From assembly GCA_036172245.1 (NCBI GenBank), contig JAYWIR010000003.1, positions 1,364,001 to 1,428,000 of the forward strand: a DNA stretch of 64,000 bases, read 5' to 3'. The position numbers were made by a program, and so were the translations under genes. The stretch comes from Raillietiella orientalis. Lineage: Eukaryota. Positions 1 to 64,000 of the stretch are shown in pieces (position 1 is the first letter of the stretch; each line of letters begins with the position of its first letter). The notes under the pieces are model-generated. The model searched no databases, had not been told where the DNA came from, and worked only from the letters and a program-made list of their open reading frames with translations.

Positions 1-1741
1 GATGACGCCGTCTGGCACGAAGGGATCCGCGGCCTCGTCCCCGGCGTTCCCAGCCGCGAGAGAGACCGCGAGCGACGACCCGATGGGGGGCGAAGGGGCA
101 TCCGGGCAGTGCGGTTCTCCCCTGTGGTTTCGCCTCCCTCGTAAAGATAGCGCGAGGGGCGGAGTCTCCCCGTCCCCGCCTTTTCGAAGGCGCGCCGATC
201 GAAGGGCCCTCCGGGGCGCGCTCACCCTCAGCGCCTGCCCTCCGGTGAGGCTTTCCTGACGCACGCTCCTCGCACTGGAAGCTGGTGAAAGCTCCCAGAC
301 ACATCTCCTTATCCCCCTGATCTGTAGTGGGGCCACCACCCGCGGGACAGCGGCGAACCTCCGGTCGACCATCGAGGGGAAGAGGAGGCGCCGCCGTCGG
401 TGGTCCCTGCGACCTCAGACTCCGGGATAAAGGGCGGAGGGGGGGAACCGTCGACCACCCACCTGGAGCCCGTTCTGCGAAGCTCCGTGCCTCATTCGTC
501 GCAGCTCCGATCCCCGCCTGCGGATGGACGCCCTGAAGCGCCGAGGCCCGGCGCACCATTAAGGAGGCGCGGAGTCTCCGAACCTACTCTTCCCCAGTCC
601 CGAAAGCTCTCCATGAGACGCGGAATCCGATCACCGTGGGTCCGGCTCTTGGGTTGCTGCCTCACGTGCTTGGTGGGTGGGCGGTCCGTAGAGGGAAGGA
701 GGTGTCCGGCTGCGCGCACCGGGAAAGCGACCGCCCAGCCACATGACCCCGTGGATCCCTTACCTTGCGGAGAGCGCGCAGGTGCCTCTTCTGCATTCCC
801 GGACTGGCAACTCACAGGTCCCGGAAGCGAGCGCGAACCTGCCGGGACTTCGTTCCGGGCGCGTTCGCCTGCCGCACATCTCTGCCCCCGGATGCTGGAT
901 CGCGGGATGCCCGCGGAGCAGTACGGGCTCCGCGCAGGCGCCCTCCTCCCGCCCGCGAGAGAAGGGGCAAATCCCCACCTCGTTCCGCTGCGGCCGAGAT
1001 GCGAACGGCCTCCCAGCGACTGTCCGGTGCCTCCTGCCGGAGATCCCGGTGACGTCGGTGCGTAGCCGGGTCGCAGCCGCCCGCCAGTTGCGCACGTCCA
1101 GCCGAAGCTGCCCGCGACGACGTCTGGAGAGAAGGGGGGGAGGATGGGCGCCCTCGCTTCCTCCCCCTAGCCTCCGCCTCCGGGGCGAAGGAGATCCGCG
1201 GGTGCTCTCGGCCGTCCGGAGGTCTCTCGCGCATGCCTCGTGGGTTTCGCCTCCCGCGACAGCAGCATAGGCTGCCTGAGCGCCTTTCCTCCCTCCCGCC
1301 GCGGCTGTCCCCCGAACGCCCGAGGCAACGGCGACGGCCGTCGCGCCCTCCGTCGTTCCGCCACCGAGGGGATGCCCGGCGGTGCGGGAGAGCACTCGAT
1401 TGCGCCACCGGGAAGCCGTCGCCGAGAGGGCGCCACGAAGGGGGGAGGGATGGAGCGCCTCGCGAGTCCACCCGTTCACCCGTTGACACGCAAAATCGTG
1501 ATGCGTTCCCGTTCTCCGTCCCAGCGTCCGAGATCGCAAGGATTACCAGCAACGACCGCCGTCGCTTCGTCTCCCGGAGGAACAGCCGATCCTTGGACGG
1601 CGCGCTGTTCACCCGAAGTTCTGTTCGAACTCACCGCTTCCACCCACCCCCTCCCCCGCCTCTTTCTTGTCGCCGTCGCCTGCGAGCACCGCCTTCCCCG
1701 CTTTTTCCGGCATGATGGGGCTCTTCCGTTCCCCTTTCAGC

Positions 1742-2510
1742 TTTTTTTTCTTTTTCTGCTTCCCAAGGAGTGCTGAAGAACCGCCCGCCTTCCCATTAGG
1801 GGACGCCCACGGAACTCTTCAACGCTGCCCGCGCCAATCCGAGGGTGTGTGTGAACTCTTCAAGTTAGGGGTCGATCACGGAGGACCACCCCGTGAATCC
1901 AGGAAGGCTTCGGAGGGAACGAGTCCGTGCCTGTCACTCTCGGGAGAGAACCCTGGTCCTGGTGGTCTCTCAAGGGAACCCGAAGGGAACTTCGTCCTTG
2001 TTCTGTCCGGAAGGGTCCCTCGAAGGAGGCCGCTGCTTCTTCGCTTCTCCGGAGGGACTCCCCGGAAGGGAACCGTTCCCGATTTCCACTTCCGAAGAGA
2101 ATCTCTCATGGACGCCTCCCGATTTCTCTGAAGGGTGCTTCCCGAAGGTAGCAGCGCGCTTCTCGATACTTTGGAGAGGCATCAACCAGCTTCATGATGC
2201 GCGATGAAGGGTCCCCATAAGGTAGGGGGTGGGTGGGTGGACGATTCCATTTTCACAATCGAAAGGAGAACGACTCCTTGATGTCTTGGAAGGATCCAAG
2301 AGGGTCAGCTTGCCTTCCTGCCAGTCAACGGGGCATCCGGCTCCCACCAGTACTGCCTCTCGAATAGGCCAGCCGGAGTTGTTCTGAAAGGGGGGCTCGT
2401 AACCCACGATGCACTTCCCATTCTCGGCATCGGCTTTTCCTTCCTTCGCTGGGATTCGAATCCGCAACACTCAGTGTGAGGAGCGGAGACCGCAGCTGCA
2501 CGACCACGGA
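1742..2510 (-). mobile_element. tRNA-headed SINE, copy A
   Basis: Minus strand starts with box A-like GTGGTCGTGCAG and box B-like GGATTCGAATCCC (~2450-2462). Carries the core GCAGCGCGCTTCTCGATACTTTGGAGAGGCATCAACCAGCT (2151-2191, plus strand) shared with six other copies. A-rich tail at ~1742-1756. Confidence 0.8.
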
Positions 2511-2899
2511 CCCGGTTCCTGGGGGAGACCTCGGAGCCGCTGCAGAAAGGCTTGCGCACTCAGGAAACCCAGCAGCCACGGGGATGTTAAGTTCACGTCC
2601 TGTCTCCTTCCAGGGGGGGCTGCCGTCTCCAACTCTGCTGCTGCTGCTGCTGCTCCTCTCCCCCCCTCCGCCTTCCTCCTTGTCCCTGCTAATGGTTTCG
2701 GGAATGAAATCAATTAGGCAGAGCCTCCCAATCAGTGAGACCGACGCCTCCCTGGCGAAGAAACAGCTGCACGGAACGGACAGAGGCTTGTTGACACGCC
2801 TCGGCGTGTCAAAAGAACGGCTCCCGGTCGGCTGCTGTAACGCGCTTCGGCGTCACCTTGGGAGACGGGGAGGATAGGCAAAAACGGGAAGGAGTCGCT

Positions 2900-3790
2900 T
2901 CGCGACCGCGTCCGACGCAACCTGGCCGCTGGGCTACGGGTGCGCGCGCACGCGCGGCTGGAGCTCAGCGGAAAGCGCGGGAACGAAAGTCTCCTCCTCC
3001 GCGATGGAGCCGTCTTTTCGGACGCGAAGTCCCCCTCCGCACCTCGCACCTTCGTGCTCATCAACTCCAGGGTTTCCTGACCCTGGTGGATGGACGACTT
3101 GGAACCCTACCGGCACCGCTGCAGCGGTCTGGTCCGGGGCAAGGCGTGCGTCTCAGGGATGCCCATCAGTGGTCCGACACATGGCAAGGCGCGTAGCAGG
3201 ATGCCCTTTCATAGAGATGGACTGCAGATGAACTTCACATTGTGGTTGGACACACTTGGATTCGCTGTCCATGATCTACTAGGGCCTTGGTGTGGATCAC
3301 CCCGGACTCAGCTGGGCTCTTGAGTCCACTGGCCGACACGCGTCGACCGGCCTCTTTTCCGGCCAGGAACTTCGGCGGTTTCCCTCGTTGGAAAATTCCT
3401 TTTCCCTGCCTTCCTAAGAGGAGCTTCCCGGGACCGCTGTGCTCAAGGGCTGCCCCCAATCACGTGCCTGGTGCTTTCTTAGCAGCTACGCGACTCGGGG
3501 GCTCGTGCCACCGACTTCCGGATCAGCATCCCCTCTTTCCAAGGGGTGAGCGCAACCTGGCGGTGCAGGAGGGAAGCGCTCGCCCAGAACCTGGATGCAT
3601 TGGGATGTTTCCTCGTTCACCCCGAGCTGGGCGTCATCATCAGCCCACTCCGCGATGCTGGAACCCGGCAGGACCCGGCGAAAAAGTCCTGCCGGCAGCG
3701 TGGCAGGTGTCAGTCCCGTTTTCCACGCTCATGCTCACGGTTCGTCTCCAGGACGGGACGTCTCCGCTGAACGCCTCCGGTAATTAGATT
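2900..3790 (+). mobile_element. Highly degenerate L1/Tx1-like LINE relic
   Basis: GQGVRLRDAH (~3137-3166) resembles RT motif GVRQGD. The 3540-3720 region weakly resembles the family-A ORF2 C-terminus. Confidence 0.35.
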
Positions 3791-6700
3791 TTGCTCAGCA
3801 GCCGCATTTCTGCTCCTTTTTTTTTTTTTTTTTTTGCCAAGTTCGAACTCAGCGCTTCGGACGACCTCTGCTGATGCCGAGCGATGTGCAGATGATGAGC
3901 GCAAGGTCAAACGTTCGAGCTTTGGCGTGCAAGGCGAAGCTTCCAGGATGCTCCCGACTCTCTCTCGAAGATTGCGTCATCCGCTGCCGACAAAAGTGGG
4001 CACGGAACCTGAGGCCAGATGGGAAGGTCATCAGCTGCGGAGCGCGCCCTTTTCCTCCCCAATTGGCTGGCGCTTCTGTCTCCGTGGGGAGAGGGCTCTC
4101 GCCGTGGATCACTCCGAGCGAACTTTCCCAGCCTCCGTTGCTTCGGACGATGGATGGACCTGCACGAAGATTCGCGGTGCGTACAAAGTCCGGCGCGGCA
4201 GCTCCTAGGCGCGCGCCCGGCGGCGTCGCACGCGCTCGGCGGTCCGTCGCATGTGCCGGCGTGATTTCCACATGGACTGCAGGTCGGAAGCGCTGCGCCC
4301 GAGGGAAGGAACGATGCCTGCGGGCAGCTCCCGGTTTCAAGGGACGCACTGCCGTGACCACCTATCCCGTCTTCGGGGAGCGAGAGGCCAGCAGTCGCTT
4401 CTGCAGTTCCACCACCAAAAAAAAAACTCACGGAGGCGGAGACGGGGTGACGGCTCAGCTTCCGTGGTCACCTGGAGTCCCTTGATTCCTGCTCCTGGAA
4501 CCGCCAGCGCGCCGTCCACCTTTTTTCCCATTTCTTCCTGTTTTCCTTTGAAAGGCACCCCGGTGGCTCTCCCTGCCTCTCGCTTCCGTTTGCCTCCCCC
4601 GGGTAACCGCTTGCTGCCTCGGGGCCTGCTCTGGTAACGCCACCTGAGCTTCGCCGCTCCGCTTCCAGCTGCGGCGCAGCGCGGGAGATGTCCCGATCGC
4701 CAACCGCGCCGCTGGTGCAGCGCGGCGGCGCGCGTGGCGTCCGCTCCTTGGCAACCGCCAGTTTCGCCTCAGCTCTTCCCAACTCTCCGACGCAGGGCAC
4801 CTCGGGCTTGCCCCTGGTGCGCAGCAACGTAAAGGTCAACGGACGCGTGGCGCATGCATCCGCATGATGCTGAAGGGGGAAAATTCTCACGTTTTGGGAC
4901 TCTCTTTGATCCGAGAAACTCCTCCCTCTTGTTTCCCCTGTGAAATCCCCCCCCCCCCCCAAGTGCTGTCTCCTTGACAACGGAACATGGGCTTCGAAAA
5001 CACCCTGTTTGGCTGGGAGGTTTTGAGGGCGGGGGAGGTATCTCGGCAGCTGGGACTGCCTCCTTAGCGAGCACCCACCTTACGTGTGGTGGCTCCATTC
5101 GAGTGTCCCCCCTTCCCCCTCATTTTTTGAGGCAACACGAAGATGGAGGCGTAACTCTAGGCAACGAATATCGGGAGTCAGGAAGAAACTGAATCTCGGA
5201 ATACGCTCCCCTGGAGACGGGACGCAAACCTGGAATGGGCGGTTTGTCCCGGGGAGCAATCCAGACCCTCGGGCCGACCTTCAAGGGATCTGTAAAGTGA
5301 GCCACTTAAAACCGGCCCATCCTCAGCCTCGCTGCGTTTCGCCGCAAAGCCGGACTCGAGGCGGCGTCTATTTTTAGACCGCATTGTTGGCCGCCATACC
5401 GATAGCGCACGCTGATGCCCCACCGCGAAGTCGCGTACGCCGTTTTGAAATGGTACGACGGATAGGATAGACCTCGCCCCTCAGCGGATCCCCAGCCCTC
5501 GCCAGGCTCTTCATCTTAATCATCAACCGGTTCGCCCGGGCCGAATGACGCATCTGGTCATCCGGTCTCCACCTGGTGGACCCTCCCCTTCTGACCTTTG
5601 CAGCTCTCGTTCCTCTCCGTCCCCGGACACGTCTTCTTTTGATCCTGCTGTATCGTGAGACGGTGATAGCCTCCTCTCAGGGCGGACCCTACCGCCCACG
5701 CTCGAAGCGCCACGACATGCCCACGTCTCGCTGGAGGGGAATTCTGCAGGGTGGGTGGTTCATGCCCCCTGCAAGGTTCCGTGGAGCTGAAAGAGCAGAG
5801 TCAGGCGCATCCCATTGGCCACGGACTGGAAGTGGTGTCGAATGCCTCTGGAACTCATCTCCCTAAGGCGATTTCCGGTCCCCATTCCCTTTTTTCCTTT
5901 ATTTGTCTCCCTGAATCCCTGATCCAGGTCTCCAAGCCTCCTTCTGCTTTCCCTGCACCCTCAGAGGTCTTCCGCTGCTCCTCCCGACAAGAGGAGCCGA
6001 GGCGGGCAAAGAGAACGGGTTCTGCCCTGCCCTTGGAGTTTCCGTGTCGTCTTCCCGCTCGCTCCCGTCGTTGCGACCTCTCGCAGGAGAATCCTTCCTT
6101 CAGTGGTCAGTCTTAGGGCGAATCTGACCTGCCCAGAAGGTCGTGGAACTCGTGGCGAAACCGCCTGCTGCCGCGATTCCACCTCGCAGATGCTAATGCG
6201 ACGCTAATGTGACGAGGTCACGCCTCGGGGCGTTTCGGGCATGACGGGGCAGGGGGCGAGAACACGCTGGTTCCCCACCAAAGGCAAAAAATGCTCAAGG
6301 GGTGGGGGGATCCACCGACACGCAGATCGGGTCGTCCGAAACGGGAGAAGGGAAGGGGACAACAAAAAAAGGAGAGAAAATCCAGGGATGTGGGGCAAGG
6401 GTCCTTGGGTTCGCTGGTTGACGGAATCACCCGCGGGGGTGAGCTCCATCCCTCTTCCGGAGGCACCGTCGCGGCGGAATCACTGGAGGGCGCCCTCCGC
6501 CTGTCTTAGCGACCGCGATCTAGAGCTTAGCTTGCGCAGTCGGTCGCGGCCCCACTTCGGTCGGCTTCCAGGGGGGGGAGGTTGACATCTGGAACCCATA
6601 AAAAAAAAAAAAAACTGAACCTTGGGATGTAGTGGCGCGCGCTTTCGGGTGGAGCCTTCGGAGAGACTTGAGAGAGGCGTATGGCCACGTGGAGGCCGTT

Positions 6701-7209
6701 CCCTCTCCGGGAGAAGGCGTCTGGCAGAACCTCCCCGAACTCGGAGCGAACTCTCTTTCTCGTCAACGCGTTTGCTGGAGGAGGGGGAGCAGAGGTCACG
6801 CCCGCACCTTTTAGGGGGAGGGCCACAGCCCCCCGCTGGTGCCTTGCGTGACCTTGAGGAGCATCCCGCGACCTTCCTTCCCACCCCTGGATACCGCGCG
6901 CTTCCAGTCGCTTCCACTCCTGCCGGAAAGCCTAGCGAAGAGACCGACGCCATCTTCGTCCACGAGGACTCGTCCTTCCGGGCGAATCGAATTGCAGATG
7001 ACTGCTGCGCCAGCGTTCCAAATCCAAGCAGAGGTGTTCCAGCAGCCTGCTGCATCCGAACTTGACCCTTGCTGGACGAAGGGGGAGCGCTGAGGGTCTT
7101 GGAGACGCGCCGAAGCTCCCACGCGTATGTAGGCACCTTGGTCAGCCGGCTCCCCGATGAGAAGGATTGGTGGGCGGACAGAGGTCCTTTCTTTCAGCAG
7201 AAACAGATG

Positions 7210-8650
7210 CAACAACCGACCCGATTGTCATATGAAATGACCCTTGAGATTTTTCAGCCACCCACGGAAGCTAGTTCGTATGGCCCGAGGGCAAATCGAT
7301 GAATTACTCCCAGGCAACCCTGTGGCTCGCGTTGTTTCCCGGCGAGCGCGGCAGACAGAGGAAACCATCCGTGCAAAAAACTCTGACACCCCAGCTCCCC
7401 AGTTTCGTCACCCTAGAATCCAGTGAGACTTTCAGTATGGCCTCTGGGAACCCCTGGAGACTCCTACCCCAACTGCAGCACGTTTTCACGTAAACTTCCC
7501 CTGCAGAGGTCCCATCAGGTTGATATTTCTCCGGCCAAAAGATAACAAGACGCGGTCTCCTCCTCGGACTCATAGTCACCGTGGTGAAGGGAAGCAGCTG
7601 GATGTTTCGTTGCCCCGGCTGGCTGGAAAAAACAGTTGGCAAGTGGGAGAAGCTGAACGAGCCTAACTCCGAAGAATAGAACTGCCTGCGACTCTGCATC
7701 AGCATCTGCTGCTCTCGTCGGAAGATTCTGGAGTGTCCCAGTAGGAGCGAGTGGGTAAAGCTGCCCCTCCCGCCTTGCCACATATCTTCCCTCCCTGAGC
7801 GAGGCGAATGGTAGCAGCCAACCAGCAAGTTGGGAAGCCTCCTGCGAGATCCAAGACAGGGGGAAGTTGATGAGTGGAGGATGTTGCGACCCCAATTGCC
7901 CTTCCCCGAGGACTTGCCAGCTGGGGACAGCTGCGCGGTATCCTTAAGGAAGAGCTAAAGTGCTCCCGGTGCTCGCAGGCGGCAGCGCTCTCCTCTTGAA
8001 GTGGCAGGAGTCGGTATTTCCGCTGTTGCACCGGGGTCTTCCCTGCAACTCCCGCCGACACCGCTGAAAGCTGGTGAGTGCGAGCCCGGACTGCCACAGG
8101 TGAGAGGAACGGGAATCCTTCACGCATCTGCTTGTGCTGTCTTCCATCCTCGATGGGAACGTTTGAGAACGAGCTGCAAGCCCCGGTTGGCACCCCCAGA
8201 GACCTTGTAAAATTCCTCTTCACACGGGATGCCCTGCAGCATCCTCAGCAGATCTTCGCTGCATCCGTGGGCTCGTGGCAGCTTGGAGCGACGCTCGAGG
8301 AGCACTGAACGAGAGGGACGCCATCGGGTGGACACTTTGCTTTCTGCGGATAGAGGCCAGATGACCCCAGCTGTGTGCAATCCGGACCGACCTAGTTCTC
8401 TGAATCGTTTCCAGGATGCAGAGGATGCTCTCCAGAGGACAGTGCATCCTTCTTGGCTCTTCACAGTGTTTTTATTTATTTTTCTTCTGTTTCCCTCTCC
8501 CCTTGCTGCTGAGGTGGACCTCACTGGTCTGCGGGTAGGCAATCCGGCAGATCCATGGAGAAACAGTGTAGTAGCACCACATGTCCCAACACAACCTACG
8601 AGTTCATTTTAAATTATAATGAACGCCGCGGCACGTCCGAGTGGAAATCA
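7210..8650 (+). mobile_element. 5'-truncated family-A L1/Tx1-like LINE (zf-RVT end, 3'UTR)
   Basis: Frameshifted LLKWQESVFPLLHRGLPCNSRRH...CIRGLVAAWSDARG..ERDAI. T-rich tract, 3'UTR stem (8506-8550) and terminal AATGAA-cgc-CGCGG-cacgt-CCGAG-TGGAAA (8618-8647). 5' limit approximate. Confidence 0.75.
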
Positions 8651-8657
8651 AATAGAT

Positions 8658-9300
8658 GTTGCGACACGGGGTCGTGAGGGGGTGTTCATTGTTGGCCACA
8701 GCAGCAAGGTGAACATTAAGTTAAAAATAAAGAAAATAGAAGGACGGAGAGCGAGAAAGAAGAAGGATGGAGGGCTGGTTCCTGCCAAAGGTCGATCAAC
8801 TCTGGATGGACTGGCAAGCCAGGTGATCTTCCGGCGAGGTCAACCCCGAGGTAGGAAGGCAAGGGGTGCCAAGTGAAGAAATGCGAAAAAGGCACGCGGC
8901 TGTGTGTACCGGGGCGGAGCGAAGGAAGGAGGATCTCTGGGACTGCCCCGCATCCTGCGCAGGATGCTGGCAAGCCCTACCCTCCGATCTGCTAGGCGGC
9001 GACGCCTCGCTGCTCCCCTCAAGAGGCTGTGGCGGTAGTGGCTCTGCCGCCACGGAGGCAGCGGATGGCAGCGCGGGTGGCCGCCATCTCCGCTGCAGCG
9101 CAAGATGGGGGAGATACGCGCTTCTGCGCAAGTGCGCCACACGGTGGACGACCCCGACTCGGGAGCAGCGTGGCTGCCGGGTGTGCAGACACCTTCAGGG
9201 ACAGGGTGGGCTGCTTGCGGGAGCCGCAGGGGTCTGCCCGGCGTGGCAGTCGCTTGTGACAGGCACTCGAGGTCGCTGCGCCGGCCAAACAGATGTCACC
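8658..9300 (-). mobile_element. 5'-truncated family-A LINE, tail-to-tail with previous copy
   Basis: Minus strand AAIRCLRG...LASILRRMRGSPRDP matches the family-A C-terminus. Pyrimidine-rich 3'UTR and degenerate terminus AATGAACACCCC...CCGTGTCGCAA. Confidence 0.6.
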
Positions 9301-9309
9301 GCTCTCGGA

Positions 9310-9922
9310 TGCTTCAAGCGCTGTCCACGTCACCCCCGAGGGTGCGCGTGACTCTTCAAGTTAGATGAGGTAACCTCGGAGGGAGCACATGTAGGGAGGA
9401 AGGAGTCTGTTCCTCTTATGCTCGGGAGGGAACCCCGAAAGAAACTCTTTCCTTGTTCTCTTCGGAGCAACCCCCCGGAGGCGGTCTCTCTTACGGAGGG
9501 ATCCCCTGGAAAGGATCCACATTTTGTTTCCTCCTCTGGACGGAATCCCGCAGGGACGCTTCCCGAAGGGAGAAGCGCGCTTCGTCACACTCTGGAGAGG
9601 CATCAACCAGCTCCATGGTGAGTGATGGAGGGTCCTACCCCGGGGGAAGAAAGGTCCCATTTTCGCGACCGGAAGGGAACCCCGAAGGACTCCTTGATGT
9701 CGTGGAAGGCCCCCGGTTGATCAACTTCCAATCCCGGCTAGTCTACGGGGGCATCCGGGGGTTTCCGGCTTCAAGCAGTACTGCACCCGAATGGGCAAAC
9801 CAGTCATCTTGCTGGGAAGGAGGGACTCGGAACAAACACGACGCAACTCCTATTCTCGGAGCCGGTCCTTCCTCGGGCGGGATTCGAACCCGCGACGCTT
9901 TGTGCCTTGCGGGTTCCAATCC
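9310..9922 (-). mobile_element. tRNA-headed SINE, copy B (5' end folded back)
   Basis: Box B (plus-strand GGGATTCGAACCCGC, 9879-9893), core at ~9574-9635, 3' part GTGGACAGCGCTTGAAG on minus. Confidence 0.8.
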
Positions 9923-9959
9923 AACGGGGGCTTCCGGCATCTCATATGCCAGTATTGCA

Positions 9960-11050
9960 GGCAATGCTGGCAATTCTTAGTGCGGCCCCTAGGGCATTCT
10001 CTCCACTCAGGCATGGCGGGGTTTCGCAGGAGGCCACAGCGCACCAGCAGCACGGCGATCTGCTGGTGGCGAAGAGGGAGGATGGAGGCGTACCCAGGAA
10101 GGCCATCGCCTCCGGCCCTTCTCTGGGAATCCAGGAAGCCGTGTCTGCCGTTGCGATTCCCGGGCGAGATCTTTGGACGCGTCCTGTCGCTAAGTCGCGG
10201 GCTTTCTGGTCGAGAGAGCCCAGCCTCGCGCTGCAGGACGATCCTCAAGCTGAATTTCTTTCCGCTGATGTAGGAGGAACCGTGCAGCGTCTGGAACGTC
10301 TCTCGATGCTCCCTGGAAAGCAGGTCCACCGGTTGGTCGGGATCCTGATGCTCGCAGGCAAGAACCCACGGAGGCTTCGCGGCCGCAGCTTCTATCCTTT
10401 ATACGAGTCGTGAAGGGATTCCGCTTCCGCTAGAGGCATCATTTCGCTGTGTCCGTTCGGGAGGCACTTCGCGTTTCCAAGTTTGGGGGCACTGCCCACT
10501 TTCTAGGGACGCCGCTCTCTCTCTGCATCGCCGCTAATTGAAACTCGCTGGAGCAGGAGGACTCCCAGGAAGTGCTTCATCGCAACAACCGCTGGTCGTC
10601 TGAACGGTCCTCGTCCACTCTACACCTCTGAAAGGATAGCCTTTCCTTTGATTTTTCGCGCAGGACTCCTGCCATGCACTGAGCAGCTTGACCTGCGCCT
10701 TCAGGGTATCGGTCAATGTCACGGCTGAAAGAGAGGAACCCAAAGCTCAGTGATGCCTCTCTGCAGCTCGAACAGTGCCGTGAGGTGGGGATGGACCATG
10801 GGGGGTGCCTGCAGAATAGTTCGAATGCCAGGAGGAGCACCTCGCATGTTCGCGCGACGGACGTCGCGCAAACGTGCCTGGAAGAAACCGTCCCGGGAGG
10901 TGCCTGGAAGAAACTGGCGCTGCGCTCGGACTGAGGTGCACCACGTTTACGCGTTCCCGGGATTAGGAGGAATCCGTTCGGACCAAAGTCGCCGATCGAG
11001 TGGGTTCATCTGCGAAGACATTCAGAAGCTGAGGGGACACGGCCGCTTTT
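9960..11050. mobile_element. Degenerate LINE ORF2 relics (plus ~9960-10450; minus ~10480-11050)
   Basis: LLVAKREDGGV resembles the post-RT L..PK..GGL motif. Minus-strand LLLAFELFC...HCSSCREAS resembles zf-RVT. Confidence 0.35.
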
Positions 11051-12329
11051 TCAGTCGTACCATCTGAAAGTTTCATCTGGGTGTTGGATTCTCTCTCTCT
11101 CTCTCTCTTTTTCGAGAGAAAAAGAGAGGAACGGGGAAGTTTTCGGGTAACGGCTGCTGCGTGTTGACTCAGGCAGTCATGTAATGCATCTCTGCTTATC
11201 TTCCATCTCAGCTGCAGATTCCTCTTTTCCCAATCCCAAGGAAGTCTTTTCTGAGCGGTTCCAGTCTGCCACTGGGGAGAGCATCTCGGACGCGTTGTGC
11301 TGGTTGGGGCGGAAGCTGCAAGCTTGATATCCCCCTCCATGCATGAAAGAAACGTTTTCTTTCCCGGATTTCGTTAGGTTTCCTGGTTCCCCGGGGGGAG
11401 GAGGGGGAAGGAGCACCAGCAGGAATGCGTGACACTGGGACAGAACAAAGACAGAGCGAATTGCCTCTTCGGAGGAGTCCCACGCGTTCCTCCCTTAGCT
11501 ACAGAAGAAGGCGTTTTCCCTCTGGTTGCCAAAGAAGACGCATCTTCCAAGACCCTCGTGGCTTTCTTAAAAACTCTCCTTGACCCAGAGACTCATCCTT
11601 CCGTCCGCCGTCTGCGGGAGCCACTTGTAGCAATCCTGCATGATCAGCGAGGAGGAGGGAAAACCGAGCTGCCCTTATCTTCCATCCTTTCTCCTCCCAG
11701 CATCCCAGATGTTCTTTGAATCACCTCAGCCTCGCTAGTCCGAGTGAGCCCACAACCTCGAGGGTGGAGGAGACCTCCGCTAGCGGACTCCCGCTGCGGA
11801 AGATGGACGATTCGACCACGGCGTACCTAGCCACTGCACCCTTGCACGCGGCTCCGCAAGCAGACCCTTCGCTCCCTCCACCTTCTTCAGGTCCACTGAA
11901 GCGCAAAATGCTCCCAGATTAGCTTCCCGATTGGCTGCCTCGTCTCCTCCGGGATCCACCTGCGTTCGCCGGCTGACTCTTCATCCGCAGCCCTCCAGAC
12001 TGCTCTCCTCCCTTAGGCGGGAACTCTCTTCGAAACCGGCGGCGGCGGAAGCGCGATAGGGGAGGCGTGGAAGCTGCAAGTCCGGGAGCGTTAAGGGGAC
12101 GGTCAGCGAGTCGTGAAGGGGGCGTCCCCGAGGTTATTCGGCTTGAGAAGGTAACCTCATCGAGGGATTCGGCTTTTCCACCCTTCTGCGAAGGAAAGCT
12201 TCCGGGTCGGAGGGCAGGGGAAGCCGGGGAGCGACAGGAGCTCACCAGCGAGGTGGAAGTACCCCTTCTGCATTCTTGCAGGAGTGACCAAATCTCCTTT
12301 CCCCTTCCCCTCTAGCGGCTTGACAACGA

Positions 12330-13145
12330 GCTAGCTGCTGGAAACCGCCTCTCCTCTCGGTTGCAAGGGACCACATCAATGGCCCGACTGGGTCCAGTGC
12401 GCCCCCTGGCAAACTCGCCGTCCCTCCCTCATATTCCAACACTTTTAATGTCCCCCTTCAGCTGGAGACAGGCAACGCTGCTGCTCCTGCACTGGGACCC
12501 CCAGATCAATCAGGGCCTGGACCTCACCTCCGGGAGGAGTTGCGTCCCCGACCTGCCGTTCCAGGGACGGCTCGCGCCCGCACCCGCTTTTGGACTGTGG
12601 GGTTCCCCACAGGCGGTGGCGACTCCCGCGACCTACTGCGCCGGTGCTTCGCGCACGGCAGACCCTGGACCGGACCGGTGATGGCGCCGCGTGCTCGAGG
12701 CGCAGACGCAAAGAAAGGAGTCGCCGTGACGAAAGTCAAGGCCTAAATGAGGATGGTGACTCACCCGGAAGAGGAAGCGAAGGCGGAGATCGGCGACGCT
12801 TTTAGAAGGAAGGAAACGTCCGAAACCGATGGCTCCAGTCCTCACCCTTCCCTGTTTATTTAGTCACTGTTATTTCCGGTCCGGAAATAACAGTGACTCC
12901 CGGTCCGAGCATTTCCCGCTGTCTAAGAAGGAACAGGAAAAGCCAATGACCCCTTCCCCACCTTCCGGCTTTCTGTTTGTATTTTTGCTTATCATCCTCT
13001 TCCACCCGTCCCCCGCTTCTGAAAAGACCGATCCGCGTGTCGGTGCACCCTCTTCTTGAACTTGTTATTTTGTGGGGAGAATCGGCGGTTCCCAACGCGT
13101 TTGTCCATTTTTCGAACAAGCGCCCCGGGGCGTGACGGGTGAAGA
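12330..13145 (+). mobile_element. 5'-truncated family-A LINE
   Basis: WRQATLLLLHW and LLDCG motifs, T-rich tract, hairpin ACCGAT-ccgcgt-GTCGGT (13027-13044), terminus AACAAGCGCCCCGGGGCGTGACGGGTGAAG. Confidence 0.65.
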
Positions 13146-14130
13146 ATTTTCGCAACGCTTTCTGGCAGCAATGGCTTCGAGAAGTAGTGTTCCGGAGGTG
13201 TCGTCTCGTAAAGGGAGCAAGAACACGAGTGCCTGATGGAACCCCTATTCGTTGGTAGGGCCGACATTTCCGTCTTGGATCGTCCAGCAAAGCTGACCCA
13301 CCCAGACTGCCGGGCTTGCCGCTTGTCCTCAGCTTTGAACTCGGCGAGACGACGTACGTCCCACCCTCCCTGAAGGCAACGAGCCCGCAAGAAAGCGTGC
13401 CCGTTATCCGCTCGCCCGCCGAAGCCGTCGGGGAACCCGGGTGATAACGCCGAAGCCGTCGGGGATGAGGCCCACAGGGAATCTTCCGCGGAAACTCTCG
13501 AACCGAGTGTTTCGTTTCGTCCCAGCCCTCCAACTGCTGCACAGTGAAACTTCGCAGGAGATCGCCCTGCTGCTCTCGGGAGGATCATCTAGTCTCCCGG
13601 AAGACGCGACGCATTCGAAAGGGATCCCTGTGGTGTGGTGGCACGTCGGTGCCATAGCAGCAACGTCGATAAAAGGGCCAAAAGGCACTGAATCTGTTAG
13701 CCCAGCCGATGAAGCGGCAGATAAACTAAGAGAAGGATTGCAGAAACCTGATAAAGGAGCGGAAAAAACAGCACCAGGAGCCATTGAACTTCTTCAATGT
13801 TCCTGAAGATCCATTCTCGGGGAACGTCTTGCAGGAAGTGAAGGAAGAAAAGCCAATAATACAAATAGATAAAGGATGAGATTGGTGCTGAAGAAGACCG
13901 CCAAAATCTGGAATCTCTAGAGAAAGAAAAAAAAAATTCGGAAAAAGTGGTCAAGATATATCGTGGAGAGACACGAAAGAGACGTGAAGTACGGCAAGGA
14001 AAAAGAAAATAGTGGCAGACCTCTGTCCCCGGTCAGCACTGAAAGAAGCAAGGAGAGGTTAATAAATTGTGATGACACTCAGCCACAAAAAGCTCCCATA
14101 GGAGCCATGCCCGTAAAAAGCTAGAAAGTA
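13146..14130 (+). pseudogene. Possible decayed LINE ORF1 (RRM-like part, broken Cys/His knuckles, charged tail)
   Basis: Frameshifted EPLFVGRADISVLDRP..RLPGLPLVLSFE, Cys/His-rich 13530-13640 and an A-rich K/E-coding stretch. Same order as ORF1 at 60.9-62.5 kb. Weak. Confidence 0.25.
13417..13465 (+). mobile_element. 13-bp LINE 3'-terminus micro-insertion with 18-bp target-site duplication
   Basis: Perfect direct repeat CGCCGAAGCCGTCGGGGA (13417-13434 and 13448-13465) flanks ACCCGGGTGATAA (13435-13447). This matches family-A termini such as GACCGGGTGATAAA at 43448-43461 (minus). Confidence 0.75.
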
Positions 14131-14149
14131 CTGAATCTGCTAACCCCAG

Positions 14150-14660
14150 CTGTGTGTAGTCTCACTGCTCGGCCGTACAACGTCGGTCCTGTCTTCCTCT
14201 CGCTTGCCCACCCCGGTCATCGGACTGGTCGGACCCGACGAGCCGTGCGAGTGCATAGTTTTGCTCAACTCGCTGGCCAGGTGCAGCTACCCCTTTGCCG
14301 CTACTCAGAGCAGGGAACGAAGGAGAGCGACCTCCTCTCGAGGGTAAACGAGATGGTCCTGCACCTCCTAATGGAATTAAGGGAGAAGTCTGCCAGCACA
14401 GGGTGCAGGAGAGTTCAAGGAAAGACTGGCGTTCCCTCCCCACCCCTGCACCGCTGTCACGCACACAGCTGGACATTTTTTTTTTTATCACTATACTTGG
14501 CATCCCTCAATCTCCTTTCGCGAGGACCCCACTGGCCATCTACTCCAGAAACTTCGAAATTTGGTAGGAACCATCGTCGTACTTTGCATTTTTTCTGTTT
14601 TCATTTTCAGCGTGTTCACTGTTAGAATTTATAATAAATGCCCGAAGTTGTGACCCTCTC
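14150..14660 (+). mobile_element. Degenerate LINE 3' fragment
   Basis: Weak family-A C-terminal similarity, T-tracts, AATAAATGCCCGAAG at ~14633. Confidence 0.4.
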
Positions 14661-14679
14661 GTCGCGGGCTGCCGGCTCG

Positions 14680-15530
14680 TCTCACTTAACGTGAACGAAT
14701 ATGCTCAAACACAGACGGCTACCGATCAATCTGTGCAATCCCGCACCCAAAGATGCCATCCTCCCTGGGGGCAGGAATGGGATGAGAATGGAGGGACGAA
14801 GAAGAAATGATTACGCGAACAAAGAACGGGACGCACGGGTCACATGGTACTCAAGAGGATACCCGGGGGTCCTACGTCGCATAGGGAAGGGAGGGGAGGG
14901 GAATGCGTTCAGCAGTGTCGGGTCAGTCTTCCCCCCGCATCGCCCAAATGGTCCCTTGTAGCCTACATCCCAGATAGGGGTCGTTCCATTGCCCTCCGCA
15001 TGTGGACGATGGCAGTGGCATGACGACTACGCGCTCCTCCACGTTGGCGGACAGTGTTCCGTTGCTCGCACCTGGCAGCGGATTGGCGGCGAGAAGGCAG
15101 CTGGCAACCCTGCAAGAGTATTTCGAGCCGGAATCTTCGAAGGGGTGGCGCGGGTTGAGGCTGGGGGCGCCGGAGCAGCTCATCGACGGACTTCCGTCCT
15201 GGACGCATCGTCCCACCTCTAGGAAGGACGTGCGGCAGGGTTGCCAGCCTGGCGGGGTGGGTGTGACGGCCGTTGGTCACTCTCCTCACCGCTGAAGCAT
15301 GCCGTGGCGTTCCTCGTTTCGCGGGAGGCCGCAACTTTCCAGCAACGTGGCGGTCTGCCGGCGGCGAAGTAGGAGGACAGAGGCGTCCGCCAGGAAGGTC
15401 AGCATCTCGAGGAGCTTTCTCAGGGAATTTCGTATTAATGAATCCAACCTCTACGAGCCAGATCCTGAGGGAGTTTATCGGGAGGAGCTTCGTCAGCCGG
15501 CCTGGATATGACTGGGTGTACAACTTCCTC
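14680..15530 (-). mobile_element. Degenerate LINE 3' fragment (resembles the 57-kb family)
   Basis: PPGWQP and HATAIVHMRR on minus resemble FITAIHVRWW at ~57150. Confidence 0.35.
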
Positions 15531-16542
15531 CCTATCAGTACTTCTCAAACTACTATCTCTCTCAAACTTTCTGCTTTCAGCCCAAGTCTGAGTTTTCCAG
15601 AAGCGACAGCCTTAATGTAAGAGATACACTTCGGCGTTCGTAGGTCACTCTCGCTGACATCATCAGCATCTCTTCATGAGGACGCCTGCATCTTCACGGT
15701 GCAGTCGCTCAAGTTTTTGGGATCCTCTGGTCCCATAGTGTAAGCGCACGTTAGTGGTAGCCACCGCGCATACCACATTAACGAGTTCCTGAGCGACGTC
15801 GACCTCATGAAATTCCCTGCAGTTCAGGAAGATGAAGGTCGCGCTCAATAATTTCCGAACTCCCGACATGCGCGCGTGACCACCCCAGCTCCTGTAGACT
15901 GCCGTAGCGTGGGGTTCTCCAGCTCATGTGTTGACCTTGTCAGGACTGCGTGTGCCAAGTCCGCATGGGAGGAGCATCCTGTTCCTCCTCTGAGTGTTTT
16001 CCCTGCATTCTATCTTCTCCGGGAGAATCCGTTGTCTGCATTTTCGAGTTCACAGATTCGACCAGCTTCTGTATGTGTGTGTGTGTGTTTTTTTTTCTGG
16101 TAAAACTTGTTCAGCAGAAAAGCCTTCTCCATCCAGAAGTTGGATCTAGAAAATTCTAGGCGCGAAACTTTAATGCAGCGTAGATTCCATCAAATTTCTG
16201 CTTTCATCCCATCTTGCAGCAGCCATAGAAAATCGCTCTCCCGAGATAAGCGTAAAGCCGCTATTTGAGAATGGTAAGCAACAGTGCCAGGATTTGATCT
16301 GGAGATAGAATCTGGGAAGGATCCCAAGGAAGGACTTTTGGATTCGGAAGGATTCCGAATACAAAAGTCCATGCACCACATCTCTGAGAGGTGTTCTCAT
16401 GAGGACAAACTGGCTATAAAAGTTACTGGCCACTGTGATCCATAATCGAAGCAACGAATGTTTGAGGCTTTAAGAGTAACGGTTGCGTTGCTAACTTGCT
16501 GAGAACGAATTTCTTACTTTGCTGTTACACACACACGCGAAA

Positions 16543-17083
16543 TGTAGAAGGTGCGGAGCCGTGGAAACGCTCACGCACCTGCTCTTCGACTGCGGTGCCC
16601 TCCAAGAACTTTGGAGGAAGCTGTCTTCAGAGCTCCTGCACCTGGGGGACACCTCAACGGATTGAGCCGCTTCTTCACGCGACGTGGTCTTTCGTTAGAT
16701 GCGGTCGTCGCAACGATCTGTTGCATCCGCGGCATCGTTACGGTCCGCCGCTAGTTGGAGTCGCGGGCGGTTCCTAAAGAGGTCACCGAAATCGCCGACG
16801 TCAACATGAGGACGGCTGCCAGATGGCCTCATCTAGCGGAAGAAGCGAGGAAGAAGATCTCCGACATCCAACGTCGGTTCTGAAAGGATGGAACAGCCGA
16901 ACCCAAAGACCGCTGTCCCCAAAACTCCCCCTCCCATATCTTTTTGTTGTATTTTTTATGTATGTATTTGTGGTTTCCTCCCTCCCGTTCCGGACTCCTC
17001 CCTCCCTTCGAGCTTTTTTTTCCCTTTGTCTGGGAACTTTGTTCTCTTTTTGGAATAAGTGCCCCAGCTCACCCGGGTAGAAA
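16543..17083 (+). mobile_element. 5'-truncated family-A LINE inserted in a (CA/CG) microsatellite
   Basis: CRRCGAVETLTHLLFDCGALQELWRKL (zf-RVT), VVATICCIRGIV, RTAARWPHL..ISDIQRRF*. Terminus AATAAG-tgc-CCCAG-ctcac-CCGGG-TAGAAA. CACGCG lies on both sides. Confidence 0.85.
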
Positions 17084-19721
17084 GCACGCGCGCACACACA
17101 TTGGGATGAAACGAAATGCTGCCCATTCCATTACATATGATGCTGAAAGGCATTAAATGTAACCGAGCGAATACCAAACCGGTATTCGAAAATACTTTTG
17201 ATTGTGTATGCAAAGAGTCAGAGTTGACCCAGGATTGGACTGGATTGAGTTCTTTCCGCATAGGTCCTCCAGTCTCCAAGTGGTTCGCTTCCGAATGAAT
17301 TCCCCATCATGTTGACGTCCTTGATTCTTGCATTTATGAGTTCTGACAGAAATTTAACCATGTCTACTTAGCGTTGGCCTCCCTGTCACTTTCAGGTCGT
17401 TGCGTCTCCCGCTCCAAGTTTATGGACTGTCCGAAAGCTTGCTAGAATGCAATGGAACCAAAGGATTGTTTACGAAACTTTCTGGAGAATGGCTCTCTGA
17501 AGGGAAATCGCAGGTGCCATGTGATCAAGAGGACTCATGATGATCCACATGGTTCATTCGATGCTATATATTATGCAGGTACAGCACGCGCGCACGCCCG
17601 CGCATCACCATGCATTCTTCACGAGATGCTCTCACGAGGTTCACCTTTGCATTCACAGGGAACCGATTTCATCACAAGGCGAGCAACCATCACAGTCGTC
17701 TTCGTGCTCTTTCCGGATACCTGCGCCTTGTCGAGCGGGAGTGTGCCGTCCGCAAATTTCAACAGGTGGGCCGAGTATGTCAGCGACATTTCTGGAGCTG
17801 ACTTCGAACACCGGGAATTTCGTCCGGGGGCCAGCCGGGCGTGCGTCCATCTCTTGAGAAGAGCGCATCCAACAGCGCATTCAACACTTCATGAGATCTT
17901 AGAGTACCACAGGTGAAGGGAATTCCACCGATGGAATTTATTTTTACCCTTTTACGCAGATGACGACGAAACCAGTCTGCGGCCTTGCTGATGACTGGTT
18001 CCCGTTTATGCACCGGAAATCTGCTTATGGGCCAATTCCTGAGAGTGCAGGCACTGAAGCTTTCAATAAAGCTGCTGCTCCATAGCAATCCAGATCTACA
18101 GAGGTCCATCTGATACTCGAGGAACAACACCGATTATCTGTCCACCTTCTCCATTACCACACCGGATTATCGCAGCTGTTCGAGGGGCATTGCTTGTGGC
18201 AGCACCTGCACTCTGGTTCCTGCAGTGCATCTTCCCTTAAACGAGATGCAATGAGAATCGTTTCTGTGGTGCCCATCTCTCTTAAAGAACGGCTTAGTAC
18301 GTGGTAAATGCCATAGAGTTAAGCAGCGCAGAGCAGATCTCTGCTACCAGATCTTCATTCTGGTTGCGTCCACCATCGTGACCGCCCCATTTTCATTTCA
18401 GTGCTCGTAGATCACGAAAGTGTACGTGTTCGCGAGCATTCGTAACGATGATTTGGTATGCATGAAGTTGGAAAAGTGTACCATGGTGTGTCCACGCGAA
18501 TGTCTTGCATCCATCTGCATCTTACATGTACATCTATAATTCCGAAAAGTCATCCTTCCTCTTTTGAAACGGTTGATTGTTCGACATTGCAGATGAGCAA
18601 GGAGGTTCCAGGCCTCACGCGAAGGAAACTGAGATGCGCTGACCTGTATAAGCGGGTCAGCAACGCAACCTCGAAGCAAGTGCTTGCCTCGTATCTTTCT
18701 TACGCTCCAGGAGACGGAGTGGGCAAAGAAGACCTTGCGAAACAAGCGAACCAGCGTGCTCCACTTTGCAGTCCTCTCCGCGTTCGTCTTCAGCAACCCT
18801 TCGGCAGCAACCTTCATCCGCATGCCCGCTACGGTGCCCACAGAGGTCTTAACCTTAAGGCTTTATGTACTGATCGATGGACTTTTCCCGCTCCACGAAC
18901 GTAATCACGGAGTCTCGTCGATATATCCTTGGAAATGCTTCAACATCCCCGATCATTATCATAAAAAGGCCCTTCGAATGTTCCCCAATTTTCATTGCGG
19001 TTTCCTAATAAAGTCAGATGAATTCAGAAAATTTGCTTTTCATTTCCTGGACGCGGAGAGCTCGGGAGCCTTGCAGTTCTTGCTCTTCGCCTGGAGCCGC
19101 CGTCGACCCGCGTCTCGGTGGCAGCGAGGAAATGGCTCGGAGAGTTCCCTAAGATCCGGATGTGGAGGACACCTGCATGCCTCCGAGCATGTCGCGCCGC
19201 TCAATCCCAGTGCCCCCCGCAGAGACGACGGAATCGGTCCCTGGAGGAGGAAGCTGAGATCCCGTTCTCATGAGTGCTGTTCCCAGCTGCTCCGCAAAGA
19301 AAATGGAAAAGAACTCGGAATTTATGGTGCTTTACCGTTGCGAATCCATCCCAGAGGATGTTCCGAGGACCATACTTAATTTGAGGAGCCTTCTGGAGAC
19401 TTCCGGGAGCTCCGGATTCCAGCTTAATCATTTTGTCAATTTGGGTTCCGCGTAGAGACGCATGCCGTCGAGATCACCAGTGTCAGCGAGCCGGGCGGAG
19501 CGCTCAGCAGTCGCCAGCTGCGCCAGGCTCAATTGTGGAAGCCATCATGTTCTGTCTGGGATGTGCCCGGATCTGTCGAAGGAAATCAGGAGGGAAGGTA
19601 CGCATCAGGAAGCCTTTCGTCCCGAGGGCGAAACTTGAACTTCAAATTAACAAACAAGAGAGGCGGGGGGAAGGGGCGGAAGAAACGGTGGAAGACGGAG
19701 CAACTGTACCACCCATCATCG

Positions 19722-20430
19722 GTACCCAGCGTTCTGGCAACCCTTTCCCCCCTCAAGTGGCAGGAGTCGGTGATTCTTCTGTTGCAGTGGGGCCTCCCGT
19801 GCAACGCCCGCCGACACCATTGGACTCAGGGGAGTGTCAACCCGAACTGCAAGTGCAGCGAGAGGGAGTCCCTCCCGCACCTGTTCATGGATTGCATTGT
19901 CCTCCTACCCCTGTGGAGACGCTTTGCCGCGTCCCTGCGGCTCCCCGAGGACAACCCGAGAAACCTCCTGAAGCGCCTCTTCCAGCGCGACGCGCTTCCG
20001 CCGGCCGCACCCCTAGCAGCACTTTTCTGCCCATGCGGCGGGACCGTGGCTGCATGGAGCAACTCCAGAGGAGGCCAGGACGACAGGGAGGCCATCCACT
20101 TTGCCGTCCTCTCCATGAGGATGGCTTCAAGATGGCTTCATCTGGAAACCTTTAAACAGGAAGTTGCCGGCATCCTTACGCCGTCCAGAATCTGGTGATC
20201 CCTTCCCGAACCCTCCCAGTTTTTTTTGTGTATCTATTTTTTTGTTTTTGTTTTTTTGTCTGCCTTCCCCCCGTCAAATGCCGAGGCGAACCTCACCGGC
20301 CTGCGCGCCGGTTCTCACCAGATTCCTTTAAGTATACTCATGACGTGGCAGGACCAAGCGTCCTGCTACTGACCGTCCTACTATGTTTTTTTTATATATA
20401 AATAAATGTTCCGGTGCAACCGAGTGTCAA
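19722..20430 (+). mobile_element. 5'-truncated family-A LINE (zf-RVT, structured 3'UTR)
   Basis: PLKWQESVILLLQWGLPCNARRHHW..NCKCSERESLPHLFMDC..MASRWLHL. 3'UTR hairpins; terminus AATAAA-tgt-TCCGG-tgcaa-CCGAG-TGTCAA. Degraded TSD ACCCATCATCG (19711-19721) / ACTCATCATCG (20430-20440). Confidence 0.9.
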
Positions 20431-20899
20431 CTCATCATCGAGTCCAAAATTGGAGCGACCGACATCGACCAGGAGGAAATTTCGAAGCTTCCGTGATGGG
20501 TTCGAAGAAAACGATCCTCAAAGCTGCGGATCTAGAGGTCACTGGAAACGCCGAAGGAATCCTGCACTCCTTCCCGATCCCATTGACATCGGAATCAGCT
20601 GAGAGCCTTTGAAGGGGCACGGATGCGCAACACACGAACGCAACGAAGGGGGTTATGAAGAACAGATGCGGACCGAGGGCGGAATATCCAGGGAGGGGGA
20701 GCACACGTGGACGAGGATTGCCCATTCTGTGCAGCAGCAGCACTTGTGCAGGCACTGGTTCGAGGGGGAGTCGCGATTTTCATGTTTCGAATCCGCAAGT
20801 CATCTCCAGAGGCTCGTGCCCCCAGGCCAAGAACGCGGCTTCCGCTCGCGACCTCTGGCGTCCGCGCAGGAGGATGGGAAACGCCTGCGTGGGCGCGTG

Positions 20900-22000
20900 C
20901 TCACGCGGCGCAAGAGCGAATCACCGGTCGCAGTCGCAACGCAACCGCGTTCTTGCGGCTGCTTCCAAAGAGGAACCGCAAAGCGTCCCTGGGGGTACCA
21001 ACTGGGATCCGGAGGATCGCTCCGAAATTTTTCCATAGGAGCAGGAGGGCAGCGCAGTCCGCTGTCCAGGTGCTGTCCAGAAGCTGGAGGAGTCCAAAGG
21101 GGTCACCAGTTCGCTTCCTCCATGCAGACATGCTTCCTCCTGGTACGTGCAAGCAGCGGTGATCTTCGAGGCGGAATAAGAAGGGTGTGGCCGTCATCTG
21201 AGGATGCAGCTCGCAACCGCCTTCTCCCTCCCCCTCCTCTTCGCAGGGTGTGGCGAAAAGGCCCAGATCGGAACGTTCAAGAAAGGGTCAATCGTGGACA
21301 AGGAAGGTTCCAGACTTCCCACGACTCAGGCCCTCGGAAATCGTGCCGAACGATCGATTCCATCCTAGGCCCGTTTATTTATTTGCTGGCCTTCCCTTCA
21401 CCCACCTTTTTCACCCTTCGTTTCCTCTCTAGGCAACAGGGTTGCAGGTAAAGAAATAAAAATGAAAAAAACATTACTTATCCTGTAAGGGGGTGGGGTG
21501 GGGATGGGAGGAAGGATCACCGCCATCCCCCCAGGTTCCTTCTCTGCATCCTCCACAAGGTGCTGGCAAGTTCCTTTTAGCCCTTTGGGTGGAGCCATCT
21601 CTCTGACTCTCCCCCCCCCTTGCCCCCCCAAGAAGGAGGCCATCGTGCTACTTGGTCCCAAGGGGTGTTCGGACCCTTTTCGTTGCACCCTATTTATGGG
21701 CTTTCAGTCAGCGGTCTGGCACGCCCGGGACGAGGTGGTTGCCATGCGCTCTCCGTGGCAGAAGGTCAGCTGCAGTAGGGAGAGAACGAAGGCTTTCAAA
21801 GAGACTCGTGAGATTGAATCCAGATCTGGGAAATGGGGAAGATCCCACATACTCTTGCAGGAATGAGAGAGAGAGAGAAAAAGGACACCAGTCAAGGAAG
21901 TGCCGGGACTCCAAGCACGCCGCCAAAACCACTCCTGCAGGCTACTTGGAGGGTCGATTCCGCCCTTGTTGATAAAGAGGCAGTTTACCCAGCTGGGATG
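20900..22000. mobile_element. Two tail-to-tail LINE 3' relics (plus ~20900-21440; minus ~21445-22000)
   Basis: Minus-strand ELASTLWRMQRRNLGG*SF matches the family-A end. Both copies have pyrimidine tracts meeting at ~21445 and lack terminal hairpins. Confidence 0.5.
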
Positions 22001-23669
22001 ACGGGTTCCTGACTTCGCGGAGGTCCGGTCGCTGACGTCAGAGCAGCTCCCCCTGTCCCGCTGGCTTTTCGATGCTCCCAGTCGCCTTCCCGGCTGAGGC
22101 GGAAACTCCGCCCTGGCTTCATCATCTCGGCCTCCCGATACGCACCCGGCCTTCGTGGCCACCTGGGAGACCTTCTGGCGTCGACTCCTCCCCTTTCCAT
22201 CCTCCTCCTCGGGCGGTTCTGACTCAGATGCATCAGCAGGGAGGGAACTTCCCCAAGCGTCCGGCAGCCGGAGGCCACGAGACAAGGCGGAACGAGAGCG
22301 ATGCTGCCGGATGATGCTGCTGCGATCGAGATGAAATCGAGGAAGGAAGGGAGATCATGGAAGTTCGGAACCAGCGGCTGCAAGACGCTCTTGGACGTAA
22401 CGGGCAAAGGCACTGAACAGCGCCTCCACTCCCGCGTGCAGGGGGGACCATCCGTCCGAGGCTCCGAGGGAGGGAGGAGCTCGCGAATTTCGGTCCCTGG
22501 GCGATCGCGTAGGAAGCCGGCGAGGAAAGGGATCGGCTTCCTGCCGAGACTCTCGGAATCGCAGCTCGGCGGAAGGCGGCTGCCATTCCCGCGGTTCGCC
22601 GGGAAGGCTTCTCGCCGACGGGACTCCGAAAGGGGATGGAAGTCTTTCCTCAAGGAGAGACCCTGAAGGGAGCAGTCGCCACGCGGAGGTGGGTTCCTTC
22701 CGGGAGCGCAAGTGAGCTCTGGACGAGAGGGCGAACGCAGTGGGAAGCAGGGAGAGCACCCGGGATTCGCTGCCGGAACATCGGCCCTAAAGGGGCATCA
22801 AGGCACCTCAGCAACGGGTATCCAGGTTTCTCAGCGAGTCCAATGAGGGGGACGACCGAGGAAGATGAGGAACGAGGACAGAGGAGGAGGGCGAGGATGA
22901 AAATTGTCTGGGGACGATGAGCCAGGCTGTCTGAGAAGCGGGAATCCCCCGAGAGGAACTTTCACCACTTGCAGCTAATTGGGGCTGACAGGGAATGCAG
23001 CCGACGTCCGTCTCTCACGGCGAGAATCCAGAGAGCCCCCCTGCGAAAGAAAAGGGGCGCCGGAACTGCGGAGGCGTGCCTGCGGCCGTCGCCCGAAGGT
23101 TTTTCTGACCGTTCTCCAAGTTTCGTAGACTCTTTCCTGGAGAAGGCTTCTTTGCACATAGCCGGCAGCGACGTTGGCAGGTTGGGCTTCCAGGATGGCT
23201 CTACTGCCCGCAAAGATGCCGCTCCAGCACCCACAGCTCCCGCAGAGGAACACGACGCAACGGCCTCAATCCCCTTCCAACCGGCAGAGTAAGGTTCCTC
23301 TGCTCCCATCAAAGTACTAGCGAGCCCACAAGATCCAATAGCTGTCCAAGATGGGGATCCCAGAGATGAAGGCACTCTTTTCGGCGTTGGCGTCAGCCAC
23401 CATTCCTTCCCTCCCGCGAGTCGGCCCGTCGCCTGGGGGACGGAAAAAAAGGCAGGACAGAATCCACCTCTCATCTCCTTTGTTCCTACACCAGCTGTTT
23501 TCGTTTCCATCTTCACCGGCGTCCCTCGTCTCGGGGGGGGGGGCATCGCAAAAAGGCACGCCCGCGACCGAAAAGGCGCAACGCGCAAGCGCAAATCCCC
23601 CTAAAGATTTGACAGTCGCAGGGAAAACGCCACCATGGATTTATCCCAGTTCATCGATGCTGCTCGGAT

Positions 23670-23780
23670 GCAATCTATTGATTGGAATTTTTGCGTTTCA
23701 TCCTTGCAGTGCTTCCGGTCCTTTCAATTCTTGCAATCCTCTCGATTTTTGGAATCTTTAGAATCCTTTCAATGTTCACG
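23670..23780. repeat. Degenerate 9-bp minisatellite (consensus ~TKCAATCCT)
   Basis: Units tgcagtgct tccggtcct ttcaattct tgcaatcct ctcgatttt tggaatctt tagaatcct ttcaatgtt. Confidence 0.6.
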
Positions 23781-26700
23781 TATGCATTCCCAAACTAATT
23801 CCATTCGACGACGACGTCACCGATTATCGCGTGGTGTAGCCAATTCAAGTTTTATTGGGTGAACGTGAAAAGGCAAAAAAAAAACAAAAAATGGGGGAGC
23901 TGCTCGTAGGGGGAGCAAGAACGTACGACGACATCATGACTCCAGTTTCGATGTGTGCTCGATGGAATTCTAGGCAGATCCCAAGGCGTCGCGAGAAAGA
24001 CAGGGCATGACGCACCCATCATTGGTGGATAGGTTAAAAGCGAATTTTTGTAGGGACTTAATGTCGCGATGGGGAGGGGAGGGGGGTTAGAATTAGAAAG
24101 ATATAGACGTTTGTTGACCGCAGTTCTACCGGCGGGAAGTTCGGGCCTGATTGGATTCGTTGCCAGGAACTGGAGACGAATCGAACTGGGATGGACTTTA
24201 TGAGTACCCCATTAACTGCACTGTCAAAAAGGTTCCCCCCACTCGGGAAGAGAACGCTTGAGGAACCCACTTGAATTCAAGTGAAAGATGAACACGTCTC
24301 ACATGTACGGAGCACAGATAAGAATACTTATGAGCGTACGTGTGCCAAGTTTCCATACCGACAAATGCCAGTATCAAAACGTACGTTGGCGTCGCCTGCG
24401 GAGGTCGCTTTTGCCTTCCGTAACACCTTCCACGCTTTCAGTTTCAGTAATTCAAGAATTATTATTATTATTATAATTTAGCTGAAGTCCATAGGCAAAT
24501 TGCTTTTCGGACCAGCAAAAAAAGTGCACACGTGGTTGCAGGAAAACACACGTCGAAAGTTCATGTGGAAGTTACCTCCTGACGGAACATAATTAGGGAA
24601 CATCCCTCGATTTGTGGAGCATTTCTCCGGAGCTGCTCTTCGAGATTCCACGAAGCCGTTATCAGATTAAGCTTACGTGCCTCCTCATCGATCACGAAAG
24701 ATTAGATGCCGAGCTGCTTCTTCAGATGTTCGGCTGCTACCTGTGAATGCTTGCGGCTTACCTCAAGTGCCTTACACGAAGTATCTGCAAGCAGCAGTGC
24801 GCGTTTGCGGGCTCATGAATGCTGATGCATGCAAGTACGATAAGCATCTGCATGTGTTAGCATCGGCGTGATTATCTCCGCACTTTTTGCAACGGCAAGG
24901 ACTCTAATGAACTATTCAGCGCAGCATCCCCATTGCTTCGAAGTGCTCTCTCTCGTAAGCGATGAGAGATAGAGAGCGTAGCGATAAGCGAAGCGTAGAT
25001 GACCGAACCTTCGACCAAAGCACATGGCACGTGCGTACCTAAGAACCACGAAAAACGAAGAAGAACGACAAGGATGTTGGCAATGCCAATCATAATATCT
25101 GTGCTGTTTGTTCCACGGACGCCCTCTCCCAGCGCCAGGGACGACGAAGAACACGCCCGTGCACGGGGTTCTCCCCCTTTGTGATCCCTTCCCGACGTTT
25201 GTCACTTTGTAATCGTTCCCCTGCTTGGTGCTGAGAGATTCTTTAGCAAGGAAATTTTCATCCCCTGCCTTCTTCTTTCTTCTTCTTCTTCTTCTTTTTT
25301 TTTTTTTGAAGACCAAGAGAAGGCATTGGTTGCTTGGCTTGTAGAAGCCTGCAGGAAACGAAACCTGGGGTCGACAGACATATGGGATCCGTGGTAACGA
25401 AGCCCCCTCTCAGCTTATGTTCAGTTTATTGAATGCGCGAGCGTAATGCGGTGCAGCGGAACCTCATAAATCCGCGCGTCACGAGAGATAATCTCGAATC
25501 CGGTGGCATCCGCTTACCTCTCCATGCGTCTGGCGTCCGGAGGCACTTGGAAATGAAAATGGAATTCACGATGTCAATAACGGATGTTCTTGCGTTCGTT
25601 GAATCTGGAAGAGTCCCCAAACCGCTCTTCCCGTCGAGGAGTCCTTGTAATTAAAAAGTTCGAGAGGAATCATTCTCCCGTAGAGCTTGAGGAATCCGAC
25701 CTAGCACTTCTTCTTGACTTTCAATCAAATCATCTGAATTCCAAACGCTGAAGAGCATGAATAATGCATCACAGTGAACTAAGAGTGTGATGAACGTGGC
25801 TCACCGACCCCAGACACCGCCCTCAACCAGAGTGCCACGCAGATGGAATTGAAGGCTCGGAAGAACGGGTAGTCCAAGAGAAATAGTAGGCGGCTTCCGT
25901 GCGGCAAAGAAACGAAGCCAATTTGTACCCTCATCGCACGGATTGCAGATCATGAACGGCGCAGCAATTTCATCACTCCTGCTTCCTCCATGTGGAGATT
26001 TGGAATCATAGATTCTTTGCAATTCAGCTGCATCTGATGAACATCAGACTGCGTGATTTTCCTTTCCACCAAGACAGCTGAACAGAACCATCCATGGCAA
26101 CGTGTCTTGGACCAATGGCGAAGTGATGAGCAAGTTGAGGTGAATCGAATCTCAATATGTCACTGTGACCTCATCCTGTCCCGAGCTTATGAACGTGCTG
26201 TAAGTCAAGATCCATATCGACCTGAAAGCAGGAAACCAGCGGTTGGCAGAGATTTTGTCAGTGACTCTCCCAAAACATTTTCCCCACGGAAATTTAGAGC
26301 AAATCTGGTCGAATGCAAAGAGAGTGAGTCCTTCTTCGGACTCTGCAATGGTTCAATGCCTCGTGTTTGGTGCTGCAGCGTGGAAGTGAAGCCAGGAGGA
26401 GTGCAAACGGAGGGGCAGCTGACTCGACCTTGCCATCGATTTCAGAATCAACGCGTTGTGACGTTTCCCTACTTCTGGAAAGATATAGGACAACGGAGGA
26501 CGCACCTTCCAGCATAGGGAAACTTGGCACATTCCCTTGCCGAAGAGACCCAAATCAGGAGCGAGGCCGCGCCATGCGCCGCGCAGCATCTCTAGTCGAC
26601 AGCCATTTCCTCCCGACCGGAGAGCTCCTGAGATTCTCCTACCATCACCGTCGCACGTCCTGAACTCTCCGTGCCCGTGCGAGAGGCTCCTGCAAGGAGC

Positions 26701-26825
26701 TGGAGGGCGCCTCTTTCGCCGACCTCTTCCAGCAAGAGAGACCAGCGAAGCGGTAAGGCGGTGCAGGGAAAATGGCGATTCCCGAGGGGCCAGTACCAGG
26801 GTTCGCCTCGAGGCTTTTTTTTTTT

Positions 26826-27062
26826 TTTTCAAAGAGGAAGATGACGAGGAAGGAACAAGAGAATAAGGAAGGAAAGGGGAAAGAGAAAGGGAGCAAGAAG
26901 GGAAGAGGAGTAGGAGGAAGGGGGGAGAGAGAAGACCGAAGGAAGAGGAAAGGAAGAGGAAGGAGGAAGAAAAGAGGTGAAGGGAAAGGGAGGTAGCAAA
27001 TAAAAAGAATAAAGGAAGAGGGAAGGAGGAGGAGGAGGGAGGAAGGGAAAAAAAAGGAGAAT
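26826..27062. repeat. ~240-bp polypurine/polypyrimidine tract, probably an expanded 3'UTR tract of a minus-strand LINE relic (~26700-27500)
   Basis: Almost purely A/G on plus. Followed on minus by CGAGGCGAACC (26801-26811), the family-A 3'UTR motif. Confidence 0.65.
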
Positions 27063-28766
27063 CTTCCCTTCTTCGGCCCACCTAATGCTCCGGAACGAGG
27101 GACGAGTTGCTCGGCGACCACTGCGCCTGCGAGCCTCCTCGACCCTGTCCTCGACCGACAGCCTTTGCAGGGAGTGGTGCAGAGCAAGAAGCGATCAGAC
27201 GTTGTAAGCTCGCTGGCTGCATTCCACTCCTTCTCCAGAGGAGGGCGGGAGTGGTGAGAGCGCTGACGGTGAGATTCCTGGGAGCCCGAGGAACGGCGAG
27301 AACTCGGAAGACCTCACACCTAGACTGCAAACCTGAACCAGAAGGCAGCGTCCTCCAGCATTGGAAAACGCGCTACCTGAATCACCATCAGGAGCGAACG
27401 GCGCTCGCGGAGGTGACCGCGGACGCAGCGTTGCTCTTCCGGTCGAACTGACCAGACAGCGGAGATGGAGGAGAATCCTGCAGAGCGGTCGTCCCGCGCA
27501 ACAGATGCTTGGAGGGAGCCGGGAAGTGCGCGACACGTCGAGTCCTCTATGGCCGCCTCCTACTGCGAGCGGAGGGAGCGGTACGAACGGAGCTGCGGAC
27601 AAAGTCCCAAGAGAAGAGGGAAAGGAGTGCGCCCCCGCGCGTCGAGATGGAAGTCGCGGAAGGAATTCCCGAAGGCTTCCGCGAGACCGCGAGGCGCCAG
27701 CTGTCTTCCCAGCGACCTCTTCGCCTGTATTGATTCCCCGAGACGCCGTGCCCGTGATGCGTGCGCCGAGCTGCTCTCAGGGAGCGGGAAGAGAAGTCCT
27801 AAAGACTCGGACAAAAGGGAAATCGGCAAGTGGGAAAGTACCTCCCAGCAGAGGTCGGGAATCCCTTTTCCGGGAGTACGCTGAGTCGAAGAAAGGAAGA
27901 AGGCAAAGGGAGCACCCGACCCCGGCAGTCGAGCGGCGGACCCACGCCTCTCCATCACTCTCCCAGTTACCTCCCTGCAAAGCAGCCCCTTCATCCGCAG
28001 CACTCCCGGGTGGCGACAGCCTTCAGTTCCGAGCAACGTGAGAGCTAGCACCAAAGGAACTGCAGGGAGTGAAAAGCACCTAGAATTCCAAGAAGCGGGA
28101 GAAAAGGAAGTTGGGACCGAACAAAGGGAAGGGGTCAATCGGGTGAGTTCGCCTAGCTTTCCCCTCGATGTCCTGACTCAGCGGAAGTCGGGAGGAACGA
28201 GCAAGACGGACGCAGGGGAGGAAGCGGGAAGCGGGGCAGAGGAGATTTAAATGCCGCTGAGACCCAGATTTCCAGCTTTCCTTCTTCCCTCCCTCAGGTC
28301 CAGCATTCTTTCACAATTGACCTCAGACTGACCGTCTCATCCAGAAAGTGGAGTGCCACTCATTGAAGGGCGTTTCAATCAGAAATGTCAGAGAGCCATA
28401 GGACAGATAAAGAGGGAAAATCAGGAAAAGCACTTGCCAAGAATCCGCATGTTCCCGTTCCCTCGGCAACGCGACGAGGCTGGCAAATGTACCGGCGATT
28501 GGAACCCGGCGTAGTTCTTCGAGGTACTTTCCTCGGGTGTCCTCCTCCATTTACACCCCTAGTACCACTGCCAAGCAGCGAGCCCCCTTTTTCCCCCAGG
28601 TCCCACAAGCGGAAGGCTGAGTTTATCGGGGCCTCTCCTTCCATCCCTCCTTCCGGAAATCCTTGCGGAGTTTTCCAGGAATCCCTGGATCTTCGCCGGG
28701 CGGCCAAGGAAGACGTTGATGGGAATCCCTTCGGGATTCTTCTGTCTTCACTGCTTTCCTTCCAGC

Positions 28767-29410
28767 TTTTTTTTTTTGTTCCTCAAGCGCTGAAGAACCG
28801 TTCTCCTCCTCGGGGAGGCTCACGAAGCTCTTCAGCATTGTCCACGTGCGTGAGTCCTCAAGCTAGAGGGCAAACCCGTAGGGACCACCCTACGGATCCA
28901 GGAAAGGCTCCGGAGAAAGAATTCCATTCCTCTAGCGCTTGGAAGGAAACCCCGAAGGGAACCAACCTCTTCCTTTTTCTTTCCAGAACGACTCCCCGGA
29001 AAGGATCCGCTCCTTGTTTTCCTTCTCTGAAGATAATCCGAAAGGACGCTTCCTAATTTCTCTGGAGGCAGCAGCGCGCTTCTTGATACTCTGGAGAGGC
29101 ATAACTAGTTCCATGGTACGCAATGGAGGATCTTCCCTTGAAGGAGGAGGACGGCTCCATTCTTACGGCCGGAGGGGAACCCCGAGGGACTCCTTGATGT
29201 TCTGGAAGGAACCCTGGAGGGTCGACTTTTAATCCCGGAGTACCCGTCGGGGACACTTGGTTTTCCTGCTTCCACCGGTAGCCACACCCGAAGCTTACAG
29301 GCCAACCAGTGTCATCTTGAGGCGCTTGGCATCTACCGTCCACGTGGGGATTCGAACCCGCAATGCCTGGCGCCATGCACGGGGAGACCGCAGCCACGCG
29401 ACCACCAACG
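28767..29410 (-). mobile_element. tRNA-headed SINE, copy C (best preserved ends)
   Basis: Minus head GTTGGTGGTCGCGTGGCTGCGG...GCGGGTTCGAATCCC with tRNA-like box A/B spacing. Core at ~29071-29135. 3' hairpin GTTCTTCA-gcgct-TGAGGAAC then an A run. Confidence 0.85.
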
Positions 29411-30243
29411 CGAGCTGCCTCACCTTGATCTCAAGACGGCACTGATCCCATCTTGTGAGCTGGGAAGCATTTTGAAGAGGAGGTGCACTCCTGGGCACCT
29501 CCGTAACGGTAAGTAACATGCTGATCCATGCACTTAGCACTTGCACTTACTCTTCCTCTGCAAGAAGCCCGGAGAGTGTCTCCCTTGCTCTCTTTGGCTT
29601 CGGTGGCCGCCATATCTCTTCTGTTTCCTTCCTCAGAAGGAGGAGAACGTGTTCCGAGGGAAGTCACTTTCCTCAGAGCCAGTAGGTCCAACCGAAGGGC
29701 TTGCTACAGTCGTAGTGCTGCTCGAAGAGGAAGAGATCTGCATCTTGATCTTCTCTTCTACCTTCCTGTGGGTGTCGTCCACGATTCATGAACTTCGTCC
29801 AGGCACTGGACCGGCAGGTTAGCTTGGGAAAAGAAAAAAAAAACACCTCGGTCTCAACGCTTTCTTGTCCATCTGCTCCCTGTCCCTCATCCGGACTTCG
29901 AAGCTCCTGCAGGCGCTGCCGTCGCAGCTGGCTCAGGCGGGCTTGCGGCGTTCCCTTTCCCCTACCAGGATGTCGCTGCATTCTCCTTGCTCCTTCTTTG
30001 ACTGGAGCCCAAGTTCAAAGATTTCAGGATTCGGATCCTCACGCTGCGAAGATCTGAATTCGGCTCGGTCTTTGCAGACCCCGTCCGTTGGGGTGATGGA
30101 AGCACCTGGTGGCCAATTTCAGGGATACGTGAGTCCGCCTGCTCACTTCTTGTCCAGCGGGAAACGTGTTGCTCCTGGGTAAGCTGGCATCCCGTGCGCG
30201 TGGGGTCCACGAGACCAACAGAGGTGAACACAAGAACTGGGCG

Positions 30244-33200
30244 TTGCCATCCGGTCACTCCGGTCATTTATTTATAAACTCTTCCATACACTGTAGTATA
30301 AAGCTCACTATGGCCAATATAACATCCGATCTGACTCGACTCTCCTCGGCAGCGAAGGGGGATGGGGGAAAAAACAAAAAGAAAAATAAAACGAACATTA
30401 AAAAAAAGAAACACTCTGGAGGGCCAGGAAGAGATCACTGTACTCTGGGTGGAGGGTCCAACCATTGCAGGATGCCGTCGAAGCCCATCCGCATGCTTCC
30501 CAGGTGATGCCATCTGGTCGCAATCCGCAGGAAGCGAACTACGAATTCGATGGCGTCCCTTTCGCTGCTTCCTCTGATGGCTTCGCTCCACGCAGCCACA
30601 GTCCTTCGGATACAGCAAAGTGCTGCCAGGGCTGAGGCTGTTAGCAGGGCTTCCCGCACAAAGAGAAGCCGTAGAACGTTCCTGGGGGGCTGCCAACCGG
30701 GATCCGTGAGGTTGTCGAAAAATGTACCAAAGGGGCTTGAGTCATTCAACACTGAGGGCTACTCAGGGTCATCCATAGGGACTCTGAGCAGCTCGCCCCA
30801 TCTCCGTAGTCCTCGCGGAAGGACACTTGGGGTCGTGACGTCCGCCAACTGTTCCATGGTCCAACCACTCATCAACTTTTGTCTGCCCCCGATCCGGCAA
30901 GAGAACTGCCACCTCGGCGTTCGGCTGCTGCCTGGTACCCTTCTTAGGAAGGGCATCGACGTGTCGAGGGGGATCGTCTCCACGTGTATCTGGCGGGACA
31001 CTCGAGAATCTTACGCAGCGAGCTGCAGGCAAAGCTGCTCAATTGCAGGCAGTTCCACATCTCATTTCTAGGCTGATTAATCTTCGCCCACGTACCAACT
31101 GTATCTTCTAGCCATGTCAGTTTCTTCTAGTCTGTCTAGTGTGTCATGCGTCCGAGGAGGAGGCCGCATTTTCTTATCTCCGGCCGAGGCACAAAAGATG
31201 AGACGCCTGCCCTTCCATCCCGGGAACACGATGGGCGAGGAGATGGGCGGGAACGCACCAGGGGGTGCTCCAATACTTCTCTGCAATGGCCATGGTTCGC
31301 CATCGCAGCTGGATCTCCATCCTCTCCAGACTCAGGAGACCAAGACCGCCGTACCGACGCGGAATGTACAAGTTCATCAGAGGGACTCGGGGCCTCCCGT
31401 TGCCCCACAGGGCGATGCGCAAGAGGTCGTTGGTCCATTTTTTCATACTCGCGGGGGACGGGGCAAACAAAAGGCAGGGGACGAAGGATGGGGACTGCGA
31501 ACGCGACCCGTTCGGCAAGTGAGACTCGCCTTCCAGGAACGGGCCAATCGCCAACTCCACTTTCTGGAGACGACCTGACCAGGCTTCTGACGGGCAGGAG
31601 TTCCCCAACGGAACGCCAAGGTACTTTAAGTACTTGCCTGTGGGATCCCCAAGTAGATCCAGTCAGGTCGTCCAGCCCATGTCGCACCAACCGCTACCAC
31701 CAACGACTTTGCCCTGTTCACCTACAGTCCTGTCCTGTGGCTCAACAGCTCCGAAAAGTTCTCGAGTGACGATGCCGGGGCGGATATGGGCAGCAGGAGC
31801 AGAAGATAGTCGGCATACATCGACACGGCAGGCGTACCGGGACACGAGCTCGTCCAGGGACTTTGGCCGCCTGTACGCTCTCAGCACCAATTCAAAATAG
31901 CTACTAAAGAGCAAGGGACTCAGGCTATCTCCCTGCCTGTTGCCGCGGGGCATCGGCACTCTGTACACCTTTTAACTGCTAAAAAAGACATTTATTAACG
32001 CGTTGCGCCAGCAGGAGCGCAGGTAGGCCATGAAGGCGGCCGGGAAGCCAGTGCGACCCAGGAGCTCCAGTAGAAGCTCCTGGTCCACGCATTCGAACGC
32101 TTTATGCAGATGGAATGCGATTGCTAAGGCTCCTTTCCTAGGCCAGGTTATTCCTTTCTTGCCCAGCTGACGCCCCCAAAGCGGGTTGTCTACTGATTGC
32201 CCTTTCATTATTTCTTCTCCTTGCACATGAAACCATGTGCTGAAGAAGAATAGGTTGGCTTCCATACTTCGCTTGGGAACAGCGTAAGTCTGCTCCGGGA
32301 TAATTATGGAGGTGGCCATCTGTCCTAAACGCGCCGCCCACAGTCCAGCCACCATCCTGGCGTCCATGTTCACAACCGTGATCGGACACCAGCTGCTTAA
32401 TCTCCTGAGGTCTCCTCCCTTGGGAAGGAACCCCACCCTAGCTGACCGAAACGATGCGGGAACATCGACTTCGTCACGGATCAGCTATGTCAACCTGAGC
32501 ACCAGAGGGGTGAACTCTGCCGCGATGCATTGAAAAAACTCCGCGGGCAGGCCATCCTACCTTGGCACCTTGCGTCTCTTGAGCTTCTTGATCGTGATGA
32601 TAATTTTACGGGTAGTGAAAGACTCGTCGAGACTTTTCTTCTCCTCCCCCCCTATCGCCGAAGTACCATCCCAGCAGGAACCGCGAGGAGTCCCTCTCCG
32701 GAGGTACCCTGGAGTAAAGGGAGGAATGATGATACCTCCGCACGAGGTGCCGTAGCGCAGCCGGCGCCAGTGTTCGCGGCCCTCGTCGTCCAGCAAGCTG
32801 GGCGGTCCGGATTGCCAGGCTTGACTCTCGGCCTCGGATCGGTACTCGGCCAGGAGACGGACGTTGGGGATCCTCGAGTAACGTCGAGCGTGCAGATACT
32901 CTCTCCTTACGCGCCCCCTCCCGAAATCCGGCGGGCAGGCGGTCCAGGGGGAACCCCTCGCAGAACTCGCGGACCGAGTACTTGAAGCGATCCCAGTCCA
33001 CAAGATTCTGGAGGGTGATGCCTCTCAGGAATTGGTGGAGATGTTCCGCCGCACCTGGGAGGTTCGTCGAGTTTCTCGGGAGACGCCACGCCCTGGAAGG
33101 GAGTCCCTTGTCTCTTGGCCACACCTCGAATTCGAGCTGGTAATGGTCAGACAGCGTCGACGGAAGTTTCCCTCGTCTTCCGAGCCGAAAACACAGGTCG

Positions 33201-34444
33201 TGGTCGAGGAATACGTGGTCGATACTGTCCACCATTCCCGTTAGGTCCTCCGACAAGTTGCGCGCCCGCATCGCCGCGCACAGCTCATCGTTGTCTGCGT
33301 CATTTTGCCCGCAGGACACACAGGACAACAGGAGGAGGTTTGCCATATTCCCAAGGGACTCCTTCGGTGGAGTAAACTCCTGAGTGTGCCCCTCGAAGAA
33401 CTTGTGGTCCCTCCCTCGTGCGTGAACACTTCAGTGTTCCCCCTGCTTTGGAAACAGGACGTGCTTTTGCTGGTACATTGGGGATTCCATTGCAACCAGC
33501 GTAGCAACATTGTTTCCGGGGGAATTGCCTCCCCGAACTGTGGACGGCGCGGAGCAGCGGAAACTCTCCTGCACCTGCTCTTCGACTTCGGTGTCCTCCA
33601 AGGACTGTGACGGAGGCTGGCTTCAGCGCTGCTGCACCAAGGGGGCACCGCAAGGATTTTGATGAGCCGCTGCTTCACGCCAGGCGGCCTGTCCTTAGGT
33701 GCGGTCGTCGCAACGATCTGTTGCGACGACCGCGCGATAGCCACGTCCTGTAACCAGTTGGAGTCCCAGGAGATTTTTCGAGAGGTCACCGGTTTATCCG
33801 ACTACATCACATCGGCTGCCAGGTGGCGATATCTTCCAGAAGACACGAGCAAGCAGATCTCCGGCATCCAACGCCGGTTCTAAAAGGAAGGAACGACCGA
33901 AGCCAAAGACCCTTATCCCTAAGTCCCCATATGTTTATTTATATATATATTTTATATATTTATTTGTGGTCCTCTCCCTCTTGTTCTGGACTTTTGGTCT
34001 TACCGACCTGCGTGTCGGGAGCCCTCCCTTCGATCTTCTGTACCCTTTATCTGGGAACTTTGTTCTCAGGTAGTTCAGAAATAAACCCCCCGGCGCACCC
34101 GGGTGAAAAAAACAGCCTCCTCCCTGAGGTTCTCTCGATATCCTGGACGTCTCTTGCGGTGATCACGTGGATCTCCTGCAGGAGCGCCAGGTCTAAATCA
34201 CGCAAGGTAGCGTCCGTGTCTCGTCTGCTGCCGTCGTCGCGCAGCCCGTTGACGTTCCAGCAGGCCACGCGGATCCGGCGGCGGCAGACGAGCCCAGGTG
34301 TTAATCCTGGGGAAGTGACACGGCAGCTCCCGCCACCTGGTCTGGTGGGACGCAAGGAGGCACTGCACACCTGTTCTCCCTCCTCCATGGGGGTCGACTG
34401 GTCAACAGGGCTGCACGGAAGGGAAGGGGCAAGAACATGGGGGC
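30244..34444 (-). mobile_element. Family-A L1/Tx1-like LINE, decayed ORF2 (APE-RT-zf-RVT), bounded by 13-bp TSD
   Basis: APE: RVACWNVNGL..LLQEIH, IDHVFL..SDHYQL. RT: LPKGGDL..WCPITVVN, KAFECVD, RQGDSLSPLLF, MYAD. Then GGLGLL and the family-A C-terminus. Terminus AATAAA-tg-ACCGG-agtga-CCGGA-TGGCAA. TSD CAAGAACTGGGCG at 30231-30243 and 34445-34457. Confidence 0.92.
33350..34112 (+). mobile_element. Family-A 3' fragment nested antisense in the APE domain of the 30244-34444 element
   Basis: PLLWKQDVLLLVHWG..ETLLHLLFDFG..ISGIQRRF*. Hairpin CCGAC-ctgcgt-GTCGG (34003-34018). Terminus AATAAA-ccc-CCCGG-cgcac-CCGGG-TG-A7. Confidence 0.88.
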
Positions 34445-34759
34445 CAAGAACTGGGCGGAGAAGTCATCAAGGGAAGAGGACCGTCTTGGTAACCCCCCCC
34501 CCCCCTTCCCCTTGGAATCTCGATGATCAGCTGTCGGACATGTGCAGAAATCGCGGAGAGATTCACAAGATGGGTCTCGACCTCTTCCAGAGATGAGGGC
34601 CTTGAAGGAGCTTCCTAACATCTCAGTCAGGACCACTGGCCACCACGCAAGAATCAGGTTTTGGTCAGATTTTCACCAACAGGAGCCTTTACCACGAAAA
34701 ACGGCTGCAGCCGTCGAGGTCTTTTGCAGTCCGAAGAACAAGTAGACCACATGACCCAT

Positions 34760-35600
34760 GTCGGATGCCACGTGGTCACGGTTTCCGCGCGTGGCACCAC
34801 CAAGCGTCGCGGGTTCAAATACTCGGAAAGAATCGACGCCGAGAGATGGAGGGTGCGTCATGGGTTCGCGTTCCTCTCGCGAGACGACGCTGGTCGGCCT
34901 ACAAACATTCGGGTGCGGCACCAATAGCGATTAAAACCGGAGGCCCCGATGAAGGCCGGAACAATGGGAGTCGACCACCGGGTTCTTCGAGGAGGAATCG
35001 AGGGGTGGGGTGTTCCCCCTTTGATTGTGCAACGGAGAGCGGACCTCCTCAGCGTACAGATCCCTCCGATTCGTTTTGATGGAGTAGGTGCGTAAGCCAC
35101 CTCTCCAGATGTTGAAGGAGCGGACCTCCTCATTCCGGAGGGAGACCCTCTGAGTCGTGTTGACGGATTAGGTGCATCGCCACCTCTCCAGAGAGTGCAA
35201 GGAAGCGAGAGCGATTGATCCCTTCGAGAAAGCAGCGTTTCGGAATTTCGGAAGCGTTCCTTCTGGATTCTCTTCAGACGAGTGAACAGGAGAGGTTCCC
35301 CTGCTGGTTCCCTCCGGAGAAGAAATTCCTACTACCGGATCCTTTCCGGTTCCCTTCGGATAAGAAAACATGGAGTTGACCTCCCCGGGTGTCCCTCCGG
35401 AGAGAATGAGAGAGGAGATTTCTTTCGGGGTTCCCTTCGAAGACAACGGCATTGATGAAAGCCATCCTATAGCATCCGTCGGGGATCCCAGACTTCGTCC
35501 CAAGACCGAGATTTATCCCACCAAATCTTCGCGCGGAATGCTGCCAGGAGGTGCAAGCCGTGCTCGCCCTGTGGCGCAAGGCGCAGTCGAGCCCTCCATT
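34760..35600 (+). mobile_element. tRNA-headed SINE, copy D
   Basis: GCGTCGCGGGTTCAAATAC (~34804-34822), second box-B-like GCGTCATGGGTTCGCGTTCC (~34855), and core CCTCTCCAGAGAGTGCAAGGAAGCG (~35183). Confidence 0.7.
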
Positions 35601-37699
35601 GCGGCCACCATAAAGCGCGCGGCCCGCCCCAGTCAGCGGCACCTATGTGACACATGGCGCTCTTTACTGGCACAGCCAAGAATCTTCCTCGATTCCCCCA
35701 CTTCCAGGCGATCGAGGCGGAGGCGGATTTCCGCTCCCCTTTTGTGATTCCCCTTTTGTCCTCTCCTGGAGCAAAGCATGTGGCCTGCCTATCGAAACTT
35801 TCCTGATGCCAGACCTCCGGGTCGGTCCATCACTTCTGTTGCATCTGCTGTAGACGTATACGGCAAAACCTCCTTGCATCATGGACCGTCCCGCATCCAG
35901 CGTTCTGGCGACGGCAGTCGGTCCGCTGCCTGGCAACTGTCGATGAAGTCATTCGATCTCGGAGATTCCAGTCTTTCCAGTTGTCCTCCAGCTCCCTCCG
36001 GCTCCTCGTCTTCTGGCTTGAATCGGTTCGATCCTTGCAGCAGCGGGGTTTCGAAGGATCGCCAGGGAACATCCTAGGAAGAAGCCAAGCATCTTCTCCA
36101 AAGGAACGGACACAAATCTCGAAAGACGCCATCCCCGCCGATTCTGCAGCATTTCTGTTCCCATTCCCCAAGTTCAGTTCACCTGCTATCCCTTCTCGCC
36201 GCCCACTGCTAGGATCTTAACGTGGAGCTCCGAACTTCCGTGCGAGTTCTGCTAGCGGACCAACCGCCGCAGGCGCTGCCGATGGGGTCGGCTCGGAGGC
36301 AAGCAGCGGTTGAGGATGCTTCTCCAGGAATCGATGCTTCCGCCGGAACTTCCAGATGAATTTTAATTGTATTACAAGAATTTCCCTCCAGCTGGAATCG
36401 CTCTCTCGCCCGAGATGTAATAAGAATGCTCCCCATCGCGGGATCCAGACGAAGACTTTCCCTTTCCTCCGTCTCTCTGAAACGGAAATTCCGATTTAAT
36501 TTACAGTTTCCACTTTCACTTAAATGGCGTTCCTGGCCTGAGGGTTTGAGCATCGCTCCTTTTAATTGCAACCCCGTAGCAATACATTTGAGGCTCCCGT
36601 GCGAGCTCAAATGTACTGTTAAATGTCACGCACTTTGGGGTGCTCCGCCTGGAGACTTGGGTGGCCGTTTCTTTCTTCGGCCTTGCTGCTACTTTCCGAT
36701 GGAACATGCACACCAACTGTCCCAGGAGCCAAGTCTTCACTCCGTTTGAGTTTCCAAACTACCAGGATGCTGCAAAATTTTTCGCGATGAGTCTCCTCTT
36801 GGCTGAAAAGATCGTAAGTCCTTGCTTGCTGATCATCTTTCGCTGGTCCCACTCGAGCGAGCGAGCGAGATCACTTTCCACTGGCTTCTCTTTTTTTTTT
36901 TTAGATTCTCTGAGTTATTGGGTAGGAGGAGGAGGAAGACTGAGCCGTTGCCATGGCGCGGATTTTTTCCTTCTCCTGGTTTCGGCCGAGGATTGTGAGC
37001 GCATTCCTCGCAACAAATTGGCAGTCGTGGCGCTGAGCTATCAGCTGCTCTTTGTTGGAACATTTGATCTCTTCCTTGATTAACTTCGCAGTCTCCGTTG
37101 ATTATTTGAGGAAAAAAAAATAAAATTCGTCCCTTCCCCCAGGACGCGTGACGTGAAGCGCCTGGAAGCTCGGGAGGCTGCACCGGCCGTCAACTTCCTT
37201 CACACCGGAAGAGGATGAAGTCAACAGGCGGTGGATGCTACTGCTCGGAACCCTGGAAATCGAAGACCAAACAGCCGGCTTCCTGTTTTTACAAAATACC
37301 GGTGTAGCTCTTGGTGTAGTGTCGCGTTTTCCTGTTCCGGGAAAATACGACACTACCCAAACTACCACACCTACCATTTCCGTACGCATGGCAACTTCCC
37401 CAACCAGCCCCAATCTCAACGGAACACAGCATACGAAGCAAGCATAAACTCCATAACCAAATCTACCAAAGTCTTGCACCCACTGGTCGCCCACTCAATC
37501 ACTCATTCCATGAACCCTCTGAGAAAAAGTAAAACAGGTGATGCGTAGCCTCGAGCCAGCATCAAAAACACATGCCCTATCGCCCCCATTTCTCCAACGC
37601 CTTACCTTTCACCTACAATGACTTATGTACTACGAATTGAAAAGTAAGCTATAAGCGCCTTGCAGTCTACTTGCCGAAAACATTAAACCCACCCACCAT

Positions 37700-39302
37700 C
37701 TTTGGCTGGAACAGTGCTACCCTCCCCATAAAGTGGCAGGAGTCGGTGATTCTTCTGTTGCAGTGGGGCCTCCCGTGCAACGCCCGCCGACACCATTGGA
37801 CCCAGGGCAGTGTCAACCCGAACTGCGGCAAGTGCAGCGAGAGGGAGTCCCTCCCGCACCTGTTTATGGATTGCATTGTCCTCCTACCCCTGTGGAGACG
37901 CTTTGCCGCGTCCCTGCGCCTCCCCGAGGACAACCCGAGAAACCTCCTGAAGCGCCTCTTCCAGCACGACGCGCTTCCGCCGGCCGCACCCCTAGCAGCA
38001 CTTTTCTGCCCATGCGGCGGGACCGTGGCTGCATGGAGCAACTCCAGAGGAGGCCAGGACGACAGGGAGGCCATCCACTTTGCCGTCCTCTCCATGAGGA
38101 TGGCTTCAAGATGGCTTCATCTGGAAACCTTTAAACAGGAAGTTGCCGGCATCCTTACGCCGTCCAGAATCTGGTGATCCCTTCCCGAACCCTCCCAGTT
38201 TTTTTTGTGTATCTATTTTTTTGTTTTTGTTTTTTTGTCTGTCTTCCCCCCGTCAAATGCCGAGGCGAACCTCACCGGCCTGCGCGCCGATTCTCGCGAG
38301 GTTCCTTTTTGTATATACATGACTGATTTCAGAAGTAAGAGCCGATCGGATATAATGAAACAAATGAGAGGAACAAAAATGCAATGATGGTTCGAAACAC
38401 ACGCATCCCCATCTCACTTTCTACGTAGTCACCATTTTTTTCCCAAACACTTTTGATACCGTGAAAGGGGAGCTCCGGGGAACCCTCTGCATGAAATTCC
38501 GCAGTCTGGGGGTTCAGCCAGTTCAGCAGCACCGCAGTCTTCAACTCTTCCCCTTCCTAGCATCCTTGAGCCACTTTGTGAGGTGCAGGAAGACTTGGTA
38601 GCCACTGGGGGAGAGGTCAGGACTGTAAGATCAAAAAGTTCCCATTCGAATTTCTGAGTCGTCTGGACAGCACAGTGTGGGCGCGCGCCGTCGTGAAGGA
38701 GAAGAACGATTCCTGGTCTCAGCATTCTGAACGGCACGCCGCAGTGTTGAAAGTGTTTCTACACAGTAGACTTGCGCACAGTAGATGGCTGTTCCAGGCT
38801 CCGTAAAGTCCACCAAAAGCACACACACCCTTTCGGTCCCACACACATGCCGTCCTCACATTCCAGACAATTCGAAAATCCGAATGGAAACTTTTTGATC
38901 TTACCGTTCCGACCTCGTACCCAGTGACCACCACGTCTTCCTGCACCTCAAGAAGTGGATCAAGGATGCGAGAGGGAAGGGGAGGAGTTGAAAACTGCAG
39001 TGCTGCTGAACTGGCTGAACCCCCAGACGGCGGAATTTCATGCAGAGGATTCCCCAGAGCTCCCCTTTCACGGTATCAAAAGTGTTTGAAAAAGAATGGT
39101 GACCACGTGGAAAAGTGACATGGGGATGCGTGTGTTTCGAACCACCAATACAGTTTTGTTTCTCTCATTCATTCTTTCTTTGTATCCGCCGTTAATTTTG
39201 AAATGCGTCTCGTATGTGTAACGTGGCAGGACCAGGCGTCCTGTCGCTGACCTGTATGTTTATTTTATGTAAATAAACGTCTCGGAGCAACCAAGTGTGA
39301 GA
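37700..39302 (+). mobile_element. 5'-truncated family-A LINE interrupted in its 3'UTR by a mariner derivative
   Basis: 37731-38295 is nearly identical to 19755-20316. The remaining 3'UTR (GTGGCAGGAC hairpin; AATAAA-cgt-CTCGG-agcaa-CCAAG-TG) resumes at 39215-39302. Confidence 0.88.
38318..39212 (-). mobile_element. Non-autonomous mariner (Tc1/mariner) derivative with ~350-bp inverted arms
   Basis: Transposase remnants WDRKGV/LLVDF, LLHDGARPH (HDNARPH), FEWELFD, KNGDYVE. Arms 38318-38667 and 38862-39212 are inverted copies of the transposase 3' end. TA at 38316-17 and 39213-14. Confidence 0.9.
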
Positions 39303-41914
39303 CCTTCTATCTTTTTTCCTACCGAATAAATCCCAATCATCCCACACCTATATTTCTTAAATAAATAACCGTACCAGCCCAAGGCAACTCCCCAACTCCA
39401 ATATAACCCCCGCAGGAACGACGTCCATCGTACGTGCAAACTCTAGGCTTCCATATGTGCCAGCGGCGAGGACTTCCTGGAAGGCGAAGGAACTACGTGA
39501 AACCTTTCGTCCGTTCTTTTCTGGAATGCGTTCTACGATCATTGCTGGCTGGCCGAGGGTGTCTCCCGGTTCTCCCTACTTTCGGGATGATCGGTTTCCC
39601 GAACCCGTGAGTATGGCAGCACCTACCTTTGGCATCCCAGCCAAGCGCCAGGCTCAAAAATTAAGGCTCACGAGAAAGCAGAATCATTCGGGATTGCCCC
39701 TCCGTTCTCCCTTGCGTTCAGCTGCACACTGATAAAGAGATTTCTTCATCGCACTGTTTTCCTCCTAGCAAGAACCACCCACTTCGACTTTTGCGAGCCC
39801 TCGCAAGATGCTTCCTTTAGGTGCGCTTCTATTCAAACATTCGCTCCAGCTACAGTGCATGTGATGCTGCATGAATGTGTGGAGTAAGGGTTACGAAGTT
39901 TTTTTATCAGCACCTGCATAAATCTCCGGAGACAGAGCAGCACTGGAAATTGCATAGCTGTATTTCCTCAGCAAAAACTTTTCCCGAAATTTGTTCGAGA
40001 AATTGCTTTCCGCTTTCCTCAACTCTCATCACCTTCGATAAGATAGATTTCCGTGTTCTTTAGGTCGCGTGGATGCTGTTCCCTAGTTTCGTTCGAGTCC
40101 CTTCCCTTCAGCAGCTCTTATCTTTGCCGATCCTCGCTCACGAAGAAGCCACGCGTTTCCTGAGCGTGGAAGAAAGACCCAAGCAAACTTGACCTAAGGG
40201 CAAGTTCTAAACAGTAGGTTTTGCTGCACCTTTCGGAATGCCATCTTCGTAATTTCGAAATAAACATACAAATGCGGTTCATTTCCTTCTTCTTCTTCCT
40301 TTTCAAGAGGACAAATGCCGCTGCGTTCCGACGAAGGGCATTGGAAGACCCATAAATTCACTCGCTATTGAAAATTTGTAGCAGGAAGAAAGCAAAAACG
40401 ACAGCTGCCTTACGGATCGGAAAAGTTGGACCGTGTGTTCCATTCGAGAAACACCATGAGCTCGACGTGGTGCACATCTTATTGAGAATTACGGGAGTAA
40501 TGAGATTTACATCATCTCATGGAGCTTGCGATGCAGAGCTAGAAATGCACAGCTGGAAGCTTCTACTAGAAGTTCCTTGGCCGCTGGCGCCTTGACATTC
40601 TGCTGCATGGGTTCCTGGGTTATCAAAGAAGTGCTGCTGAGAGCGGAGTTAATTCTTGTTCCGCATCAATCAGAGGTGCCGAACGGAAGGTCTGGAAAGC
40701 AGGAAATACAGCTGGATGCAGCAGATGCGTTTTTCCACACTATGGGCCATTCCGGATTGTCTCTTGCTCTGCCGTCACTCGAGGAAAGATTGGTAAGCAC
40801 TTTGCAGACTCCCCACATCATTCAGCTCCTTAAATGTTGCATCGTGAATTAACATTTATGATGTAACGTAAATTTCATTGATTTTGCACGTGACGTCATC
40901 GTGACACTTTCCAACTCTTTCTGCATTCTTTCGATGGACGGCCTACGATTTCAGATTGCATTTTCAGGTTTGCTTCCAGCAAACCATCTATGGTGCACTC
41001 CATTTCCATCTTTGGTGGCTCCGAAAATGCTGAAGCCAACCGGAAGCAACTGAAAGGAGTGCTTTTGCGGTCGGAAAGAAGAAGAGTGCTTGGACGAAGG
41101 TGCTGTAGCACGCGACTCTCCTTCGACCACGGGAGCGCCGGGGTGTCGTCAAGCGGCGAGTTGCGGTTCAGTGGCGCCCGCCTTCCTGATGGTAATTTTT
41201 CCAAGCACCGCGATCCGAAGAGCCGCAAGTCCGTCGACGCCGACTCGGACCGTTGCTGGTGCTCCGCCTCTCCACGGCTGGTCGTGAATTACGGATGGGA
41301 ATCGTCTCGGTTTCCCTCCTGGCCACGAACGGAACTCCGATCTCAAGGAATCAGCCCGGCCACGATCCCTGGTGCCCCCAGTGCGACGCTCTCCGGGAGC
41401 CGCGGGACTCCGCGCGAAGGCCTGGACAACTCCAAGGGAAAGCGTGTGAGGAAAAGCCCGAATTTCGTCTCTCTTCCACAAACATCCATGCGACTTCGAG
41501 TACCGGCAGAGCAAGGGATATTGGATGGCAAACGAAGGTGTTCCCTGGCACAATACCCTTCCGCCTCCTTGAGGGAGACTGTAAACAAACACGTGTGGTA
41601 TTTTCTAATGGAAATCCATTTCAAAACATCGGAGAACAAATGAGTTGTCTCGAGCCATTTTCATTCAATTCCTCCTGAGCTCACGAGGCATTCATTCCGG
41701 GATAACTCCGCGAAATGCCCTGCCTTTCCCGAAATTGCGCTCGCGCGATCTGTTATATATTATTTATATATTTCTTTCGTATGATGAAACTTTATGCTCC
41801 TGCACCGAAGTAATGATTTTCCCCTGTCTGGACTTCCTGGTCCTTACGAGCGCGTTAGAATGCCTCGCTGAGCATCCAATTGTGGCAGAGAGCTTGCTGC
41901 GTAACGTGCGGTGT

Positions 41915-42730
41915 GCGGCTATTGGCTGCGCAGAACGCTTCCGCGTGTGTACAAACACACACACACACTCACTGCACAGCAAACACAGAAGCGGAACCAT
42001 ATTTGACCGCCCGGAAGCGGAATCCACAGACTGAGGATCAATCACAGGCGGCCATAAAATCCCACTGGTGTAAATCTCGAGGCTTCGTCCGTTGCCACCA
42101 GTGCAGGGCTGCCAGGCAGCACGATGGGACGCAATTTTGCAAACAAATGGAGAATTTTGAAGGAATGCTGGCACTTGTGGATACGGGCCTGGTTGACACC
42201 GGAGATTCAATAAGAGGATGTTTTTTTTCCTCCTCTCGAGTTTCCGGAAGTGATCAGGGAAAGCATGGAGCCTTGCGCACTCCGTAACGGCCGGCCATAT
42301 CCCACACAGCGCCATCCAGAAATCACGTGAGCATCCGGAACTAAACTCGCGAGGGTCCGCGCCGCGCCCAGCCGCAACCCTAAATCATCAGCTTCGAGCT
42401 TCCGGCGAACTCGCGAGAGCTGCTCAGAGCAATCTGAAAAGAGAAATGCAGTCACGTGATGGCGCTCGAGGCAGATTGAGTAATCATCTACGATTCAAAG
42501 GTGGTGGCTGGAATGGTGGCTAATCGTTCCAGTGGTGCGCGGCAGCGAACGAAGCCCACGAGGGCCGCTAGGCAGTGACCAAGGAACACGAGGAGCATGC
42601 AGCACTTATTTACGGTGAAACCTGGATGACTCCAAGGGAAGGCGAGGGAGGGGGAAAGCCCACAAAATACGCACGGCAGACAGAATTACAGCTCTCCGAG
42701 TAATGGCCTGTCGATTTGGAAACCAATCAT
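41915..42730. promoter_or_regulatory. Candidate housekeeping-type promoter motif cluster
   Basis: ETS-type CCGGAAG at 42011, 42244 (CCGGAAGTG) and 42399 (reverse); TCACGTGA at 42323 and 42452; CTCGCGAG at 42346 and 42410; ATGGCG/GCCAT YY1-like cores; CCAAT at 41921 (reverse) and 42723. No transcript evidence. Confidence 0.35.
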
Positions 42731-43447
42731 CTCTCTGATTTTTCTCCCCTGTATTGGGGCGTCAGATGAGCAAACTCAAGGGGGGGATGGGAGGGGGGAA
42801 GAAGAGGGAAAAAGCTGTTCTTAGGGAGTCTGTGAGCCTTTCACTTGTAATTGGCGTTTGGCTTCTCCCGGTCAGATGAAAGTTGCGGAAGCGAATTGTT
42901 TTCTAAAGTTCTCGGATTAAAACACTCTCGGGGTTTCCCTGGGTTTTATCTCTTCCGAAGACAAAGCGAAGCCCATAGTACTTAATCTTCGTTTATAGCA
43001 CTTATTAAACCGTTTGCTATTTTCAGAGTCTCGTTTGTTTTCAGAGTTATCAGCTGTAAAACGACTCAGCACCGGTTCTTCATCCACTCATTAGATTAAT
43101 CTGACAATTTGTGGAATCGCGTGCTCCTTATTATGGGTAGGGTGGAGATCCCTGCGAACTGTTCACACCACCACTAAATAGTTGCGGAAGTACCGCATGC
43201 ATAATTGATTTCCTCCACCGATTCCTCATGCTTGAAGGAATCTTTCCATTTGCAATATGGAAGCCGCGGAAGAGATGGCACCTTTTTCTTTTGGCAGTCC
43301 AGAAAGCGGCGGAGTGGGAGTTCTTCTGCAGCATTGCAGGAGAAGGGAAAAACTCCTGGCCGGCTGAAAGACAAGGCGGAAGTTGGTGAACGCCGCCATT
43401 CCTCGTTTCCGGGCAAAGGGAGTCCTTGGGTGGAGTGACCTGCTCAG

Positions 43448-45030
43448 TTTATCACCCGGTCATGCAGAGACGTTTATTATCAAAATAAGAAACATCACGT
43501 GTAGGACCATCGACCATATATCGTCCGAAAGTATTCGGAGCCTGCCGAGTAACCAGCACGCAGACCGGCTAGTTTCGCCTCAGCAGCGGAGGGGCAAACA
43601 AAAATAAAAATCAATGATAAAAAATAATTCTGGGGGCACGGGAAGGGATCACTGTCCGCTGAAGGAAGTCCTCTGCATCCTTTCCAGGATGCTGGCAAGT
43701 TCCATCCGAATGCGGACAGCTAGCTTGACAGTCCAGGCACGGACCAGCTTGCTACCGTCCGCATGAAGCGCAGGGCGGAGCAGATGGCGTCCCTGTCGCG
43801 CTGTCCTCCTCCTCTCACGTAGCTCCAGGCCGCCACAACCCCGCGTAGGCAGCAGCAAAAAACTGCTGAGGATGCACCAGGCGAAAGGGCATCCCTCACG
43901 AAGAGGCGCTTCATCACGTCCCTGGGATTGTTTGTAGGTGCACCAAGGTCCGTTGCGTAACGAAACCACAGGGGCCGGACGGCAACACATTCCACAAGCA
44001 GGTGCCGTTCCCCGCACCTGCAACAGTTGGGCTTCACAGCCCCCGTGTCCACTGAGACAGGAGGAAGACCCCAATGCAACAACAGAAGTGCCGACTCCTG
44101 CCGCCGCAGACGGACTTTGTTCTTCAGCGCTGAGGGACCACTCGAGGTCTTCCTGTGAGATTCCCAACGGCTCTCAATAGTCCCTTCGGTGGGGCACTTC
44201 GAATCGCAGCGTCCGTGAGCTGGCCCGTGGTCCAACCACCCAATTCCTTCGTCCGAAGACTCATTTCTCAACTGACCTCCCATTTGTCCAGCTGGTTCCT
44301 GCCCAGGTGCTCCCTGAGGGCTAGGGAGGTTGCTTGTTCCCACGCACACGTGGTGGGCTGCACGATGACGTCCTGCAGCGAGTGATTCTTGCAGAAGGAG
44401 TGCAGCAGTCGCTGCCGCATCACCGTGCTCGCTTCGTTGTTCTTGGCCCACACGAGAAGGGTTTCCTGCAACCAGATACTACCGTTCGCGGATCCGCAGA
44501 AGATCCAGTTGTTGGTCCTGGTCAGCTTGGCCACTCTCCGGAGCTGCATTCCGCAGCGGGACACGTTGCGTCTGCACAGCCGTTCCAGGAACGAAGACAG
44601 TCCCGCGTAGCCGGTGGCTCGCTTGACCAGTTATCGTGCGGGTTCGCAACAGTTCGTGCTCCAAAACTTCGCCACTAGGGCAGGCGTCCTCCACTGGAGC
44701 TACCACTCCAGGCGTTCCAGTGTCAGGAAGCCGAGGCCTCCATCGAGACCGAAGCGCACAAGTCCTTCAGGCGGATTCGGGACCTCCCTGTTGCCCACAG
44801 GGAGATTCTCAGGAGGTCCCTTGTCCGGCTTTTAATGCTACTCGGTGAGGGGCACACAAAAAAGGGGGGGAGGAAGAGGGAGATCACGAACGTGTTTTAC
44901 ACCGAGGTCCGTTTCAGTAGGAAAAACTTGCCATCTTGGAACAGGTCGATCGCCGACTCTGCCTTCTGGGGCAGCTGGACCACGCCTCCGCCGGAGAATG
45001 GTCCCCCATCTAGTCTCCTGAGGCAAAATC
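43448..45030 (-). mobile_element. 5'-truncated family-A LINE (post-RT region to 3' end)
   Basis: GGLGFLTLERLEW, RQESALLLLHWGLP..NCCRCGERHLLVEC..RDAICSALRFMRT. 3'UTR stems 43542-43586. Terminus ...CCGGG-TGATAAA. Confidence 0.88.
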
Positions 45031-45054
45031 ACCTCACCAAAAAGCTAGTGCCTT

Positions 45055-45815
45055 TTGGTGTTTTGCCCTGAAGAACTCTTGATTCCTCATCTTTGCACGG
45101 AGACCTCCGTGTTCCCTCTAGGCTGGAAACAGGATGTTCTGCTATTTCCGCATTGCGAATTCCAGTGCAGTCTGCGCAAACACCTGTTTCCAGGAGGGCT
45201 GCCTCCCGAACTGATCCTGGTGGCGGGCGATGGAATCGCTCCTACACCTCCTGCTGAACTGCAGTGCCCTGGAGGACTTGTGGCGGACTCGCTTCGGCGC
45301 TCCGACAACTGCAGTACACTGCAACGGACTTACTGCGACGGTTCTGCACAGCACAAGCTACTAAGGAAGGGCTCTGTGATAGCAGCAATCGGTTGTATTC
45401 GCGCCATAGTGACAGTCCGCCCACATGTTCGAGTCAGTTTCGCGGCGAAGACAGGTCACCAGTATGGCAGCAGTCCTCATGAAGACAGCAGCAAGGTGGC
45501 CTCATCTGCTAAAAAAATTCGCCAGGAAATCGCCACCATCTACAGACGATTCTAGAGAGGAAAGAACGTCTCATACCAAAGGCCCCTGTCCCCAGCCTCC
45601 CGTCTGTTTTTATTTATTTATTGTCCCCTCCCACCACTGTTCCCTACTTTTTGGAAGCCGGCTTGCATGCCAGTGGTTATCTCTGATGAAATCATCTTTT
45701 TTCTGGATTTTCTTGTTTTCTGAGGAGATACTCTTCTTCCCTTACTTCTTGTAGTTCATTTTTTAGAAACAAACGTTCAAAACAAACTTTCGAACCCGGC
45801 GTAACCGGATTCGAA
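45055..45815 (+). mobile_element. 5'-truncated family-A LINE, head-to-head with previous copy
   Basis: TSVFPLGWKQDVLLFPH, IAAIGCIRAIV, KTAARWPHL, IATIYRRF*. Terminus CCCGG-cgtaa-CCGGA-TTCGAA (~45796-45815). Confidence 0.8.
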
Positions 45816-47154
45816 CCCAGAAAGCGACGTGCTACGCTCGAAGAGCAAACTCTCAGGTTTCGGCTTTCCTTCTTGCCGAACGGAAGCGTCGAAGGGTTAC
45901 TGAGGAAGCTCTTCTGTCTGCTTTGCGAGAACACAGCAATCACGTACAACAGCAGTAAGGTACAATGGGTCCCGTATTGCAAGGGAATGCTTTCCGCGTT
46001 ATACGAGACCTATGGGTCATATACATGGATAATATATGATGGTATTCTTGAAACACATGAAATGCATATTTAACATCACAGCAGCTGAATATTCAGTATT
46101 TCACGTCAGAAAAAAAAAAAAAAGAAATGAAATCACGCATTTGTTCTTCGACTTCTATGGTTTTTTTGAAACTGCCATCAGCCCTGTTCTTGCCTCTCGC
46201 TGTTGCATCTTCTTGCGCAATTCGGTTTCCGGCAGCTTGGTCGGATGGAATCCGATCCACTCAAATCACACATTCGTGCTCTTTTCGAAAACACCTGAAC
46301 TGAACACACCTGACCACACAGTCGAAATTCGTCCGCAGCCTCACCGGGGCCGATTGGCCGCGCTGTACGATAACCGTCGCCCATTTCCTTCGTTTCGCTG
46401 ATACGGGTTGCCTGTGCCGTACTCCTGGAAGAAAGAGGAGGCACCTGTTCTTCCTGGCCACTCCAGAGTCACATCGCTTCCATTCGTCGGTCTCGTCAAT
46501 CAAAGAGGGATCGGTTTGAGAAAGTAGGTGAGCACAGGGAGGGGTCACGTCAGGGTGCGCAGAGCGAGGTGTCAGGGTGTGCACGAATGAGAAAGCCACG
46601 GAAGCAAAGTACAGCGGCGCCAGCCGCCGTTTCCTGAGACGAGCTTGGCTGGGATGCGAGGGAACCCTTTTTTTTGTCCTGAGCTTGAAAGAGTTGGTCC
46701 TCTGCGATCATCGAGTACGGATCAGCATCCTGTTGCAGAAGCAGTGCTCAAGAAGTTATTTTCCGCCCGCCCACCCTTCCCGAAACGGACTGACCCGAAA
46801 CGCATGCTGACCCAATTTCCTCATTCTGGTTCAGCACAGCATCGAAGTAGCCCCCACTCAGACCGAACGAGGACCGGGAAAACCTCTGCTCTCCTGCTGT
46901 CGGACCGCCCTAGCGGGCCGCCGTCGTTCCTCAAAGCCTTCCGAACCACGGAACCCCTACCCACCGCTGAAAGCATCCCGAATGTGCTGCTGGATGCAAC
47001 CCTTGCAAGCTGAGCCTCCTCGGTCACAAAATGAAAAGCCTTGAAAGAAAAAAATTCCATTCGGCGGAAAACGAATGACGTCCCGGCAGCTTCGAACGGG
47101 GAGTTCCTCTCTTGGCCACGAACCAGCCGCGCCGTCCATTACCACTCCCTGTGA

Positions 47155-47845
47155 AGTGCTCCTCCAGGCGCTGAAGAATTGTTCACCATCTTCGGCACTG
47201 TCCACGCCACCCGAGGGTTCTTGTGGTCCTCAAGCTAGAGGGAGAACCCGTAGGGATCACCCTACGAATCCACGAAAGGCTCAGGAGAAAAAATTCCATT
47301 TCTCTAGCGCTTGGAAGGAAACTTTGAAGGGAACTTCTCCCTTGCTCTCTTCGGAGGGGTCACCGAAGGTCATTTCTTTACCGAAGGGAACTTGGAAAGA
47401 ATCCGCAGCACCCGTGACCCTTCCAAATTTCTCTGGAGGGCTCTCCCGAAGGGAGCAGCGCGCTTCTTCACATTCTGGAGAGGCAACCTCCCTGAGGGGG
47501 AATCAACCAGCTCTATGGTACGCAACGGAGGGGTCCCCATGAGGGGGAGGGGGTCAGCTCCATTTTTACAACCGGAGGAAAACTCCTGGAATCGGCACTC
47601 CCTGGTTTCCTGGAAGGACGCGACGAAAGGTCAGCTTCCAATCCCGGCCGGTCAACGGGACATCCGGGGTTTCCGGCTTCCACCGGTACCGACCAGAGTC
47701 ATCTTGTAGGGGAGGTAGGAGGAGAGATTGTAAACCTCACGACGCACCCTCCCTTCTCGTGGTCGATCCTCCCACATGGGGATTCGAACCCGCTACGCTT
47801 TCTGCCACGCCGTGGTCTCGGCGCGCAGCCACACGCTTGCCGACG
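47155..47845 (-). mobile_element. tRNA-headed SINE, copy E
   Basis: Plus-strand GGGATTCGAACCCGC (~47779), core ~47455-47540, 3' hairpin TTCTTCA-gcgcc-TGGAGGA on minus. Confidence 0.8.
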
Positions 47846-48681
47846 CTGTCTCTCTCCCGAGTTAGCCACGGAACCGTTCGGCTGCGTGGGATCACCACGG
47901 CGTTGTCCCCATATAGTCTGGAATGCCCGGTCGCGCGTGAACACGTTTACGCCTCACAAATTCTGGACCGGTGCAGCGGATACCACAGCGGGCGTTCTTG
48001 AAAGCCAAGCTCCTTGAGCTGCCGGTCTTCCATCACTTCATCTTCCGAGTTCCAGCGCAGCTCTTCTCCCGCGAGTCGGAATGCAAGGAGACGGAACGCA
48101 AGGGAGGCGCTTGCAGCAGGATCATAGGCAAGCTCTTGGACAGGAGTTGATGTGCCAGGAATCGGCGCTTTATGGGAAAAAGAAAAGCCAAGGTTGATCG
48201 GAAAGTCAGGAACGGAGCGACAGTGTCGAGCGCAGCCGAAGCACTTCTTGAAGCACCAGCACTCGTTTGGGGTGGGATTCTGGCCCTGCAGGCGATCCTG
48301 TACGACGCAGGATCCTCTCCGGGAAGAGGTGCACGTCTTCGATGATCGGATACAGGCAAACAGTGAGAGTGGGTAGACTCCGGATTGGCGACGGGGGGGA
48401 GGGGGCAGGGAGGAGTTTTCCACCCGCGCCAAGCGCTTCGTGACCTCAGAATGCTTCCAGCAAGATACCTGGTGGAAGCTGCGCCCACGGACGCGAGACC
48501 GCACGCAGGTCGTGCTGTCCGAGAAAACTGCCTCCTGCTTTGCTGGAAGAGGATACGATTCAGTCTCCACCGCCCGCCGGAAAATCACCTCAGGGTTCTC
48601 CAGCTGTCCCTCACGCGATCGTTCAAGACGAGATCCCCGAGCATCCGTGAAAGAGGGTGAATACAAGTGCTTCTATCAATA

Positions 48682-49040
48682 CAGTGCTACCCCGGCACTC
48701 GTCGGAGACTCGTTCCGGGACTCGTGACGAGTGCCGAAACGACGAGTACCGAACGAGTTTTAGGCTTGGTGGTATCATTGTGAACCATTTCAGGACCCAT
48801 GATTAACGCTTATAATGCGCAGAAATCACAAAAAAAGGAACGATTCGGGAGGCACTCTATGGAAGTGTTTGACACTGTTCGCGAGCTACGACGAGACTGA
48901 AGCGTTCACTTGTTTCATCATGAGAGTAGGATGTCGAGTTCCGAGCATGCGCCAAGTATCGAGACATTTTTTTCTCGTCAAAATGCGACGAGTGCTGAGT
49001 TTTACGAGTTCCGAAACCATCGGGCATCGAGGTACCTCTG
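48682..49040. mobile_element. pogo/Tigger-like MITE (359 bp)
   Basis: Imperfect TIRs TA|CAGTGCTACCCCG ... CGAGGTACCTCTG|TA, with subterminal ACGAGT(A/G/T)CCGA repeats at both ends and no ORF. Confidence 0.75.
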
Positions 49041-49065
49041 TAGATCCGACGGAGAAGTTCGGATC

Positions 49066-50069
49066 AATTCTCACCCGGATAAACATATTATGGGAACTGT
49101 GGTTGGACCAATGGCCAAGCACGCACAATTTAAGGGAAGCCTGCCGGGTTACCGGTTCGCAGACCATCGCGGTCCACCACGGCAGCAGAGATAGTAGGGG
49201 AAGGGGGGTCAAACAAAAAAGAAAAAAAAGAAAATAAAAGTAAGAATAAATATACTCTGAGGGAAACGAGAAGGGATCACTGTCTGCTGCCGGCAGTTCT
49301 GTCCATCCTGCCGGCAAGGTCTAGTGGATATTGCTGTCCAAGTGTCCAAAGCGTTGCTATCCTATGAAAAGGACGGCGAAGTGGGTGGCATCCCCATCTC
49401 TGGGTCCTCCTCTTGCTTGCTCCGTGCAGCGACGACCCCGCGTAGGCAGCACAGGGCTGCTAACGAGGCCTCTGGACGAAGGGCCTTGCGAACGAAGAGG
49501 GGTTTCAAAGCGTCCCTGGAGTTGCCTCCAAGGGCTCCCAGGGCTGCAGCAAAGCGTTTCCAGAGGGGCCGGAGGGCAACACAGTCCACTAGCAGGTGCG
49601 AACGGATTTATGCTCCCCGCACCTGACGACAGTTCGGGTCCACACACACCTTCGTCCAGTGATGATGGCGGGCGTTGCACGGGAGATCCCAGTGCAGCAC
49701 CAACAGCGCTGACTGCTGCGTCTTAAGGGGGAGGATGCGGGTGTCCATGAGCACCGGAGGTCACTTCAGGTGTTCCGACGGAACATCTTGTAGCTCGTTA
49801 GCCCCAGCGCAAGAGTCCATGGGGCGGTGTACTCGGGGTCTCAGCGTCGGTGAGCTGGCCCGTGGAAGACGGAAGATTCCACACACTTTTTCCGGGATCC
49901 TCCAGGATCTCTAGGAGCGTGAATAGGTTGTTGCGCATGAACAGGAACCGGCGCACCTGTTCCGTGCATTGCTCCTGGACCCTCTCCCACGTGAGAACGG
50001 TTTCCTGTAACCAGGCACCACCCTTCGCGGAGTAGCAGGAGGTTTTCCTTAGGAGGTCTTTCGTCCGCT
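49066..50069 (-). mobile_element. 5'-truncated family-A LINE with 14-bp TSD
   Basis: DCVALRPLWKRFAAAL..AALCCLRGVVAA. 3'UTR stem CTGCCG..CGGCAG (49141-49185). Ends ATCCGGGTGAGAATT. TSD GAGAAGTTCGGATC at 49052-49065 and 50070-50083. Confidence 0.88.
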
Positions 50070-50372
50070 GAGAAGTTCGGATCGTGAGTATGGTCGACTT
50101 GCTTCCCGATCAAAGCAGGGACGGCGCGTTCCTCGAAGATCACCGGACCGGTGTGGCAGGTCGAATCTTGCCATCAGCAGGTGGATGTGGACCATCATCT
50201 CTGCAGTGCCGTGAAAAAGGATGAATTTCAGGAAAAAAAGCGAAACTTGAGATCGCTCCGAACTTTGGAAGCGGCTCGCAGAAATGCTCCTGAGGGAAGA
50301 GGACGTGCTCATCCCATTTTTTTTAATATTTTTTTGTAATAAAGGCCCCTGCGTGACCAAGTGAAAATAAAG

Positions 50373-51060
50373 GATCGACGCCGAGGAATGGGGGACACGT
50401 CGTGGGTGTCGAGTCCCTTCCCACTAATAGGGTGACGCTGGTTGGTCTGGTAGGCTTCGAGTGCTGTATTGGTGGAAGTCGGAAACCTCCGGATGCCCCT
50501 GTTGACTGGGCGGTATTGGGAAGCTGACTATCCAGGGTCCTTCCAGGAATCAAGGAGTCGCGTTTCCTTCGGTGTTCTGCTCCGTTTGTGCAAATGAAAC
50601 CGATCCACCCCCTTTCGAGGAGAGACCCTCCATCTCGCACCATGGAGCTGGTTGGCACCCCTCCAGAGTTTCCTTTCTGTCAAGAAGCACGCTATTCCCT
50701 TCGGGGAGAGGCCCTTCAGAGAAATCCGGAGCTCTCTTCAGAAGAGGATAAAAAGAGCGGATTCTTTCGGGGGATCCCTCCGTAGAAGAAGTGAGTAGTG
50801 CTTCCCCCCCACACTCACTCTGGGCAGTTCCTCCAAAGAGAGGTTGGTTCGCTCCGAGGTCCCTTTTGAAGACAACCAGGGAGGAGGGTTCCCTCCCAAG
50901 CGTGAGAGGAACAGACTTCTTTCCCCGGAGCTTTTCCTGGATTCATGAGGTGGTCCCTCCGGGGTCATCCCTAAATTGAAGTGCCACCCGCACCCTTGGG
51001 TGGCGTGGACAGCGTTGAAAAGCTCCATGGGAGCCCCCCTAGGGAGACGGTCCAATTCTC
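50373..51060 (+). mobile_element. tRNA-headed SINE, copy F (first head missing)
   Basis: Second box-B-like CGTGGGTGTCGAGTCCC (50401), core ~50625-50695, GTGGACAGCGTTGAA (51005). Confidence 0.75.
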
Positions 51061-51189
51061 TCGACTCTCTCAAAACAGATGGAAACGAAAGAGCGAAACG
51101 GGAGAAGACCTTAAAGGATTTCCATCATCTGAATTTTTCCCCACTTGCCTCAGTTCTGCCCTCCCTAGCGGACACAAGGGGCAGCGTGA

Positions 51190-52077
51190 ACCCGGCAAGG
51201 TGGCAAGTGAAGAAGAAACTTCCGGAGGGGTGGACAACTCGGGAAGTGACGGATGCTGAGACCCCGAGTGTCCCACCCCAACGACATGTAAGCTGGGAAA
51301 AGCTACTCGGCACCCTCCGGAGGAGGTGAGATGGCCCCCAGCGTGCTGGAACAGTGACCCCCTTTCTCCCTCAAGCGGCAGGAGTCTGCATTGCTGGTGT
51401 TGCCGGGGGAATCCCGTGCGAAGCACGCCTTCGCCAATGGACACAGGGAGGGAGAGTGGACGCTCAGAGTGCGGCAGACGAGGGAAGAAGGAGACCCTCT
51501 CGCACCTGCTGTTGTACTGTGCTCCCTCCGACGACCCCTTTGGGATCGCCTTGCGACGATCCTAGGATCCCGGCGGGTGGCCCCCAGGGACATTTTCAAA
51601 CGTCTCTTCGTGCGTGGTGCCTCACTGTCGCCGGTCGCGTCCCTCGCAGTCCTCTTCTGCGTTCTCAGAATCGTGGCAGCTTGGAACGCAAGAAGAGGCC
51701 AGAATGGCAGTGACACCATCCACTGGTCGCGGATCTTCCTGAAGACTACCACGAGATGGCTCCAGCTGGGCGCTATATGGACAGAACTTGCCAGCATCCT
51801 GGACAGAGGACTGAGACTGGGACAGAGGATGCAGAGGACGTCTGGCAACGTACCGCTATCCCATCCTCGATCCCCCCTCCCTTTCCCGTATAAAATCTCC
51901 ACTCCTCCGTTTTGTTTGTTCATTTTTCCGTGTGTGTTTCGTTTTCCCTTCCTCCCACTCTGCCAAAGTGGACCTCGCCGGTCTGCGCGCCGCACCCTGG
52001 CAAGTTCATTGCGTGTGTCCGTCTGTCCACACTAATATATTTTTATTGCTCTATGCCCAGGCAGAACCGGGTGAAAA
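51190..52077 (+). mobile_element. 5'-truncated family-A LINE
   Basis: ETLSHLLLYC, RDIFKRLFVRG..VLFCVLRIVAAWN..DTIHW..ELASILDR. 3'UTR hairpin 51979-51992. Terminus CCAGG-cagaa-CCGGG-TGAAAA. Confidence 0.88.
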
Positions 52078-52979
52078 TCATTGCTCTCATCCCGATCTCT
52101 ATGGTTCTCACCCTCTCATCCCGCGCTGGATGCCTCCAACGCGGGCTGAGAGCGGCCGCGCACCTGAGGAGCCGCCTGAAAGAAGGAGCCTTCCTCTCCC
52201 GGGAGACTTCTGACTTCTGGCATCCCCTGTTCTTGTCGGAAGAGTCGCTACCTGGAGACTAAACCGGGAACTCGAGCGCGCCGCAGATCAGATGATGCTC
52301 GAGAGAGAGAGAGAGAGAGAGAGATCTCCGAAATCTCGCGAAACGGCGCGATGCTGCTGAGCGGCGGACCGTCCGGTCAGCATGCGCGTTGCCAGTCCCC
52401 TCGGGGCGATTCCCGGTCAGGCCGCAAGCGCGGCAGTGCTGACCTGCCGTTTGTCGTCCACAACCCCGGAGCGACCCGGTTCAGCTGGTCCATGGGATTC
52501 GTCGGTTCGCACGGCTCGCGGCATCGCGAACTCCCGATGAAGCGGCGTCCCCCGGAAGGAAGCCGGAAATCTGGGCTTCGATTCCTGCGAGGTTTACCAG
52601 CCATCGGTCTCTGGCATATCGAAAGATGGGTGGGGGTGGCAGAGGATGGAGGGTTACTTATATAGAAACGCGCCATCGGCCCTTCGTGGCGGACGGAGAT
52701 GGCCGCCTCGGGCGAGCGCCAGATCACTCTCATCTTCCGTTTTTCCCGCGCCTGGCGCGCTCGAGGCGGGAGGCCACGAGATGATCCAGAAAATTTCACA
52801 TAGGAAAAGGGAACGTCGGACCGAACGGCCGCTACGGGGAGGAGGACGACGACGCGGACTCGCCCGAGTGGATGCAGCTGAAGAGGGTGGAGGTGGAGAT
52901 CAGCTGTCCCTGCCGCCGGATAGGACGCGATTCCGTGCGTACGGGGAGACGTGGTTGCCGGAGGGGAAGTGGAAGCTAA

Positions 52980-53900
52980 GACTACCCGCCCGCCTCATCG
53001 CAAGATTTTATAACAGCCATTCCATCCCGCCGATCAAGGGACTGCCGTGGGCCCTCGGCGTATCACGAAGAGGCGACTCGACAACGCGGTTGCTGGACGA
53101 CGCGGCCGGCGAATAAAAAAAAAAATAAGTAAAATGAAAAAAAAAAAAACAGCGCTCCTGATCTGCCTGCCTCTTACAAGTTCATTAGTTCCTTTTAGTG
53201 ATCGGTCCAGAAACGAAACTCCTCTCTCCCTAATTGATTTTCCCCAGTAATGAAGAGGCGGAAAGCGTCCCTCGAACTGTGCAAACTTCTCCGGAGAGAG
53301 TGCACTGGCGTCGCCCCTTGCTGATGAGCCCCGACGCGACCCTAGACCGAGATCGGAGCCTGGCGAACGCAGCAAGCGGCAGCCCGCTTGGGAAACCCGA
53401 GCAAGAAGTCCTCCGCGCTCCCTTCAACATCCTCGCGAGATCTCGGTGCACCTGGAGCGCGCTCCACCACGGGGGCAGCCACGGGGTGGTCCAGCAAGCA
53501 GCATCCAGGATTTCACATGGCAAAAAGGGAGCATCGGGCGAGGGATTCCGCGGTGATGCCTCGAGCAAGAACTCCTCGGCTCCACGGGTCCCCCGCGCCC
53601 CATCAGCAAAGCGAGAGCAGAAAACGGGAATTGAATGTCGAGGTGGGATCCAGAAATCCCCTCCCCCCTTCTTCCTCCGTGCACTGCAGCAGTCCCGAGG
53701 AGAAATAACATTCGTTCCTGTAAACCATTTCTCAAGGTAAGAACGAAGTTCCTCAACCAGCGAGCGGGAGCAAAGAGGAGACAGAAGAACGATGGTATCG
53801 CAGCTGCGAAGACGCACCACCGCACGCCCTCATAGTGACAGAAGGACATCCGCTCGAAGAGCTCCGAGCCCGCGGAAGACCCTCGTACAACGCGGATTTG
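52980..53900 (-). mobile_element. Degenerate LINE 3' half
   Basis: ELRSYLEKWFTGTNVISPRD..RKKGGGDF resembles the post-RT segment. T-rich 3'UTR at 53112-53149. Confidence 0.4.
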
Positions 53901-55767
53901 CACAACGCGGCGACGAAAAACATAGCGGCAGTTCTCGTGCGGCGTGGTCCATCCGTCCCGCTGCAGCGACGCCGTGGATGAAGCTCCATTCTGTGGGGCT
54001 CTTTCATTTGCGCCCGTTCAACCTCCTTCGAAAAGAATACGGGTCAAACATCTTGGATGCTGTTCCGTTCGAATGTTGGCGAACGAAAGAGCGCAAGAAG
54101 ATGACGATGCATTTCTCAGCCACGGGAGCGATAGAGCTCTCCAGTTCGAGCTCTTTCCATCGATCGATAAAACTCCATGAGCTTCTCTCTTCAATTTCCA
54201 TGACAAACACTTCAAATTCCTCTCTACTTATCTTAAAATGAAATGTTAAGCACTGTGCTGTTATAAGGTTCAAGATACAAATGCCATCCGTGCGTGTCCC
54301 ATGGGGTTCGTATAGAAAGCATTCCTATAACGTGAAACGAACGGGAGACCCATGGACCCTACTCTACATGATAACAGTAATCCGTTCCCCATTACTGTGA
54401 ATTCCACTGAAGTGTTTAAAGCGGGAATCGAGTGTCAGCCTCACTGTGCGGGTGTCCTGTGATTCCTCCCCTTATCAGTCGCAGTACCAATCGGTACCGC
54501 ATGAGGAACACGCGGGGCTTCGGTTGCTACGTAGATTTCGACGAGCAAAGGAGGGAAACGGCTGCGTTCGGGAAAAAGGCGGGACCGAGAACTCCGGAGC
54601 TCTGGGGATCCCAAAGAGCTGAGCCGCTGTGGCAAAGCAACTTGTTGGAATCTCCAAGGCGCCGAAAGATGGGTTGGTCTTTGGCTGAAGAGAGGACCAC
54701 CAAGTTACCTGATTGGAAGAAAGAGGAAGATGCTCTTCGGCGATTTTTTTTTTTTTTTTCTGAGGTGCAAACTGGAGGAGGTCTCCTTGTCATCGGTGGC
54801 TTCAAAGCTAGCCGCATGGCATCCCGTGGTCAGTACCAGCAACTGGTGCAGTGCTACGGCAAACTCTTACTATGGGAGGTCCAAAGGTGTTGGGGCGATC
54901 CTGTGCCAGTAACTGAAGATGGAGAGCGGTCAAGATTCCAAACAATGAGATAGGAAAAAATGGGAATCGCGAATCCCTGCCGTTGTTTCCTTGTTCTCTA
55001 CGAAAAGCATCTCGGGCAGGTTTTGCGGAGATCTTGGCTCTTACGGGGGTTCAGGACCGGATAGAGTTGCAGCTTCGGTGGAGAGATCACGGCGAGTAAA
55101 CTGGGAGTTTCTGGTGCCTGCTTTGGAAGAAGCATCCAAACCATCTGATCTGATATCATCGGTCGAGATTTAATCCTTGACAAAGTCCGATCGCCATTTG
55201 TTGTTGTTGTTTTTCCATCGTGCTTTTCTTGACGAATTGTTGCAAGACGAGACTGAAGAAATCTCGTTCCTCTTACGCTGGAGATGCTGAGCCGACGCAC
55301 CAAAAATTTGATTGAATACTTGCGCCCCCTACATTGACCATTTGTCCATCGCAGCTGCAGAGCAGTCTCTGATCACAGATCAGTTCGTCCCCTCGGTTTT
55401 CCGCCTTTTCTTCTTTCCTCGAACTTGAAGGTGCCATTACCGTGACCCACGACAGGTAATTGGCTTCTCCCTCCCTGCTGCTCGGAAGGGACCCAAAAGA
55501 CGGCTCCCGCCTCATCTTCGAAGAAGAGAGACGGAAAGAAGCCCTGTCGATCCGCGGCAGAAGAAAGCTCAAGTTTGGGTTCCTCAAGTACTCAAGAACC
55601 GATCCTTAGGGCTGACGAACCGATCAAGCAAAGAAGATTCACCGTCCGCAGGGATGAACCTACGCCTTTATTCCGAGAAATTGGCAATAGTACGATGGCT
55701 ATCAGCATGGGAAGAGACTTCTCGAAACAGACTTCTCACTCGAAGGCAACAGGCGATTATCGTGGAC

Positions 55768-55860
55768 CCTTCTTCTTCTTCTACTTCTTCTTCTACCACT
55801 ACTACTTCTTCTACCACTGTTTCTGCTTCCGCTGCTTCCACTTCTACTTTTTTACTTCTA
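55768..55860. repeat. Imperfect (CTT/CTA/CCA)n trinucleotide tract
   Basis: cttcttcttcttctacttcttcttctaccactactacttcttctacc... Confidence 0.8.
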
Positions 55861-55869
55861 TTTCTTTCT

Positions 55870-56512
55870 TTTTGGTTTTCTAAATACTTAAGAACTCAAG
55901 ATCTTCTCGCCTAGGATCTCACGAAGCTCTTTAACGCTGTCCACTCCACCCGAGCGCGCGTGTGGAGGGAAAGCAGTTATAGGGGGTACCGCCCTATGAA
56001 TCCAGGAAGGCTCTGCAGGAAGGAGTCCGTCCCTCTTACGCAGGGGAGGGGACCCTGAAGGAAACCACCTCTTCCTCGTTCTCTCCAGAGGCCTCCCGGA
56101 AAGGATCCGCTCCTGGAATTTCTTCTCCGGAGGGAACCCAAAAGAGGTTCCCTCCTCTGAAGAGAGCTCTGGATGGACGCCCCTGGAGAGAGCAGCGCAC
56201 TTCTTCACACTCTGGAGAATGAACCAGCTCCACGGTACGCAATGCAGGGTCTCTCCACGAAGGAAAGGAACCGCCTCCCCGGAAGGTCAGCTATCGATCT
56301 CGGACGGTCAGCGGCGGCATCCGGGGGTTCCCGGTTTCCACTGGTGGCGCGTCCGAAGCCTGAGGACCAGCCGACACCATCCTGCAGGGGGACTCGGAAC
56401 TCACAACGCACCTCCTATTTCTGTACCTTCAACCCTCCTCCTCGCAGGGATTGGAATCCACAACGCTTAGTGCCGCACGCGGAGACCGCCGCAGCCACAC
56501 TGCCGCCAGCGC
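55870..56512 (-). mobile_element. tRNA-headed SINE, copy G
   Basis: Plus-strand GGGATTGGAATCCAC (~56447), head block GGAGACCGCCGCAGCCAC shared with A and C, core ~56192-56255. Confidence 0.78.
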
Positions 56513-56889
56513 TTCGGAGGTTTGCTGATAGACCGTTGTTCGTTTTCATCATAGGTACAGGTTCGTCCAAAAGTTTTGTGGCTACATTAGGGTCTTGTGG
56601 TGCAAAAGTGTTCGTCCATTTCCACAGTGTATTCGTTCGGTCTGGGGAGGGGTGCTGGAATTCCGACCACAGTGGAGGCAGCTGATTGAGGCTGGATGCC
56701 CAGGCGTGCGCCCGACTGTGCGTCTGCTGGCACCTACCACGCGCCCTGCTTCGGTGCAGGGTCCCCTCGGGTTCCTCGCAGAACTCCATCGCTTCCGGGA
56801 TCCTAGGAACCTCGTGAGTCCTCCGCTAACACTCGTTTCCCCAAGTCCCACAAGGGGTGGGGTGAATTTATTTTCTTTGATCATTTACT

Positions 56890-59800
56890 CTAGGTATTCT
56901 TGCATTCGTCTTCTCCAATCATTGCACTTATGTCTCCTGGGATTATCACTGAGATCCACTACACTTAAGGAACTGTGCTTCGTTTATGCTTAGACGTTGT
57001 CCTCAATCCTTCTCAGGATATGTCGGTAGTTCCAGGCCTGTACTCTTCCACAGTTTCTTATGCCGATCTCCTTCTGGGTAAGCCCTTTCAGGATTTCCAT
57101 TGGAGATTCCATTGGAGATATGGTCTTGATCCTCCACCACCGCACATGGATGGCGGTGATGAAGAGAGCGATGTTCATCCTTACCATGGGATCTAAAAAT
57201 TCCCATGGTCGATGTTGTGGGCAGCCCGATTACCCTTCTGAGGGTGTTCCACTCTTGTTGCATAGTGGGGCAGTGAAGACGTGGAGTCTTGTATTCTTGT
57301 CTCCACATGCTGAGCAGGCCTCATCTTCTCTTGTTCCCGTGAATAGCTTCATGGCTGTCCCGCACAGGATTCCTCCATGATAAAACATCAGGAAGTTATC
57401 CTGTGTGTCCGGTGGCAATTCACTCCTCCGGAGCGTCGTTCCGATCGCCAACAGGTTTATCCTAGCACTCCCGTGGCCATGGGCGTCTTCTTAGAGGCCA
57501 CTGCTGTCTTTGACCTCTTCGACTAGTGGTCGGCATAGGTTTTTCTTTGTTACCCTGGACCACACGAAGTTGTATTTTTTCCACGCTTCGCGAGTCCTGT
57601 GGGTGAATCTTCCAGCTATCCTGTCAATGTATCGGAGTACTTGGGAGTGGTGGAGGTACTCTCCTCGTCTCCATGCTTGAGCTACTTGCAAGGTTACCCT
57701 GGACCGCTCGTGGATCCAGTTCTCCGTATCCGGAGGTACCGGGAGCATTCACGGGATCACCAGGATGGATTCCTCCTGCCAGAGTTCCTTTCTCCCTGGT
57801 ATGATCTTCAGCTGGCGCTTGTGTACCAGCTGTTGCTTTCTTCTCCAGGTTGGGTCGATGGTCCCCCATTTACCCACTCGGACTAGAAGCTCAGTCATCA
57901 GTCCTCTCGAGTTATTTATCAACAACGATTTAGCCCTGTGCGCTGCATACGACCAGTCTTCCCAGTTTTTCGACATGTCCAGGAGTTGTCGCACGTCCAT
58001 GGTATCCGCAGCGTGTGCAAGCGACTTCATCCTGGTACCGCCTTCCTACTTAGGACACATTGGTTTGAGGCGGGATCTCGGTCGATAGCCTCCCCACCTC
58101 TCTTCTGGTGTCTTGATGCATTCTGCAGAAGGCCGCTCTGAAGAGTATCTCTGGAAGGAATACTCCGTTCCAAAGGTTGGCCCTCCGCTTCATGCTAAAG
58201 TCCAAACGGGTATACTTTGCTCCTTCTTGAGCTTTCCCCAAGATTTCCTTCCACAATAGTTGGGACGACGAATTGTCGCCAATGTGGACACCCAAGTACT
58301 TGGTGTTGTCCATTGTTCGGAATCCTTCCTCCATTAGTATGGAGAGATCCAGGATCCCCACGGCAAAAGTTGGCTTCTCTGGGCATTGATTTTCAAGCCC
58401 AATCCTTCTTCCATAAGCTCCAGCACATCCAGAAACGTACGCTGATCTCTCTCCCCTTTCAGGAAGAAGAGAAGATCATCCGCGTAAGCCAGATGGGTGA
58501 GCCATTGATTGCCGACAGTGATTCCAGTCACTTCTCTCGATGAATGAAGAGAGGGCCTCCATGTATATGACGAACAGCATCGGACTGAGAGCGTCTCCTT
58601 GGCGGACTCCTCGTTCCATCCGGATGGCTGCTGTCTCTTCCCCATTAATCTTTATCCGAAAGCGTTGCTCTTCAAGTATCATCTTCACAAAGTTGCTGAA
58701 TTGTTCCAGGAGTCTTTCTAGAATCTTCAGCAGCATCCCATGGTCCATCGTATCGAAAGCTTTCTCCATGTCAGTGAAACCCAGTATCAAGTTCTCGCCG
58801 ATATATCGGCTGAGACCAATGGTAGCCTGGGTACACTTGACATTGTCCGACATGTGGCGTACGGTCACTGAGCATGTCTGGATGGGAGAGATGAGCTGTG
58901 GCATGACCTTGCCTAATCTTTCACCCGGGTAAGCCGGGGTTTTTATTATTAAAAAACATTTTTACAATTAGTAATTGCTGTCGTCTGTATTTGTGTTCCT
59001 GTCAGAACACATTGTTCTTATTTTCTTATGCACTTGTCCTTTCCGACTTGTATGCCGGTAAGGCCTTCTCCACTGGCGAAGGGGATGAGAAAAAGAGGAA
59101 AAAAAAAAATTTTTAACGCTTGGGGGACAATGTTTATGGGGAGGGGAGGGAAGGGAAGGGATCACGGTTCGCCGAGGGGAGGCCTCTGCATCCTGTTCTG
59201 GAACAGGTGCTGGCAGGCACTTCTTCGCATCGCAAATTTTACTTAGCCGGCGCCAACGGGAAGCCTTCTCCATGGAGATGACTGCCCAGTGGATGGCATT
59301 CCGACTACTGCGGCCTCTTATTGACGCGTTCCACTTGTCCAATATTCCCCGTATGCAGCAGAGAACTGCAGCACACGCGGCACCTGGCAGGGAGTTCCTC
59401 ATCAAGAGGCAATAGATAGGTTAGCCCTTGGCTAACCTTGCCTAATAGGTTAGCCCAGATCTTTGCTAACCACTTGGCACCGCTGTCCAGGATTGAGATT
59501 GGCCTCCATTGGGTAACCTTAGTCAGGTCACCTCCTTTCGGTAACAATCTCATCCTGCTCTAGTAGAAGGATGCAGGTAGTCGTCCTTCTTGTTGGATGC
59601 AGAGCGTCAGCTGATGGAACAAACGTCGGTAGGCATGCAAGTACCGCTGATAGTGAGAGATAGGGACACTATCAGGGCGCGCCGCTACATCCTTGCAAAG
59701 TTCCACAAACGTAGCTTTCACTTCTTCAGAGATTTCCTCTTCAAGCATCTTCCGATGGTTTTCACACGTTCGTCGTTCCAGATGTCGCAGAAAAATTCCT

Positions 59801-60906
59801 TGATTACTCGGGCACAGATGTCTTCGTCGGAAGTGCACCACGTAATGCCTCTGGAAGGCGTCCGCGATGTCGTCCGACGTGTGCCGACTGTGGCCATCAT
59901 ACTGGATGCAGATGTCTGTTGCTAGATTCTTCTCCAGCACGACGACTTCCCCTTTCACATTTTGGAAGATGTACCGACTCTCGTATTGTTCCCAGTACTT
60001 CGAGAGGGAGCGATCTTGGATGTGCAGCTCCCGGTACGCTTCCTGCCTCAGTCGCTTGTCACTGAACTGCATGTTGCAGAACAGGTGGACTCGATGTTTC
60101 AAGCTATCCCGGTCGGCGACTGCGGATACTGGTCGTCTGCAGAATCGTCTCTATAACTTCTTGATGGCAGGGTAGCGTTTCGAACCAGGCGGGCATGCTG
60201 ATGAGCGCCGCCCTCGTGGCCTTCTTTCGCCGAGGGTTTTCAGTCCGCAGGGAAAACCTCACCAGCGGGTGATCGGACAGCAATGCGGGCGAGTCACGAA
60301 ACCCGTGGATACGGTTCCCTATATCGGAGCTGTAGAGGACGTGGTCGATCGGCTTGTAGCTGGCTGTTAGCCACAGCAGCCCGAACACGTCGAACAGCCG
60401 CCGATACGCCGTCCTGCATCTGGAGTCTTGGGAATGGATGATTTCGTACAGGATGTTGAAATCCCTCACGATGATCACGATGTCCTTTGATGCAACCTTT
60501 TGTCGGAGTGTTCCGTGGATCACTTCCGCACACTGATGTTTTTGGTGGTGTGGTCCGTATACGTTCATCAAGAACAGGTGAACATTTGCGGGCCAGGACA
60601 TTCGTATGCCGACGATTCTTCCCGGCATGGGACAGAAGACTTCCAGGATTGCGGGGGCCAGCTCGTGCTTCACCAGTACTGCCACTCCTTCTGTTTCCTC
60701 TGTCCCTCACTGGCGGACAGTTTTGTGTTCAATCGCCGTTCCATGTCGAGGCTGATTTGTTGCCTCATCACATGGGTTTCTTGAAGGCACTATATCTTGA
60801 TTTGCGATGGTTCGCACAATCCTTTTTCGCTTTGCCTGGTCGGTAAGTCTATTAACATTCCAGGAGCGATGTTGATCCTCCTGACGGTGGACAAGGACGA
60901 GGCCAT
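56890..60906 (-). pseudogene. LINE ORF2: APE endonuclease, reverse transcriptase, zf-RVT; frameshifted and interrupted
   Basis: APE: INIA.WNVN, VAVLVK, NVYGP, RDFN, IDHVLY, SDH. RT: LLPKGGDL..WRPISILD, DMEKAFD, GVRQGDALSPMLF, LAYADD, KYLGV. zf-RVT: CSACGDKNTRLHVFTAPLC. Confidence 0.93.
58918..59434 (-). mobile_element. Family-A 3' fragment inserted in the family-B RT, 12-bp TSD
   Basis: AVLCCIRGILDKWN..NAIHWAVISMEKASRWRRL. Terminus AATAAA-aac-CCCGG-cttac-CCGGG-TGAAAG. TSD ACCTTGCCTAAT at 58906-58917 and 59435-59446; removing the insert restores ..ANLLGKV-MPQLISP. Confidence 0.92.
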
Positions 60907-60915
60907 AAAGGGAAT

Positions 60916-62518
60916 TTATTTTTTAGCCTTTCGGAGTTTCTTCTGCCGAGGAGACCGCTGCTGCCTCTGCGCAGAAGGTTTCTCGTTACCAGCATCGCTT
61001 TTCGTTTCGGTGAAGTCAATGAGTTCTTCCTCCTCCGTCGGGTTTCCTGCTTCCACGATCACTTTGCGTGGGAGCCTCTCCAGGCCCACTGTCTCACAGA
61101 AGTTCGACTTGATGTTGAGAAGCTTGTCTTGCAGCTTGTTCCATCCACCACATTATTTATGTCCTCCTGAACCTTGGAGATGCGTTGCAGGAGTTTCCCA
61201 TGCTCCTCTCCTCTGGTTCCCGGTTGGACCTCTCCATTCAGCTTCGCCACTTTCGCGTTGATTTGCAGGGTTTCCTGAGTTTCCGGGACAGGCTCGACTG
61301 TTTCCATTTTCTCTTCTGCTTTTTCCTCGGGCTTGTCGAAGACCTGCTATTCCCCAGCGAGCATCCTCCTCTTCCCCTTTTTCCTCACTTCCATGAAGCC
61401 GTCCTCCGATATTGGGACGACCTCCCTTACCCTTTCCACCTTCACGGTGATTTTTTGCGGCTGTTCCGCCTCCCTCTGGGGTTTCTCGTACGAGTGAGAG
61501 CCCGCGCATGGTACGCCAGTTGGCGTATTCCGGGCAGCTCCACCTCGCGTGGCCCGTTGCCTTACAGAAGGCACACACTTCAGGTTGGTTGCAAGACCGG
61601 ATCTGGTGTTCCTGCTTGCCACAGCGGAAGCACCGAGATCCTGGACAAGCACTGACCCTGTGGCCAAAGTGCTTGCAACCCGTGCGAAATGTAGGCTGCT
61701 GCCTATATCGTATGGAGACTTCCTGGGAATCCCCATCGATATGGGCTAGTCCTGGAATCTTTGCATCTTCAAATAACCTGATCTTGGCGATGGCATTGCC
61801 GGAGAACACCTTTCCGGAGTAGTTCCGGAATTCCACATCTATAACTTTCCCGCACTTGGTGAGGAAACTCCACACCGCTTGTTTATTTGTTGTCACGCTG
61901 ACTCCTCCAAGAAACACCGTCGTATACGGCATTTCGCCAATTCCGCGGACCATCCTCCCTTGTATATTCATGCCCCTTTCGATCAGGACCTCGATGAGGG
62001 GTTCACTGTCCGTGTAGACTGTGAACCCCGTCGTGCTCGGTATGATCGCTTGTACGTGGTCAAAGTCTACATTCTCTTTATAGAGGGCCAAATACACATC
62101 TTTGATATTGTTTATCCTGATGAGTCCTGTTTTGAATGTGATCGGCTTCACATTTGGACCGATCCTCACGATCGGCTCATCCACATTCTCGATTTTGCCG
62201 ACTTTCGGCTTTCCAAATGTTCGTGGTGGAGCGTTGGAATTTCCGGTTGCCACCGCCGCGTAAGAAAATGGCCGCGCCGTTGCAGCCGAACAACATGGCG
62301 TCGCGGCCTTCGAGCTCCCCGCTACTTGGAAGGTCGTAGGCTGCGATGCCAGCGCCGTCGCGTAGGCGACACGTGGCGACGCTGCACATTCTCCGGACGC
62401 TACCTCCATCGGCTGGGGTGACGTCGGCGTGTCCTCCAACTCCCCTTGCATCCTTGCGGAGGACTGTCGCCGTGGCGGAATGCAAGTCCTCCACTGTGGT
62501 GTCGCTGCTGCTGGTCAT
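60916..62518 (-). pseudogene. LINE ORF1, Gag-like nucleic-acid-binding protein (RRM-like region, CCHC knuckles), frameshifted
   Basis: CKHFGHRVSAC, CFRCGKQEHQIRSC and CAFCKATGHARWSC in ORF 61153-62451. Continues via frameshifts to ...KKLRKAKK* at ~60916. Confidence 0.88.
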
Positions 62519-63453
62519 TGTCCTCAGCTGTACTGCACTCTCACTTCCCAGTGGGTAGGATTTATTAAAGAAATAAATGGATTATAAAATACAAATAGGC
62601 ACAAAGCACGCGAGCGCCGTGTCTAGTATGCACTGTTTGCGCTCGCCAAGCCGCTGCAGGGGAGTGCAGCTTCCGCCAGCATTGGAGCAGATGTCGGCAC
62701 TCCTTCCTGCAGCACCTCCCACCCCACCCCCTTTATTCCTAGTTCTCCCGGAATACGCAGGAACCGCTGCTTCGCCTCACCGGGGGGCATCAGAGTAGCT
62801 CGACAACGACAAAGCTCACAAACGAGATTTCCCACCTCAAGGCACCAGCAGTCCAGCTGAAGCGGGGAAGGGAAGCGAACGTCTCGAATCTCCGGCCGCC
62901 GACGCGAGCGCCTCCTAACAATGCGCACTCGAAGCCTCGGCCACCCCAGCGTCATCTCGCAGATGGACTCGAAACCCCACGACGCGTCCAACTCGTCGGC
63001 GCCGATGCTCACGGGATCGCCGGCAACCCCACACCTTTGAGACCTGGACTCGCGGTCTCCTTTCTCCTCCCCCGCCTCTGCGCCCCTGGAATCCGCCCCT
63101 GATCTCCTGTAGGAACAGCAAACATTCAGGGTGACGACCCTGAAACTCTTCCGAAGTGCCGGATCCGGTCCCCAAGCTTCGAGTAAGCTCCCGGGCAACG
63201 CCCGTCACGAAACGAGAACGTAGCCTGCCGGCCCGATTGCGGGAGGATCCAACCCCTTTTTCGTCGGGTCCGTCCTCCTCTAAGGCTGACGCCCCCCACA
63301 CCATCCTGGATGCCCTCGCGAAAAGGAGAGTCGTCACTGCCGGTTCTGAGACTCCCCGATGGGCTCCCACAGACATCTCCAGGACCCGACGGACTTGAGG
63401 GTCTCTGGAGGAAGGAAGGGAAGGGAGAGGATCCTTCGAATTATTCCCCCCTT

Positions 63454-63583
63454 CCCCGCGGCTGCTCTTCAGGCAGGTCCGGTGTTGTGCGGCCGTTAGT
63501 GGGGCCTCGTACCACGTATTTGTAGAATTTATCAATAAACGCCCCGGGCGTACTCGGGTGGCAACCCCGCGGCTGCTCTTCAG
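63454..63583 (+). mobile_element. 92-bp LINE 3'-terminus insertion with 19-bp TSD
   Basis: Perfect repeat CCCCGCGGCTGCTCTTCAG (63454-63472 and 63565-63583) flanks a 92-bp insert ending AATAAA-cgc-CCCGGG-cgta-CTCGGG-TGGCAA. Confidence 0.85.
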
Positions 63584-64000
63584 AGACCGAGTCACGGAAA
63601 TGTGCGCGGGATCCCCGTCTTCCGATCACTGTGGACCCTGAAGCCATTCTGCTTTCCCAGCGCCTCTGTGAAGTGCTCCTCGCCCTCCGGGTGATGTCAT
63701 GACCCCTGGAAAGTCCCCTCCCTTCCCCCGGGGAGCAGACATGGGGAAGCAAGGTGGAAGCCTCTCGCTCGCTTCCGATTTCTGGGAGTCCCTGCTCTTC
63801 GTGCGGCGAGGAAGGGGGCGACTGGAGCAGGAGCGGAGCTCCCCATCTACTATCCGCTTCCTCCTTTCCCCCCTTCCCCCTCCCCTCCTTCCCCGAACTA
63901 CGCTCTCAACCTAAAAGGTAGAGCTCGGGGGATGCTTCCGGTCTGAGACGCTCCCCACTGGATCCGGGGCAGAGAAGGGACCGCTCACCCTCCCCCCTTT

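Follow-up and report, generated by a model that had tools for sequence, protein, structure and literature searches.

A short terminal module, composed of AATAAA, the GC palindrome CCCGG-N5-CCGGG, and TG, forms the actual 3' terminus of a LINE family in the 64,000-nt stretch of Raillietiella orientalis DNA that was analysed (GCA_036172245.1, JAYWIR010000003.1:1364001-1428000; further referred to as the window), since it lies inside target site duplications (TSDs) and since one copy divides the reverse transcriptase (RT) of another element exactly at its own TSD. The module-bearing copies represent one old, decayed, and diverged LINE family, with CCHC knuckles in ORF1 and with an AP-like endonuclease (APE), an RT of YADD type, and a CX2CX7HX4C motif in ORF2. 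An end of AATAAA, GC palindrome, and TG with hardly any A tail is genuine as a mark of the 3' terminus, though precedents exist. We give a probability of about one half to the reading in which the module serves for stringent-type recognition by the RT and for initiation at an RNA end about 24 nt past AAUAAA.

Terminal Module and Its Copies in the Window

The first-pass annotation had claimed at least 11 diverged copies ending in AATAAA, CCCGG-N5-CCGGG, and TG, which agrees with our reading of all 12 sites listed there, 11 of which fit AATAAA(-like)-N2-4-CCCGG-N5-CCGGG-TG; the site at 52056 retains the arms and TG without AATAAA. The layout at the 11 sites is the signal, 2-4 nt, a 5-nt arm, a loop of 5-6 nt, the second 5-nt arm, and TG, with the signal represented by a one-off variant at three sites (AATGAA at 8618, AACAAG at 13116, and AATAAG at 17054) and TG replaced by TA at 17054. 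Stems are perfect at 34089-34105(+), 58922-58938(-), and 63543-63560(+; 6-nt loop, one G-U), and 1-3 stem positions are unpaired at the remaining sites. Bare CCCGGN5CCGGG with at most one mismatch is not clearly enriched in the window (10 vs. 4.41 expected; 3 of 100 shuffles reach 10). The combination of AATAAA, a 5-bp stem (at most one mismatch, at least three GC pairs, loop of 4-7), and TG is enriched: it occurs at eight loci, while 100 dinucleotide shuffles gave 0.33 on average and never more than 2.

At 11 of 16 candidate ends, the upstream sequence is homologous to, and collinear with, that of other copies (Table 1). Each of the seven ORF2 C-terminal profile matches (three significant, four weak) has the module or its variant 435-550 nt downstream in the same orientation; at 16525-16644, HMM positions 1120-1159 are matched with an E-value of 1.2e-6. 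An inverted-repeat insertion of ~0.9 kb breaks the copy 37724..39300(+) at 38324-39220, and one of the ORF2-to-module distances was measured after taking out the 0.9-kb insertion. The plus-strand fragment 33534-34112 is contained within the copy 30244..34444(-). Upstream LINE homology was not detected at 50338..50370(+), nor was it found upstream of the doubtful module at 62536..62574(-); the module at 45795-45811(+) is in doubt owing to its overlap with a tRNA T-arm-like sequence, GGGTTCGAATCC, on the minus strand. Besides these two doubtful modules, the 3' region of element B is the third candidate end beyond the listed sites. No SINE with the same tail was found in the 64-kb window, the sole SINE-like family of which (family X, with a tRNA-like head) is devoid of the module. 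The similarity among the copies is partly plain common descent, all of them being one family.

Table 1. Module-bearing LINE copies, doubtful modules, and parts of element B in the window.
Feature	Position	Strand	Details
5'-truncated LINE copy	7891..8654	+	module 8618-8647 = AATGAA-CGC-CGCGG-CACGT-CCGAG-TG; tail GAAATCAAATA; weaker 11-bp TSD GATGTTGCGAC; upstream collinear with other copies
LINE copy terminal module	13116..13144	+	AACAAG..CCCGG/GGGCGTGA/CGGG-TG; tail AAGAA; upstream homology to 49066 and 34080 copies
ORF2 C-terminal remnant (CRRCGAVETLTHLLFDC), 3' UTR, module	16525..17083	+	module 17054-17083
ORF2 C-terminal remnant, 3' UTR, module	19748..20430	+	module 20401-20430; TCCGG/CCGAG stem; TCAAC tail
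4.2-kb copy; remnants of APE N-terminus and RT	30244..34444	-	module 30244-30271; GCAA tail; exact 13-bp TSD CGCCCAGTTCTTG
5'-truncated copy	33534..34112	+	72% identity to 16538-17083; perfect module 34080-34105, then A7
Copy with zf-RVT remnant	37724..39300	+	module 39272-39300; CTCGG/CCAAG
5'-truncated copy	43448..44055	-	module 43448-43478; CTCTG/CCGGG; ATAAA tail
Doubtful extra module	45795..45811	+	CCCGG-CGTAA-CCGGA-TT; end of copy related to 17054 and 34080
1.0-kb copy	49066..50069	-	exact 14-bp TSD GATCCGAACTTCTC; 5' arm lost, 3' arm CCGGG-TG left; AGAATT tail
Terminal module	50338..50370	+	CCCTG/CCAAG; tail AAAATAAA; adjoins cut copy of repeat family X
5'-truncated copy	51365..52077	+	arms and TG 52057-52073 (CCAGG/CCGGG); no AATAAA; AAAA tail
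517-bp copy nested in element B RT	58918..59434	-	perfect module 58922-58947; AAAG tail; 12-bp TSD ATTAGGCAAGGT
Doubtful extra module	62536..62574 (62542-62558)	-	AATAAA-TC-CTACC-CACTG-GGAAG-TG; ~25 nt upstream of element B ORF1
92-bp copy	63473..63564	+	exact 19-bp TSD CCCCGCGGCTGCTCTTCAG; 6-nt loop module; GCAA tail
Element B, best-kept copy	56825..62514	-	ends not fixed by TSD
Element B ORF1	62514-61156	-	453 aa; three CCHC knuckles (CX2CX4HX4C)
Element B APE	60865-60107	-	
Element B RT	59901-58092	-	YADD; split by nested copy
Element B zf remnant	57337-57272	-	
Element B 3' region	~56885-56825	-	AATAAA, then a different, longer hairpin (CCCCA..UGGGG), then ..CGAGTG

Ends of the Elements and Target Sites

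Exact TSDs of 12, 13, 14, and 19 bp are present at 4 of 13 motif ends, as compared with an exact repeat of at least 12 bp at 1.9% of 2000 positions in the random-position control. The copies bounded by them measure 517, 4201, 1004, and 92 bp, respectively, which points to 5' truncation and variable TSD length. In the RT of element B, the profile is broken at the TSD of the copy at 58918, with positions 515-555 located at 59553-59434 and positions 550-682 at 58922-58530. The four TSDs place the element end 4-6 nt past TG (tails GCAA, GCAA, AAAG, and AGAATT, with 0-3 terminal A), in line with the earlier claim of an end fixed near the stem with no long A tail; in one copy, a weaker case, the end lies 11 nt past TG. 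In the 12 nt that follow TG, the longest A run among 13 copies is seven (site 34080) and the median is three; the poly(A) end of mammalian and most plant L1, and of the SINEU partners of Tx1, is absent. The primers end at the nick in ..GGGG, ..GGCG, ..TAAT, and ..GATC, which are not complementary to an A tail. A T/A-rich consensus was not seen at the target sites, and the five TSD-bounded insertions sit in unrelated sequences.

It is extremely improbable that poly(A) tails were once present and were lost through decay or slippage. While the age of the copies (60-72% pairwise identity) and the A-rich character of some tails (A7 at 34080, AAAATAAA at 50338) would be consistent with such a loss, only 4-6 nt separate TG from the perfect TSDs of 19, 14, 13, and 12 bp, and four clean losses beside intact TSDs are unlikely.

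A rather unlikely alternative is that the module is only a compact unit of 3'-end formation (U-rich stretch, AAUAAA, GC hairpin, and cleavage site) that is not read by the RT. The hairpin of such a unit would aid cleavage or termination or shield the end, and the short tails would reflect an RT starting at the first poly(A) residues. Poly(A)-primed reverse transcription, however, normally gives long A tails, as opposed to the few terminal A of the four TSD-bounded copies, and the primers at the nick are not T-rich. Additionally, the AAUAAA zone is predicted to be paired with the upstream U run in the minimum free energy (MFE) structures of 8 of 12 copies (a total of 65 nt paired vs. 41.2 +/- 9.4; 5 of 400 shuffles reach 65), which would hide the poly(A) signal. 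What speaks for this unit is the signal or its one-off variant at 11 of 12 sites, the T-rich stretch upstream of it, the element end ~24-26 nt past the AATAAA signal, and the tails themselves, as GCAA and TCAA finish CA-A in a cleavage-site-like manner and the other tails are A-rich.

The predicted pairing, which at 8618 involves the AAUGAAC variant and GUUCAUU, may also be modelled as an AU helix of the upstream U run and AAUAAA as its 3' strand, stacked on the GC hairpin, in which case AAUAAA would have a role instead of, or besides, that of a poly(A) signal; we consider it quite unlikely. Such a two-helix end would let an L1-related RT select the template and begin synthesis at a fixed base 4-6 nt downstream, using neither an A tail nor complementarity at the nick. 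If true, it would mean R2/L2-like template selection inside the L1 group and RNA 3'-end formation independent of polyadenylation.

Conservation and Predicted Folding of the Module

The family carries a conserved terminal sequence at its 3' end. Among 23 alignment windows over the last 520 nt, that of the final 30 columns has the highest pairwise identity (0.60 vs. 0.35-0.59), slightly above the coding blocks (0.56-0.59), and the adjacent 3' UTR windows have 0.35-0.49. The majority-base frequency in 13 copies is 0.83 and 0.85 in the arms, 0.92 in TG, 0.57 in the loop, and 0.53 upstream, so that the variable loop with kept stem and TG described in the first-pass annotation is confirmed. It is very unlikely, in our opinion, that the module has no special function and is an inherited family end, the arm/loop contrast of which arose by chance or mutational bias. 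Of the 17 columns of the hairpin and TG, the five with the lowest conservation are those of the loop, and the terminal window is the best of 23 even though the neighbouring 3' UTR windows drop well below it. Still, homology among all copies extends at least 600 nt upstream (57-72% identity), the terminal window is little better kept than other blocks, and the sample is small (12-13 copies).

Pairing occurs in 47 of 59 stem cells (80%) and drops to 49-56% after a one-column shift of the partner. Absence of stem covariation had been set beforehand as a refuting result, and in this window covariation is not significant among the 12-13 secure copies (a single compensatory cell among 59; the observed measures are reached in 84-300 of 500 shuffles). 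A significant covariation signal obtained earlier was due to one doubtful site, 62542, and was rejected. The 3'-arm variant CCGAG/CCAAG has a matching partner in only one of four copies; one U-A and one U-G are present at stem position 2. The MFE z-scores are ordinary (+0.19, -1.62, and -0.20 in the three perfect copies), with z <= -2 in only 2 of 15 folded tails, and RNAalifold, a check suggested with the original observation, returned a shifted, weak helix (-1.14 kcal/mol) to which covariation contributed 0. Because of the lack of significant covariation, the ordinary z-scores, and the shifted helix, the RNA hairpin remains putative.

The same results bear on the possibility, which we regard as unlikely, that what is conserved is a primary-sequence site (in the CCCGG..CCGGGTG or YGCCC..GGGUG register), and not a hairpin as such, with ORF2p, ORF1p, or some host factor as its ligand. 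The arms are kept in sequence and not via compensatory change, RNAalifold favours another register, the z-scores are ordinary, and the T after the stem is invariant and the following G near-invariant, neither having a partner in the proposed hairpin. This reading is opposed by the consensus arms being exact reverse complements around a free loop, by the loss of pairing on the one-column slide, and by the U-A and U-G at stem position 2.

Protein Domains and Clade Assignment

Ordered profile matches extend along element B from position 9 to 1140, and the YADD, SDH, and CX2CX7HX4C motifs are present in ORF2. Exo_endo_phos matches 60107-60706(-) with an E-value of 2.4e-4, RVT_1 matches 58479-58961(-) with 2.4e-10, and zf-RVT is matched with 2.1e-4 at 22.3 bits, under the 27.5 cut-off. 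The family is thus an APE-type LINE, with an N-terminal AP-like endonuclease followed by RT. In the L1/Tx1 clade, ORF1 is of type I (RRM and a CCHC knuckle) or type II (Transposase_22). The ORF1 of element B has three CX2CX4HX4C knuckles, with no Pfam match at E <= 0.001 and weak zinc-finger hints at 0.07-0.11; its nearest Atlas clusters are ZCCHC3-like RBD and CCHC proteins (score 0.94), to be taken as a lead only.

The tentative L1-like placement is indirect, as it relies on the collinearity of the nearest relatives with human L1 ORF2p. The profile of these relatives aligns end to end with human L1 ORF2p, 3-1227 to 7-1240 without a break (E 1.4e-195; R2, 4e-53), and the 161-aa RT piece of the window is 38% identical to them; compared with the PDB, this piece matches R2 (9.6e-11) better than L1 ORF2p (1.8e-7). 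The 3' ends of 80 metagenome loci with ORF2 relatives were all devoid of the motif, and some of these loci finish in A runs.

Proposed Role of the Module

In the preferred reading, that of recognition by the RT, AAUAAA stands 3 nt ahead of the GC palindrome and ~24-26 nt ahead of the last element base. The latter is the usual cleavage distance after AAUAAA, so this is probably where the RNA ends. The CCCGG-N5-CCGGG-UG terminus is probably recognised by the RT of the element itself, in the simplest case in the form of a 5-bp hairpin, and target-primed reverse transcription would then start at or beside the last templated bases, with no annealing of an A tail to the nick. Such initiation would be of stringent type, like that of L2, R2, and SART1. 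The initial suggestion of a terminal hairpin for RT recognition or 3'-end formation is retained as concerns a conserved true 3' end without poly(A), but covariation lends no support to the hairpin. The different 3' hairpin of element B, the best-kept copy, also speaks against the preferred reading, as do the 80 motif-free metagenome loci, the lack of a tail-sharing SINE in the window, and the better PDB match of the RT piece to R2.

Comparison with Known Systems

The opinion that such an end is unusual for an L1-like element was overstated, as L1-clade lineages with conserved 3' stem-loops have been published (Ohshima 2012, PMC3472496). They include the monocot 1a lineage (LINE1-1_ZM group) and Chlamydomonas L1-1_CR (PMC3472496; available part of Ohshima 2013, PMC3747384), the conserved ends of which were read in these sources as specific RT recognition of the template end. 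Similarly to the Raillietiella family as tentatively placed, they have L1-like ORF2 and a conserved 3' end of ~30-50 nt that could fold into a stem-loop, immediately followed on its 3' side by further conserved bases. The Raillietiella family differs, in a comparison by description, in that it has no poly(A), a partner SINE was not found in the window, stem covariation lacks significance, and AATAAA lies directly beside the stem. Green-algal L1 families also include L1-clade copies not ending in an A tail, 8 of 15 having other 3' repeats and 5 of 15 none (PMC3472496, Table 1). However, the text of PMC3472496 describes no hairpin module at the ends of these families, and short tandem repeats are likewise absent from the end of the Raillietiella family.

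The Tx1 group probably shares L1-related ORF2 with the Raillietiella family (available part of Kojima 2015, PMC4494074), and ORF1 variants with CCHC knuckles were said to be consistent with this group (available part of Ivancevic 2016, PMC5203782). In contrast to SINEU with its 3' poly(A) and to the target-specific Tx1, as described in that part of PMC4494074, the five TSD-bounded Raillietiella insertions have no A tails and sit in sequences unrelated to one another. A conserved 3' stem-loop used in retrotransposition was also proposed for human L1, which, however, depends on its poly(A) tail and the proposed 3' UTR structure of which is not at the very terminus (available part of PMC5135761).

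Eel UnaL2 and zebrafish ZfL2 of the L2 clade, SART1 of the R1 clade, and R2 resemble the Raillietiella family, under the preferred reading, in the terminal stem-loop near the 3' end, the short non-A tail, and initiation independent of annealing to an A tail (PMC3472496; available parts of PMC3747384 and PMC4176376). UnaL2 ends in (TGTAA)n, thought to permit slippage, and SART1 needs its poly(A) (PMC3472496; available part of PMC3747384). Those elements belong to different RT clades. The Raillietiella family ends without repeats and with AAUAAA adjoining the stem.

Terminal module of the LINE family

The first-pass annotation had described a conserved AATAAA, palindrome and TG at the ends of diverged L1-like LINE copies, and this is confirmed: in 11 of the 12 sites listed there, AATAAA or a one-base variant is followed after 2-4 nt by an approximate CCCGG arm, a loop of 5-6 nt, an approximate CCGGG arm, and TG, and at site 52056 both arms and TG are present without AATAAA. 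Three of the stems are perfect (see the table). The bare palindrome, observed 10 times vs. 4.41 expected and with 3 of 100 shuffles reaching 10, is in no clear excess over chance. AATAAA, stem, and TG together are in excess, being found at 8 loci, whereas 100 dinucleotide shuffles gave 0.33 on average and never more than 2.

The window, in which decayed LINE pieces crowd, has a GC content of 0.51-0.64 per 4 kb (~55% overall), a strong TpA depletion (observed/expected 0.48), near-normal CpG (0.89), and 29 homopolymer runs in which A or T is repeated at least 8 times. CpG decay as the source of stem mismatches was rejected, as it would account for only some 2-3 of roughly 15 changes and CpG is near normal. 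A motif scan of prokaryote genome contigs gave at least 120 bacterial loci, those listed having no similarity to LINE 3' regions; these matches are chance or terminator-like. Scans of the window for tRNAs (ARAGORN) and with Rfam gave no matches, nor was the dinoflagellate spliced-leader motif matched in the window.

The assignment of the module as the 3' terminus of a LINE family is upheld by ORF2 remnants upstream, by ends bounded by target site duplications (TSDs), and by collinear homology. Among 113 window ORFs of at least 145 aa, Pfam matched only RVT_1, Exo_endo_phos, and zf-RVT, the last under the curated cut-off. An ORF2 profile built from 39 full-length database relatives and searched against all six-frame ORFs of the window places remnants in the order APE, RT, C-terminal part, and each of the seven C-terminal matches (three significant, four weak) has the module, or a variant of it, 435-550 nt downstream on its own strand, the spacing of the copy at 37722 being counted after subtraction of its 0.9-kb insertion. 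Sensitive blastn indicated collinear homology of 57-72% in the 670 nt upstream of 11 of 16 candidate ends. The motifs YADD, SDH, and CX2CX7HX4C are legible in the ORF2 of the family. For element B, the best-kept copy, the TSD search returned an 8-mer only, which is at chance level. An origin of ZCCHC3 from a LINE ORF1 was considered and dropped, being without support in the part of PMC10351740 consulted.

Features of the window discussed in the text
Feature	Position	Strand	Details
LINE copy	63473-63564	+	92 bp; exact 19-bp TSD; tail GCAA
LINE copy	34444->30244	-	4201 bp; exact 13-bp TSD; tail GCAA
LINE copy	59434->58918	-	517 bp; exact 12-bp TSD; tail AAAG
LINE copy	50069->49066	-	1004 bp; exact 14-bp TSD; tail AGAATT; 5' arm lost
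LINE copy	7891-8654	+	11-bp repeat; 11-nt tail
Element B	~62514-56825	-	best-kept; ORF1 open over 453 aa, three CCHC knuckles
RVT_1	58479-58961	-	2.4e-10
Exo_endo_phos	60107-60706	-	2.4e-4
zf-RVT	37641-38174	+	2.1e-4
Perfect stem	34089-34105	+	
Perfect stem	58922-58938	-	
Perfect stem	63543-63560	+	
Module-like site	62536-62574	-	T-rich run, AATAAA, 5-bp stem with different bases, TG; ~25 nt before element B ORF1 region
AAUAAA/U-run pairing	8604-8629		MFE
AAUAAA/U-run pairing	39258-39278		MFE
AAUAAA/U-run pairing	58940-58961	-	MFE
AAUAAA/U-run pairing	62558-62581	-	MFE
GGTCTGCG block	8528-8560		
GGTCTGCG block	20321-20350 region		
GGTCTGCG block	43530-43560	-	
Inverted-repeat insertion	38324-39220		~0.9 kb; arms 38347-38667 and 39188-38862, 86% identical
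Family X T-arm-like motif	2463, 9891, 29359, 47791, 56459	-	
Family X bodies	~1799-2471, 9313-9906, 28854-29359, 47198-47806, 55914-56459	-	
Family X copy	~50368-51040	+	

Insertion ends and tails

An exact repeat of at least 12 bp bounds 4 of 13 motif ends vs. 1.9% of 2000 random positions subjected to the same search. The RT of element B is interrupted by the 517-bp copy: profile positions 515-555 stop at 59434 and positions 550-682 restart at 58922, the overlap being the TSD, and thus the module is part of the insert and not of the target site.

That the copies carry no long A tail, as had been claimed, holds: the tails of the four copies bounded by exact TSDs are 4-6 nt long, and the A run after TG never exceeds 7, with a median longest run of 3 in 13 copies. 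A rival reading, in which poly(A) tails were once present and then lost, is unlikely because the four TSDs are intact. The use of family X, a separate SINE-like repeat family of the window, as a control for A-tail survival was rejected, as the A run of that family may not be terminal.

From AAUAAA to the final base of the element there are about 24-26 nt, which is the canonical cleavage distance, and therefore the 3' end of the RNA probably coincides with that base. A module serving purely as a 3'-end-formation unit is the rival reading to which this spacing is relevant. Stringent-type LINEs start reverse transcription without A-tail annealing. The short tails without A runs, together with nick sites that in the TSD-bounded copies are not T/A-rich and lack T runs, suggest that the RT of this family would likewise start at or beside the last templated bases, and the CCCGG-N5-CCGGG-UG module would be the obvious candidate for the site that the RT recognises.

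Hairpin or sequence motif

The reading of the module as a terminal hairpin is a weak point of the interpretation. In its favour, the two arms of the consensus are perfectly complementary in reverse; they are kept at 0.83 and 0.85, and TG at 0.92, vs. 0.57 for the loop, whose five columns are the least conserved five of 17. Stem cells are paired in 47 of 59 cases, vs. 49-56% with the partner slid one column.

Covariation, thermodynamic z-scores, and RNAalifold stand against it. With 14 sites, covariation seemed significant (0 of 500 shuffles), but this hinged on the doubtful site at 62542; on the secure window copies (12 or 13, without that site), the stem signal that the first-pass annotation had proposed to look for is not significant: there is one compensatory cell, and the observed measures are reached in 84-300 of 500 shuffles. 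Of the four copies whose 3' arm has A at position 4, only one has a pairing partner for it. The three perfect tails have MFE z-scores of +0.19, -1.62, and -0.20, and a z of -2 is reached by 2 of 15 folded tails. RNAalifold of 12 tails favours a shifted helix of YGCCC with GGGUG at -1.14 kcal/mol, with no covariation term. The data establish a terminal sequence motif that is conserved and could fold into a hairpin; its structure as a hairpin is unproven. A primary-sequence protein site is a rival reading of such a motif, and so is plain inheritance without function. No window of the alignment is as well kept as its terminal 30 columns, but the margin is modest (0.60 vs. 0.35-0.59). A conserved island in otherwise unrelated UTRs was withdrawn as a description of the tail: a fixed-register test had misled, and blastn and MAFFT show the 3' region to be homologous throughout.

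The module-like site near the ORF1 of element B could be a chance match or one element inserted directly behind the tail of another. The MFE structures of 8 of the 12 copies pair the AAUAAA zone with a U-rich run just upstream (~30 nt before each AATAAA); this pairing sums to 65 nt vs. 41.2 +/- 9.4 with shuffled upstream sequence, and 5 of 400 shuffles reach 65. AAUGAAC, the variant found at 8618, has GUUCAUU as its partner. Seven copies have in common a further conserved block, GGTCTGCG..CGG..GCAGRYTCC, some 100-130 nt short of the element end, and its outer parts are able to pair (GGUCUGC with GCAGAUC).

Other repeats

Family X comprises at least six copies of ~0.8 kb with 66-78% mutual identity. 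In each, a tRNA T-arm-like GGGTTCGAATCCC lies close to one end and an A-rich run close to the opposite end. The family is possibly a SINE-like retroposon of tRNA origin; its copies do not carry the LINE tail, and ARAGORN and Rfam were blank on them. The inverted-repeat insertion, which looks like a foldback or MITE-like element, sits within the 3' UTR of the LINE copy at 37724-39300. This copy (37724-38323 with 39221-39300) and that at 19748-20430 are 96.8% identical over 600 bp and 76% identical over the last 85 nt including the hairpin, and the break in identity coincides with the insertion site; gene conversion or partial duplication is possible.

Relatives and known systems

The RT piece of the window matches ORF2 proteins at up to 39% identity, and most relatives longer than about 1000 aa have RVT_1 plus zf-RVT, Exo_endo_phos, or both. 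The relatives' profile aligns human L1 ORF2p full-length in one stretch (E 1.4e-195, vs. 4e-53 for R2), which gives indirect support for placing the family in an L1-like group. For the short window RT piece itself, R2 scores above L1, and the Atlas annotation reads 'RNA-directed DNA polymerase' only. In the best 80 of 536 candidate metagenome loci encoding a relative (418,391 nt), the motif scan gave three plus-strand and three minus-strand matches, none at an element 3' end; the tail is therefore specific to the lineage of the window. Four of these loci (L007, L008, L036, L017) have a conserved tRNA-like module (GGTAGGCGGGGTTCGATTCCCCGGCG) in the 3' UTR, ~300-450 nt past the ORF2 match, and L044, L048, and L074 have A runs at the end instead.

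None of the papers searched describes an end that combines AAUAAA directly before a 5-bp GC palindrome with an invariant UG and a tail of 4-6 nt, and that lacks both an A run and terminal repeats, although a description may exist elsewhere. Of the original interpretation, a conserved, specific LINE 3' end without an A tail stands; the hairpin is unproven, and the kind of system is known. On present evidence, with an unproven structure and dead copies, the addition is modest. The module, if read by the RT, would be a very small (~30 nt) candidate recognition element.

In the monocot L1 lineage and Chlamydomonas L1-1_CR, conserved 3' ends have a stem-loop with compensatory changes, partner SINEs, and poly(A) ends; among 15 green-algal L1 families, 8 have other 3' repeats and 5 have none (Ohshima 2012, PMC3472496). 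The SINEU families linked to Tx1 are described as poly(A)-tailed in the part of Kojima 2015 consulted (PMC4494074). Specific 3' modules are thus already known from L1-related LINEs. In contrast to the monocot lineage and L1-1_CR, the window family has no A run, and its covariation is not significant. If its RT reads the module, the family would be a further, rather clean L1-related case in which a defined terminal motif permits a start without an A tail, and it would bear on whether the L1 group had stringent 3' recognition ancestrally, with independent relaxation in mammals and in flowering plants (Ohshima 2012, PMC3472496).

What the first reader, a model, noticed from the sequence alone, without database searches (positions are those of the whole stretch)
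13417..13465. 13-nucleotide retrotransposition footprint: LINE terminus alone between 18-bp TSDs
Seen: CGCCGAAGCCGTCGGGGA is perfectly duplicated around ACCCGGGTGATAA. That insert is the 3' arm of the terminal hairpin plus tail (compare GACCGGGTGATAAA at 43448-43461 minus, ACCCGGGTGAAAG at 58918 minus). The insert stops at the hairpin loop. Inference: TPRT started at the RNA end, stalled or was resolved at the stem-loop, and still produced a full TSD. Repeat annotation would miss such events, so they could be a hidden source of short duplications.
Basis: partly seen in the sequence, partly recalled or inferred. Interest (0 to 1): 0.8.

Follow-up and report, generated by a model that had tools for sequence, protein, structure and literature searches.

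The report
Tiny LINE tail-tip insertion
Thirteen bases from the very end of a jumping gene (a LINE retrotransposon) were pasted into that element's favourite landing spot, and the same genome holds over a dozen similar scars made of only the element's 25-base end hairpin, which suggests its copying often stops at one fixed early point.

Summary
Confirmed. An exact 18-bp duplication (13417-13434, 13448-13465) flanks 13 nt that match the tailless 3' end of a 5.65-kb L1/Tx1-like LINE. Three host paralogs lack exactly these 31 bp and four carry a long LINE end at the same base. The site is the family's specific target: antisense, in the PxGFG codons of LINE ORF2 (119 junctions, control 0).

The proposed enrichment test passes: 7 of 99 other termini have a TSD within 45 nt, against 13 of 3000 random anchors. 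The usual ultra-short copy, however, is the whole hairpin (22-28 nt, TSD 11-17 bp, off-target; 14 found, 12 clear), almost only from one lineage. The loop-break 13-mer is a singleton and the only on-target case. I estimate 15-20 per genome, so this is a minor source of duplications.

TPRT origin ~0.88; the cause of the stop is open. The scan noted this target before in this genome, and tail-tip copies in three other genomes (unchecked). Very short TPRT products are known; my searches found no hairpin-length class in print.

The parts
13417..13434 (+). 5' copy of the 18-bp target-site duplication; its first 10 bp are the family's canonical target (CVCCRAANYC, the antisense of the host codons GFG)
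13435..13447 (+). 13-nt retrocopy: last loop base, 3' hairpin arm and tailless end (TGRYAA) of the donor LINE, antisense to the host ORF2
13448..13465 (+). 3' copy of the TSD, starting at the first base after the LINE terminus, as in 119 on-target junctions
13145..13581 (-). host: decayed, frameshifted fragment of an L1/Tx1-like ORF2 endonuclease-RT linker (donor ORF2 aa 268-401, 27-43% identity)
63454..63583 (+). second, independent donor-lineage copy in the window: 92-nt 5'-truncated 3' end (63473-63564) between exact 19-bp TSDs (63454-63472, 63565-63583), off-target

Best explanation
The 13 nt are an extremely 5'-truncated product of target-primed reverse transcription (TPRT) by a site-specific L1/Tx1-like LINE. 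Shown from sequence: the insert ends exactly at the family terminus; it sits at the family's target base; an 18-bp duplication starts at the next base; empty host paralogs lack the 31 bp; and a sister class of 22-28-nt hairpin-only inserts exists. Inferred steps: (1) ORF2p holds the 3' hairpin and nicks the bottom strand at the target. (2) cDNA synthesis starts at the base of the tail, so no poly(A) is copied, and gives at most about 25 nt. It stops at the hairpin/AATAAA boundary, either because RT stalls and falls off at the A/U-rich tract (about 0.45 of this reading), or because the template was already a ~25-nt ORF2p-protected RNA fragment (about 0.35), or for another reason (about 0.2). 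(3) The short cDNA is joined to a top strand cut 13-19 bp downstream. Here the target's last bases resemble the hairpin's G-rich 5' arm and loop, so the join fell inside the loop and left 13 nt with an 18-bp TSD.
For: Empty paralogs L002, L003, L008 lack exactly 31 nt; L004, L005, L007, L006 have LINE ends at the same base. 55 of 70 distinct linker sites were uninterrupted, 13 were 3' junctions and 2 were 5' junctions (read by eye). 27 of 30 termini among the 30 best donor hits are followed by the target. 119 junctions, control 0. Donor: 5650-5654 nt between 10-bp TSDs in L060, L062, L063, L066; ORF2 has Exo_endo_phos + RVT_1 and ORF1 has zf-CCHC. Short TSD next to the terminus: 8 of 100 including the window, vs 13 of 3000. 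All 15 ultra-short events begin their TSD with C-N-C after a pyrimidine-rich run, like the target. TSDs of truncated copies run 9-19 bp, plus one of 33. Drosophila R1 likewise gives less precise, about 14-bp TSDs (up to 17) and microhomology junctions outside its precise full-length class (PMC2718515, passages).
Against: No near-identical empty allele of this exact host copy was found (best paralogs 71-80%), and no sequencing runs were listed, so polymorphism and assembly were not checked against reads. The 18-bp TSD differs from the 10 bp of full-length on-target copies. This is the only on-target ultra-short event and the only clear loop break. Hairpin folds are not significant against shuffles and covariation was not testable. 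The homology that would place the join in the loop is weak. Nothing here separates stalling from a pre-shortened RNA.
Confidence: 0.85

Rival explanations
1. One reading: RT stalled inside the stem-loop, after copying only the 3' arm, because it could not unwind the stem; a +18 top-strand cut gave the TSD. This is a variant of the best explanation, and its weight is counted inside the 0.85.
For: The break falls at the last loop base. L187 lacks just the 5' arm and loop within a longer copy, so the hairpin can disturb copying. L148/L149 may be a second loop break, without a TSD.
Against: The other 6 ultra-short hairpin copies among the first 100 termini extend to the hairpin base (22-27 nt). 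Only 1 of 24 purine-preceded matches is a loop break with a clear TSD.
Confidence: 0.3
2. Secondary DNA rearrangement: a longer element first inserted with the normal 10-bp TSD. Replication slippage or microhomology-mediated template switching (5' TSD to 3' TSD, 8 more bases, then back to the terminus through the G run) later removed the body and lengthened the duplication.
For: The first 10 bp are the canonical TSD. A G-run microhomology exists at the second switch point. Tandem and recombined copies are common in these nests.
Against: It needs two switches. Hairpin-only inserts and a 92-nt copy with a 19-bp TSD show that TPRT alone makes such structures.
Confidence: 0.08
3. Templated insertion at a double-strand break, copied from a genomic LINE end (DNA repair, no RT).
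For: The 3' arm is an 8-bp palindrome and donor ends number in the hundreds.
Against: All 15 events end at the exact terminus with the duplication starting at the next base, at endonuclease-like C-N-C sites. Repair copying has no reason to keep this register. Caveat: my patterns required the terminus.
Confidence: 0.04
4. The 13 nt are native or chance sequence in a plain 31-bp tandem duplication.
For: Pairwise BLAST of L004-L007 ran co-linearly through the spacer, which first misled me. A few 13-mer matches are chance (control 3).
Against: Those paralogs switch to a LINE 3' UTR upstream of the spacer. Intact hosts have no such 13 nt.
Confidence: 0.02

Closest known systems
Severely 5'-truncated L1-mediated insertions: poly(A/T)-only insertion in NF1 (PMC3219598, passages) and short mRNA pseudogenes found by TSDscan (PMC2831318, abstract and first part of Results)
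   Same: Only the extreme 3' end of the RNA is inserted, with a TSD of about 15 bp. Such copies escape homology-based annotation. Pre-truncated RNA templates were proposed there too.
   Different: Those carry a poly(A) tract and are about 120 to 300 nt. Here there is no poly(A), the inserts are 13-28 nt, and lengths peak at the hairpin boundary.
R1 (AP-endonuclease, 28S rDNA) 5' junctions in Drosophila (PMC2718515, passages)
   Same: Site-specific APE-type LINE. Precise full-length junctions versus less precise, about 14-bp TSDs with microhomology in truncated copies. Off-target copies occur.
   Different: The target here is the ORF2 linker of other LINEs and of the element itself, in antisense. 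I saw no 13-28-nt class in the passages read.
Target-specific Tx1-clade LINEs that insert in transposons: Tx1 in Tx1D, Tx1-Mar in Mariner-N4_AMi, Tx1-8_Crp and Tx1-4_AMi in LTR elements (PMC4494074, passages)
   Same: Two-ORF APE-RT architecture, a fixed target inside another mobile element, tandem re-insertion sandwiching the TSD.
   Different: The target is a coding motif of non-LTR elements. Clade membership is not established here (best homologs 30-34% identical, no tree).
Stringent-type LINEs whose ORF2 binds a 3' stem-loop (zebrafish LINEs; PMC4176376, abstract)
   Same: 3'-terminal stem-loop with a conserved stem and a family-variable loop.
   Different: Binding is untested here. As I recall, those elements are L2 clade and end in short repeats.
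Zepp nested LINE clusters of Coccomyxa (PMC3446292, passages)
   Same: Clusters of nested LINEs. The donor's own ORF2 carries a perfect target, so it can nest in itself.
   Different: Insertion here is antisense and hits many sister families. The organism and the relation to centromeres were not examined.

Membership tests
TPRT (non-LTR) insertion | TSD flanking the insert, starting at the element's 3' end | tested here: met
   18 bp exact; enrichment over random anchors
TPRT (non-LTR) insertion | Insert is the 3' terminus of an RT-encoding element, truncated at 5' | tested here: met
   13 of 13 bases match L004-type ends; donor ORF2 domains
TPRT (non-LTR) insertion | Empty site with one copy of the target | tested here: met
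   Paralogs only: 3 of 7, 55 of 70 sites; no orthologous allele available
TPRT (non-LTR) insertion | Poly(A) or simple-repeat tail | tested here: not met
   Insert and donors end in TGRYAA directly on the target. The donor family is tailless, so this lowers only 'canonical L1-type copy'.
L1 group LINE (L1/Tx1), donor | ORF1 with zinc knuckles; ORF2 with APE endonuclease then RT | tested here: met
   PF00098 in ORF1; PF03372 and PF00078 in a 1215-codon ORF2 frame
Tx1 clade, donor | RT phylogeny groups with Tx1L/Keno/Kibi | not tested
   No tree built; best hits 30-34% identical, including fish and alligator 'TX1' proteins and L1-like proteins
Tx1 clade, donor | Target-sequence preference | tested here: met
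   27 of 30; 119 vs 0. Copies are not all independent (segmental repeats).
Stringent LINE with ORF2-bound 3' stem-loop | Conserved stem-loop at the 3' end | tested here: inconclusive
   Stem predicted in 5 of 6 folds, z not significant; loops vary; no covariation test because the 3' arm was fixed by the search
Stringent LINE with ORF2-bound 3' stem-loop | ORF2p binds the stem-loop and needs it | not testable with these tools
   Needs binding or retrotransposition assays
SINE | Own promoter head, and copies made from earlier SINE copies | tested here: not met
   Inserts are 13-28 nt of LINE terminus only, each with unrelated flanks

The most novel reading that the evidence does not exclude
One LINE lineage produces a discrete class of hairpin-only retrocopies (about 25 nt, no tail) because TPRT has a fixed early checkpoint at the hairpin/poly(A)-signal boundary, or because ORF2p integrates the small RNA fragment it protects. 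The outcome depends on the target: long copies at the specific site, hairpin-only scars at relaxed C-rich sites. Such scars would be an in vivo record of TPRT initiation and, given the scan's unchecked notes on three other genomes, possibly a general unannotated class.
Probability: 0.4. Interest if true: 0.7.

Novelty: new variant of a known kind. Interest (0 to 1): 0.5.

Why it matters
Extreme 5' truncation is known. What is not expected is a sharp length peak equal to the RNA hairpin: 6 of 7 other events of 13-127 nt fall at 22-27 nt (P about 5e-5 if uniform), and it is largely confined to one lineage (11 of 208 vs 1 of 209, Fisher P 0.003). That makes a question about LINE biology testable: does truncation come from RT stalling or from pre-shortened RNA? 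One published survey of insertion junctions took only insertions of 50 bp or more (PMC2912911, passage), so such events fall outside it. As a source of genomic duplication the effect is small.

Tried and rejected
1) After I read the spacer as native host sequence; the multiple alignment reversed this.
2) A search for short inserts between exact target starts gave 8 matches vs 6 control; only the window had the motif. A broader on-target pattern gave 1, the window.
3) Loop-break class: 24 purine-preceded matches, 20 newly fetched, none with a clear TSD except the window (L170 among them is hairpin-only). L200 has a weak 9-10-bp resemblance by eye that the script did not call. Pyrimidine-preceded loop breaks were examined only within the first 100 termini.
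4) Sequencing runs: none was listed, so no reads were laid.
5) The hairpin's folding energy is not significant in 50-nt windows.
6) Scaling 7 of 100 to all 555 termini gives 16-77. I rejected this as biased upward, because the first 100 lie on the seven largest contigs. The targeted patterns caught 5 of the 6 hairpin-only events in that set and 13 genome-wide, which points to about 16.
7) piRNA origin of the 25-nt class was considered; the fragments begin with C, not U (1U bias recalled), so it is not favoured.
8) Non-templated 5' bases: the apparent extras in L224-L226 dissolve if the TSD is extended through mismatches (CpG-type in L224), so they are not used as evidence.
9) Only 15 of the first 100 termini had a callable TSD within 200 nt. 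In the 60 on-target loci most had no TSD within 6.2 kb, probably because of nesting.
10) Paper searches for a hairpin-length class gave 1 unrelated paper, 0, 0 and general L1 papers. The library lacks most subscription papers, and I read no supplements.

Full report
Observation. The structure is as described: 18 bp, 13 nt, 18 bp at 13417-13465. It is the longest spaced exact repeat in the window and was not matched in 100 simulations (longest 15). The window is G000:C3:1364001-1428000 of a 210-Mb, 491-contig eukaryote assembly and holds many decayed L1/Tx1-like ORF2 fragments on both strands.

Host and empty site. The repeat interrupts a frameshifted ORF2 endonuclease-RT linker on the minus strand (13581-13145). 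A DNA search gave 7 paralogs at 71-80% identity. Pairwise alignment suggested that the spacer was native, but the multiple alignment showed two classes. L002, L003 and L008 are intact and lack exactly 31 nt. L004, L005, L007 (near-identical to one another) and L006 follow the host only up to the same base and then switch to a LINE 3' UTR ending in AATAAA, a GC hairpin and TGRYAA. A tblastn of the linker over all loci in hand gave 70 distinct sites: 55 uninterrupted, 13 3' junctions and 2 5' junctions, read by eye. No near-identical empty allele of this host copy was found, and no read sets were listed.

Donor. The L004 3' end has 1372 candidates, 40 of them scored. Among the 30 best loci, 27 of 30 detected termini are followed by the target; the other 3 are one repeated off-target event. 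These copies are not all independent. Four full-length copies measure 5650-5654 nt between 10-bp TSDs (20 stretches examined). ORF2 has endonuclease and RT domains and ORF1 a zinc knuckle. Best database relatives are 30-34% identical, so L1 versus Tx1 is open. The target is the antisense of the codons GFG in the ORF2 linker, and the donor's own ORF2 carries it. Genome-wide the 13-mer occurs 555 times (control 3), and 119 of these are followed by CRCCRAA (control 0). The rest include a second large lineage with another loop (209 vs 208 matches), several copies of which share a different flank.

I held DNA for all of the first 100 listed termini (contigs C1-C7). Eight, including the window, have a duplication within 45 nt of the terminus, against 13 of 3000 random anchors. 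One of the eight (L250) is a fold-back product. Insert lengths with a callable TSD within 200 nt were 13, 22, 23, 23, 26, 26, 27, 62, 128, 128, 132, 143, 152, 162 and 198 nt (15 of 100; control 9 of 1427). Without the window, 6 of the 7 events under 128 nt fall at 22-27 nt (P about 5e-5 against uniform). Patterns for an intact hairpin without AATAAA gave 13 matches, control 0: three already known and ten newly fetched. Of the ten, 8 have a TSD of 11-17 bp with at most 1 mismatch, L220 has 15 bp with 2 mismatches, and L228 is weak. These patterns can only catch breakpoints at the hairpin base (about 24-28 nt), so the peak rests on the unselected 100. With L156 the total is 14 hairpin-only events, each with different flanks, and I estimate about 16 with an intact motif. 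They come almost only from the target-specific lineage (11 of 208 vs 1 of 209, P 0.003; first 100: 6 of 27 vs 1 of 58, P 0.004). All 15 events, window included, start their TSD with C-N-C after a pyrimidine-rich run, a relaxed form of the target. The four with 3 kb of context show no LINE protein homology nearby.

What is special about this copy. It is the only ultra-short insert at the canonical target and the only clear loop break among 24 purine-preceded matches. Its TSD is 18 bp, against 10 bp for full-length copies. Truncated copies have 9-19 bp (one of 33 bp, L205), including a 92-nt copy with a 19-bp TSD at 63454-63583 in this window. The TSD's last bases resemble the G-rich 5' arm and loop of donors of the L004 type (null fraction 0.02; 0.10 and 0.30 for two other types). 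This is suggestive only.

Mechanism. TPRT origin is well supported (about 0.88). The steps are inferred from junction anatomy and from established LINE biology. ORF2p binds the 3' stem-loop (shown for zebrafish LINEs; PMC4176376, abstract). Priming occurs at the base of the tail, and a cDNA of at most about 25 nt is made. It is then joined to the top strand, with or without microhomology, as described for R1 and R2, where truncated R1 copies have less precise TSDs of about 14 bp (PMC2718515, passages). The fixed stop could be RT stalling at the A/U-rich tract or a pre-shortened, protected RNA; pre-truncated templates were proposed for short human pseudogenes (PMC2831318, abstract and first part of Results). 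Selection against long off-target copies could raise the share of tiny ones, but would not by itself make a peak at the hairpin boundary or a difference between lineages. Rivals are a later template-switch rearrangement (0.08), DNA-repair copying (0.04) and a native duplication (0.02).

Relation to what is known. Insertions of only the extreme 3' end are known: a poly(T) stretch of about 120 bp in NF1, read as a severely truncated element (PMC3219598, passages). Junction surveys may start at 50 bp (PMC2912911, passages). Tx1-clade elements that target other transposons are known (PMC4494074, passages), as are nested Zepp clusters (PMC3446292, passages). My searches (listings and abstract starts) showed no hairpin-length class and no LINE that targets ORF2 codons of other LINEs. 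The library is incomplete and I read no supplements. The scan itself noted the PxGFG target with a 10-bp TSD in this genome, after I had reached that reading, and tail-tip copies in three other genomes; I did not check the latter.

Verdict. A real event, correctly identified in kind. The loop-stall detail is not the rule, and the genomic impact is small. The hairpin-only class is the more interesting result. New variant of a known kind; interest 0.5.

Noticed in passing
window 63454-63583 (+): 92-nt 5'-truncated copy of the donor lineage between exact 19-bp TSDs, at an off-target C-rich site.
   Followed up: yes
window 58918-59447 (-): 517-nt LINE 3' fragment with a 12-bp TSD, inserted in the RT region of an older LINE whose ORF1 (three zinc knuckles by eye) lies at 61156-62514 (-).
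   Followed up: partly
window 12862-12898: Perfect 18-bp inverted repeat with a 1-nt centre; origin not examined.
   Followed up: no
window 19748-20344 and 37724-38323: 600-bp LINE 3' fragments 97% identical to each other, the youngest repeat pair in the window.
   Followed up: no
window 10874-10914: 15-bp exact direct repeat around an 11-nt spacer that does not match the terminus motif.
   Followed up: no
window 49068-50100 (-): Probable LINE 3' fragment of about 1 kb with a 14-bp TSD.
   Followed up: partly
L093, L107, L108, L126, L128 (5' junctions): Full-length copies whose two TSD copies differ at the Gly wobble base. This could be target sequence carried on the RNA 5' end, or exchange between copies.
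   Followed up: no
L250 (G000:C6:4949137-4949509): Short insert whose 5' arm is replaced by the exact complement of the terminus: a fold-back or snap-back product with rearranged TSD pieces.
   Followed up: partly
L187; L119: Longer copies that lack only the hairpin's 5' arm (and loop), as if RT or replication skipped the stem.
   Followed up: no
L148/L149 (G000:C1:3440540, 3453270): 16 nt of terminus (loop onward) in non-family flanks with no TSD, present twice through a segmental repeat; possible loop break with target deletion.
   Followed up: partly
L151, L182, L235, L153, L205: The second lineage has short copies clustered at 115-143 nt (two at exactly 128), possibly its own truncation hot spot; L205 has a 33-bp TSD.
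   Followed up: no
L140, L144, L147, L160, L164, L167, L190 and others: The second lineage repeatedly lands before an ACAACCGACC-like flank in other LINEs, a second specific target.
   Followed up: no
G000:C84:120637-128363: Donor 3' ends repeated at a period of about 3.65 kb with the same off-target flank: a tandem segmental array.
   Followed up: no
G000 contigs C72-C130 and contig ends: On-target junctions concentrate in small contigs and near contig ends, while hairpin-only copies lie mostly inside large contigs.
   Followed up: partly
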